From positions 26,598,001 through 26,662,000 of the forward strand of contig NC_091476.1 in NCBI RefSeq assembly GCF_036971445.1: a stretch of 64,000 bases of DNA, in the 5' to 3' direction. The DNA comes from Narcine bancroftii. Taxonomy: Eukaryota. The notes under the pieces are model-generated. The model saw only the letters and a list, made by a program, of their open reading frames with translations. It was not told the origin of the DNA and did no database searches. A program made the translations under genes and the position numbers. Shown one piece after another: positions 1 through 64,000 of this stretch (positions within the stretch are counted from its first letter, which is position 1; every line of letters starts with the position of its first letter).

Positions 1-833
1 TCTCTCTTTACATGTGCTCTCTTAAAGTGGTTCTCTAGCTAGAGTTTTGTTCACTTGTCCTCATATTGTTGTCACATTTAATTGGCTAAAACTTCCATGT
101 AGCACATTAGAATTATGTAAATGTAAATTGTTGTTCACCTACCAGAACTTTAACATGAACAAGTGGCATTCACCCACGAACACTTCAAGACAGGACAGAG
201 AGCAGGCACATTCATCAAATCTGCAGGACTGCGGATTAGAAGTAGAATATGTAGATTTTTGTTCTAATTATGATATTTTGGGATTCTACAGGTGTTTAAA
301 CCATTATCCAGTTACAAATAGATGTGTTTGTTTGATGACAAAAGGCAGCCTTTTAATTTATTACAAGTAGTTATCTGTATTTCATGGCATGTGGGCATAT
401 AAAACAGAGGGTGCTCATTGGCTGCAGATTTCCTGACTGTTCCCTTTCATTATCTTTCACTCTAAGCAGGAAACTGTAGCCCATCTTCCCATCTGTTGTG
501 CTGCTGTAGGCTTAGGTCACCTGTAGGCCCTGTGCAAGTTGCCATATTGTAGGTAAGCTGTTTGTCCTGAAGGCCTTGAAGTTAATTAGTATGTATAACT
601 ATTCACATGCCAGCACCAACAGCAGGCAGCTGGATTTCTTTAGGGACCCTTTTCATTTCCCTTTGCTGGTGACTAGCTCCAGGCAATGACACAACAGATG
701 AAGGGCGACTGGTTCGGACAACCCTTAGACTCCTTGTGGTCATGTGAGTCTGTGTCAGCTGTGAGGCAGCCGTGACTTGAAGAGACTGAAACCCAATTAT
801 TTGATTATTTTCTCCTCATTTAACCCAGGAGGC

Positions 834-835
<2 letters not shown>

Positions 836-885
<50 letters not shown>
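836..885. repeat. (GA)n microsatellite
   Basis: Perfect GA dinucleotide run seen directly. Confidence 0.97.
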
Positions 886-887
<2 letters not shown>

Positions 888-1679
888 AGCCAAATAGAAA
901 CAGTTCTCTCTTTGATGAGTGAACAATATGTCCACCAGTATCCACATCCAGCAAAGATGAACCATATTTGACCTGGCCAAACACTTGAAAGATAAATCAC
1001 TACAGGTACCATGAAAGGTTTTATACAATTGATTGACTCGAGTATTATTAAGTATGTTATCAATAAGCAATTTAAGTGTGTGTGACATTACCTTTCACTT
1101 TCACATTTATATCTGTGAACTTTGTTCAAGTTAAATTTGGCTGAAACTATTTTGTTGGTAATAAAATTTCAGAATTCATGTTGTACACTAATAATTTCAT
1201 TTATGCGTCTCAAAGGATTATTGGATTCACACTCCATTATCTGAAAGTCTTGTTACAGAATCCCATTATAACATATTCTACAGCAAATTTTACAATTATT
1301 AAAATATTGCACACAATCCTTTGGTTTTAATGAACGGTATTCCAATTCACATTTATGACATTCTCTATTAGAATCTATTTTATAACAAATTTGCACAGAG
1401 CAGATTAGAATTAAGTGCTCTCTGGGCAGAGTGAGAAGATAAGAATGTCGACAATTTGAAATGCTACTCCCACTCATTTGCCATCGTTTCCAGTATGCCT
1501 TGGCTGAGAGTTCTCCAATGGAGCCCTTGAGTGTAAGTTTACAGTGCTTTTGCAGGCTATCAACCATGGAGAGGTGTGCATTGACATCTAAAACCCTTGA
1601 AGATGAGATGCAATATGCTTGATTACCACTCCTCCGACCCAATAGCAGGCTGTTCCTCATCGCCACATCAGCTCTGCCT

Positions 1680-1693
1680 CCAGCAGAGGGCAG
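1680..1693 (+). promoter_or_regulatory. Candidate CTCF-binding motif
   Basis: CCAGCAGAGGGCAG fits core consensus CCASYAGRKGGCRS, in non-TE sequence; motif match only. Confidence 0.4.
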
Positions 1694-2079
1694 GGTGGTT
1701 CCAGATTTTGTGTTCAAAAGAGGCTGCACTGATCAAGCGTGACCTGGGAAGTGCAGTGTGCAACAGTGGTGCTTCCCACAGGCACTGCTATAGAGGTGGG
1801 ATAATGAGAAGGAGCAGTGAGTAGATTGAATGTCACCAGGATTTAAATAATAAATCGTACATGAGGAATTGAATCACTTCAATTGAGAAGACCCTGTCTG
1901 ATTCCCAGATATTAACCAATCTTTTCTCTTGCAGTCTAATAAGCCTCTTCATTCCTGAATTAGGATTACTGCTGTTGCTACACTTCTAAAGATTTTTAAA
2001 GATGCACAAACTTACTTTCGATGTCTTGCCCATCAAAGTCAAAAAGCCTCCCAACTCTCATGATCTTGATTTACACAAA

Positions 2080-2208
2080 AATAATGTCCATGTTGATAAG
2101 GCATGCCTGTGTGACTAATAATGTCCATGTAGATAAATAATGTCCATGTTGTTAAAGCAAGCCTATGTCAATAATTATGTCCACATGGAAAAATAACGTT
2201 CATGTGGA
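2080..2208. repeat. Degenerate short tandem repeat (AATAATGTCCATGT core, about 5 units)
   Basis: Core at 2080, 2117 and 2136; degenerate copies near 2173 and 2191. Confidence 0.75.
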
Positions 2209-3454
2209 TTGAATCAAGGAGCGAAAATGGAGGTGAGGCACTCATAATGTGAATAAATGACAGAATTGGTTGAGGGGCTGAAAGGCTTTCTCTTGATCCT
2301 ATCTTTGGATATTAGGAAGACTGAAGAGGCTGTGGAAGTACTCCTACTGGACATGTTCCCTATTAAAGAGGCACTGTACATCATTTATTTGATATATTTC
2401 AATTTTGACTCTCACATGTTGAAGCAAAAGGGACAAACATTTCTACCTCTCACAGTTCAGGAGAGCTCTCCTGTCTTTCAGTAGATTTAAGTGGAAAGCG
2501 GAGAGGGGTCTAACAGCGCAGAGCACTCTCTGGAACACAAAGCACAGGCGGGTGAGGTTCCATAATGGATTTCGCTCTTACCAAACAAGCTCTCATTTAT
2601 TATTTACAGATCCCTGAGATGCTGTTAAACAAGCTGGGGGATGGTGTCAGGCTTTAGCATTTAGAAGGGGAGTTGTTCTTTCAAAGCTGATGTGGGCAAG
2701 TCATACAATTTTCCAAAAAAGGTACAACCTGACTCTTCTGATGTGGAAGCTGTGGTGACAACACCCTTTCTCCCCTCTACCTGCTTCGCCATCTTAACAG
2801 TGAACAGAAAAGAAAATAAGATCTTGACCCTTATTACACCTTTGCCTCATCCCCAGTGTCACTCATCCTGACTTGTTGACAAATGCTATTAAATTCCATT
2901 CTCATTTGATTTTGCTACGGTGGAATAATCAAGCACAAAATTGGAAACCCCAGATTGAGAAACATTTCCACTACAACAATATTGCAAGTCATGATTATCC
3001 TACCTGAATAGCAAGGAATTGCCTTGGCAGAAGTTTGTGTAACATAAGATTTCAAATGGAACTTTACATGCTCATTTCAGCCTCATGTTACTTCAGTTTC
3101 ACTGTTCCCTCAGAGCTGTCTATCAGTCTAAGCTGCTGGGTATCCTGGGACTGCCTGTCACTTGAATCTCCCTGCTATTTTAGGGCTTTTTCCTTCAACC
3201 AGCTTGCTAACCTCAGGACTACCCTTCATTCTAATCTGACCATTTCAAGAATGATTGTCACTCCAAATTGTGTGTTACTAAATGGTTTTCTGGTATTCTA
3301 ATTTCTCACAAGTTGTCTGCTTTCTAAATATCCTGAAATATTGAAAGTGAATCCTTTCTTCTCACAAGCAGTTATTACTTATTAATGCTGTTTCTCTGTT
3401 CCAGGGCTAAATTTTACTTTAATCTCTGCCTGCTATCTTACAATCATGCAAGTT

Positions 3455-4085
3455 TAAGTTTATTTGATACATTATACTTCGAACAGTGAGCAGGCTGACA
3501 GGTTATCTCTAACATTCATTTGGTGTGTAAAGTTGCATCGAAAAGAAAGATTAGTTCTCATCAAGCAAGGGGAAGATGTTAGCAGAGTTGTAGGGTTCAT
3601 TCAGGACCCCGATTGCTGTGGGAATAAATTATTTTTAAGTCTGTTGGTGTGTGCTTTCACACTCTTAAGCTTTCTCGCTGATGGGAGGAGAGAAAAGAGA
3701 ATGTGTTCAGGGTATGATGGTTCTTACAGTATGGATGCAGTGCAAGATGTAGATGGAGTCTGTAGAGGGGAGAGAAGTTTGTGTTAATGTTCTGAGCTGC
3801 ATTCACTACTTCTTGTAGCTTCTTCAAATCTTAAGCTGAGTAGTTCCCAGAGCATGGTGTGATGCATCCAGCAAGTATACTTTCTATGTCACACCTATTG
3901 AGGGGAAAGGAAGGCAAGCCAAACTACCTTTGTCCTCTAAGAAAGTAGGGCATTGGTGTGCTTTCTTGACTGTTGCATCAGCACGCTGATCCTAGATCAG
4001 GTCATTGGAGGGGTCTATTCCGAAGAGCTAAAAGGTATCTATTCTTTTCACTTCAGTGCCTTTGATGCGGACAAAGGTATGAAGG
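3455..4085 (-). mobile_element. Rex1/Babar-type LINE 3' fragment, old
   Basis: Reverse strand resembles the Rex1 C-terminus (HP.H.LFSLLPSGR...TNRLKNSF) seen in better-preserved copies in this window. Confidence 0.7.
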
Positions 4086-4771
4086 TGATGCGTCATTCTT
4101 ACCTCCAGAAACAGATTGGTGCAGATCCTTGCATCCTTACAGGCTGAATCACATTGAGGAAGGGGTGGTTGGGATACGGCATATGCTTGTCCCAGTGTCC
4201 ATGGAAAATGGAAGATTGGAAATTGTTGAAGATGTTGTGTTCATGAATAATTTTTCCATTTTTCCATATTCACGGTCCCTTTACTGCAGGAAGATATCTT
4301 TAGATGATACTCTTTTACCACATACGTCCCCTTTCCCGTTTCATGACCTTAATTTGGGCCTTCCTGGTTTTGGATGTACAGAGGAAAGCCATTATCCTGA
4401 CAAGAAATAAGATACAGAAGTCAAACTTGGGAATAACAAAACCATAAATGAATATTTTCAAGGAAATGGGGTGACATAAAGTTTAAGGCAGAAACTTTTG
4501 GTTGTGGACCTGGACCTTTCTGACTAATAGCACATATAGGTTAAATATCACTTGACCATTGATCATCATAGCCCAATAAGTTTTCTATGTGGAACAATCT
4601 AGTGGGAGATAGCCCCTCTCTCTTCATACTTGCTCTATGTCATATTATGTTTCAGTCTATTTAAATACTAAGGAATAAGATGGAGAATATATGGTTAACT
4701 TATGAGCCAAATATGGCAGCACCACTGTTACCAACATTAAGTTGGTTGTCAGTATATTGATGCTGGATATT

Positions 4772-4906
4772 NNNNNNNNNNNNNNNNNNNNNNNNNNNNN
4801 NNNNNNNNNNNNNNNNNNNNNNNNNNNNNNNNNNNNNNNNNNNNNNNNNNNNNNNNNNNNNNNNNNNNNNNNNNNNNNNNNNNNNNNNNNNNNNNNNNNN
4901 NNNNNN
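4772..4906. other. Assembly gap (135 N)
   Basis: Run of N. Confidence 1.
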
Positions 4907-7739
4907 TCAGTCTCTTACACATAGAGTACAGGCGAGAGGTAGCAATTTTGATGAAAATAAATTTTCTTTCCTTTTCATGACCCTCCTCATGAGTAAGAAG
5001 ACCCAATGGGAAGAGAGAAGCCACTTCCAATATGGAATGAAGGCAGGTAGAATAGATCCCCCTGATGGAGAAAAGAAGAAACTATCAAGCAGAAGACTGA
5101 GAACAAAAATCCATTTCAGAGGTCAAAGTTCAACAAGTGCTCTCTTCAATCTCCTGGTTCTGATCAATAAGGCCTCCAAAAACATATTTGGAGATAATGT
5201 GAACCAGAGAAATAGGAACAACGTAACAAGGACTATTTCTTTGCTTGAGGGAATATTATTGATGTTCTTCTGCTTTTAAAAGACTAAAGCTGCATAATTT
5301 CTTTTGAGCATTCTGTGTTTGCAGCCTTGTAAGTATTTGGAACAAAGACTGCTGTGGCCAGTGGAAATGTCATAATAAATGAATTATGCCACTGTATTCA
5401 CCTTCCACCTTTCAAGGAGTAGACATCCCTCTATAATTGTGTCTAAATGAGAAGATGACCTAATTGAAATGATTCGTTCATCCTAGTCTCCCATCTCCTG
5501 CCTGGAGTAAGCACAATTAATAAGGAGTCAAGACTCTGGAGTAGAGAATTTATTTCCTTATGGTCTGTCCATAAAACAACGATCCTTCCAAAAGGACTGA
5601 TTTGCATGCACTTGTCAGTGAAATTATTGCCCTGGTGATCTGACATTTCAAATCAAAGGGACAATGAGTCAACTTGTTAAATTATGCACTGTTTTTCATT
5701 TACACACCAACCAATACTACACTTCCTTTTCTCAGTTCTTCTATTTTTACAATCTGTATTTCTGAATCCAGGTGCATATCACAGTGAAGTCTGATTTTGA
5801 TATGATACTACTGAAGCTCCATTAAATGGTTATATGTCCTCTTGTGCAGCTTATCATACTACTTGGAATTTATTGCCTTCTCTTTGTTACTCCTAAGCAT
5901 CCCCTTTTTTAGATCCTCCGCACTGAATTCCTGGACCAATGGAGGTACCTGTCCCAGTGAATCAGTTGTTTAATGGGCTGAATAATTTTGTGCTTAATAG
6001 AAGAGAGGACCTATGTAACTGGCTGTCAAAATTGGCTGCAGTTTCCCCAAGATTAAATTAGCATGAGGAGGGAGGGGCCATGGAAGATTTCATGAGGCTT
6101 TCTAATCTGAATTGTTGCCTTCTAAATTTGGTAGGATCTATGAGTCAAAACGTTGTTGGATAGTGATGCCAACTATTATCAAGGAGCCCGATCCTGGAAA
6201 CTGAGAACTATCTGGCTGCACCTGGCCATGTTAGAAGTTATGCTTTTGTCAGTATTCTTCTGAATACCAGCATTTTATCTGGATCAAGAAACGAGGTTAG
6301 GCCCAACCTTACTTAAATCAGCTGATGCCGAGTAGACACTCTTGTGTCATGTCATTGACAGGGAGAAGGGAAGTGTTAGTAAATTGAGGTGGAGGTCCAA
6401 TGATTTTGGAACTTTATTTACAGTTTGAAGGGTTCAAATTAATAGCATTGTGAAATAATTGAATGGCTTCACTCAGAGGAGGGCAGTTGTTCTGCCACAG
6501 AGCAGAGCTATTTCAAAATTCAATCCATTTAGTTCCACCTCCTCATTTTATCCACATTCCTTCAATAGTTTCTTCCCTTTTTCAAAAAATGAATCTGAAT
6601 TCATTCCAAACCCTAACTTGCATAATGTTTCACAGCATTCTTTAAGTCACCTTCAATTCTGTTGCCAATCATCTTAATTCTGTTTTCTCTGGTTATAAAT
6701 CCCCTGACTGGTGGAAATGTTTTTATTTATTTACTCTATCTAAGGTGAACATGAAGTTTAAAACTCTTTAAATATTATTGAAGTATATTGTTTTGGGATT
6801 TTTATTCTCACATTTAAATGCTTATGTGAACAAATCATTTTGGTTGTTCATATGGATTAATGACACAGCAAGAAACTGTGCACAACAGAAAAAGAGGTTT
6901 ATATCCATTCAAACATGCACAACAATTCACTCTGAAACCCTGGTACAAATGCTCCATTATAAATCCACAGCTGTGCTCCTTGATACAATGTTCTCGATCT
7001 TCTCTATCACAGTTTGGAGGTTCAGTCAAGCACTGAACAGTTCCTCATATTAAGTTTGTATTCAATATACATTTATATTTACCATCTATGTCTGTTTCTG
7101 CAGTGTAGCATGTTTATGTGTTCTATATGGCATTTGCACATAGAGTGATGAAGGTATTGTATGAATTTGCCAAATTCCAAGGCACTGGCTAAAATTTATC
7201 ATATACAGACAGGAATCTTGAAAGAAAAATTAGAAGCAAGTGTTGAATAAAAATATGGGAGACAGGAAGTCTTGAAATCCATTTAAAAAAATAGTGTAAG
7301 TACTTTCCTAAAAATGACAGTTAGAGCTTGGATATTAAGTTGATGCAATTAATAATTATCATGAATCAGCAAAGTGAGCTTAAACATTTCAACTCTGCAT
7401 GTATTGATAGATTTGATAAGATAGGTATGGGAGGCAGGAATGGATTTAGCATTTCCTGGAGTAAATCTGCTGCACCAGAGGTCAACTTTGAAAAGAATTT
7501 TATCTGTGTGGCATCAAGTAACCAGTAAAGTTCCATTGAACTTTTATTGTTCCATATGGACTAGAGAAGGGAAATAATAAGTATAACCCAGGCTTGCTGT
7601 ATCTCCAAAGTTGGGGCAAACAATTTTGACTATGTCTTTTGGGTGCAGAAGCTCAAGACAATTCAGAACTGAAATTCCAGAGACAAAAAAATACAATATG
7701 ATAAAAAAATGAATTTGACTCACCCTTCGGAATTTGGAG

Positions 7740-7840
7740 CAAAAAATAATCAGCTGGAGGAATTCAATGATCAAGAACCATCAGTGGGAGAAATAGAATG
7801 GCCAACATTTTGGGCAGAACCCTTCATCAAGACTAGCATT
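7740..7840 (-). mobile_element. Penelope-like element terminal fragment with decayed hammerhead core
   Basis: Reverse complement reads CTTGATGAAGGGTTCTGCCCAAAATGTTG; GCTGGAGGAATTCA motif shared with other PLE termini here. Confidence 0.55.
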
Positions 7841-8249
7841 CTCCTGATTTAGTTCCAGGACAATTCTCATATTCAGTATGCAGGAGGCAGAATGATGTTT
7901 ATCAATAGAACTGGTTGGAGCATGCGTGGCAGCAACAAAAATCCATGGCCATCAAGAACTGGAATAGTCTTACAGTCCATCCACACCTTCCCTCATGCCC
8001 TATAGCATCCAGCCCTTCACTACCTGTAACACTTCAGTGGAATTATCTGCAACTTCCATGTGTTGGATAAAATTAGTGTCATTTGGCCTGATCCAAGTAA
8101 AGCTGAAGGCACTAATTGATCATATCACTTTTGTATTTGACTCATTAGTTCACAGATTCTGCTGTGTCAAATTAAAACAAATTCTGTATTCTTTGGGCAT
8201 CAGCACAGGACAATCATTTGGGGTAAATCAGTGAAACTCACCGGCCTAT

Positions 8250-8470
8250 AGTAAAACACAAAAGTCTGCAGACACCGTGGCTGAAGTAAAAGGGCAATGC
8301 TGGAGAAACTCAGCAGGTCAAACAGTGTACTTTATAGAGCAAAAATAAAGATACATAACCAACATTTTGGGCCTTGTTGAAGGGCTCAAGCCTGAAACAT
8401 TGGTAACGTATCTTTATCTTTGCTACATAAAGTACAGTGTTTGACCTGCTGAGTTTCTGTGCTTTTTACT
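8250..8470. mobile_element. Palindromic (head-to-head) Penelope-terminus element
   Basis: Arm GAAACTCAGCAGGTCAAACAGTGTACTTTAT... pairs with ...ATAAAGTACAGTGTTTGACCTGCTGAGTTTC; centre TTGAAGGGCTCAAGCCTGAAAC. Confidence 0.75.
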
Positions 8471-8984
8471 CATTGGCCTACAAGTTGTTGTGGTAAATAA
8501 GGCAAATAGATTATTGAGCTTTGAGATTGAACAATGGATTTTAGGATAAGATCTTGAGTCAAAATAGGGGATATTTGTTTGTTCCCATCTGAAGTATTGC
8601 CAACAGTTTTGGACACATTACATGTTGAAAGGAAGATAACACACCAAAAAAATACAAGTCTGATCTCAGCTATAAAAATGTGGTCTATGACAGAAATATT
8701 AACACTTCTCTCTCCAAAGATGTCTGATATTTTGAGGTTTTTCAGCTTTTTTAAAAAAATGAAAAATAAGATAGTTTTGCTTTAAAAAAGACTCAGGAGG
8801 TCTTACTGTTCACTTAATCTCGAAATGCTGAGATGCAAGAGGAATAGAAGATCACAAAATGTAACTAACGAGAAAATGGTGAAGATTTGGAATGGTTAAC
8901 CCAGAAGGTAAATTATGGTTAAAATGAGGCATGTATCTAAATGGTGAACTGCATGATCTGAACTGCAATGCCTCCCAGAAAAAC

Positions 8985-9135
8985 TAGGAACGATATTTAG
9001 AAAGGTACATAGATTAGGAAAAGTTTACAGGACAGGGTTCAAGCATAAGCAAATATGACCAGCTCATTTCGGCAATTTGATTGACATGGATGAGTGTGTC
9101 AAAGGGCATATATCATGTTATATAACTTTGACTCT
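8985..9135 (+). mobile_element. CR1/HER1 LINE 3' end, old
   Basis: Degenerate CR1 3' UTR (GGCATGGATGAG...AAAGGGC...) matching the younger copies. Confidence 0.55.
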
Positions 9136-9934
9136 GTACCTGATATTCTTTTTGGCGCCTGTAAACATGCCTTTGTATTGCCTGGATAAACGGATAAATA
9201 AATCCTGAAAATTAATTTGTTTGCAGGAAATAAAAACATGATAGGAAATATATGAGGTTGAATCTAATTCAAAAGAACAATTTCAGCTGCTGGAAGATTT
9301 CTCTATCTTACTCCAGCAGTATATTAATACCTACAGATTGCCTGCCACTCTGAATATAATGTTGATAGTGTTTCTACATCACTTTTAATATATTGCTACA
9401 TTCTGAATTTCTGAGATTACTGCTATAGTGTGAAACAAATGTCACCATATGGATTGGATAATAAGCCTTTATTAATGTATTTACATCTCCAGGATGCCTC
9501 CTGGTGGCTGAAATCTAAAAATGCTTCCCATATTTGTAGTTGATATGTTCTAACTTTAAATTTTCAGAAAGCTTTATCCACGAATGGGGCAATGCTCATG
9601 TTCTTGATGAATTCTGTCCATTCAAAATTACCTGAAGTATCCATTACACAGTAGTCCCAAAATGCTGGGAACCTTTTAATATTTAAATCATTAATTAAAT
9701 TCTGTGGAGTTAGTGAATTGGCAAGTATAGGATGCTGGGAATTCTGGCAGTCGACATTGCGAAAAAACTGTCCAAAAGGCAAATTTAGGATTAGTATCTG
9801 TTAAGTCCTTAACACGGGAATGAGCATGTCGAATGGGATTTTGAGTACTATAATCAGGTAAGACTTTGGAATTAGTTATTAAGACTGTTATATTTAAGAT
9901 CTACTTCATTTATTTTCTTGCATTTTTTTTAAAA

Positions 9935-10155
9935 ACATAGCTATACAGCACGTTATCAGTCCTTTCTGGCCCACAAGCCCATGTGGCCAAATGCCCCATT
10001 AACATCCAACCCCCCCCCCCCATATGTTTTGAAGGGTAGAAGGAAATCAGAGCACCCCAAATAAACCCACACAGACATGAGGAAAATGTACAAATTCCTT
10101 ACAGACAGCGCTAGATTCAAATCGGGGTCGCTGGCTATAACAGCATTGTGCTAAT
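9935..10155 (-). mobile_element. HE1-type tRNA-derived SINE
   Basis: TACAAATTCCTTACAGACAGCG...GATTCAAA (B-box side) and CR1-like tail in reverse. Confidence 0.8.
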
Positions 10156-10179
10156 TATTTTTCTTTCTTGTTTTCTGCA

Positions 10180-10355
10180 ATAGCAATTCTGGTTCAAATC
10201 GGGCAGTATCTGTAAGGGTTTGTACATTCTCCCTTGTTTTCTGCATGGGTATTCTCCAGGTGCTCCGATTTCCTCCGACCCTCCAAAAAGAATGGTGTTG
10301 GTAGGTTTATTGGGTGGAATTGGGCAGAACAGGTTTCATAGGCTGGAAGGCCCTT
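10180..10355 (+). mobile_element. HE1-type SINE, head-to-head with the previous copy
   Basis: GGTTCAAATC...CTGTAAGGGTTTGTACATTCTCCC...TGCTCCGATTTCCTCC. Confidence 0.75.
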
Positions 10356-10357
10356 CT

Positions 10358-10830
10358 TTTTTTAATCTCTTTTATTGGTTTTTATAAGAAATACAATACA
10401 ATGAAGAAAAGAGAACAAAACTGAAATTTCAATATTGCATGTGCGTGTGTATGTATAATCCTGATCCACCCTCCTCCGCAAAGTGAAAAAAATCAAAGTA
10501 TTATATAAAAAAATCCCACCTAACCTACTCTAATAAAAAAAGAAAAAAATTAACAAGAAACAACTGAGCAGCTTATCCTGAGGGTAACATATATTTTGTG
10601 GTTTTGGTTCCTACCGTAAACCAAAAAATACATTAGAAATATTTACATCATATGAAAATAAGGTCGCCATGTATCTTCAAATTTCAACGATGAATCAAAT
10701 ACATAATCTAATTTTTTCTAAGCTTATACAAGACATAATATGAGAGAACCACTGAAACATAGTTAGAGGTCTAGAGTCTTTCAATTTGAATAGGATGGCT
10801 CCTCTAGCCAACAATGTGGCAAAGGCCACA
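10358..10830 (-). mobile_element. L1/Tx1-type LINE 3' fragment
   Basis: Reverse strand reads about WFSHIMSCISLEKIRY...FEDTWRPYF, followed by a 3' UTR with AATAAA and an A-rich tail. Confidence 0.7.
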
Positions 10831-10914
10831 ACCTGTTGAACAGGTTCAGAAAAGCTCCCTCTGTCTTGCTCGTAGCTCCACCTGGAGTATAGATGAAAAG
10901 ATAGGGTCTTCTAT

Positions 10915-12340
10915 CAGAATCAGAATTTGTCGTCATGAACAAGTCATGAAATTCGGTATCTTGCGGCAGCGTCATAGAGCAAACATTCATATTATAACCA
11001 TTTTACAACATTATTATAAAGAAAATAGTAGTGCACGAAAAGTAAGGCAGTGTCTTCTTATTCAAGAAATTGATGGTAGCGGAGAAGAAGCAATCTTTGT
11101 GGTGTTGAGCGCTCATCTTAAGGCTCCTGTACCTTTTTCCCAATGGTAGAAGAGTGAAGAGGATGTGGCTTGCGTGGTGGGTGTCTTTGAGGATAGAAAC
11201 TGCCTGATGTAGATGCCCTTGATGGAGTGAAGACTGGTGCCTGTGATGTCACAGGCCAAGTTCACAACCCTCTGGAGTTTATTCTTGTCCTGAGAGTTGG
11301 AGCCTCTGTACCTGGCAGTGATGCAATGAGCCACAATGCTCTCTACGGTACACCTGTAGAAATTTTTGAGAGTTTTCGTTGACATACCAAATCTTCTCAG
11401 ACACCTTACAAAGTATAGCTGCTGGCGGGGCTTCTTTGTGATGGAGGCTCCAAGACAGATCCTCGGAGATATTGATGGCCAGGAATTTGAAGTTCTTGAT
11501 CCCGTCCACTACTGAGTCCTCAATGAGGACTGGGTTGTTCTCTTGACTTCCTTCTGACGACAAAAATCATCTTCTTAGTTTTGCAAGGTTGTTGTTACAT
11601 GATTCAACAAGCTGATCTATCTCCCTCCTGTATGCTTCTTCATTGCCATTTGTGAATCTGCAGACAACTGTGTTGTCTTTGGAAAACTTGTAGTTTGCAT
11701 TGTAATTGTGCCTGGCCACACAGTCATGGATGTAGAGCAGTGGGCTAAGCACACATCCTTGGGGTGCACCTGTGTTGAAGATCAATGAGGAGGAGATGTT
11801 ACTTCCAATTCATATTGACTGTGGTCTCCAATGAGGAAGTCAAGATCCAGTTGTACACTGAGGTATAGAGGCCTAGAGTTTGTAGCTTCCTGACCAGCAC
11901 TGAGGGAATAATGGTATTGAAGGTCAAGCTGTAGTCTATGAAGACCAGCCATATGTATTAATTGCAGTTTTCAAGGTGATCCAGAGCTAAGTGGAGAGCC
12001 AGCAATTTTGCATCTACTGTTGAGTGATTGTGATGAGGTGTATTCTAGTGGGTCCAAATCTTTGCTTAGGTCCGTGTTAATTCTGGCCATGACCAGCCTC
12101 TCAAAGCATTTCATCACAGTAGATGTTAATGCTACTGCACAGTAGTCATTGAGACAGCTCACACTATTCTTCTTGGGTACTAGGATGACTGAAGCATTTT
12201 TGAAACAGGTGGGAACCTCTGACTTGAGAGGTTGAAAATGTCGATGACATTCCGGCTAGTAAGTTGGTGCAGATTTTCAGTACCCTGCCAGGTACGCCGT
12301 TAAGGCCTGACACTTTGCAAGGGTTAACATTGTTAAATGC
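10915..12340 (-). mobile_element. Rex1/Babar LINE, 5'-truncated, frameshifted RT
   Basis: ORF pieces [50 protein letters not shown]; (ATTCTG)n tail. Confidence 0.9.
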
Positions 12341-12554
12341 ATTAACATTTTTTTTTTAATTAAAATGATTGAACTCACCATTTACTAAATGTTGCTTACT
12401 CTATCAGGATACCAAAAGAGATACAGTCCTATGAAATTCATGCCATCTCCAATCAAAGCAATCTTTATCAATCTCAATCTCTCTCTCATTTTCCTACTCA
12501 ACTAATTTAATTTCATATGCCCTTCAGATCATAGACTACATACTGACACACTGA

Positions 12555-12690
12555 TCAGTGCATTTTTGGAACATGGGAGGGCACCAGCACACCATAAAGA
12601 AACCTATTTCTTCATGGAGAACATACAAACTTCACATAGACAGCATCCATAGTCCTGTCCCTGGGGCTGGGAGATGGCAGTGTGAATTGA
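12555..12690 (-). mobile_element. Old HE1-type SINE fragment
   Basis: GGAGAACATACAAACTTCACATAGACAGCA motif. Confidence 0.55.
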
Positions 12691-13935
12691 TGCAGTTATC
12701 TTTTCATTTCCTTTGAAAATTGCAAAACCTGAAATTCAACAGAAAACTTTTCTGCATACTTCACTTTTCCTGAAGGTTTTTCTCTTCATTCAGTGAGGAC
12801 AAGCTTTCATGTCAGTAAATATGTTCTCAGCAATTATCCCACCAGATTCAGATCACATCGAACAAACTCAGAAGCTGACAACAGCGTGAAATCAACATAA
12901 TCTTTTCTCGCCATAAACATAATTGGCAGGGAATGAAACCTTTGTACTGAAGTATCTGTGTACAATTTACTTGATGTTTCTTGGAAGTGAATGGGTAGAA
13001 AACAAATTAAACATTAAAATCTTGTACATGATATGACAGATAAAAAGGATACTGTTATCCAGGCTAACATTATGAATGTATCCATATAGCTTGGAAACTA
13101 ACTGAGGTTTGTTGCTGGTTTTAATAGACTCCTGTACAGCCTGTCTCTGACAACCAGTTGGTGCTAATGCTCCTTCGTTGGCAGAGATCACTTGGGGTGT
13201 AAGATGATCCCTTTTGGAGGTTTTATTTACACGGACGTAAGGTTACCTAATCCTTGAATCACAGTTACAATGGCAGACATTAAAGCTGGAATTAGAGATC
13301 AGGGCTAACCCATAATTTCTTTGAGAGGGTTCAATGTTCTTTCTTTTCTGAAATTATCCATGAGCAAGATGAGACAATATTCCTTTAAAAGTCCTTCTGT
13401 GATAAGTCATCACCAGATAGCCCTGTTCTTCATTGCCGTCTCCCAGGCTCTGACGTCTATGCTGTAACACTTGCAGTCTGTTGCAAGGGTATTTTGAAAA
13501 TATTTCATTTGACCTTCCACATCCTTTTTCCTTATCCCAATATGTCAGACATTAGACCTCTCGACTGATGCTGGGCGACGATGTTCTCATCCTGCTGTCA
13601 TGGAACAGTTATATTGAAGCTCTTCCAAGCAGAACATTCAGTTCAAGGTTTTTTCAGGTATTTTTCTGTACATAACCAGTCTTTCAATCTTAGGGGACAG
13701 TTGGTCACAAGGCAGAAAGATGGGAGTGTACAAAGGTAGTGGCCTAAATGGGAGGAAAGATGGAATACAGTAAAGTGGAGGTGCTTACATGATGAGAAGA
13801 TGGGATGGAGGGTGCAATGGGATTTAAAAAAAAGAACAAATGAAGATGTTCAACTGATCTAAGATTCCTTTAACTTGTTCACAAGTATGGACAAACATTT
13901 GTGGGACCAACAATTGAAAACATTTCAAACATTTG

Positions 13936-14380
13936 AGGGCAGCATAGTTAGCATATCAATGTACTACCACTCAACCACAATCAGACAGAGGGTTGTGATT
14001 AATAGGCTTTAAGGTGATTAATCATACTTTGATTAGTGTCAGCACAGCTTGCATGTTGCTGCCCGGTTCCAAGGCAAGTACTGAGGGAGGGGTTTGGGTG
14101 TGACAGCCTTTATGGGGATATCTGGGAGAGGGCCAGGCCAGCCCGTAGCACCACAAGCAGTTAGCAGAATACTGTTACAGCACCAGCGATCTGAACTGGG
14201 GTTTCAAATCCCGTACTGTCTGTAAGGAGTTTGTATGTTCTCCATCTATCTGTGTGGGGTATCCCCGGAGGCTCCAGTTTCCTCCCATCATTCAACAAGT
14301 ACTGGGTGTTGTAATTGGGCGGCACGGGTTTGTGGGCCGAAATGGCCTGTAACCGTGCAGTATGTCTAAATTTAAATTTA
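13936..14380 (+). mobile_element. HE1-type SINE interrupted by a solo LTR
   Basis: Head GGGCAGCATAGTTAGC at 13937 resumes at 14156 with AGCAGTTAGCAGAATACTGTTACAGCACCAGCG; ends in CR1-like tail. Confidence 0.8.
13960..14155. mobile_element. Short solo-LTR-like insertion (196 bp)
   Basis: TGT...ACA termini with imperfect inverted ends (TGTACTAC / GTAGCACCACA); cleanly splits a SINE head. Confidence 0.6.
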
Positions 14381-16009
14381 TATGCAAACACATATGCTCA
14401 ACAATGATGTGCCAATCAGAACTTGAATGTGTATTCCTCACACATAATGCACATATCAATCCAGAACTAAATGCAAGCTGTACTCTCCCTGTTTATAGTT
14501 ACTAGAAGTGTTTACAAAACCCATGTGATTTTAGTTCTCCATTACCATTGAATAAGAGTGTGGTTCTCCTACATTCCAACACTACCTCCCATCTGCTCCG
14601 GGAGAGGATGCATCAGCTGTCACCCACCTGTGTGACAAGATCCTCTGCTACCATTCAGCCTTTCTCTGATTCACTTCCCGAGGGACAGCAGTGAGATGCT
14701 GCAGAAGCATCATCACCTGATACACTTCACTGATACCCAACCCCAACCATTCCAAGCATGTGGCAGACCTGCTGGCTTGACGTTTAAAGGATTGCCTTGA
14801 TGATTGCAAAGGGTTTCCCTGTGGGGGTTGAATGACTTGCCCCTTTATCTGAGAGCTGGATAGTCCTCTTACATACTAATGAAATGTGATATGATCCCAT
14901 AGGTTTCAGACTTTTATCTCTAATTCCAGCTGTCACTCCATTTCTCTGTCCTTGTTTTATCCATGTGTTTGGAGATTTTATTCCAAAGTTATTTTATTAA
15001 GTATTAACAATTTTATTTCTTTCTTCTTGCTTGATCCCAGGGAGGACTGACACCTTAAGTGCTAATTAGATAAGTGTGGATAAAGTTTACATTCATTTGT
15101 TTTGAAGGACATTGCTGTCTGAGGATCTTCTCATTTTTACTGGACAGAACTACACCTTTGGGTGCCAAGACAAACCTGAAGTGATTGCTGCTGTGATTTA
15201 GTTCTTCTGTAATGGAGCTACGGGATCAGATCTCACATTGTGGTACCATTTTGGTTGTACTGCTTTGGATGCCATACCAAAGCACATTTCACCCCCTAGA
15301 GAGAAATCTTGATCTGGATTTAAAGTACTTGTCTAGTACAATTTCTTTTTAAAGTAATCTGCATTTTCTTTTTTCTAGACAGTATTGTCCATAAGATTAC
15401 AGACTAGTAATATGTATTTATGGCATCAGATCAGTCGCAGAGTACAGATTATCTTTAGCCATCTAGATGTCCTTTTCACTGTCCTGAGTAGGACAGGTCC
15501 ATGCAAATTGGGAGATTATAGCTTCAGAATAAGAAAGCAAAAACATTTATAAAAACCTTTAATAAAATGTAATACTTCAAGGGCATCTCACAGAAAAAAA
15601 AAATCAAAGAAATTTAACACTTGTTAAAAATGTGTTAAGCTGTGGGCATCGATGACCAACCACCCAGTCAGATTTGAGTTTGATGGCCTGTGTTACTGAA
15701 TAGCCTGAAAACAATAGCTATTTAGCTTCACAGATGGAGAATGTTCACGCAAGGTGCCAGTGAGCAACTAGTGCTGTTAATGGACGTGACACCAGAAAGG
15801 TGGAGAAAATAGGATTGTGGCAAAAATATAACTCACCACAACTTAATCATTATCAGAGAGAAACAGCGTGATTTGTGCATTAGTTTCTTTTTCTGCACAG
15901 GTGCCAGAAAACAGGGAAGAAACACCAGTCAATGCTGAATTGAATTGAGATATTGGTAATTCCTTCTCCCCACAGATGCTTAGATGCAAAGAGTTTCTCA
16001 GCAGTTAAG

Positions 16010-16586
16010 AATGACAGATTTCTGGGAGTCAACATCTCTCGGCCTCCATGAAGAATGCTCGACATCAGCTATCTTTTGTGAGGAGTTTGAGGGGATTTCG
16101 TATGTCACCAAAAACTCTTTCAAATTTCTACAGATGTACTGTGGAGTGCATTACTGTCTGGTATGGAAGTACCAATGCACGGGACAGGAAAAGACTACAG
16201 AGAGTTGTGAACTTAGCCAGTGCCATCATGGGCATCAGTCTTCACTCCATTGAAGAAATCTACAAGAGGAACTGTCAAGAAAGCAGCCTCTATCCTCAAG
16301 GCCCCCCACCACCCAGGCCATCAGGCCCTCTTCACTCTGCTAGCATCAGCAAGGAGGTACAGGAGCCTGAAGATGAACACACAACTGTACAGAAACAGCT
16401 TCTTCCCCTCCACCGTCAGATTTCTGAATGGACCATGATCCACAGACACTACCTCGCTTTCTCTTCTTTTGCACTAATTTATTCATTTATTTAAAATGTA
16501 ATTTGTCGCAATATTGGGACCTGTAATGCTGTCACAAAGCAATTAATTTCTTGGCCAGCTTATGACAATAAATTCTGATTCTGATT
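16010..16586 (+). mobile_element. Rex1/Babar LINE 3' fragment
   Basis: KTLSNFYRCTVE, KKAASILKAPHHPGHQALFTLL, RNSFFPSTVRFLN; AATAAATTCTGATTCTGA tail. Confidence 0.9.
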
Positions 16587-16707
16587 CGGTTTGTTTTTTT
16601 ACACCAAGAGCAAGGAGGAGCGTGTGCAAGAATTTAAATTTGCCAACTTTAAGAGGGAAGCTTACACGTTCTTAACGTTACGGAGAAGATGTTTCTGCCA
16701 GTAACAA

Positions 16708-17228
16708 ATTCAGAATCAGAATTTATTTTCATGAATTCAGTGTTTTTGTGGCAGCAGCAAGTCCAAATATTTATATAATAACCATCTTACAACATTACCA
16801 TTAAAAAAAATTTTAATGAAAAATAGCAGCACACAAAAGGTAAGGCAGTGTCTTTGGTTCAATGCTTATTCAGGAATCTGGTGGCATTGGGGAAGAAACT
16901 GTCCTTGTGCCATTGAGTGCTTGTCTTTAGGCACCTGTCCCCCTCTCTCGATGGTAGCAGAATGAAGAGGGCGTGACCTGGGTGGTGATGGGGGTCTTTG
17001 AGGATAGAAACTGCTTTTTTAAGACACCACCTCAGGTAGATGTCCTCAATGGAGTGAAGTCTGGTGCCTGTGTTGTTGCAGGCCAAGTTAACAACCCTCT
17101 GGAGTTTATTCTTGTCCTGAGAGTTGGAGCCTCCATGCCAGGCAGTGATGTAACCAGCCAGAATGCTCTCCACGGAACACCTGTAGAGGTTTTTAAGTAT
17201 TTTTGGTTACATACCAAATCTCCTCAGA
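16708..17228 (-). mobile_element. Rex1/Babar LINE 3' fragment, tail-to-tail with the previous copy
   Basis: ESILAGYITAWHGG...LKKAVSILKDPHHHPGHALF...KDSFFPNATRFLN. Confidence 0.9.
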
Positions 17229-17239
17229 AATCTCGTCCC

Positions 17240-17525
17240 TCAACAATAAGTATACTGATTTGAATATTATTCGAGGAGGGAGTGGCCTACCAGGTACAAG
17301 CCTTAGTGGTCAGGTCTTTGGGACAGAATCTGGTTCTTTAGTTCAGAAGGAAAGTGGGGAGAGAAAAAGAGTAATAGTAATTGGGGATTTGATAGTTGGG
17401 GAACAGACAGGAAGTTCTGTGAACAAGATTGAGACTCCAAGATGGTTTGTTGCCTCCAAGGTGCTAGGGTCAGGGACATCTCAGATTGAGTCCACTGCAT
17501 TGCAAGCAGTCAGATTTCGTGGTCT
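17240..17525 (+). mobile_element. CR1 ORF1 fragment (SGNH esterase-like)
   Basis: GTESGSLVQKE..RVIVIGDLIV followed by frameshifted MVCCL.GARVRD-like sequence typical of CR1 ORF1p. Confidence 0.7.
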
Positions 17526-17534
17526 ATGTTCGTA

Positions 17535-18060
17535 GCCCCTTTCACATTGCCAATCCTCCAAAAAGCCAAGTAATCGACCCAGTTGCAGTACCTGGTAAGC
17601 CTTTTACACTGGACCATAAATTACCAGGTACACATGTGACTTGCAAATCTAAGGGGGGGCCCAATCTCCAGCAATAAAATCACAGCAGGAATAAAGCATG
17701 TATGCAATCAATATATAAAGGATGGTGGTAAAAAAAACACACACAATTTTAAAAGACATATGCGCTCCATGTATTAAAGACTGTTGGAAAATCTACCGCA
17801 GTGGGCTTCAGACTGTTCAAACCTCGGACAAACCCACACTGTCAGAGCACGGTTGGCGGGGCTGTCAGCATGCAGTCAGTGGAGCTGTCAGCATGTATAT
17901 GCACTTCAAATCATCTCAAGATTACTTATAATACTACCAGATTGATGCACATGCATTCAGGCTCTAACATCACAAAGGGTACCCAGTTGAGCAGGTTAAC
18001 TATTCACCCTGCCACAGAGTCAGTGCCGAGTTAACTCAGCTGGACTCTGATACAACCCCC
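17535..18060. mobile_element. Possible PIF/Harbinger-type non-autonomous element remnant
   Basis: Begins GCCCCTTTCACATTG, with internal CCTTTTACACTG; no partner TIR found. Confidence 0.35.
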
Positions 18061-18071
18061 TACCATCATTT

Positions 18072-18882
18072 GAGGCTGCAGAGAAACTTAGATTAGGAGA
18101 ATGTGGCAAATGAAATACAATGTTGGAAAGTGTATGACCATACACTTTGCTCGATGGAATAAAAGGACAGACAATTATTTGGATGGGGAGAAAACTCAAA
18201 GTTCAGAGGTACAAAGGGACTTGGGAGTCCTCGTGCAGGATACCCTAAAGGTTAACCTTCAGGGTGAGTTGGTGGTGAAGAAGGCGAATGCAATGTTACC
18301 ATTCATATCAATAGGAATAAGATATAAGAGCAGGGATGTGATGTTGCGGCTTTATAAGGAACTGGTGAGGCTTCACTTGGAGTACGGGGTACAGTTTTAG
18401 GCTCCTTATTTAAGAAAGAATGTGCTGACATTGGAGAAGTTTCAGAGAAGATTCACAAGAATGATTTCTGGAATGAAGGGATTAGATTATGAGGAACATT
18501 TAACATCTGTACTCCTTGGGGTTCAGAAGAATGTTGAATGGTTTTGACAGAGTAGATGTAACAAAGTTGTTTCCCATAGCAAGGGAGTCTAGGACAAGAG
18601 GGCACAAATTTAGATTTGAAAGGTGCCCATTCAAAACAGAGATGTGGAGTAATTTTTAGCCAGAGACTGAACCTTTGGAATTTGATTCCACAGGCATCTG
18701 TGAAGGCCAGCCTATTGGGTGCACTTAAGGCAGACATTGATCAGTATCTGAATATTCAGGCTATCAAATGTTATGGGGAGAAGGCAGGGGAGTGGGGCTG
18801 AGTGGAAGAATAGATCAGTGCGTGAGTGGACATGATTGGCCAAATGGCCTACTTCTGCTCCTATATCTTATGGTCTTATGGT
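18072..18882 (+). mobile_element. CR1/HER1 LINE RT 3' fragment
   Basis: WQMKYNVGKC, QRDLGVLV, VKKANAML, LYKELVRLHLEYGVQF, FSQRLNLWN; TCTTATGG repeat tail. Confidence 0.92.
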
Positions 18883-19879
18883 ACTTCATGAAAATATATT
18901 TTTTTAAAAATAGCCATTCTAATTCCTAAGAGAGGCAAAAATCAAATAAAAATTCCCTCCGATCATCACCTCTAGACTTGCCCCTTTGATATCCACCCTC
19001 CAATTCTTGAAACCACTTGAATGGTCTCTCACTGACAATAGGAAAGGAATTATCAACAATGTGTGATTCCATCATGACACCTAAAAGAAGAAGCATTTGA
19101 CCTCATGATTCTTTTAAACATTAAAGGACATTTAGACACCTTCATGGATGGATATGGGCAAATGGGGCAAGCTCAGATAGGAAACAGCAGCATGGATGAG
19201 TCTGTGCTGTTTAACACTTCAACTCCACGATTGATTAATACATCCAGTTCAACGAAGTAACAGTGGGGCATCAAAAATTCTCTGTATCTCTCCATTTCTG
19301 GTCTCTTGTAATCCTTCATCACTCCATCTTTGGGAAGTCTCCTTCAGAGGCTAAGAGTCTGAACTCCCAGCAGAAACCTCTCTGTTTTTCTTGAAGATTT
19401 TCCATTAATCCCATCTTGTTGACCAAGTATCAAGCCCAGTTACTCTCTGTGACCCCAGCAAATTCTTGTACTATAGTAATGAAGTGAAACATCTTAATAA
19501 TCTCTAGTAATCTGGAGTCATAACCCAAAGCATTGGAACAGCCAAGAAGAGTTCAGGGCATTTCCAAAATTTACATCAGTTAATAAGTGGAGCAGTCTCG
19601 ATGGGCTAATAGGACTACTTCTGCTCCTATATCTTGCAATAACTGGAATTTATTTAAAAAAACAAATTCTTATATTAATAACCACCAGACAACTAGATTG
19701 TTCTCAAAACCCATTTGTTTCCTCATGCTCCACATGAGGAAGAAATCTGCTAACCCACCATGTCTGGTCTACAGGTGGACCCAACAAAATGGTGGCTTCT
19801 TAACTTCCCTAGGAAATGGCTGGTAGCAAGGTACCAGTGCAAAATGAAAATTATAAAATCAGATGGACTACCCATATAT

Positions 19880-20290
19880 GTATCGAGATAGCCAATAAAT
19901 TAGATCAAAGCTTTGGAGTCCTGCTTCATCCACTTGTCAATGTTAGTGGGCAATTAAAGAGCTAATGGAGTAGATGGTTCCAAGGATATTTTATTCTCCA
20001 GATGTTAGTGGGATCCAGAATGTGAGTGCTCTGGACAAAGTTGAGGCATTTGCCAGAAAGCTCAGCCAGAAATGCCTCTAAGATATTCTACTTAGCTTCA
20101 CTCCACGATGCTCATCATCCGGATGTCAATTCAATTCACTCTGTGTGATATAATGGAACAGCTAAGGCCAATGGATAGAGCAAAGGTAATGCAACCAGAT
20201 AACATACTGCTGTGCTTTTGGCCATGCTGTTGAATTCAGTAACAATTCTGACATCTTCCAAACAATATGGAAAGGTGCCCAGATATACTT
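19880..20290 (+). mobile_element. Old CR1/L2-clade RT fragment
   Basis: Degenerate KA.GPDNI.A.VL...WK.AQ-like stretch at about 20170-20285. Confidence 0.45.
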
Positions 20291-20794
20291 TTTATAATAA
20301 GCAGGTCAAATTCAATTCAGAAACTGAATTGGAACTTTACAGATTTGATCTTAGTAAATTGAAACCAACATTGAATTAAGCAAAGTAGAACGATCATGGC
20401 TTCCTGGTTATGTATCCTGATGAAAATAACTGCACACTGAATGAACATAACTGAGTACTGGACCATGGGGAATACAAATGTAAATTTCCAGTTTCTTGAA
20501 ATCTGGAAGTCTCTCCTCCAACAGAATTAATCTGCACACATGTTAAATTTAAAGTTGATTTGAATGAGGTTGTTTTCAATTTTCAGTCACTCTCTATTTA
20601 ATATTTTAAATGTACCTGTTCTTCAAATGCATTATTTTGTTCAGTTTTTTTAGTATTTTGTTAATATTTAAACATAAAATTGGGTGATCAGCCTGAACTT
20701 GATGTGCACATTTAGTAGTTTCTGAAATGAGCAGACTTATAGTGTGTGACCAGCTTTGATAAAATAGTAATTGTCATCATCTACATATTAATAT

Positions 20795-21126
20795 TATAAC
20801 CATAGAACATTACAGCACAAAAACAGGCCCCTTTGGCCCTTGTAGACTGAGCAGAACCAATTTTTTGACTAGTTCCACTGACCTGAACCCAGTTCATAGC
20901 CCTCCAAACCTCTCCCATCCATGTATCTGTCCAAATTCTTCTTAAGAGTTAAAATTGAGCCAGCATTCACCACTTCAGCTGGCATCTCATTCCATACTCC
21001 CACCACTCTCTGCATGAAGAAATTTCCCCTCATGTTCCCCCTAAACTTTTCCCATTTTACTCAACCCATGTCGTCTGGTTTGTATCTCACCTATCCTCAG
21101 TGGAAAAAGCCTGTCTGCACTTACTC
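20795..21126 (-). mobile_element. CR1/HER1 LINE 3' fragment
   Basis: Reverse strand FRGNMRGNFF.QRVVGVWNE.PAEVV; TTCTATGG tail. Confidence 0.88.
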
Positions 21127-21444
21127 TGGTAATTCCTTCTCCCCACAGAAAAAGAGAAGGAAACAAGTCAAAGCTACAGGATTGTTGACCGATATAATAA
21201 TGTTTCACACTATTTGAGCAAGATATGGAGGTTATCCCTCACCTCTTACCTGTTCTTGCCGAAGCCTGGTGAGCCAAAGCCTTTACCTCTCTGACTCAGC
21301 CCATTCTGATGATAACCACTCTCTCAAAGAGATTTAGATTGTATCAATACTCAACTATAAAAATTACAAAATGAAGATATAACTAATCTTTCATTTCTGT
21401 GTTCAAAGCAGCTCCTGCAGAAATGTTTATCGTTCTTTTAACAG

Positions 21445-22394
21445 TTGATAATAATAATGAGTTTATTGTCAGTGTTTGAATACAATATAGATATGCACCA
21501 AAATTCTTATGCTGCATCCAAACAGGTACTTTTTTAAAAGAAACTCCCATAGTATAGATTAAATTAGTTCAGTAGTGAAAGAGGTAATAAATATAAATTG
21601 CAGATAAATAATAAATATTTACAGTTACAGTTAGTGCAAGAGGCAAAAAGAGTGGTGTTTCAATGGTGCAGACAAATCTTTTTGTGGTGCCTTAGTAGTT
21701 TATGGTTTAGTAAGGGGAAGTTCAAGAACTTGATAGTGTTTGAAAGAAAACTTATCTTGAACATGAGGTGCTTGTCCTCAGGCCTCCATAACTTTTTTCC
21801 TGAAAAGAATGGCGAGAAGAGTTGTGACCAGGGTAATTTATGACATCGACTGCCTTTTTAAAAAAAAAATTATTTTTCACACTATAAACCATATTGACCA
21901 AAATACACATAAACAGTTCCCTCTTGAATATACACAGTGTCATTTTCTCCCCTTTTCCCCCCTCCTCCCTTCCCTCCCTCCTTCCCACCCCCTCCCCACC
22001 CACTCAACATTCAACATATACAATACATTAAACCCATTAAACAATGTCATCACACAATGAAAATAAACAAGAAAATTGTGTCATCTACTTTTACACACTG
22101 GGTCAGTTTATTTCGTCTTCTCATTCTGTCATTTCAGGTGGTGGAGGTGTCTGTTGTGTTCCATGTACGGTTCTCACATAAATGTCTTCAGTGGATGGGA
22201 AGTCAGAACTGTGGTGTTACTTTCTGAAGCCTTCTGCATTCCTGGGTGCTCAAATTATCAAACCAGGCTGTGATGCCATCAGTCAGTCTCTGTTTCCACA
22301 GTTCACCTTAGAAGTTTGATGGTGTATTTTATTTCATCCCAGATCTCAGAAAGTAGAAGCACTGTTGTGCCTTCTGCATGGTTGCCTCAATGTA
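21445..22394 (-). mobile_element. Old Rex1/Babar 3' fragment, split by an L1/Tx1 3' end
   Basis: Rex1 3' motifs at 21715-21855 and 22185-22394 are colinear across the insertion. Confidence 0.6.
21856..22185 (-). mobile_element. L1/Tx1-type 3' UTR and tail insertion
   Basis: T-rich tail, C-rich tract CCCCCTCCCCACCC, CCATGTACGGTT end-of-ORF motif. Confidence 0.55.
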
Positions 22395-22563
22395 AGTGCA
22401 GGACATGAACTCCAGTCCCGATCACTGGCGCTGTAAAGGTTGAATCTGCTGCTGTTAGTACAAACTCCTTACAGATTGTGTTGGGCTCGAACCCCGGACC
22501 CGATAGCAGCAGATTCAACCTTTACAGCGCCAACGATCGGGACCAGGATTCGAGTCCTGCACT
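22395..22563. repeat. Fold-back (inverted) SINE-derived structure
   Basis: 22395-22453 is the imperfect reverse complement of 22505-22563; the loop is also SINE sequence. Confidence 0.85.
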
Positions 22564-23274
22564 ATCTCCAATTTATATTGGAGATTAACTATTATATAGT
22601 TAATAAATAGTGGCAGATTCAAAATGTGGTGGACCACAGATCGCCAGATAATAGAAGTTCAACCTGTACTAACCCTCTCCATCCCATTAGTGTATACAGA
22701 TGCATGGTCCCTCAGTCTCCACTTCCTAATATTCACAAAGGTGCTGGAGATACACAACAACTTATCCTGTATCCATGAAAAGAAACAAGAAATTAACATT
22801 TCTAGATCAGAGAACCAAGAAATTATGCAGGTTAGAATCATAACAATAAAACTTTATTTTTAATAGTTAAAATTTATGAGAAGTTGGAGATCGGAATGCA
22901 AATGTAGTTTCTGTCGGCCTGAATTTGATTTTCAATGATGGATGTGGCAGAGGTCAAGCCACTGTTCAGGAATTATGTGTCGGCAGGGTCTTTGTGATGG
23001 GGAAGTTATGGGGTCAAAAAGTTTTCCATGTTTAAATATGAGACCGTGGTTGCAGTTCAATGGGATCAACAGAACATCATGAAATAATGTCCATTCTTCC
23101 CCTTTAAATTTCCATATCTTGCTCAATTAGTGTGAAACATTATTATATCAGTCAACAATCCTGTAGCTTTGACTTGTTTCCTTCTCTTTTTCATTTAATG
23201 TCCTATATGAGTTGGTTCCTCAAAGATTTGCAGTCCAACAGCACTTTTCCCAACTGGTCTCTCTGTTGTTATCT

Positions 23275-23595
23275 ACCCCAATGGCTGAGTTATAAGAAAG
23301 ACATAATTAAACTAGAAAGGATGCAAGTAAGATTGATGAGAATTTTGTCAGGACTGGAGAGCCTGGATAGTCGAGGACCCTTTCACTGAAGCGTAGGATG
23401 CTAAGAAGATGACCTTATCACTCTTAAGGTGAGAGGGAAATGATTTGAAAGGGACATGAGGGGCTACATTTCCACACAGAGGGTGGTTTGCATTGGGAGT
23501 CTACAAAGGAAACTGTAGAGAGGGGTACAATTTAGGTTTAACAGCTTGATCTGCAGGGATGAATTGGGCCAAAAGGCCTTCTGTGCTGTATGATA
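23275..23595 (+). mobile_element. CR1 3' fragment, old
   Basis: YKKDIIKLERMQVRLMRILSGLE; CACACAGAGGGTGGT. Confidence 0.8.
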
Positions 23596-24984
23596 CAAAT
23601 ATAATATTTCCTTTAATTTCACATGCTCATCAATCTTACCATTTCAGGTACAATGCTCACTTGCTGAAAAATGCAAATCATTATCTGAGGTTAAAATCCT
23701 TGAGAAAATGTAATTGGCTGTATTCTGCAAGCAATATTGAAGACAAGGTCCTACTCTCTGCATACAGCCTGGGTCCTGGATATGTTCACTGTATTATTAC
23801 AGGCTTCATGGTGATTTTATTATTTTTCATATTCTTTTGGGAGGTGCTAACCTAAAGGAAAGCTGTCCACAAATATCCAGAGGTCTGTGTCATATCGGTT
23901 ATCTGGATTCCCCAGTTGAATTCCAGAAGACTCTAGAATCTTATAGCCATAATGTCTTCAAGATGATCGAACAGCCAAATAAATTGTAAATTCTCACAAA
24001 CGGATGGAAAGGCACTATGTGATCTAATATTTTAAAATATTTTACAGAGCATAAAATAAATATTGGAACAAATACATAAGCAGCTAATATATAGTTAATA
24101 AATATTGAAATATATAAAAAATTTACTTTTTTCAAATTATTTAGACAAGGGAATTACAATCTATGCCACTTCTTTAGAGTTGCTGTGTACTAAATATGAA
24201 ATATAATGTTGAAGAAACATACTTTTACTAATATATTATAATACTTTCAGGATATTCCACAATGAGATGTTTATAAATCCAAGAAATCCATGTGGTGCTG
24301 AAGTCCCATAACAGTGGTCTGTGGAGATGTGGATTTCTTTCTTAAACTACCCTTGTGCGGGAATTGCAACGTTGATGTCAGATTCACAGTCAGTTCTGCT
24401 GGTTTTGCCATTGTTGCAATCACTGTATCCAAGTCAATCAGTGGCTCTATTTAACAAAATGAGGCTTCTGGAAATCAGACCATGCTGCCAGGAAATCATC
24501 AATCAGCAATTTGAAGACCTTAATATAACATCCTGAATAATCCCAATTCACTGACTACTACAATAGGCATCTCTTTTTTTAAAAAAGTGCACAGTGGGAA
24601 CTATTTTAGCAAAGATTTATTTTGTTAATCTTTATTCAGAGAACATTTTGAAGTACTCCCAAAGCAGAGCATTTCTCTCTAATGGCTGGGTTAATGACAG
24701 TCAGAGAGCTAATAAAAGCACAAGGCTCCCAGGGTGAAAATCTACTTTGAAAACATACAATTCTCAAAGAGACACAAAGTCTAATTAATGCCTTGGGTTC
24801 ATTCCTGATGTTGACATTGCTCTACTTGACGAAGATGCAAAAATTTACCATCGTTACTGAACTAATCGTTCAAAGGCTCATACAAAAGATTCACAGCCAC
24901 AGGTTCAAGTTCACCTTAGCATGGGGGAATTAAAATGTGATGAAATTGAATCTCTAACCAAAGTACACGATGATCTGGTCACCA

Positions 24985-25210
24985 GAACCCGTTGGGGCAA
25001 AGAATTCCAGACTCTAACGACCCTCTCAGAGAAAAAAAATGTCTACGCCCCTCAGTTTAAAATGATATGTCCCTGCTTTGTTATTATGTCCCCTTGTTCT
25101 CCTACTGGTGAAAACATTTACCTTATCACTCCCCTTACGGTATTATTCGTTCGAATAAAGTGATCCCACATTCTTCTGAGCACCAAAGAAAACAGGCCCA
25201 AACGATATAT
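24985..25210 (-). mobile_element. CR1 3' fragment, old
   Basis: AGAATTCCAGACTCTAACGACCCTCTCAGAGAAAAA is the reverse of FFSERVVRVWNSL. Confidence 0.65.
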
Positions 25211-26119
25211 CTTTATCCTTGCTGGCTTCTATGTTTGTTCAGATTCATCATTCTGTTGACTGTCAACTGGCCTCTGAAGTGCTCTAAGAAAACAATCTTT
25301 CAAGAATTACTAGGGAGAGATATAAATGGTGATCTTGCATAAATAATTACTTTGCATAAAATATATTTAAAAAATTAAACCCTACTTGCAGAAATTACTA
25401 CATTTTTAGGTTTTGCACTCCAGAAATCTAAACACAACCAGAGCACCCATTGACATTTTGAATGTGCTACTAACCCTTTCACATCACTATATGTGGCTCA
25501 TTTTTCCCTTTATGTTTTATCCTCTCCAACAACATATCAAGGTCAAGGGTTGGGGGGGGGGGGAGCCACAATTGTTTGTATTTACATTTTAACTTTCAAT
25601 GAGAAGGATTTTTACCAATGCATTGCAAGGCAAAAATTGAATGCTGTGCCAAAGGAAAAAACATTAGGAAGAGTGATATGATTGAAAGTTTGGTGATATA
25701 GCTAGATATTGAGGGAAAGTTTGATTTTAAAGAGGAAGATGGAGATATTGTGATAAGTTAATTGAAAAAAATGAGCTGAGGAGAATGACTAAAGTATGAA
25801 GTTTATAAAGAATAGGTTTTGATGACTTTCCAATGTTTAACTATAAACAATAGCACCTTATTACACAACAGGGTCTGTAACTATTCAGACTGGGATCACT
25901 CTAAATACATACTCCCTTCCCTGGATTACTCTCTCCATTGAAGACAAGGTCAGATTTACTCTCTAATTCCTTGGCATGGATCAGGCAACGTCTCACTATA
26001 TCTTCTTCCTACAACACCAGAGAGCTCCCCAGTCAGTTTATTTGAGGGGAGGTGGTTTTTATCACCTTTGATTATGAGAATTAATAATTTCAGCAATGTT
26101 TTCCAGTATTGTTGGTTAA

Positions 26120-26500
26120 AAGTTCAAAGGTAAAAGTTTAGAATGCAAACATGACAACCCTGAGATTCTTTTTCCTGTGGGCCAGACAGAATTTCTACTT
26201 ATTGGTAACTGTAAATATACTCAAGAAAAAGGTATGCATGCAAAAGAGAGAAAGAAATGTAAACAAATTAACTGCAATAGAGAAACAAAAATTTTCAGTA
26301 ATGAATAATGTGCAAAGTAAGACTCCTTAAATGTTTAGGGGTAGCAGCGAGAACAGTGCATGATCTGGGTGGTGTGGATCCTTGATGATTGCTACTGCTC
26401 TCCATTGGCAGTGTTCCATGTAGATTTTCTTGAGGGTGGAAAGAGTTTTGCATGTAATGTACTGGGCTATGTCCACTACCTTTTGCAGGCCACTGTTCTG
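26120..26500 (-). mobile_element. Rex1/Babar 3' fragment
   Basis: LQKVVDIAQYIT...IYMEHC..RAVAIIKDPHHPDHALFSLLP. Confidence 0.85.
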
Positions 26501-26894
26501 GAGGAAGTAAATCCAAGATCCTATGTTGTCAGAGCAGAGGATAGTCAAATATTGAGGAGGAATTGAAAGAGCCTGCTGAAAACGCAAGTGACGCTGCAAG
26601 AACAGACAAATGCCAAAGATCCAGCCTACACAGCAGCAGAGGAATCATTTCCAGTGCTAGACAGTAGTGGACCAGCAGAGTTGGATTAAGAATATGCACC
26701 TGCATTAAGAAGATCCATATGCATTATCGAAGCATCTGATAGACTGCATCTCTAAAAGACACACATTAAAAAGTATGTGCTGCTGATGTTTGTGTTTAAC
26801 TTTAAATTGAAATGAATATTGTATTGCTGTGTAATATTGCTAGATTGAATATCTTAAGGAAAGGGGATGTGGTGATTGGAATTAGTGATCCTCC

Positions 26895-26912
26895 TGACCA
26901 CTAGAGGGAGTC
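26895..26912 (+). promoter_or_regulatory. Candidate CTCF-binding motif
   Basis: TGACCACTAGAGGGAGTC, a common variant of the CTCF core; motif match only. Confidence 0.35.
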
Positions 26913-28842
26913 AGAGATGAATATTCCGCATTTGGTTAGATGCAAAAATGGATGCCCAATGCGGACGTGGGTTATTAATAAAATGTAATTAATACAAAAA
27001 AAAATGTCTTTGTTACAATAAAAGAAACATTCTGCATTCCTCCTGTCTGGCTGCTGACAGCTGACACCCTTCTGGAATTGGTGTGAAGCAAATTGCCAAA
27101 TACTGCATTCAGTTGTATCCGATCTGGTAAGAAACTGGACTGTAAAGCACTTTACCACTCTTTCAAATGTCTGGTTTAACAATTTCACAACTTTTTGTAA
27201 AGAATCCTGCTGGGTAATAACACAAAATAGCATAATGTTCCGTGTACCAAAAGATGATAAAATTCAATTTTAAAACAATAATCTTTTTCAGTGGTATTAA
27301 GGAAGTTATATTTGATAACCAGGTGGTTTTGTGCTCCAGTGAGAGTAAAGATGTTTGATATGAATGGAAATGATGCTGTCATTGACTTTTGGAACTGATC
27401 TGAGCACAGGTGAGAAATAAGCTAACATAGATGAAGGTTGAAAAAAGAATGAAAGCAGAATACACTGGAGATAAACAACAGGTTAAGTTGCAGTTGTGAA
27501 GAGAGCAATACCATTTTAGTTCAATCATCTTTTATCAGAACTGTTAAAATGAGGGAGAAAGCAAGCAAGTTTTTAATTACATAGTGAGGAGTGGAAGGAA
27601 CAAAGGGAAGGTCTATTATAGCGAGCAAACCAAAACCAGACAGACTGTGGTCTTTCCATTAGAAAGTCCAGAACTCAATTACAGAAACAAGGTGTTGAGT
27701 CCCAATGAGGATTAGGCTTTATGCTTATCCTCATAGTCTGCATTAATATTGAGATCTCAGTTAAACAGTTAGTGAATTAGTTTTGATGAACCTCTGACTT
27801 GAATTCCTCGTAATTATTTTCAGTATATGGTTTGTCTATTGATCTATTAAGTAAACTTATTTTATAGCTTCCTCATTGAGGGTATACTTTTCAATTAAGA
27901 TTATATCATTTATTGTTTCCGCCAAGCTTCACATTGTGCCATCCTTTGTCATTTTATCACCGAAGGACTAATGATTCCTATAATCTGTTGCCAGCAACAC
28001 CCTGAAGAGATACTTTTCTTTCCGACAAAAAAAAAGATTGAGATTATTTTAGCGAATTACTTGCTAATACATTGTGGCAAACTGAAATGATTTGCTGAAT
28101 GAATTAACTTGCTGAATGAACAGTGGGACACATTGAAGGGATTTGAAGAAGTTGTTCACAGCAGTGTTGACCTATCATCGGTAAGTTTGAATTTAGTTAC
28201 TATTTTGTGTGCACCTGATTCTGTAGCCCCTCTAATAGATCAGAGTTCACGTTTTCTCTTTCCCGATTCCCTGGATCTGTGCCTCACATTCCAGAAATCA
28301 CTTTCCTAAACCTCTCTATTTCCTTCTAAGACCTAATCTTTAGATCTTCCTAAATACCTCATTTTAGATCGTAAGAGATAGGAGCAGAATTACAACATTC
28401 AGACCATCGGGTCCACTCCGCCATTTTAATATACAAACATTGTTTGTGTTTAAGGTGCCATATAACTTGTTGCTTTTCCATCTTAATAGACCAAATAGAT
28501 CATTTCACTATTAGGTGTCAACAAGTCAGTGATGAATCTCCCAGAATTTGGATTAATAGGCACAGAAAAAAATATTAGCTGACCATTATTTTGAAGTAAA
28601 GTTTCCCAGGTTAAATAAGGTAAGTTCTTGTCTGGTCCAAAGGAAGATTCAATTTGGAAGAGGTCTGCCTTGTTGGTTTAATTTTTGATGATAATTACAT
28701 GTCATCTCCGTACTTATAAACAGCAAATTCAAAAGAAGCCAATAACCCAAGATGTGCATCCAAAGCTATTGATTCATCCATATTTAATGCATGCAATAAG
28801 GGAAGACTTCAAAGGCACAATCCCTTTGCAGGGTAATTGCCT

Positions 28843-28938
28843 GTAAATATGTTTCCTGGTGCTGACTGGGTAATCACTTCTGCTTCATGCCATCTATGGG
28901 GACACTTACCTTGACAAGCATATGGGAGATAGTTTCAA
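28843..28938 (+). repeat. Donor of an exact 96-bp local duplication (copy at 30011-30106)
   Basis: GTAAATATGTTTCC...GATAGTTTCAA identical at both positions. Confidence 0.97.
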
Positions 28939-29544
28939 ACAGCTGTCTGTTATATGGAGCACAGAATTCAGGTGTTCTCTCCACAAATAAATATAATGGA
29001 ATATGTATCAACAGGCCCATAACCAAAGTCAGAACTGGTTAGCATTCATTTTGACAACAAACTGCAAGGATTCTATCAATAATGAGCTAATCCATGTAAA
29101 CAAGTAAGCAACTGGGCTGCTTTTAATCACAGCAGTGTTAATTACTGAACTGTCACAGTATGGCAGCATTAAGCAAGAGCAAAGTAATATTATGTGCTGT
29201 AATCTTTATGATTTAATTAACTAATCAAGGGAATAGGAATGAAGGCAACAATGTAACATTCAAATTGTTAATGCAGTGAGTTGGGTTTTGCAATTAATTT
29301 ACTTCATGTGAAAGATGAAACCTTTTGAGTGGAACAGAATGCTTAGAGATAATTATCTCTTATGGAAGTGCTAAGGAAACGTCTTTGATTCTTCTTAGAA
29401 TCCAGCACTGACTGGGATTGATAGATGCTGGATAAGTGAACTTTCCAGTTGCTTGAGGCTGCGTGTTGCGTGAATGGAGAATAAATGTCAAGGAGCGCCA
29501 ACATTAAACTTCTGTATGTTTTACCCACTTATTTAGGTATAAAT

Positions 29545-30730
29545 TTTAAGATAGTCAAATGGATTGAACATTGGCTGAAAGGGAGAGGCCAGAGAGTGGT
29601 AGTGGATAATTGTCTGTCAGGTTGGAGGCCGGTGACCAGTGGTGTGCCTCAAGGATTGGGCCCATTGTTGTTCGTTATATACATTAATGATCTAGATGAT
29701 GGGGTGGTAAATTGGATTAGTAAATATGCAGACGATACTAAGATAGGTGGAATAGTGGATAATGAAGAAGGTTTTCAAGGATTGCAGAGGGATTTGGGCT
29801 GCTTAGAAAAGTGGGCTGAAAAATGGCAGATGGAATTTAATGCTGATAAGTGTGAGGTGCTTCATTTTGGTAAGAAGAATCAGAACAGGACATACGTGGT
29901 AAATGGGAGAGCATTGATGAATACAGAAGAGCAGAAAGATTTAGGAGTAACGGTACATCGTTCCCTGAAGGTAGAAACTCACGTGAATAGGGTGGTGAAG
30001 AAGGCTTTTAGTAAATATGTTTCCTGGTGCTGACTGGGTAATCACTTCTGCTTCATGCCATCTATGGGGACACTTACCTTGACAAGCATATGGGAGATAG
30101 TTTCAATCATTGCATGGAATATAGGAGTTGGGAGGTGATGTTGAGACTGTATAAGACGTTGGTGCGGCCTAATTTGGAGTTCTGTGTGCAGTTCTGGTCG
30201 CCTAATTATAGGAAGGATATAAACAGAGTGGAGAGAGTGCAGAGAAGGTTTACCAGAATGTTACCTGGGTTTAAGCATCTAGAGTATAGGGAGAGATTGG
30301 ACAGATTAGGTCTTTATTCTTTGGAGCGTAGAAGGTTGAGAGGGGATTTGATAGAAGTATTTAAGATTATGAAAGGGATAGACAGAGTGGATGTGGATAG
30401 ACTATTTCCATTAAGAGGAGGAAAGATTAAAACAAGAGGACATGAGTTAAGAATTAAAGGGCAGAGGTTTAGAGGTAACATGAGGGGGAACTTCTTTACT
30501 CAGAGAGTGGTAGACGTGTGGAATGAGCTTCCGGGAGAAATAGTGGCGGCGGAGTCAATTGTATTATTTAAGAAAAGGTTGGACAGGTATATGGATGAGA
30601 AGAAGATGGAGGGTTATGTGCATTGTGCAGGGAGGTGGGACTAGAGGGGGGTGTTTGGTTCGGTGTGGACTAGAAGGGCCTAATGGCCTGTTTCCGTGCT
30701 GTAAATTGTTATGTTAAATTGTTATGTTAT
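29545..30730 (+). mobile_element. Young 5'-truncated CR1/HER1 LINE (RT C-terminal half)
   Basis: Long stop-free frames: VTSGVPQG, FVIYINDL, YADDTK, WQMEFNADKC, LYKTLVRPNLE, RRRLRGDLIEVFK; tandem AAATTGTTATGTT tail. Confidence 0.96.
30011..30106 (+). repeat. 96-bp templated insertion inside the CR1 ORF
   Basis: Identical to 28843-28938; interrupts the KKAFS...NHCMEY reading frame. Confidence 0.95.
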
Positions 30731-31129
30731 TATTTTTTTTGCCAGTCGCCGGTTGCTTGAATTCCGGATTACAGGATTTTACTATATTAGAGTACAAACA
30801 TACATTGTACTTTCAAAAGAAAGAATTATAGAAAGGTGGACATGGATTGACCCAAACTACTATGTTCTAAAGCAATTAAATAACTGTCCATTACTATAGT
30901 TGTAGCAGTATAACACTTAAATGAATGTCCTCTAGTTTGTTACTATATAGCTTTAATCCAGCACGAGAAAAACAATTGAAATGAAATACTTTCTCTAACT
31001 CCATCATATAATTCAATAAAAAATACAAGTTATTTTTATGTTAACTACAGAAATAATTCTGTACTATATAATCTGCATATATGAATATAAATCTGTGGAG
31101 GAAAATTGTGGGGTGAAAATCCAATTGGG

Positions 31130-32110
31130 TCTCAAACTGTAACAAGTGTGTAGCATGCAAATATTGATTATAATATAACTGATTCTTGATACATTTTTAA
31201 AATTTCAATCTTCCAGTAAAGGGTTAATATCGGTTATTTATGATAAGTTGGCTGGTGTAAGACACACTCCTTTAGTCCAAATTAAGAATTGCTTGGAGCA
31301 AGATTTGAACCTTTCACTGTCCAACAAGTTTTGGGACTCTATTTTCAAAATGATTAACACCTAAAGTCAAATTATCTCGTTTTTATTCAGATATAATCCA
31401 CATTGTGATAAATGTAAAATATGTGATGCTTCTTTAATTCATATGTTTTGGAGATGGCACAGTTTGGAAAAATATGGAAGAGTAGTTTTCCAAACATAAT
31501 TGGTGATTCTTAATTTAAAATTAGAACAAATTCCTTTAGTTGCTCTTTTTGTAATTCTTGGAGACGATGATGTTTTATTAACTCCAATTAAATGTTGCAT
31601 TTTATCTTTTACTTCTTGTTGGCCAGGTGTGTTATTTTGATTAAGTGGAAAGATAATACCCCACCTATTCATGCACAATGGCTACGGGATGTTATATCAT
31701 GTTTAAATTTGGAGAAAAAATAGATATGCAAATGTTTCAAACATTAGATTCCAAAAGTTAAGGGGCCCCTTCGTAGATTACTACCATAATCTCTAGTTGC
31801 AGCGTTGTTATAGAATTTTGACAATGTATTATCACACTTCAGAGTGAGCTACTTTGTTTCATTAACATTAACTTTCAACCTTGTTTAGGGCTAGGAGTTT
31901 TGATATATTTAAAATTATTGTGTCCATTGTTTATTATTATTGGCTGTGCTTTGGGAATTCATATGTATGATTATTTTCATGGTGTTTTTCTTTATCTTCT
32001 TTTTTTCTGTAGCACATTCCATAATTGTACTGTTCAAATTTATTATTACTGAAAATAATTTTTTTTTTAAAGTATATTATTTTAAATATGCTTAATGATT
32101 TATTAAATAT
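31130..32110 (+). mobile_element. L1/Tx1-type LINE 3' fragment, old
   Basis: CDKCKICDASLIHMFW zinc-knuckle motif near 31400-31455; downstream LEKK...RF.K-like motif and AT-rich UTR. Confidence 0.7.
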
Positions 32111-32169
32111 AGAGTTTAGCACTTTTTAACAATTTATAATCCTTTTAACAGTATAATTTAAAAATATAT

Positions 32170-32520
32170 TTTTGAAGGGATAGAGATAGAATAAATGTAG
32201 GTCAGCTTTTTCCACTAAGGGTAGGTGAGACACAGACCAGAGGACATGGGTTAAGGGTGAAAGAGGAAAAGTTTAGAGAAAACATTAGGGGAAATTTCTT
32301 CACACAGAGAATGGTGGGAGTATGGAATGAGCTGTCAGCTGAAGTGGTGAATGCAGACTTAATTTTAATATCTTAAATAATTTGGACAGGTATATAGATG
32401 AGAGGGGTATGGAAGGGTATGGATTGGGTGCAGGTTTATAGGACTGGGAAGAGTAATAGCTTGGCTCAGCCCATAACGGTCAAAGGGCCTGTTTCTGTGC
32501 TGTAATGTTCTATGATTCTA
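32170..32520 (+). mobile_element. CR1 3' fragment
   Basis: TRGHGLRVK.EKF..NIRGNFFTQRMVGVWNEL; TTCTATG tail. Confidence 0.88.
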
Positions 32521-35002
32521 AGGTTACAATATTCAGAGCCTTCAGGCTCTTTTCTTTCCAGTTTTGACAATGATGGGGTCGAAGGTTTGCCAAATCAGAT
32601 GTCTAAACAGCTTCAGTACAGGGCTTTCTATATATTGCTGGGAATGGCCTATGCTTCACAGAACCTTGAAAATCAGCTGCTAGCTTTGGGGACTTGCTCC
32701 AATAAATGCAGGAAGGGAAGCAGTGAGCATGACATTCTGGAGGTCATCTTGTGGACTGGATGTAACAGACATTCCACCACTAACTATTAAAAGAAATAGG
32801 AAATTACAGGATATAAAATAACCTTGTCAGATTGAGTAACTCAGCTTGGACTAAGCATGCCAAGGTATAAAGGTCATATATGCCAAATATGGCAACAGCA
32901 ATTAGGGAGAGAAACAACGTGAAGGATAAACCTACTGGTTTAACTCTGACCAATCTACCAGAGCATCATCTATGATAGCATTAGTGGCAATGAACACCAC
33001 AAAACCAATGTGGACTCCTTCCTCCATAGTGAGGACTTCCTCCATCACCCTTCTCTATTGGCAGCCATTCTCAACAGGATTCTGCTTATAGTTTATCAGC
33101 CCCTTTCCTTGTGAAGCAGTCATGTTTTAATTTCTTCTGTACTTCTCTCCTACTGACTACATAAAAAATAAAAAAAATATTAATGTTATGTGAGGTGAAA
33201 AGAAAACAAGGCTTTATCTTAAATCTGTTGTGGCCCTGTCACAGGATTGATTCACAGCTAATATTTCAAAACTACACATTTACCACTATTGTGGACCTTC
33301 AGGCACAACAGAATCTTATTTCACCACAGCCCATAACTTGGTTGCCTGGAATATTCCACAATTTATTATTTTTGTCGAGTCAGGACACCAACATTGTTTA
33401 ATAAGTATTGAAAGCATGTCAGAGGCAGCACTGGGTGTAACTGAAATTGAAGTGCCAATCTGACAAATCTAAAATAGAATTACAACAGAAGCCCATTGTG
33501 AAAGATAGAGATAGCAAATGGCCATCTACTGAATTATATTAAGGCTCTGGTCTTGCCATATTCTACCATGAGAGGTGATGGCAGTTTTACCATTAATGGA
33601 AGGAATTTTCACAACTATCCCATTTCACCAAATGAGGACAAAGGACATGAATGAACCATCAACCATCTCAGCCAGGTTTCTCTGTAATGGAAATCAGGCT
33701 TCTATGATTGCATTCAATTCAATTCACTCCTCGATATCTCGAGAAAAAATGAAGTACATTTGGTACATTAAGTGTAATTGGCCCCAGTTTTACCTTAAAA
33801 TTTTATGATGCCGAACAACCTATTTTAACAGTGTTGCCATTGTTATGGCTCCTACATTCAGCATCTGGAGGCATCAGAATTGTAGTAAAACTTAAATTTT
33901 AACATCCATAAAATCTGTGTACACAGAGCAAGTCAGAGCTCAGTATTTTACAAATGATTCAGCTGTGGACTCCCAAGGACAGTGCTGAAGTTTGATATTT
34001 TAAATTGTGTACCAGCCACAAGCCTGGCTTGGACAATGCCCTGAGGAATCTTTGCAAAAATGCTCTTGAATGTAATGATTAACCTTCAAGAGCTGTCTCT
34101 CACTTGTTTCCTGGTTCCATTTCAGACTGATTTTTGTCACTGCATTACTTCACGTGAAGGAAATACTTAATGTCTTATTTGTTCTAGTAAATGGTTACAC
34201 AATTAGTGGAAGTCTCTGAAACACAACTTCTCTTTGTGGTATTTTCTACTCTAGACTACTTTCGGCAGCTGTCGTTCTAGTTCACTCGAGGGTCTACTTC
34301 ATGCCCCGCCATGCTCACTTTCTACCTACCGGTTGGAAGTGATTTATCACTCATTCCTCTTGGAAGCTAGCTTGTATCAAAAATGAGCAGCAATTCCTCA
34401 GCATGTTCCATTCAAAAACATTCCTACTTGGGTACATTAGTGAAGGGGTTTAAAATGTTATCTGATCATTCTTATCGCTTGAATTTCTGGGTGTTTGGAT
34501 TTCTTTAAAAAAATAACATACTTAAAATAATCCCATAAACTTAAAATGACAATGGTCATGTATGTGCAGTTAAAAACTCAACACCGAATGTTGAAGAAGC
34601 TTGAGGTGACTAAACTCAGTGGCTCAACTTCAAAAGCTTCTGTGAGACAATTTCGAGGGGAACTCAGCTACTGATACAACACAATAAAAACTGAGTGTAG
34701 ATTTTTCTAAATTATCCAGCTAATGGGGAACAAAGGCATTTAATCAATATGCATTTGTGTGTATTTTAAAACAGTGAGGCTTATAAGTTCACAGCTCAGT
34801 GGCTTTAAAAACCTTCACTTATTGCAATATTTAACCAGCAAAATGCCAATAATTAGAATCCTAAAATAGTTCCCGATATTACTGGGTCATTTACTTGATG
34901 AGAGTCTTGTTCTTAATGAGGCACGCACTAAAAAAAAGCCTGATCAGAAGCAATCTCACCATTCATATGTGCACTGACCCTTTCAGGAGAAAGAAAGAAT
35001 GC

Positions 35003-35174
35003 CAGTGGTTCTCAACCTTCCCCACCCGCCCCCTCCCCCACTCACATACCATTCTAAGTAATCCTTTACTAACCATAGAGCACCTGAGGCATCCCATGCC
35101 ATGGGTGTTCTGTGGTTAGTAAGGGATTACTTAAGGTGGGATGTGAGTGGAGGAAAAAAAGCTGAGAACCACTG
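35003..35174. mobile_element. hAT/Charlie-type palindromic MITE
   Basis: TIRs CAGTGGTTCTCA / TGAGAACCACTG; almost the whole element is an inverted repeat; 8-bp TSD not evident. Confidence 0.8.
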
Positions 35175-35774
35175 GCATAGGTAAATACAAAGTTATTAAA
35201 TGCCTAACTTAATAAAACATAGTAGGTCACAAAAATATGTTTGTATAAAGGGATTGATGGAAATTAAACTGTTCAATCCTTACACCTGTTTTCTGAGTTA
35301 ACCCTCAGTGAAGCTTCTAAGAAAAGTACAGGGCACCATCAGAGGAAGTCAGCCCAAATTATTATTGAACACTTTATTGTGGTTGATGGGAAGCAACTTT
35401 TACAAAGGCAGGAAATAGGTTCACATTCTGCAGTCCATCGACTCTATGATCAAGGGAACAACAAATAAAATGAAAGATTGTGGTAGTATCTGATAAATAA
35501 AAAGAAATAGATTTGTTCTTAGTGCCAAAGTCCCACTGAAAATCAGCTGAACTTTTATTTTCCAATGCATTGGCACTAATCTATACCTTTGTGGAAAATC
35601 TCACAATGAGCAAAGTGTTGCAAGCTTTATTTGAATGCATCACCTGGAAAGGTCAAGAAGGACAATAACATCAGCGGAAGCATCTGATTTTCACATTAAA
35701 TGGATTTTCTATTAGTAATTCTGGGAATATTATGCATAAATGCATGAATATATGGATTAGGATGAGGTGTAGGT

Positions 35775-35990
35775 AGACACCGTGATTGTACTGAACACAC
35801 ACCAAAATGCTGGAGGAACTCAGCTGGTCTTTTGCTTCATGGAATAAGCAGAATGAGCCAGAAGCAAGAAATCTTAAAAAGTCTCAGAATTCAGACAATG
35901 CTCAGGCCTGAAACATTGGAAAAATATCTTCGTCTCCTATGGACGCTGAAAAGAACGGCTGCGTTCTTCCAGCATATTGGTGTGTTTTTA
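35775..35990. mobile_element. Palindromic Penelope-terminus element
   Basis: ATGCTGGAGGAACTCAGC ... GCTCAGGCCTGAAACATTGG ... GCTGCGTTCTTCCAGCAT. Confidence 0.7.
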
Positions 35991-35994
35991 GAGA

Positions 35995-36915
35995 CATGGA
36001 CCTATTCTAATTTGCCTATCGCAGCAACAGTTCTAGGGCAGATGACATCTCACTGGTTCTTCACAAAACTCTTCACAGCAAAGATGCAAACACCAGGATG
36101 CTCCTCGTCGACTACAGTTTGGCATTCAACATCATCATCCCCTCAAAACTCATAGGTAACCTCTAGGACCTGGGCCTCAATACCCCACTGTGCAATTGGG
36201 TCCTGAATTTCCTCACCCCCGGATCACTCTCAGTGCATATTGGCAAGAGCATCAATTTCACAATCTCCGTCAGCACTGGAGCACCATAGGGCTGAGTACT
36301 TAGCCCCCTGCTCTACCTGCTTTACACCTATGACTGCGTGGCTAGGTTCTACAACAACACCATATTTGTTGATGACACCACCATAGTGGGCCCTATAAAA
36401 GGGGGACTTAATTCAGCATGCAGGAGGGAGATTGAAAACTTGGCTGAATGGTGTACTAACAACAACCTCATTCAATGTCTCCAAAACCAAGGAGGTAATT
36501 GTAAACATTAGGAAAGGAAAACCAGACGTATGTGAAACTCTTCCCACCATTGACTTTGCCCTTGGAAAGCAGGAGGACATGTTCTGTTCTCACTGCCTCT
36601 ATCAGGAAAGTGGTATAGATGCCATAGGACTCACCCCATCAGGTTCAAGAATAGTTGTTACCCCTTAACTATCAGACTCCTGAACAATAGACTCATTCAG
36701 AGATTCATTTAAGGACTCATATTTGTCTCATTATTTCTTACTGTATAATTATACAGTACTTCTGTATTTGCACAGTCAGTTTGTTTGCAGTTCTTTCTTT
36801 CTTTGAGTACAGTTTTAGTTAACGGGTAATTAGAAATTCTTCCTGGCCTGCAAAACAAGTATCTCAGGTTTGTGATGTGATGTTTGTTCTCTGATGATAA
36901 ATATGAAGTTTGAAA
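35995..36915 (+). mobile_element. Rex1/Babar RT fragment with internal deletion
   Basis: DYSLAFNIIIP, STGAP*G, DDTTIVG, NVSKTKEVIV; 3' UTR and tail. Confidence 0.85.
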
Positions 36916-37034
36916 TTTGACAATTAATTTTCTGTAATAATTTTCAATGCAGTACGTTACCAAATGCCATCCAAAATCCATGCGTAGCAGATCCACCCAC
37001 ACTTTATCTGCAGTGCCTGTTACTTCTTCAAAGA

Positions 37035-37992
37035 ACTCCAATAAATTGGTCAGAATCCTTTGTGGGATGTATTACCTATGCTGATGGTCTTGTAAACCAC
37101 CTCCAAACATCAGGGAAGCCACAGAGGTCTATGCCAAAGCTGCTAGCACCCATGCTGAGCATCCTAGACCATGAGGGTTGCTGACTCTATGGGAGCAGTG
37201 GTCTTGCCAAGTTTTCAATCTCTCTCCTCCATGCTGAATCAAGCCCCCCTTTTATACGGCCCACTATGTTGGTGTCATCAACAAACATGTATATGGCGTT
37301 GTTGTAGAACCTAGCCACACAGTCATATGTGTAACGCAGGTAGAGCAGGGGGCTAAGTACTCAGCCCTATGGTGCTCCAGTGCTCATGGAGATTGTGAAA
37401 TAGATGTTCTTGCCAATATGTACTGATAGTGATCTGGGGGTGAGGAAATTCAGGATCCAATTGGGGTATTGAGGCCCTGGTCCTACCCTGCTGAGGAGAA
37501 GCTTGAAGTGGACCCTACAGACATAGAGACTACAGCAGCAGAGTAAAGAGGGGCTCAGTGGCTAAAGGCCCACACCAGGCTTCACGCTGTTGGAGGCTGG
37601 CTCGAGGGATTCTGGTATCAGGACTGTGATTCTTGAGGGTGCTGTTGGTGAGCAGAACTCCCAAAGAGCCTCAGGCACTGACAGCTTCCTGACTGTATCA
37701 GGTATTTGGAAGCAGGGGCTGAGGAGCATGAACTGGATGCCTGGAACTTGGGTTCACTGCCAGAACTGAAAGGGGGCCACTTATCTATGGAGGGAAGCCA
37801 GGACATAGCAGGGTAGAGGAATCCATAGTCCCTTGATGTCTCTGAAGGACTATCTTTTGCTTCTTGGTATTTCTCTTCTTGGTATGGGCATTGAATAAGT
37901 GGCATGTCCCTTTGTGTGCTTTTACGAGCAAACAAACGTAAACAAATATTGTGCATTTATCGGCTTGACAAAAAAAAGAACCCTGAATCTTG
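37035..37992 (+). mobile_element. Unclassified non-coding retroposon-like insertion with Rex1-like tail
   Basis: Splits a CR1; ends ...CTTGACAAAAAAAAGAACCCTGAATCTTGA; no recognisable ORF. Confidence 0.5.
37206..37485 (-). repeat. Inverted ~280-bp copy of Rex1 segment 36164-36444
   Basis: About 90% identical by eye; shares the GAP*G stop codon and other apparently copy-specific changes. Confidence 0.88.
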
Positions 37993-38754
37993 ACATGACT
38001 TCCCTTTCACAAAGCTATGTAAACTTTACGTGATAACTTTGATTTTTTTATGTGCTCTGTTCTAACATTTTTGGTATAGCCTTTTCCCTAAGGCATGTGT
38101 TAATCTAACTGATTGGTACTTTCCTGCATTTGTGTCCTGCCTTTCTTTTTCAATCAATGAGTTAAATTTACTCTTTTAGAATCTAATAGAACTTTTCTTG
38201 AATCCATGAAAATTAGGAAAATTAAAACCAATCCATTAATTACCTCATCTCCCACTCCATTTAAGGCTCTTGGATGAAGTTCATCAGGTCACTCGATCCT
38301 CTTAGCTGTAGCCTCTACAAAGTACTCAGTCCCACTTCCTGTTAACTTTAATTTTCCTCTGTTCCTCCGTCTCTTACAATTCTTGCTCCAAACATAGTCC
38401 TGGGAAAGTATGTGATCTTCTACTGTGAAGATTGATGAAAAGTTCCTGCTAGGTTTATCTGCCATTGTCCCAATTTCCATGATTTGTTTCCTGATCTTAA
38501 ATTGCTAGAACCGTTCGATACTAAAGGACGTCAAAATCTCTCAACTTGGGGAAGCACTGGGAGCAGCTCTAGTATTTTCTTACCTCTCTCTAAATTTTAT
38601 CTTTCCCTCAAAGGATAGTAACGTATCTTTTCAATATGGGTTCGGTTCTACTCCTTCTGTCAACCATGGAAGGAAAGTTTACATGGCAAAGAACAAACTC
38701 ATGCATCTCCCAACTGCTCAGTAGTTTTTTGTGATCTCATGCACAGTCTCCTGT

Positions 38755-38895
38755 AAAAACTTGGCGGATCAACCTTCATCAAAGCTCTTCCTGAAGGGTT
38801 CCAACCTGAAACCTGGACCATTCTTTTTCTCCCACTGATGCTGGTGAACTTGCTGAGTTCCTCCAGAAGATCATTTCATCGATCCAGCATCTGTG
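38755..38895. mobile_element. Penelope-terminus fragment
   Basis: CTGAAGGGTTCCAACCTGAAAC...CTGATGCTGG...TGCTGAGTTCCTCCAG. Confidence 0.6.
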
Positions 38896-39379
38896 CTTCT
38901 CCTATTGAGATCCTATCCCTGTCCATTGGATTATCTGCTGTGGTTGTTTATGCATTCAGAATCAGATAATTATTAGAAAAGCTGAATGTTTTAAATCAAA
39001 ACTCACTACACCATTATCTGTTCCATCTCTAGGCCCATCCCTCCTCTCATTCTTCAGATTGATTGTCAAGCAGACGCTGGACAAAATTCAAACAAACTAC
39101 TCAACTGTTCAGATCTAATTTTTAAAGTGATCAGAGCCCATCCGAGCAGAGCACATTTCAAACCAGTTGACTCTGCCATGCACCTCTGATACACTTTATA
39201 CCCAATCTCAATATTAATCTAATTATCCAGATGTATTATTCCATAACAAAATGGCACTTTCAGCAAACACAGGGCCTGACGAGACTGGCATTTTGAGAGA
39301 CAGACTGTAAAGAAAATAGAAGTCTGTATTTTGACACAGAATGCAAACTGTAATAATCAAAGTGGATAGAATTCAGCTC

Positions 39380-39740
39380 TGGATTCATTCCAGCATCTGT
39401 GCCATATTAGCTACTGTCCGCTGAAGCACTGATGAACCAGAGAGAAGAATCAGCCACTGTTTTCATTGCTTCTGTAGTAATCTCTATTGGAAAGTGTTGC
39501 TATCAGTCAAGAAGATCATTGGGCTCGATCTTGAACAATTCACATTGGATCAGCTCCTCAGCAGCCAATGTCCAGGCCAACATCAAAAACAGATGATCAT
39601 TAACTCATCACAGGAGCTTGCTATGAAGAAATAATTGTTGTTTTAGATATTTAACACTTGTGAGTACAGTTCAGAATGCAGCATTCCTTTAAAGCATGAG
39701 GTCTTGAATGGTGCTTAATCACATTCCCTATAGAGTCCTT
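39380..39740 (+). mobile_element. Ancient Deu-domain SINE-like remnant
   Basis: GGAGCTTGCT...ACACTTGTGAGTACAGTTCA...GAGGTCTTGAATGGTGCT resembles my recollection of the SacSINE1/DeuSINE 3' part; very degenerate. Confidence 0.35.
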
Positions 39741-41260
39741 CCTTGCTATTCCTTTCAATCGCAGGTCTAAAATGACCATTTCTGATCTCTGGCAAAAGGA
39801 AACCAGTGATCACGGAACAGTACTTCAGCATGAATGAGTGCTTTCAGGAGATGGTGGAAAGAATCGGAAGAAATAAACCTGAAAGAGGAAAATCACTTTC
39901 CTTTGTTGAGGTAAGCTAAGATGTTAAAAGCTGTCTCCAGAAGTGAAATATTTAATGTAATTTTTCAAGGTTTAGCATTCTGTATTGCAAACATTTGTAT
40001 GAAATGGAAGGGGTGTGCTGGTACCAACATTTGCATCTGCCACAGGTATAAGCCAGTAAAATCCTGAACTACCCACAGACACTGCAGATGTGTCCTTTCC
40101 AGTCCCTTGGTGTGTTTAGTCTTGTCAAAGAGGGAGCAGAATCAATAATTTCTCCCAGAAGGTTTAACTTCAGTTTCCTGCTAATTTTTCTTACTTAAAA
40201 TCAGAGTTAATGTGTCTGAATTAGTGCCACTTTCACCAACTTTTTGAGAGAGAGCTTAAGGAAGATTAATGGGAAATTGAACTGAGGTCTGAACCTGCTC
40301 CTGTGGCAGACCAAGCTCCTGTTCATATATAATCAATGTTAACGTCCTTTTCTTGCAATTTCCATCCTTCAGCTGAGCTTTTGTTTGGCTTCTGGCATCC
40401 TACCTTTCGGCAAAGGGCCACTCTAGGTGTGTGATCTTTGCCTGTCGACTGCTTTGTGGCAATGCCCAATTTTGTCTTCAAATAACATCCTTCTGTGTGC
40501 ATTGGATCACCGGGTAATGGCAAAGGACATTGAATAATGATAACTACTTCAATCCATTTTGGCTCTGAGTTCAATTCCAGTGTCCCGAAGGGTAATGCTG
40601 GGTGAGACTAGTTAGCCATGTAGGAGTCAGGAATAAGCCTGTCACAGTGTTCAGTGTTCACTGTATTTCTATCAGTGGTGTCACAAGTGACTTTTGACAT
40701 AAGCAGCTGGATGCTGCGCTAAAACAGCAATAAAGTAAGATTTCCTGCTCCTAGAGAAAGGACAAGGATGCAATTTGAATGCTTTGTGCTGATACATTTT
40801 AAATAAAGGCTTACCTTTGAGGCATTGACCTTTCTAATGTGTGCTCTTCATTTAAAATGCTGTATAATGCAAACTGTTGCTGTACAATTCATGGGTTTCC
40901 TCAGAAACAAATATCAGCAATAATTTAAATTGATATTTACATAAAATGAACAATCCCGGCTCATCTCAGATGAAAACCAGTTCACTTCCACTTGAACCTA
41001 ACATTTTATCTGGATTTAATCAAATGTTGGTGCCTTGAAACCCAAAGTACACACGACATGTTTTATAAATAATCCAGAAAAATCTTTCTCTAGTTTGCAG
41101 AATTTATGATAAAATGAGAAACTTTGTCATTCTTTCCAGTCAGATATGAAATAGGTTTCAGGCTAGACATGATATATTCCATCATGTTCCTGCATTCCTT
41201 TACTCAAACAAGATAAGCCAGGTGATTAGAGGATTCACCAAACTTAGAAGAGTAAAATTG

Positions 41261-41576
41261 CAGATGGTCCCCGAATTATGGCTGTAGTTAGTTCCAAGGA
41301 CCCAGTCATTCCTCAAAATGGCCACAAGTCGGAACTCCACTGTAAACCTCTGTACCCATTTAGAGTTTGTTAAATCCAACATGGTGGCGCCCAAGCCAGC
41401 TCTCATGAGAGGTTGAAAACCAAGGCCTGCTCTCACGAGAGGTTGACCACCATTGCCAGTGACACTATTTTTGAAAGGTAGGCCCCTACTTTCATCAGAA
41501 AAGCATTAATTTTTATATTTACATACATTTTTTTTTCGGTCATATGTCACATCAGTGACAGGTCAAGGACTACCTG
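41261..41576. mobile_element. Tc1/mariner (Tigger/pogo-like) MITE
   Basis: TIRs CAGATGGTCCCCGA / TCAAGGACTACCTG followed by TA; internal ~30-bp tandem duplication at 41390-41446. Confidence 0.65.
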
Positions 41577-41824
41577 TATAAGTTCACTTTTCTCTACTTC
41601 CTCGCTAGCATCTGCAGCCTCTTTTGCTTCCATTTGTTTGAGAACCTGTTGTTAAATATTTTCTTCATCAATAGAGGCGATGCCTGAAGACGATCTATCA
41701 ATTTTGCATGCATGCAGCATGCCCCTTTATATGAACAAGCTTCAATTTAAATTACTGATCATTTTATGCCCATTTCTAGTACTCTCTCTGCAGTCACCAA
41801 CTCTTTTTACCCTCAGCATTTTTT

Positions 41825-42025
41825 AAAAAATTAGACGTATTTAGACGCGGTAACAGGCCATTTCGACCCACGAGTCAGTGCAGCCCAATTTCCACCTAAT
41901 TAACCTACACCCTGATCCGTTTTTGAACTGTGGGAGGAAACCGGAGCCCCAGGGAGAACATACAAACTTCAGTCCCGGTCACTGGCGCTGTAAAGGTGTT
42001 GCACTAACGCTTTGCTAACCATGTT
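41825..42025 (-). mobile_element. HE1-type SINE with internal deletions
   Basis: GGTAACAGGCCATTTCG...GGGAGGAAACCGGAGC...CTGGCGCTGTAA...CTAACC. Confidence 0.8.
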
Positions 42026-42411
42026 GCTGATAACAAATTATGGATATGACCAAGTGACATAGAGGTTAAGGCCTCCATCTTCATGTCCATCCGTTATCTC
42101 TTTGCTAAAGGCAAAACAATCATTTGATATTCCAGCCTTTCCCTTTGCGTGAATGCGTACATTCAGTTTAGTCCCTCTTTGGCCCCATTACACTTGATAT
42201 CTACTTACGATTTACAAAATGGAAAATTACTTGAGTTTGTTTTTATACCAGCTACCATTCTCCACATAAACGTGCCAATTTACTTTCCAACTCCCTTTTC
42301 AGCTTATGTTTTACAAGGTTCACACTTGAATTCCTACTATACTTCTGGTCCTTTGGAACTCGAGAGCCTTGAACCAAGAGTGGAGACCTGAGGAACTCAT
42401 GCATTGCCTTG

Positions 42412-43464
42412 AGTCAAGTTAAGTCAAGTCAAGTTTATTGTCATCTGTTTGCACAAGTACAACTCGATGAAACAGCGTTCTCCATTCCTCAGTGCAAAAT
42501 ACGTAGGCACACAACCAGACATAACACGCATACAGACAAATAATGCATATGCAGGACATGTATTTCATCTGTAAAAATAAATAAATAAATGTTGTTTCAT
42601 GAACATAAGAGTCTCTGATGGTTAGGGAGAGCAGTTCTTTTGGGTGTTCAGTAGTCTCACTGCCTGTGGGAAGAAGCTGTTCTTCAACCTGGTGGGGCTA
42701 GCTCTGATCCTCCTGTTTCTCTTTCCTGACAGGAGCAGCTGAAAGATATTGTGTGCAGGGTGGAAAAGGTCCTCAATAATTTTGTGTGTCCTCTTCAGAC
42801 AATGATCCTGATAGATCATTGGTGGTGGGGTTGGTGGTGGGAAGGGAGACTCCAGTGATCCTCTCTGCCACTCTTATGGTCCTGTGGATTGACCTCTGAT
42901 CCATTTCTCTGCAGCAACCATACCACATTGTGATGCAGCCGGCCAGGACGCTCCCTATAGAACTCCTATAGCATGTTAAAATAATGGTGGTTAGTAGCCT
43001 TGCCTGCTTCAGTCTTCTCAGGAAGTTTAGTCGCCTTCCTGACAAATGAAGAGAATTTGAGTGTCCACAATAGGTCACTAATTATATGAACTCCAAGAAA
43101 CTTGGTGCTCTCATCCTCTCTACTATAGAGTTGTTGATGTGTAGTGGAGGGTGGTTGCTCTTGTCCTCCCGAAGTCCACAATCATCTCCTTCGTCTTGTC
43201 CACGATGAGGTTGTTACTCTTGCACCATTTCACCACTTCTTCTCTGTAGTGCGACTCATCGTTGATGTGATAAGGCAAACAACTATTGTGCCATCTGCAA
43301 ACCTAATGACACTTGTTGGAGCTGAATCTGGTGATGCAGTCGTGGACCAGTAGCAAGAATAGCAGCAGGCTGAGCACATAGCTCTGAGGTGCGCCAGTGC
43401 TCGACGTTCTGCTACTGACCTGAACAGACTGTGGTCTTTCCGTTAGGAAGTTCAGAATCCAGTT
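42412..43464 (-). mobile_element. Rex1/Babar LINE, 5'-truncated
   Basis: NWILNFLTERPQSV, TGAPQ, FLRRLKQA, RLKNSFFPQAVRLLN; (CTTGA)n tail. Confidence 0.92.
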
Positions 43465-44593
43465 ACTGGTATAATTAGCTTCTAGCAAGCAGAAACATCT
43501 TGCTTAGCACGTGTGTGGTTCCATCCAGTGGGGAATCTTCCCCTTACTTCTCTTAATTTTAATTTTGCAAAAATTCACTTTATTTTTGTACATGTTGCAC
43601 AAGCTTCTGTCTCTGAACCAACATCAATGTTATGCAAACTATTGCTGAACAAATTTCTCTGTGTGAAGGGGTTGCATTGGTAGTAAAGCTGAGTTGGTTG
43701 GTCTGAGTTTATTATTACCATTGCTGTTAGATTCTTCCTTAAAAGGAAGAGTCTTGCTGTGAATTGATGTCCATATATTCATAGCTAGAATTCCTGCCCT
43801 CACATGGTGCTTCTGCAATGGAGCCTTCCCTGGTGTTTGCTGTCACATTTGAAATTGGGTACTGTCAAAATTACTCAGCAGTTTTCACTACATTTTCATT
43901 ATGATGGCAAGTCCGGTCAAATGAAAGACACTACTTGGTTTAGAAAATCGCACTGAATCCTGCTGCATGTGAATTTTCACTCTCTTGATTGACTTCAGAA
44001 TTCACCAAAGTTGCAATGTCTGATAAATCTTTTAATACAATGGCATAGTCACTGAATATTTCACCTGCTGTTTTCTCCGTATGCAGAACATGTACAGTAA
44101 TTCCTTGCTATTTCAAATACCTGTGGATTTAAATTATCATCCAATTTTTGCACCACTTCTGTGAAAGGATCGCATCTGTGGCTTTCTATGGGACTACAAG
44201 CTGGTGATATTCCCAAAGCTAATCTTTATCAACAAAATAGCCTCTCATACTCTTGCATTGAACACTGAGTGCTGCACATTTTTAACATCATCAAGATTAT
44301 TGTTTCTGCAAAAGAATACTTCCATCCTTGTCATGTGGCCTGTGAAAGACTCATATATCTACTGTACATTCCCAGAAAGCCAGCAGAGCCCATCTGCTAT
44401 TTGTCCCAGTTGCCATCTGAAATGTTGCATGCAAACTTCCTCAACTCCACATTCATTTCCCTTCATGCCACAAATTATCCATGGCCTTCCTCTTTTTCTG
44501 GAATTGTTCTTTTCTGCATTTTTTCCAACTATAGTAACTGTGCACTGAGAATAATGACTTTGATCCCTTGTGACTGCATCACCAATCAAATAT

Positions 44594-44835
44594 TTTTAAA
44601 TGTAGAAATACAGCACAGAAACAGGCCCTTCTGGCCCCATGAGCCAGCACTGTCCAAATATACCCATGTGACTGATTAACCTACAAACCCTGTTCGTCTT
44701 TGGAATGTGGGAGGAAACTGGATTACTCGGAGGAAACCCATGCAAACTCACGGAAAGCGTACAAACTCCTTACAGAGAGCACTGGATTCGAACCTGGCAC
44801 TGTAAAAAATATTGCATTAACCGCTACACTTACTG
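44594..44835 (-). mobile_element. HE1-type SINE (donor of the copy at 46923-47074)
   Basis: Full SINE motifs TACAAACTCCTTACAGA...GGATTCGAACC and CR1-like tail. Confidence 0.88.
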
Positions 44836-45079
44836 TTATTACAGCTCCATTTTCCTGGTCTAACTCCATGATTCTATTAACACCTAAAGATAACTGCTAT
44901 CTCCAGAAGACCCAGGAGCTTTCAAACATGGGAGCATGTCATTTCACAGAGTGACAATAACTGATACATGTGCTTACATCAACAAATGATAACACCATTG
45001 TGTCACTTGCACACGACTCATCTGCTATCTTTAAGAAATGATTGAACCCTTGCAGCCCAGACAGTGAAGGTGCTCTCAC

Positions 45080-45242
45080 AATACTGGCCATTTGGAATTC
45101 TACAGCCTTGAATGAGGAGTGCAGCCATGAGGAACTCCTGCGTGGTCTTGGACTGGTATGATTAGCTTCTGGCAACCACAACCATCTTACTTAACACAAC
45201 ATGTGGTTCCATCCAGTGGAGAATCTTCCCCTTGCTTCTCTT
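45080..45242 (+). repeat. Old ~165-bp direct repeat; other copy is 42341-42411 plus 43465-43554
   Basis: Colinear similarity (about 76% left part, about 85% right part by eye) across the Rex1 insertion. Confidence 0.8.
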
Positions 45243-46922
45243 TATATCATTTTTTTTTTGCCTTGAAGCCACATCATTCAAATGCTGTTTTGACATCTAG
45301 GGATGAGGCAGGTGGGACCAAGTGTAAGAGCTCATTGGTCTCTACTTTCTACTTCCTATTCTTAAAGAATCACCCTGTTCTGAACTACAGTATTTATGTT
45401 TTCATTCAGAGCACTCACACTGCCTAAGCAATGCTGCCATCATGTGCTGCAATAGTTGTACTGCAGAAGAATCCACTAATGAAACATTATACTGTACTAA
45501 CACTTAGTTTCGTCTGCAATTGCAGGGCTGCGTGTTCACAATGTTCAATCACAGAACAACCTGTCTAGACAGGAAAGGAGAGCCATAAGTTTAGATCTGG
45601 GAGAAATGTACAGAATGGCCACCAACTTAATGTAGGTTATTGCACGAATTATGAATGTAATGTTGGTACAAATACTTTGAAGTGAACTTGAGAACTTGTT
45701 TTGAGTATAAACAAGCAAAACAAAATCCTACTAAATATAACAATGTAATGATGCCGTCCATCACTATTCGAGGTGATTTGTTCTCTGTGCAGTTCCTCCA
45801 CTGCTGTCCGGGTGGAGACATTGCACAAGAGTTGAATTCAGCAACAATTTGTAATTGATGAATTTCTCGAATGGCCAGGGAAATTATAGGAGGAAAAAGC
45901 TTGATGCTGGTAGGAAAGGGTTCTCAGTATTTTTAACCTGCTGAGTTTTCATCCTCTTTATCTGAAGGAGCAAAACTGGTGCTTTCTCCCTTTTACAAAG
46001 GTACAAACCCAATAATCACTGAAACAGGACCTACAGCCCACCAAGTTCTCACCATAAAAGCACCCATTTACACATTCTACATTAATCGCATTTTGGTTGA
46101 TAAATCCCACAGCAGAAGCTGGTTTCTGAGGGTTGCATTCAGGTCCAGACTGCAAATGTAAGGCACGAACTCATTATATCTTCTCTTATGCTGGAGATAC
46201 ATCCTTAACCTGTTAAATAACCACTGTTGATGAGAGTGAGTGTTGCAGACAAACACTCTATCTGAAATTGAGTACACTTCTGTAAAGTTGTAAAGTCAAA
46301 CTCATATCTTTACAAATGAAGAAAAATGAAAGTGATCTGCGACAATACAGCAATATATTACAGTTGATTGTAAAAATATTATATTTAATTCCTTCATCTC
46401 TACTTTTATGGTAACTATCTGAACATGTCCCTTATCAGGTGTGAAAAAAAATTATTTGAATAAATTTAATTCAACAATAAAATTTGATCATTTTACTGCC
46501 TTTTTCTCTATTCCTCAAATTCCTTTCATACACAGACAGCTTGTGCATTAATGTGTGTGTCCAAACACACTCTCTCTCTCTCTCTCTCTCACTCTCTCCA
46601 CAGTTAAGGTACCTTTGCACATAGCAAAGACTGAATATGGCTGGATGGTACTGTGGCCCATTATCAGACTGGTCAATCACTTAAATCATGGCAGAGCAAT
46701 TACCTATTATCAATGCTCCCTGCTCATCACCTTTTTCCTTTTGAAAGTAGTCGTTGAAGCAAAAAGGTAAACGCTAGTCCGTTATTTGGTGAGTTCCATG
46801 TGGTAATCATTTATTTAAGGAAAGGATAATTGTGTATGCAGTGGACCTCCAATAATCACAATCCAATTATTTGGAAATCACAATGGTTCAGTACCTGATT
46901 CATTACTCTGTGCAGTACCTGA

Positions 46923-47074
46923 AAATGTAGAAATATAGCACAGAAACAGGCCCTTCTGGCCCCATGAGCCAGCACTGTCCAAATATACCCATGTGACTGA
47001 TTAACCTACAAACCCCGTTCGTCTTTGGAATGTGGGAGGAAACTGGATTACTCAGAGGAAACCCATGCAAACTC
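46923..47074 (-). mobile_element. 152-bp copy of SINE 44598-44749, flanked by a 19-bp direct repeat
   Basis: 149/152 identical; ACTCTGTGCAGTACCTGAA at 46905-46923 and 47071-47089. Confidence 0.93.
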
Positions 47075-47554
47075 TGTGCAGTACCTGAAGTCTTGAGCAT
47101 TCTGGATTAACAAAATATAATGCTCATGTTTTATTTTATTAAATATTGAAACATAGGATGTAATTTCATTGCCGGCTGCAGCCAAAGTATTATTCTAGTG
47201 TGTAAAATTAGACCAGCATGAGACAGTTTCAATGGGTTTGAAGTGAATAAGCCATCTTGAGAGTACAATGTGATTCCATTGTAGACACCACTGCAGGCAT
47301 AATTTTATTACAAACTTTCACCATTATGCAGTTCCTGCATGAAAAATTGTGCAGCAAATCATTTGAGTTTGCAAGTTCTTCCTGTGACTACATTGACTTT
47401 CTTTGGCCGCAACAGTCCCCTTTTGCATTCCAAAGTCATGTGGGCTGGTAGGTTAATTGGTCACTGTAAACAACTAGCATAGCTGGATGGCAGGGATACT
47501 GGGTAACTTAATGAACAAGTGAGAGTGAAAGAGTTATAGGAAATAAGTGGAGGT

Positions 47555-48125
47555 ATGATCTGGATAAGTGTGAGGTGATGCATTTTTGGTAGGTCAAACG
47601 TGAAGGCAGAGTACATGGTTAATGGTAGATTATTTAGCAGTGTGGACAAACAGAGGGATCTTGGGGTCCAAATCCATAGATCTCTCAAGGTTGTCATGCA
47701 GGTGGATAGTAGAGAAAAGAAGGCCTGTGGTAAACTGGGCTTCAGTAATTGGGGGAATGAGTTCAGGATTCATGATGTAACATTGCAGCTCTGGAGAGAC
47801 CACACTTAGAATATTTTTTAAATTTCTGGTCACCTCATTGCAAGAAAGATGTGAAAGCTATGGAGAGAGTACGGAGGAGATTTACTTAGGGGTGAGTTTT
47901 TTACACAGAGAGTTGTGGGTGCCCGCAATGCTTTGCCAGTAGTGGTAGAGGAGGCAGGAACAATAGGGGAATTTAAGAGACTCTTAGATGGGCACATGGA
48001 TTAAATAAAAATAGAGGGTTATGAAGTAGAGAGGGATTTATTTTTATTGGTAGATATATATGGGTTGGCACTACGTTGTGGACAGAATGGCCTGCACTGT
48101 GTTGTAATGTTTTATGTTCTATGTA
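47555..48125 (+). mobile_element. CR1 RT 3' fragment with internal deletion
   Basis: DKCEVMH, YMVNGRL..VDKQRDLGVQIHRSLKV, FFTQRVV; TTCTATG tail. Confidence 0.87.
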
Positions 48126-48194
48126 TGATTCTGATGAGGAAGCTCTTAGGCTAAATAGCTTTCTGCATGGTATGAACTACAAATTAATTTACAT

Positions 48195-48480
48195 AGGAAC
48201 ATAAAAAATAAAAGCAGAGGTGTGTCATTTTGTCTTTTGGACCTGCTCCACTTTTCAACATAATCGTGGTTGATCATCTACATGGATTATCCTCCTTATC
48301 TTCTTTTCATCCCTTTAACATTAAGACATACAGTGTATCTCCTTCCTTCTTGAATATATGTAATGACTTGCCGTTTGTGGTAGAGAGGTTCCTAGGTTCA
48401 CCTCCCTTCTCCTAATCTCGGTTGAAAATGGTTTGCCCCATTATCCTGAAACTCTGACCTTTGGTTCTGGAATCTCCAAC
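48195..48480 (-). mobile_element. CR1 3' fragment, old
   Basis: CATAGGAACATA tail and CCTGCTCCAC...ATAATCGTGGTTGATC in reverse orientation. Confidence 0.65.
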
Positions 48481-48584
48481 TACAGGGAGAGGGATGGTGA
48501 ATTAAAGTGGAAAGCCACAAGAAGCTCAGGTTCAAATCTTGCTGATTGAGTGAATGTAGTCTGCAAGCTGAACTCAGCTACTTC

Positions 48585-48985
48585 CGTGCAAAGAATGCCT
48601 CAAGAAGGCAGCCAACATCATAAAGGACCTTGCTCACAATTCTACTTGCTGCTACCTTTGGGGAAAGAGATACAGAAACCTGAAGCTGAGCACCTCTAGG
48701 TTCAAGGACATTTTCCCAACAGCTATCAGGCTCTTAAAGCTCCCATTCCTACCCTAACCATAAACTCTTCCAGGACCACAAAAAGACTGTTTAATTTATA
48801 AAAATTTTTTTCTTGCACCAAACTCTAACTGAATATTTATTATCTCTCTCTGTTCTGGGGTAATTTAATGTATGCTATCAAAGTTGTTTTTTTAAATGAA
48901 ATTACCTGTTTGGTTGCAGCAAGTAAGAAATTTGTTGTATCTGTACATTGTACTTATGTGTATGGCAATAAGTTCATTGTCATCA
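48585..48985 (+). mobile_element. Rex1/Babar 3' fragment
   Basis: CLKKAANIIKD...LLP.GK.YRNLK..TSRFKD.FP.AIRLL. Confidence 0.8.
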
Positions 48986-49434
48986 TTTTCAAGGCCATAT
49001 TGTGATCACAAGATTGGAAGAAGAGCAAGTGAATATCAACAGCAAATGGAAAGACTAGTCTGCTAAATATCCCTTTCTCATTGACAATATTCAATCTAGG
49101 GTAGGTTGATCTTTAGACAGTTGCGCAACATATTGGTCTAAAAGAAACGTCATTTGCACTTTCCAGGAATTCTTCCTCCATTGTATTGCTGATCATGTGT
49201 TTGGATAACATAGTTTCAGTGTAATAAAATTTAAGTGTATAATAATTACATAGACTTGGATTTTGTGGTAAGCAATAAAGGCAGCTGAACTCAAAGAGTG
49301 CTCTGCTGTGAATATCACTTTTCTATCATCACTTGCTGTGTAGGGTTCCCTGGTGTGCAGCTTCAAGAAGCTGAGCAACCAATTTTAGCAGAAAAAAAAT
49401 GATGAAAGCAGACCAGATTTTATAGCAAGGTTTT

Positions 49435-50296
49435 ATACGACTGTGTGGCCAGGCACAATTCCAATGCCACCTACAAGTTTGCCGATGATGCCACAGTTGT
49501 TGGCAGAATCACAGATGCAATGAGTAAGCATACAGGAGGGAGATGGATCAGCTTGTTGAATGGTGTAACGACAACCACCTTGCACTCAATGACAGCGAAA
49601 CCAAGGAGATGGTTGTGGACTTCAGAAGGAAGTCAGGGGAACATGACCCAGTCCTCATCGAGGGCTCAGTAGTGCAGAGAGTCAAGAACTTCAAATTCCT
49701 GGGTGGCAACATCTCCGAGGATCTGTCCTGGAGCTTCCACGTTGAGGCAATCACAAAGAAGGCTCACCGGCTGCTATACGTTGTGAGGTGTCTGAGGAGG
49801 TTCGGTATGTCACCAAATACTCTTTTAAACTTTCACAGGTGTTCCATGGAGAGACATTTTGGCTGTTTGCATCACTGCCTTGTATGGAGGCATTAACTCT
49901 CAGGGCAAGAAAAAAACTCCAGAGGATTATCAACTCGGCCTGCGACATCACAGGCACCAGACTTCACTCCATCGAGGACATCTACATGAGGAGGTGTCTT
50001 AAAAAAGCAGCCTCTATCCTCAAAGACCCTCACCACCCAGATCATCCCCTATTCACTCTGCTACCATCAGCACTCAGTGAGCACAAGGACAATTTCTTCC
50101 CCGCTGCCATCAGATTCCTGAATAATCAATGAACCAAAGACACAGCCTTACTTTTTGTGCACTAGTATTATTATAATTTTATTTTATTTTTTATAGTCAT
50201 GTTGTAAGATGGTTCATAATATGTATGTTTGCTCTATGACGCTGCCACAAAACACCAAATTCATGACTTGTTCATGACGATAAATCCTGATTCTGA
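49435..50296 (+). mobile_element. Rex1/Babar LINE, 5'-truncated
   Basis: YKFADDATVVG, LVEWCNDNHLALN..TKEMVVDFR, FKFLG, KKAASILKDPHHP; CTGATTCTGA tail. Confidence 0.93.
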
Positions 50297-50950
50297 TAGC
50301 AAATGTTAACATTTCACAAAGCACAAAATAAAGATGAGTCTATATTCAAGAGTGAGCTAAAAAACTGAAGTTTTGAAATATTTCCTGAATAAATATCTTT
50401 TTTTTAAATATTATTTTTAAATCCATTGTATTTTGCAATATTTGTGTTTGGGGAATTAGTTGCATTCCATATTATTAGATTTTAGGGGAAATGTTTGCTA
50501 AACAGTAATAATGATTTCATATACTTTCAAAATCTCATACACGTTTTCAAGATGTTTTTAGATTAACTCATAAATAAAAGACATTTGAATCAATTTTTCA
50601 GTACTTCACTTTTTTTATTCTGGTAAAAGCTGCAAAGCAGAACAGCCTAAGAAGGAAAACTTTACCAACAGTATCCAGGATTTCCATGTTCAATTAGGCA
50701 TGTGTGGAAAGTCACCACCCACTTCACAGTGCAGGGATGACAGAAATTGATATTTACATTTGCAAAATCTGAACTACACTGCACATAACACAGTGTCAGC
50801 TGATTTTAACTATTTGGTATACAGTTTATATAATTATTCACCGTTTATGATGCAACACATAGAAAAATAGACAATCCGATTGACAACCATATCCATTTGT
50901 CAACTGTGTTAACTTTGCTGGAATGGTATTGATGAATCCATGGCAGTAAT

Positions 50951-51170
50951 GGGTGGCACAGTTAGAACAATGGTTAGCAAAATGCTATTACAGTGCCAAT
51001 GACCCAGATTCAAATCCGGCACAGTCTGTAAAGAGTTGGGACTGTGATCCGCCTGGGTTTCCTCCGGATGTTCTGTTTTCATTCCACCATCCAAAATGTA
51101 TAGGAGTAATTGGACGGCTTGGGTTTTGTGGGCTTGAAGGGCCTTTTACCATGCTGTATAATTTTATACA
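50951..51170 (+). mobile_element. HE1-type SINE
   Basis: GGGTGGCACAGTTAG head, GATTCAAATCC B-box, GAAGGGCC...ATGCTGTAT tail. Confidence 0.8.
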
Positions 51171-51174
51171 TTTT

Positions 51175-51660
51175 ATGGCAGAGGTCGACAGCATCGAGTC
51201 CACGCTGCTGAAGATCCAGCTGCGCTGGATGGGTCACGTCTCCAGAATGGAGGACCATCGCCTTCCCAAGATCGTGTTATATGGCGAGCTCTCCACTGGC
51301 CACCGTGACAGAGGTGCACCAAAGAAGAGGTACAAGGACTGCCTAAAGAAATCTCTTGGTGCCTGCCACATTGACCACCGCCAGTGGGCTGATAACGCCT
51401 CAAACCGTGCATCTTGGCGCCTCACAGTTTGGCGGGCAGCAACCTCCTTTGAAGAAGACCGCAGAGCCCACCTCACTGACAAAAGGCAAAGGAGGAAAAA
51501 CCCAACACCCAACCCCAACCAACCAATTTTCCCTTGCAACCGCTGCAATCGTGTCTGCCTGTCCCGCATCGGACTTGTCAGCCACAAACGAGCCTGCAGC
51601 TGACGTGGACTTTTTACCCCCTCCATAAATCTTCGTCCGCGAAGCCAAGCCAAAGAAAAG
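51175..51660 (+). mobile_element. Young RTE-clade LINE 3' fragment
   Basis: Intact frame QLRWMGHVSRMEDHRLPKIVLYGEL...RGAPKKRYKD, C-terminal CNRC..SRIGLVSH zinc motif; CpGs retained. Confidence 0.95.
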
Positions 51661-52499
51661 ATAATTTTAAAGAAATAAAATAACGAATGTAACAGTGTCT
51701 TTCAGCACCTGAAAATAGTCTAACATTAGAGACTTATTATCTTGGATTTTGTTACTTTGGAAAGTGAAGCCCCTTTAAAAGGAAAGCATAATTAATAACT
51801 GATTCATGGTCTGTCACTTTGGGAAACCCTTCCCTCCTTCAATTTCTCCCAAAGGTACTGTTATTACACATTTTTGAAACATTGTATTCTCCAGCAGAGA
51901 TCACTCAGATAAGAAATGCATTATCATAAGTCAGAATCTCATGACAAACCAAATGCAGATGAAAGCAGATTCATCAGAAGCTTCTAGGGAAAGATCTTAA
52001 ACAGTAGATAGAATCCATGAAATATGAACTGTCCATCTGACATTTTTTCATTAAAGTTGCCATCTCTGAGAGAAAGCTGAAACAACTGATTGCTAGTGTT
52101 GCACTGGTGGGTCATCAGAGCATCTCACACATGGATGACAGGGGAAGGGAACAACAGAGGAAGGAGAAGAAACAAGAAAATGGAGCAAGAGGTTGGGGAG
52201 TGAAATATGAAAAGGGAATGATGGACAGTGAGACAAAGATAGACTGAGTTGAAAAGAGAAAGTGAAATGAAAAGAGGATGAGAAAGTGGGAGAACGTGGG
52301 AAGGGGTATCTTTCAAAGCAAAGACTAAGTCAAGAGACCAAAGTGAGAATGGGAGGGGTGGGCTGGAAAGAATGCCAGAAATTGGGAGGGATTTGCTCCT
52401 TCTGAGCTTTCTGTGTTTAGTCGCTGCTGTTGCCAAAGAGAGAAATAAAATTTGATTTGTATTTTTCTTTAATAGGGATCTGGGGCAGGAAAGTCCAAT

Positions 52500-52725
52500 A
52501 ACCCCTTCCCATTCCATTCAAAATGCTACCCCTTCCCCTTATCACTTCTCAGATTTTTTCTCTTCTGCTGTTCCACCCATATCTACCTATATCCTCTTGG
52601 CTGCTTGTCTGTTCTCTTCCCCTGCCCCTTCTTCCTTCCTTCCTTCCTTCCTTCCCCACCTTTTCATTCAGATGCCTGCCTGCTTTTTGCTCCTGTTTTG
52701 ACGTTGGTTATATATCTTTGTTACT
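52500..52725 (+). mobile_element. Penelope-derived pyrimidine-rich terminal fragment
   Basis: C/T-rich tract ending GACGTTGGTTATATATCTTTG, like other PLE termini in the window. Confidence 0.45.
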
Positions 52726-52844
52726 CCAGTTTTTAAATACAATTATCCACTCTCGTGCTGTTCCTTCTCTTGCAGACCATCTGGTCACTTACAAGCAGCC
52801 AGGGCTCTTAGAACTTCTGGGTGAAACCCACAGGAGACCTGGAC

Positions 52845-52848
<4 letters not shown>

Positions 52849-52879
<31 letters not shown>
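52849..52879. repeat. (TA)n microsatellite
   Basis: Seen directly. Confidence 0.95.
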
Positions 52880-52881
<2 letters not shown>

Positions 52882-52929
52882 TACAGGGAAACAAACAAAA
52901 AGGAAAGCCAGTTGGGTGAGATATGGTGG

Positions 52930-53457
52930 AGGTTAACGGCAAGGAGTTTGAAGATATTAGGTGTCTCCAAAGATTCTCAAAAATGTCTATAGGTGTACTG
53001 TGGAGAGCCTTCTGACTGGTTGCATCACTGACTGGTTCGGAGGTGCCAATTCTCAGGACAAGAAAAACTCCAGCGGGTTGTTAACTTGTCTTGTGACATC
53101 TTGGGCACCAGACTTCACTCCATTGAGGACATCTACAAGAGGTGGTGCCTTAAGAAAGCAGCATCTATCCTCAAGGATCCCCCACCACCCAGCCATGCCC
53201 ACTTCACTCTCTTACCATCGGGATAAAGGTACAAGAGCCTGAAGACAAGCCCTCAGCAGCACAAGACAAGCTTCTTCCCTGCTGCCATCAGCTTTCTGAA
53301 TGAACAATGAACCACAGATGTCACCATACTTCATCTTTTTCTTGCACTATATTTATTTATTTAGTTACGTGGCTTATATAAATATTTGCATGTGATGGTG
53401 CCACAAAACAATGATTTTTTTGACATATTCATGACAATAAATTCTGATTCTGATTCT
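52930..53457 (+). mobile_element. Rex1/Babar 3' fragment
   Basis: SPKILKNVYRCTVESLLTGCITDWFG; AATAAATTCTGATTCTGATTCT tail. Confidence 0.9.
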
Positions 53458-54714
53458 AAATGAGAGAATCAAAGACATTTGTGAGGGAATAAATTTCAGG
53501 GGTACAGGGATATGAGCAATGAGGGAAAGCAATAGGAGACGGCATGGTCACAAAGCACCAAATGGTTTCCTTCTCCATCGTTAGAAAATAAAAGGGAAGT
53601 TAGAAGGCAGAAAATGTAAAATTTATAACAAGAGAAACTGAGAGGCAGAGATTGGGGAGCACAACAGTGGAAAAGTGCAAGTAAAAGGCTTGTTCTTGGA
53701 AAAGTTTTGCTTCTTGGTTTTCCAACACATTGTATCACTGATCGGCTAGCTTGGGAACTGCTCAGGAGTGCCCTGTCACTCACAACCTTCAGCTTTTTGC
53801 CTGAACAATGACTCTTGAACTCTGCTCTGACCAGACAATAGCTTCTCATTCACCCCATCGGATCTGTGAAAAGCAAGAGGCGGATCTCAGCAAAAGCGAG
53901 TTGTGTAGCATCACCCTGATTGTTCCGACCAATACATTCGCTCCTCAGATCACAGTGAGACCCTTTCAGGAGCTTTTCATGTGCACTGTCCCTCAGAACT
54001 ACTCTCGTTCTTCTCGAGGAGGTGCAGGGTGAACTTATTTGCAAAACCATTCTACAGAGTCAGGACTATTCTCTGGAAGCAGCCTTCCATTTGACAGCTG
54101 GATGTGTCCTGTGAATTCCTGGAGCATGCATTGCAAACAACGTTTGTGGGTAAATGAAAGGAGTTAAATGTCAGCCTCATCCCCTCCACAAGCTGCAATA
54201 CAAAGAAAACGCTTCAGCAGCTTTAAATATGAAAAATGCATGCTGGGAATGTGAGCCACACAGAAAGAGAAAGAGGTTCAGGGATATTGATATTGAAAGA
54301 GTTCCCTGCCAGCTAAATTGTATCTGTTTACTATTATTATAACATGGATGAAGAGTTTAATGCTCAGGTACTCTGCAAAAATTTTTAAAAATCATTCAAT
54401 TGGCCACAATCCAGTTTAAAGCAGCATTAAAGAAGTTTATCCCCAGCACATGTGGTAAAAAAATACCTGTGTGATTTCTTCCAGCTCAAAATCATCTACC
54501 AACTTCTTATTAAACTGCAGTTAGAAAAGGTTGTCAGCCTTTCAGTTTAATGGGCTGCTTTATCCTCAATAGTTGCTGGAACTGCATTCCAGAGTGTATT
54601 CCATCACATTCCTGGTGCGTTCAGTGGATGGATTTGGGTGCCAGGTAAAGAGTTGCTTGCAGAAGGGTACCAAGCCACTGCCCTCCTCATGCAGTCAAGG
54701 TGCTTATGTAGTTG

Positions 54715-55090
54715 TGAAACATGAAAGTCTGCAGACACTGTGATTGTAGTAAAAACACAGTCAAGCTGGAGGATCTCGGCTGGCCTCGTAGCATCCACAG
54801 GAGGTAAGGGTATATTACCGACATTTTGGACCTGAGCCCTTCTTCAAGGAATAAGCAAAGAACAAGAGGTGTGAGAATAAAGACTGAATACTGGCTAGTG
54901 GAGGAATCCAGACCAACAAAAGGTATTAATTGGATATGTAAAAATTGCTTTTGACTCTGTGCAAGGAGATTTCTCTACTCATTCCTTGAAGAAGGGATCA
55001 GGTCAAAAATGTTGGTAATATATCTTTATCTCCTATGGAGGCTATGAGACCGGCTGAGTTCTTCCTGCATTTCTGTGTGTGTGTTCTACT
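54715..55090. mobile_element. Palindromic Penelope-terminus element
   Basis: CATTTTGGACCTGAGCCCTTCTTCAAGGAAT inverted with ATTCCTTGAAGAAGGGATCAGGTCAAAAATG. Confidence 0.75.
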
Positions 55091-55378
55091 TAAGTAGTTG
55101 TTTCGGTTGAATTTATGAATGACCATTAAGAATCAGGGGTTGATGGTTAGAAGCTGTTTTGTAGGAGATGGCCATTGCTGGAACCTCAGTGGGATGAATA
55201 TTACTGCCCATTTCTGAATATTGTCTGTTTTTGATTGTGCATTTCTATATTGTATCGAGATCCAGTGAAACAATGTTTTTCATGCTATCCAGTAAAGTCA
55301 ACCTAGCCTTGATTGCAACCGGTGATGCAAAATTACACAAAGGTGTAGAGTATAATGTTCTGGAGAAAATTTTCATTT

Positions 55379-56745
55379 AGTCAAGTCAAGTCAAGTTTAT
55401 TGTCATCTGACTGTACAAGTACAACCCGATGAAACAGCATTCTCCGCCGGTCCTTGGTGCAAATACATGCAAACATGCAGACATGCAACCAGTCGTAACA
55501 CACATACAGACAAACAATACATATGCAGGAGAAGTATTATATCTATAAAAATTAAAAAAATAAATATTGTTTTGTACAAATGAGAGTCTTGGATGATTAG
55601 TGAGAGCAGTTCCTTTGGTGACAGTCTTGAACCTTGCGGGAATGATGGACTGCTGCAGTGAGGTGTTGAAGATGTCCGAGAAGACCTCCTTCAATTGGTC
55701 TATGCAGTCCTTCAGTACCCCACCAGGTATGTTGCCTGATCCTGTTGCCATATGTGGGCTCACCTTGGATAGGGTTCTCCTCACCTTGGCCATGGCTATG
55801 TGGGAGAAGTTTGTCAGGGGGACACAGAGCTTCCTTTCGCTTCATCCTGTTGTTATTAAACTGTGCATAGAAAGTATTCAGTCTGTCTGGAAGGGAGGCT
55901 TCATTGCCCTTAATCCACAAGGTTGACTTGTGATCCGTAATTGTCAAATCTCTTGCCACATGTGCCTTGTGTCGCCAGTGTGGCACAGCTGTCTATCTTC
56001 TGTGCAATACCTCACTTTGCCTTCTGGATTGCATGGGAGAGTTCAGCCCTGGCTGATCCTAGTGCCATCCTATCCCCTATCCTGAAGACAGCATTGTGAG
56101 CTCTGAGAAGGGCTCGGACATCTGTATCCAACCATGGTTTCTAGTTGTGAACCATTTGATCTCGGTGACATCCTCAATGCACTTGCTGATGTAGCCATTC
56201 ACTGAGCTCGTGTACTCCTCTACGTTTGCATGACGGTTGTTGGTGGCCACCACACTGAATCAGTACGAGTCCATGGTCTTGAAGCAGTGATGTTATGGGA
56301 AACCCCCCCCCCCCACCCCTCAATGGCTCTGTCCTGATCTCCCTGCAAACTGACCTAGATTGCTTTTCCAGAGGTCTGTACATCAGGTTAGCAGGACAGA
56401 TATATGATCCGAGTAACCAAGATGGCTGTGAAGTGTAGTCTTGAACGGATCAGGGATGTTGGTGTACACCTGATCCAGGGTCTTCTCTCCACTGGTGGCA
56501 AAGTTCATATGCTGTTGAAAATGTGGTAAGACCATTTTCAGGTTGACAATCATGGAACCATCAGGGTGGGATGTCTGGGTTCCTTCTTATCTTCACCCTC
56601 GTTAGCTGAAGGTAGAATGTAGTCTTCAGCAATCAGCTTGGACTGGTAGAGGTTACAAACTGTGCACTGCTTTGGTGAACCTGCATAGTGATCTTCTGCG
56701 ACTGGATCTTGACATCAGCAGAGAATAATCCAAGCATGAGAGTGC
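55379..56745 (-). mobile_element. Rex1/Babar LINE with a large internal deletion (3' UTR joined to linker/endonuclease region)
   Basis: (CTTGA)n tail; VRRTLSKV..HMATGSGNIPGGVLKDC.DQL.EVFSDIFNTSL; LPDRLNTFYAQF; endonuclease-like TLDQVYTN..HLGYSDH near 56400-56490. Confidence 0.85.
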
Positions 56746-57149
56746 AGCCAAAGAACTTGCGCAGAATGTTACAGATCTCAGTGATGTCAGCACCAGAATT
56801 CCTGAGCTTGTCAATGTTTTTTTTTAATGGATACTCTTTTCACAGGATCCTTGAGTCAACCTCAGCAGCCAGTCTTGGATCTAAAAACCTATCCAGTCAT
56901 AGCAAAAGCTCAAAAAAATGCAGGAAATACTCAGCAGATTAGGCAGCATCTGTGGAAGGATAAACATGATTAACATTAACATTTCAGTCCAGATGAGTAC
57001 AGGAATGAAGTGCTATCTGTGGTGTCACCGCTGAAGCTGGCCATTCCTTGACAACCTGCAATTAAAGGCGGGAAAAAAATACACCCCTTATTGTTTTGCA
57101 TACTCTGTGGATTTCTTGCAAATGTCTTGCTCCATTTATAGAGAACTCT

Positions 57150-57875
57150 AGTGACACCATGTTTGAATTTTGTCCACAGGTCCAGAGTTTCTACCTAAGA
57201 AAGGAAGATTCACCAGATTAAAATCCTGTGATGAATTACTTGCTGCATGAAGTGGGATTAAGGGAACTGGACCTGTCTCCTGATTTCATTGAAATTATCA
57301 AAATGCTTGGAAGAGTAGTTGAAGATGTGATGCTTCCCATGGCTGCCTGGAGTCAGTGGTCAAAGTAATGGGTTGGTCATTGTTAGGTCTGCTTTGTTCA
57401 TGAATGAGTGAGTCAAACACCAGACTGAGTCGAAATCAAGGTTCTTTGTTCTTTATTGCCGGATTGTAACACTTGCAACTAACAGTGTTAGTTGGAGAAG
57501 GCGCATTCTGCCTTTATCAGCAAGTGGTGTTTTTTATATGCCTTAGGATACGTACTTAGTAAATTATCATACCATGACATTGTCCAATGAATAAACTGTT
57601 GCTATCCTTCTCTGCTAGTTTCCTGCACATCAATTTGTCATCCCCACTCTTATCTTGAGAGTACAAGGTCACAACTGCATCTTGTTACGGCCCAGCACTG
57701 GGTGACTCCTTCTACATTCCCAGCTCATGATGTTTTTACCTAACATCATTCAGGAGAGAGAAGAGAAGAGATTTCTTCTCCAACTGGGTAGAGGAACCTT
57801 GGAATGGATCACATGCCACAAAGGCATTCCCAATGATAGAATTATAGATATCAAATGAATCAAGGGAGGATCTGT
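57150..57875 (+). mobile_element. Old CR1 3' fragment split by a solo LTR
   Basis: GAAGATTCACCAGA before, and GATTTCTTCTC...CCTTGGAAT after, the LTR. Confidence 0.6.
57381..57745 (-). mobile_element. Solo LTR (365 bp), Gypsy-like
   Basis: TGTTAGGT...ACCTAACA inverted ends, exact 4-bp TSD TCAT, TATA-like box and AATAAA on the minus strand. Confidence 0.88.
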
Positions 57876-57879
57876 CATT

Positions 57880-58935
57880 AAGTGAATTTGAGGTCAGAGT
57901 GGAAGCTGGCAGCAAAGTGGATGAAGTAAATGAGCTCATCATGGGTACATGAGGCAGCACCAAAGTAGTCTTCGATTTAATGGAGGAAGAGTTGAGGGAC
58001 CCTGCCAGTGTAGGTTTGTAGCATGGATTGCTCCAAATAGCAAACAAAAAAAGGCAGGCATAGCTGGGGCCCATGCAGGTATCCATGGCTACCCCTTTAA
58101 CCTGGAGAAAGTGCGATGAGTCAAAGGAGAAATTATTGAGGGTGCAGTCCACTGTTCCCTCGAAGGTGTGTGTATGTGTGCCTGCACACACATTTTGCAA
58201 CAAGTGCATAAAGGAAATTAATGGGCACACAAAACTGAACAAAGTAGATCAAAGTATAGAATACAATTTTAACTAAATATGTTAGTTCATAGAATGCAAT
58301 CATACTTTATATATTAAAACATGCCAATACAGTTTTATTAGCCATGAGAGATAGGCTGTGCCAAAATTATTCTGAAACAATTTCAAGTTTATATTTGCAC
58401 AAACATTCAGTGTGGTCATACTTATGTCACAGAAAAAAAATGTGCACAACTTAAGATTTTTGTGCACACTGATTACCAAAATTAGAAGGAACAATGATGA
58501 GGGCAAGTTCTTCCAGCTGGAGGAAGGTGGTGGTGGAGGGGGACTGGTTGGGTCTATTGTCCAGAAAGAAACAAAGGGCTAGGCCTTCACTATGGGGGAT
58601 GGAGGTGTATAGGGACTGGATATCCATGGTAAACATGAGGTGATCGAGTTCAGGGAACTGGAAGTTGTTGAAGAGATGGAGGGTGTGTAGAGTGTCCCAG
58701 ATATAGGTGGGGAGGGACTGGACCGGGGAGGGACAAAACAGAGTCAAGGTAAGTGGAAACCAATTCGTTGGGGCAGGAGCACATGGCCGTGATGGGTCTG
58801 CCGGGACAATTGGGTTTGTGGATCTTGGGAATGGGGGTAGAAATGGGTGGTGCGCAGTTGGGAAACAATAAGGTTGGAGGCCGTGTCAGGGAGGTGACCA
58901 GAAATGATGAGTTCAGAGATGGTGTGGTCATCTGC
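57880..58935 (-). mobile_element. Penelope-like element (Poseidon-type) RT fragment
   Basis: PKIHKPNCPGRPI, FTMDIQSLYTSIPH.EGL, LNNFSFDSSHFLQVKGVAM..MGPSYACLF. Confidence 0.92.
58150..58496. mobile_element. hAT-type MITE nested in the Penelope RT
   Basis: TIRs CACTGTTCCCTCGAA / TTAGAAGGAACAATG; splits ELAL|TLNN; degenerate 8-bp flanks GTGCAGTC / ATGAGGGC. Confidence 0.7.
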
Positions 58936-59102
58936 CTGTTTCATGCCATCTCAATAAATTTCTATCCCCATATTACATTGGTCTGCTAAAGGCAACTATT
59001 GAACTTCCTTCCCAATAGCAATCCAGCAAGAACTGGGATCCAATTAGTTCTCATCAATACACATCATTAATGAATCAAGTAAGTTGCATTATGTCTTCAT
59101 AT

Positions 59103-59510
59103 TCAGACTTCAGATTTATTGTCAGAGTACATACATGACATCACATACAACCTGAAGTTATTTTTCCTGCAGGCAATGCAGAATTACCATTTATTTACAG
59201 TCCAAAACAACTGTACTTAATGAACATATGTAAACAAATAAAGAAATGTAAACAGATTGTGCAATACAGAAAGAAAAAAATCAATAAAGTGCAAAAATAA
59301 GGGACCTTAAATGAGCCCCTGATTGAGTTTGTTGTTGAGGAGTCTGATAGTGGAGGGGTAGCAGCTGTTCCTGAACCTGGTGGTGTGAGTCTTGGGGCAC
59401 CTATACCTCTTTCCTGATAGTAGCAGCCAGAACAGAGCATGTGCTGGATGATGTGGATCCTTGGTGATTGCTGCTGCTCTCCAACGGCAATGTTCCCTGT
59501 AGATGTTCTC
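59103..59510 (-). mobile_element. Rex1/Babar 3' fragment
   Basis: IENIYREHC..RAAAITKDPHHPAHALF.LL.SGKRYR..KTHTTRFRNSCYPSTIRLLN. Confidence 0.9.
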
Positions 59511-60955
59511 GATTTTGCTGAAATGAAGGTAATTTTCAAAATGCAAACAATGTTCCATGGCTGATCTAATGTTCTTGTGTAGTTACTAATTCTGTTACAT
59601 AAAAAAATACAACCTCAGAAGAGAAGCATAAGTAAAAGTAAAAAATATTGCTGAGCCGACAAAAAAAATCATTGTCCTTTTACAAAAATGCATGCTGACA
59701 TCTGGGGTGATCATATAGGATCTGTTCCTCTATAACTGCAATCATACTTGTAAATGATGTGCTGCAGTGAGAAACTCAGCTCAGCAAATGATTCAAAAAG
59801 AATTTAAATGAATAATAAATAAAGCAGGAAGCAATTTAGAGGTCAAATGGTCAAGACAATTGACTCCCACGGACAAAATAGCAGCAGTGCAGTGAATTCT
59901 CTGGAGCAAAGCTAGGCACATGGGATATTTTACTTATTCCACAGAGGAATCATCTGTACAGTATACCATGTCATTGTTCAGTTGTATTTACACAGACAGC
60001 AGGCCGGCATGTCTGTATATAGCAACTTGACAGGCAGGAATTCACAAATTAATAGGGTAAATATTTACTGATTAGAACTCTTTGATAGTTGGCTGTTTCA
60101 TTGTGCTTGCCAATCGATCATTTCCTGTCTGGAGATTATCTTCCATCTCTCCTACTTGCTGTGACATCATCAGTGTTCTTTGCACACTCTTTGAAGTAAC
60201 TAGGCATCAAACAAGCCTTTCCTGACACTGCCTGGGGGAGAGCTTGGGATATCCTGTCGCCTTCAGAATATGAATGGCATCCTCTACTCAGAACACCAGA
60301 CTCTTTCCAAATTCTTTTACCGGAGACATCAGTGGAGGAAAAGCACATAATTAGGAGTTCTGGCATATTTACCTGATAAAATAGCACACAATCTTAACCC
60401 TCAGTCTGTCAATGCAAAGGATATTAGTATTCTCCTATCCTCTGGACACTGCTCTGAGCTTTCTGATCAGGCTCTTCTAAATTAATGTATAAATTTGATA
60501 AGAGTTGATTACTTCCCAGAGTTCTTCTGCCTGGTTTTCTATTGTTACTTTTGGTAACGCAGTTTTTGAGTAGTTGCAAGAAAATCAGGCAAAATGATTT
60601 TGTTTTTAACCATACAGTCTAATTTGCAGAACTCTGTCTCATTTTCACTGGTTGTTTTTCTTAACTTGTCTCATCTAGGGTCACCAGACACTTAAGAGCT
60701 CAACATTAGTGTTAGAAGCATCAATTTAAAGCATAAATCTGACTTAATGTTGATAGCTATGTTCAGTACACAGAGCGCTGGAGAAACTCAATAGGTTTTG
60801 CTCCTGTTTGCCCTCATAATTTTGTTATTACTTTTGTGTTGCTGTCAAATATGTGTGACCTGGCTATTTATTGTGAGATTTGCTATTAAGACAGGACTTC
60901 ATACAGGTCACATTGAATTCCCACCAATAATTGTTCTATCTCTGCCTTTTGAAAA

Positions 60956-61380
60956 GTTACAATGAAAATTTTGCTTCCTGAATACTTTTGGGTGTATTTG
61001 ATAGATTTTGGGCTGCTGGTCATGAAAATCACCTTAAATTTTTCCTAAATATAATCTATTTTGTGATTTAATGTCATATTTTAAACCTACTAGTATGTAT
61101 TACCCACAAAACAAGCTGTTTGGGTCAGTCCAAGCATACCTGGGCATGCTCTCAGTTCAGGTGCTATGCAGATGTTGACATGCTTAATCGTGACAGGGTA
61201 TAAAAGCAGCTCACATATACAGATACTGCATATTATATTGATTATAGATTAAACACATATTGATGCACATGTTCTTCAGGCAATAGAATGGTGAGTGTAC
61301 TTAACCAGATCAGGAAGATTCAATACAGCAGAAATGTCTCATCAATGTCACAACAGCTGAGATACATTCTGTTACATTAG
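60956..61380 (+). mobile_element. Chapaev3 (CMC) DNA transposon 5' remnant
   Basis: Subterminal TTTTGGGCTGCTGGTCATGAAAATCACCTT and MSHQCHNS*DTFCYI at 61334-61378, resembling the Chapaev3 transposase start (MSR.C.N.PD.FCYICG). Confidence 0.65.
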
Positions 61381-61389
61381 TAGCATGCA

Positions 61390-61950
61390 TATTCATTCAT
61401 TTATGTGCCTTACCTTTCAGCATTGACAATCATGTCTCTCCATCCGTCACGACCTCTGACCCTCCGAATTGTAGTTGTTACCTCCCCTGTTCTCCTTCGG
61501 TGAAGGCTCTTTCTTTGACCTGAGACCCTAGTTGATGTTGAGTTCATGATTATACATGGGAAAAATACTGAAGTCCTTTCCCGTTGCACACTAATTTTTT
61601 TAAAAGTTTTTTTAATGTTCTTCCAAAGATTTGAGGATGGGAGGGATATACTATGCAAGGTGAGGAATCATTAAAAAAAATCAATGCAAAGGCATGTTCC
61701 ATCCTTCTGTATTTCTACCTGTTTGGTGATATCTGGTGTTATTTCCTGCATTGCTGCTAGTTCTTGGAACATCGTTTATGATTTGTTACCTCTTCCCGTT
61801 GTTGATGAGAAAGTTGTCAATGCTCTTGTGACCATCACTGGTGAAGAAATATCTTTCCTGTTATTTCCTTGTTGGAGAAGTACATCAGTATCGCCATGCA
61901 AATCTGGTCCCACTTATTTTGTCAACAGAACATGGAAGTATTTGTCCAGT
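61390..61950 (-). mobile_element. Degenerate RTE-clade LINE 3' fragment
   Basis: IRRVRGRDGWRDMIVNAER*GT then (ATGA)n tail; frameshifted RFA.DT near 61885-61905. Confidence 0.5.
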
Positions 61951-62520
61951 TTCTGCCATTTGAAATAGATGCCTTAAGTTAAAGAAGTAGAAATCCTTTT
62001 TAACCAGCTCCATCAACAATTCCTGCCCACTCACTGATGATCTGCATAAAGAGTAGGCATTTACTGCCAACAGCTCACTCTCTGTATTACAATGTGAAAT
62101 GATCTTACATGTCTTGCTGACTTTTTTTCATACATTATCTACAAAATATATACAAAAATTGATAATTTTGTCAACATTTTTTATGTCAAACAGTTTTAAG
62201 ACATTTCTAAATCTAATTCATTTCCATCCATTTAGTTATGAAATTATTTTTAGTCCATGTTTTCGTCCAGTAACCTTTTAGATCGTTCTTGCAATTTTGC
62301 CAGGCGTTATCTGTGAAGCTCAGCATCATTTCAAAAATAACTTGGCCTTTGCCCACGTAATCAATTTAGTAAGTGCAATTCCTTTAGATGTATATTTAGA
62401 GCTGGCTTCCTGCCTCTTAGACTTCATGGAAATTATTCCTTAAGGTTATCTCCCTGTATTTTTTTTAATTATGGTGAGAGGTTGATTCAGAAGTAATGTC
62501 TGTTTTTTAACTCTATGCTA

Positions 62521-62584
62521 TTTTACACAGCTACTGTGTTCCGGGAAATTATTCCTGAATTCCCAGAACGCAGTCTGTGTAAAA
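62521..62584. repeat. 64-bp imperfect hairpin
   Basis: TTTTACACAG-ct-ACTGTGTTCCGGGAA ... TTCCCAGAACGCAGT-CTGTGTAAAA. Confidence 0.8.
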
Positions 62585-62799
62585 AGATCAGAAGGGAAAT
62601 GAGTGACTTGTTCCCATTTCAAAATTTTACCTGCTTTTCTCTTCTCGCTGCTACCTTCAGGTACAAGGTACTGAACCCTGAAGTCTGGCATCTCTAGTTT
62701 CAAGAACATTTTTTTTCCTCCAGCTTTCAGGCTTTTGAGGCCTTTCCATACAGCCCTAGATATTTTTGCAGACTTCCTGCAGTCTAAACTGAATTACAG

Positions 62800-63200
62800 G
62801 TAGTCCGAAACAATGGGCTACTGAATACAGCGCAATGATTATGCACGATGTTGTGTTTAGCTCGTGACATTGCAATGTGGGAGATTTAAATGTGCAGCGA
62901 GGAGACATTTGCCTACCAACAGCAGTCAACTACCTTGTAGAATAATTAGTGTGATGCTGGCCTTAATAGGATCTGTGGATCAAGAGCCGTTTTGCTCTAC
63001 TGTCTGCAGGCTTTTTGGAACGCAGATGAATGACGTCACTTATGACGTCGACGCAGTGATGCTTTACGGCATATGTAAGTTATACATCACGAGCAACGCT
63101 GACCGACGTCCAGCCTACGTAAGTACCACACCTACGGTACTTTGTCTAAACAAACAGTGATATCCGTTCTGTGTGAACGGCCACTCCAGAAGGTAGGTGT
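62800..63200. promoter_or_regulatory. CpG-retaining patch with tandem CRE motifs; candidate promoter/first exon
   Basis: About 20 CpGs; TGACGTCA at 63031, TGACGTCG at 63043, donor-like AAG|GTAGGT at 63193. Confidence 0.4.
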
Positions 63201-63439
63201 GAAAATTGACTACAAAAAATTAACGTTACTTGTGTAAAAAACATAATTGGGAAAGGTACGTGAAAATAACTCCATAAGGAAAAAAGAATTCATGTCATTT
63301 GCTGTTCTCCTGCTATGCTTTGGGAGTCATTTTGTGGATTATATTGTACTATTAGCAAAATTTGAAGGTAAACACTTCATGAGTTTATATGCCTTTTGTT
63401 TTCAACTATTTTATCAGGAATATTAGCCATTTTCTAATT

Positions 63440-63828
63440 AAGTTCAAGTTCATATTTATTGTCAAACTATATACATGACATCACACACAACCTTGAGAAT
63501 CTTTTTCCTGTGAGGGAGGCATGATTACCATGTATTGGAGGTGCAGAAAAACCAAAACTGTACACAATGTACACATGTAAACAAATAAAGACATGTAAAA
63601 AAACTGACTGTGCAATACAGAGAGAAAAGAAAATCAATAAAATGCAAAAATAAAAGTCCTTATATGAGTTCCTAATTGAGTTTGCCGTTGAGATGTCTGA
63701 TGGTAGAGGGGTAGCAGCTGTTCCTGAACCTGGTGATGTGAGTCTAGAGGTACCTATACCTCTTCCTTGATGGTAGCAGGGAGAACAGAGTGTGTGCTGG
63801 GTGATGTGGATCCTTGATGATTGCTGCT
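63440..63828 (-). mobile_element. Rex1/Babar 3' fragment
   Basis: AAIIKDPHHPAHTLFSLLPSRKRYR..TRFRNSCYP; TGAACT repeat tail. Confidence 0.88.
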
Positions 63829-64000
63829 GGAGAAGGATAAACAAGAAAATTAATTGCAAAAAAAAAATGAATATATTATAAAATCATACAATCAATGTGA
63901 TCATTCTTTTATCATGTCTTTGGCAGTCAAGAAAGGAACTATTTCTTTCACTTTCCAACTTTTGGATACGGGTTTTTAAATGTTCATCTGAGGACCTTTC

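What the first reader, a model, noticed from the sequence alone, without database searches (positions are those of the whole stretch)
22395..47089. Cluster of locally templated 'copy-from-next-door' insertions
Seen: five separate short duplications within about 25 kb, each with its source less than 3 kb away (96 bp exact, 152 bp at 149/152, ~280 bp inverted at about 90%, ~165 bp at about 80%, and a fold-back SINE). They differ in divergence, occur in both orientations, and two show 1-4 nt junction microhomology. Known: polymerase-theta end joining, FoSTeS/MMBIR and LINE reverse-transcriptase template jumping all make templated insertions, those of Pol theta typically being short. Inference: a recurrent process in this lineage or locus copies 100-300 bp from neighbouring DNA or nascent RNA into breaks. 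This is the best candidate for an undescribed system here.
Basis: partly seen in the sequence, partly recalled or inferred. Interest (0 to 1): 0.7.

Follow-up and report, generated by a model that had tools for sequence, protein, structure and literature searches.

The report
Local copy-paste DNA repair scars
Five short pieces of DNA (82-280 bases) in this stretch are copies of DNA lying 0.8-2.2 kb away; they are likely scars of germline break repair, a kind of mutation already catalogued in humans and other vertebrates, and only their possibly higher density in this fish remains open.

Summary
In each the neighbour is the best genome-wide hit. The fold-back SINE is a dispersed family, not a local event. 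I found three more events (F, G and a 46-nt filler). Size, distance and junctions match the repair-mediated duplications of Pace et al. 2009, so this is not an undescribed system. The scan has noted the same thing in other windows of this genome and in other genomes. In 25 blocks from elsewhere in the genome I counted 12 pairs at 90% identity or more in 1.23 Mb (9.8/Mb, CI 5-17). This window has 4 in 64 kb, but it was selected for that. Pace's 0.08-0.65 per Mb of repeat uses a much narrower rule, which 0 of those 12 pairs met, so an excess over other vertebrates is not shown. B ends at its SINE's 3' end and has a 19-nt target duplication, so it may be RNA-templated.

The parts
21148..21229 (+).
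   Evidence: 2 matches in genome
23111..23192 (-). F copy 2
   Evidence: both junctions bridged by contigs of one sample (records 1, 9, 10)
22395..22563 (.). E: piece of a dispersed palindromic element built from SINE-head units; not a local event
22564..22609 (+). H: 46-nt filler replacing about 25 nt of the E family sequence; two short hairpins plus a 17-nt exact match to 24088-24104
   Evidence: longest match in 1.56 Mb lies 1.5 kb away
24084..24104 (+). Likely template of part of filler H (20 of 21 nt)
   Evidence: (D11)
28843..28938 (+). A donor, single-copy DNA
30011..30106 (+). A acceptor: interrupts a high-copy LINE (CR1-like, name recalled); 89 new nt, 12 nt lost, microhomology 3 and 4 nt
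36164..36444 (+). C donor: inside a decayed LINE piece; RT-like by eye (recalled), no Pfam hit on 3 stop-free pieces
37206..37485 (-). C acceptor: inverted copy interrupting an old dispersed repeat, roughly 10-35 nt lost
   Evidence: the host resumes in 3 of 7 other copies
42345..42411 (+). D copy 1, 5' part
   Evidence: 52/67
42412..43464 (.). Later 1,053-bp dispersed repeat that split D copy 1 (LINE-like tail, recalled)
43465..43566 (+). D copy 1, 3' part
   Evidence: 86/103
45084..45254 (+). D copy 2; donor/acceptor not determined
44598..44749 (+). B donor: 3' 152 nt of an old SINE (about 44582-44833, sense on minus strand)
46923..47074 (+). B acceptor, flanked by a 19-nt target duplication (46905-46923 and 47071-47089), microhomology 1 and 4 nt
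62637..62758 (+). G acceptor: 122 bp, 96%, interrupts a repeat (about 8 nt lost); donor 3.7 kb away, beyond the window end (L035:2508-2628)
   Evidence: not searched genome-wide

Best explanation
These are short copies of neighbouring DNA, likely written into germline double-strand breaks during repair (repair-mediated duplications). Shown: each copy's best match is its neighbour 0.8-3.7 kb away; A, C and G interrupt older repeats with a small loss; A and B have 1-4 nt microhomology; ages span 81-100% identity. Inferred: a resected 3' end pairs with nearby DNA through a few bases, is extended by 80-280 nt, lets go and anneals to the other end (aborted SDSA or microhomology template switch, finished by end joining, probably Pol theta). 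Inferred: young LINEs are a likely source of breaks. The process runs genome-wide at about 10 recent pairs per Mb, somewhat clumped, and this window is a selected high draw.
For: Best hit is the neighbour for A, B, C, D, F and for 3 of 4 outside pairs tested (pass at 93-97%; one search fails at 86%). The excess of pairs lies under 4 kb. The 20 pairs at 90% or more have mean 146 bp, median 109 bp, median gap 1.1 kb, 11 direct and 9 inverted; Pace reports mean 162 bp, median 147 bp, mean distance 1.2 kb. A is microhomology plus deletion, as in 9 of Pace's 39 proximal breakpoints; 6 of those 39 have a target duplication, as B does. Two-donor acceptors occur in three places, as the SDSA model predicts. 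Filler H has hairpins plus a local 17-nt match. Young repeats make up 5.3% of the sample.
Against: No enzyme or pathway can be read from sequence. B also fits retrotransposition. Donor and acceptor are unresolved for D and F. Read support for A is thin: one 55-nt contig crosses the right junction (30 and 25 letters, under the tool's 31-letter rule), none is listed for the left junction, and run X2 shows neither. B, C and D junctions were not tested with reads. Counts per block are overdispersed (p 0.004, driven by one block) and the window has 4 pairs where 0.6 are expected (Poisson p 0.004 before selection); plain random repair does not explain the clumping.
Confidence: 0.82

Rival explanations
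1. LINE reverse transcriptase copied local RNA into a nearby endonuclease nick (cis retroposition or template jump). Plausible for B alone (about 0.4), unlikely for the set.
For: B is 5'-truncated, ends exactly where its SINE family's A-run begins, and has a 19-nt target duplication and a 4-nt 5' microhomology. Young repeats here leave flanking direct repeats of 10-23 nt in 14 of 83 regions, against 1 of 300 random pairs in a similar test. L1 leaves 15-bp duplications with annealed 5' ends (PMC4245944, abstract).
Against: Only 1 of 44 candidate pairs has such a duplication. B lacks the A-run. None of the 21 other elements with this 3' end has a duplication over 9 nt (old copies, weak test). 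Both orientations occur. A, D and F copy non-repeat DNA and show no poly(A) tail. Transcription of the locus was not shown.
Confidence: 0.08
2. Replication template switching (FoSTeS/MMBIR) at stalled forks, without a two-ended break.
For: Same microhomology and chimeric products. In 6 of 11 outside events a repeat is cut at one junction and does not resume, like the human 'Ins with Dup and Del' class (PMC4617611, passages).
Against: B's 19-nt duplication and the small losses in A, C and G fit a two-ended, slightly resected break more simply. Sequence alone cannot separate the two.
Confidence: 0.07
3. Independent transposon copies that happen to be neighbours, or assembly artefacts.
For: True for E and for 1 of 4 outside pairs tested. 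Many near pairs are ordinary repeat copies.
Against: A, D and F have 2 matches in the genome; B and C exceed their next hit by 13 and 9 points. B, C, D and F differ between copies; D predates a later insertion; F junctions are bridged in independent contigs.
Confidence: 0.03

Closest known systems
Repair-mediated duplications (RDs), Pace, Sen, Batzer, Feschotte 2009, PMC2671141 (parts 1-6 of 8 read, plus part 1 of 15 of Table S1)
   Same: 50-620 bp copies, donor within 5 kb, microhomology, small deletion or target duplication, two-donor chimeras, continuous ages, link to LINE activity.
   Different: No cartilaginous fish surveyed. Their count needs a unique donor and the same repeat resuming within 30 bp, so 0.08-0.65 per Mb is a stated minimum and not comparable with my 9.8 per Mb. 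B and C have repeat-derived donors, which their pipeline excludes.
'Doublets' of Thomas et al. 2004 (not held; known here only from Pace's description)
   Same: Short local non-tandem duplications.
   Different: Recalled, unchecked: reported as mostly same-strand; here 9 of 20 are inverted.
'Inverted Dup' and 'Ins with Dup and Del' variants of the 1000 Genomes map, PMC4617611 (passages read)
   Same: Under 1 kb inserted within 5 kb of the source; local templates with microhomology at deletion junctions.
   Different: Human polymorphisms; here single-assembly events of all ages.
Polymerase theta-mediated end joining (PMC7615360, passages; short templated fillers recalled)
   Same: 1-4 nt microhomology; filler H with hairpins and a short local template.
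   Different: 80-280 nt tracts from 1-4 kb away are longer and farther than typical theta inserts (recalled); the enzyme was not tested.

Membership tests
Repair-mediated duplication (Pace 2009) | Insertion of at least 50 bp, donor 50 bp-5 kb away on the same chromosome | tested here: met
   A, B, C, D, F, G
Repair-mediated duplication (Pace 2009) | Donor is the reciprocal best, and only, other copy | tested here: inconclusive
   Only other copy for A, D, F; best but repeat-derived for B, C; G not searched genome-wide; the search tool warns that no match does not prove rarity
Repair-mediated duplication (Pace 2009) | Acceptor interrupts a repeat that resumes within 30 bp | tested here: met
   A (12 nt lost), G (about 8 nt), C (about 10-35 nt); not applicable or not found for B, D, F
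Repair-mediated duplication (Pace 2009) | Microhomology, deletion, filler or target duplication at junctions; no poly(A/T) tail | tested here: met
   A and B at base level; C deletion only; D and F not resolvable
Repair-mediated duplication (Pace 2009) | Empty orthologous site in a related species | not testable with these tools
   No related genome is held; no empty allele at single-locus level
LINE-mediated retroposition (for B) | Copy ends at the template's 3' end, 5'-truncated, with target duplication | tested here: met
LINE-mediated retroposition (for B) | 3' tail (poly-A or tail repeat) carried into the copy | tested here: not met
   The donor's A-run is absent from the copy
LINE-mediated retroposition (for B) | Donor transcribed in the germline | not testable with these tools
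   No RNA holder on record
Pol theta-mediated end joining | Dependence on POLQ | not testable with these tools
   Needs genetics
Locally templated event (for E) | Fold-back junction unique to this locus | tested here: not met
   Same palindrome in 5 of 5 aligned dispersed copies

The most novel reading that the evidence does not exclude
Cartilaginous fishes carry roughly ten times more recent local repair copies per Mb than mammals, clumped at the scale of tens of kb, with inverted copies drawn from nearer than direct ones (median gap 0.7 vs 2.5 kb, p 0.008, post hoc), and a minority (B) made by LINE reverse transcriptase from a neighbouring RNA in cis. Local capture would then be a major mutation class relative to point mutation in a slow-clock lineage.
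Probability: 0.22. Interest if true: 0.55.

Novelty: new member of a known kind. Interest (0 to 1): 0.24.

Why it matters
As a mechanism it is known. It would matter if a same-method comparison showed that sharks and rays accumulate such copies far faster, per point mutation, than other vertebrates: about 10 recent pairs per Mb means on the order of 30,000 in this genome (extrapolated from 12 pairs), a large natural data set on germline break repair, and a steady source of inverted repeats in introns. A confirmed cis-retroposed copy (B) would be a rare natural trace of RNA-templated local insertion.

Tried and rejected
Fold-back SINE as a local event: rejected. Regional hotspot: flanks of this window hold 4 pairs in 198 kb (20/Mb, p 0.26 against other blocks) and flanks of the richest outside block (C8, 4 in 50 kb) hold 1 in 194 kb, so no 100-kb-scale hotspot is shown. 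Gene context: 150 of 353 open frames outside repeats were scanned with Pfam; none reached a family cut-off (one weak hit, E 0.004); Rfam found nothing; no RNA holder listed. The intron-bias test could therefore not be run. Long target duplications as a class signature: 1 of 44 (null 4 of 400). Donor side bias: about 12 left vs 6 right by eye, not pursued. The orientation-distance effect got one new pair (direct, 3.0 kb), too few to replicate. Blocks dropped before counting: 3 of 28 (two pure satellite, one satellite-rich with one 604-bp pair at 92%). Pairs under 90% were left out of density counts after one failed. Thomas 2004 is not held. Searches for a report in sharks or rays found 0 papers; one search found only Pace 2009 on topic; one search found nothing on the SINE family name. 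These searches cover only the open library.

Full report
Setting. The window is G000:C17:26,598,001-26,662,000 in a 3.33-Gb genome. No exon was found, so gene context is unknown.

The observation. Self-alignment recovers all five items. A is 96 bp identical with 2 matches in the genome. Other copies of its host LINE read straight across the site with 12-13 nt that the window lacks, so 89 new bases replaced 12, with 3 and 4 shared bases at the ends. B is 149/152, next best 85%; the acceptor is flanked by a 19-nt duplication and shares 1 and 4 bases with the donor ends. C is inverted, 89%, next best 80%; its host repeat resumes in 3 of 7 other copies with about 10-35 nt missing. D is 138/170; one copy was later split by a 1,053-bp repeat, which is why it appears as two hits. 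E is not local: the palindrome belongs to a dispersed family.

Read support. Contigs of one public sample, possibly the assembly's own, bridge both junctions of F copy 2 and span the A donor. For the A acceptor one 55-nt contig at single-copy depth crosses the right junction with no difference but falls short of the 31-letter rule; the left junction is not listed and the second run shows neither. B, C, D were not tested.

How common. I fetched 28 blocks of 50 kb at round coordinates on 13 large contigs (after two mid-chromosome satellite blocks I kept to the arms, so this is not a strict random sample) and 100 kb on each side of the window. Near-identical pairs are in clear excess under 4 kb and at background by 5-10 kb. 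Keeping pairs of 50-650 bp, at least 90% identical, 50-5000 bp apart and at least 5 points better than any other hit in the sample gives 12 pairs (11 events) in 1.229 Mb of 25 blocks: 9.8/Mb, CI 5.0-17.1; flanks 4 in 0.198 Mb; window 4 in 0.064 Mb. Three of those 12 were checked genome-wide and passed; an 86% pair failed. Counts are overdispersed (p 0.004), but the flanks of the richest block hold 1 in 0.194 Mb. The window is high (p 0.007) but was chosen for it; at the mean rate about 0.4% of windows hold four or more.

Comparison with print. Pace et al. 2009 (PMC2671141) describe this class: 824 human events within 5 kb, mean 162 bp, mean distance 1.2 kb, microhomology with deletion or target duplication, chimeras, 0.08-0.65 per Mb of repeat in ten vertebrates, stated as a minimum. 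The 20 pairs here average 146 bp with median gap 1.1 kb. The raw gap between 9.8 and 0.62 is not a fair comparison. Their rule needs a unique donor and the same repeat resuming; 2 of my 20 pairs met it (A, G, both in the window) and 0 of the 12 outside pairs. That gives an upper bound near 7 per Mb of repeat (hand calculation from the 0.42 repeat fraction), with low sensitivity because my repeat library was the sample itself. In 6 of 11 outside events a repeat is cut at one junction and never resumes, which their pipeline would miss and which matches human 'Ins with Dup and Del' and 'Inverted Dup' variants (PMC4617611). A slow clock would also keep pairs recognisable for longer: 7e-10 per generation in the epaulette shark, 17-fold below human (PMC10587355, abstract and Discussion; another species, so inference).

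Mechanism. Best reading (0.82): capture of nearby DNA by a resected break end, then microhomology annealing. The products are shown; the break, the invasion and the enzymes are inferred. Young repeats (5.3% of the sample) are a likely source of breaks, as Pace argue for L1. B is the one case for RNA: it stops exactly at its SINE's 3' end and has the only long target duplication in 44 pairs, but it lacks the tail, and Pace list human events with both microhomology and target duplication. I put B at about 0.4 for retroposition. Inverted donors are nearer than direct ones (medians 730 and 2533 bp, p 0.008, n 9 and 11, post hoc, not all independent), which would fit fold-back on the resected strand.

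Verdict. Real, mostly as described, and a known kind. I had reached Pace 2009 before seeing earlier notes; those report the same in at least two other pieces of this genome and in other genomes, which is repetition, not independent proof. What remains open is a same-method density comparison. Interest 0.24.

Noticed in passing
window 22395-22563; L020-L024: Dispersed family (982 first-look candidates, 40 scored) built from SINE-head units arranged as a fixed palindrome, in some loci with extra tandem units; no Rfam match. How such an element spreads is unexplained.
   Followed up: partly
window 22564-22609: 46-nt filler with two hairpins and a 17-nt match 1.5 kb away, replacing about 25 nt of the element; looks like a Pol theta scar.
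   Followed up: yes
window 35003-35173: Palindromic MITE-like element with up to 17 hits in other blocks; dispersed, not local; hAT-like ends recalled.
   Followed up: no
window 8304-8458: Palindrome inside a dispersed repeat (up to 25 hits in other blocks).
   Followed up: no
window 51175-51677: Very young LINE piece, 99.4% to copies elsewhere; RTE-like 3' end recalled. This family is the commonest young repeat in the sample.
   Followed up: partly
L145:4158-4979 (C16, 25 Mb): One acceptor built from two local donors: a 633-bp inverted copy from 0.3 kb away followed by a 199-bp direct copy from 2.8 kb away.
   Followed up: partly
L029:882-1013 and L101:9465-9626: Two more acceptors that look like two-donor chimeras.
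   Followed up: partly
L041:4337-4562 and 5939-6759: Inverted local copy later split by a young LINE, like D; gives relative ages.
   Followed up: no
L050-L054 (C1, 250 Mb) and L080-L084 (C9, 160 Mb): Two 50-kb blocks are wholly C/T-rich satellite of different units, probably near centromeres.
   Followed up: no
window 2077-2209: Decayed 56-bp tandem repeat, 2.4 copies.
   Followed up: no
window 61413-61667 (-): Weak Pfam hit (NADPH_Ox, E 0.004, below cut-off); probably chance.
   Followed up: no
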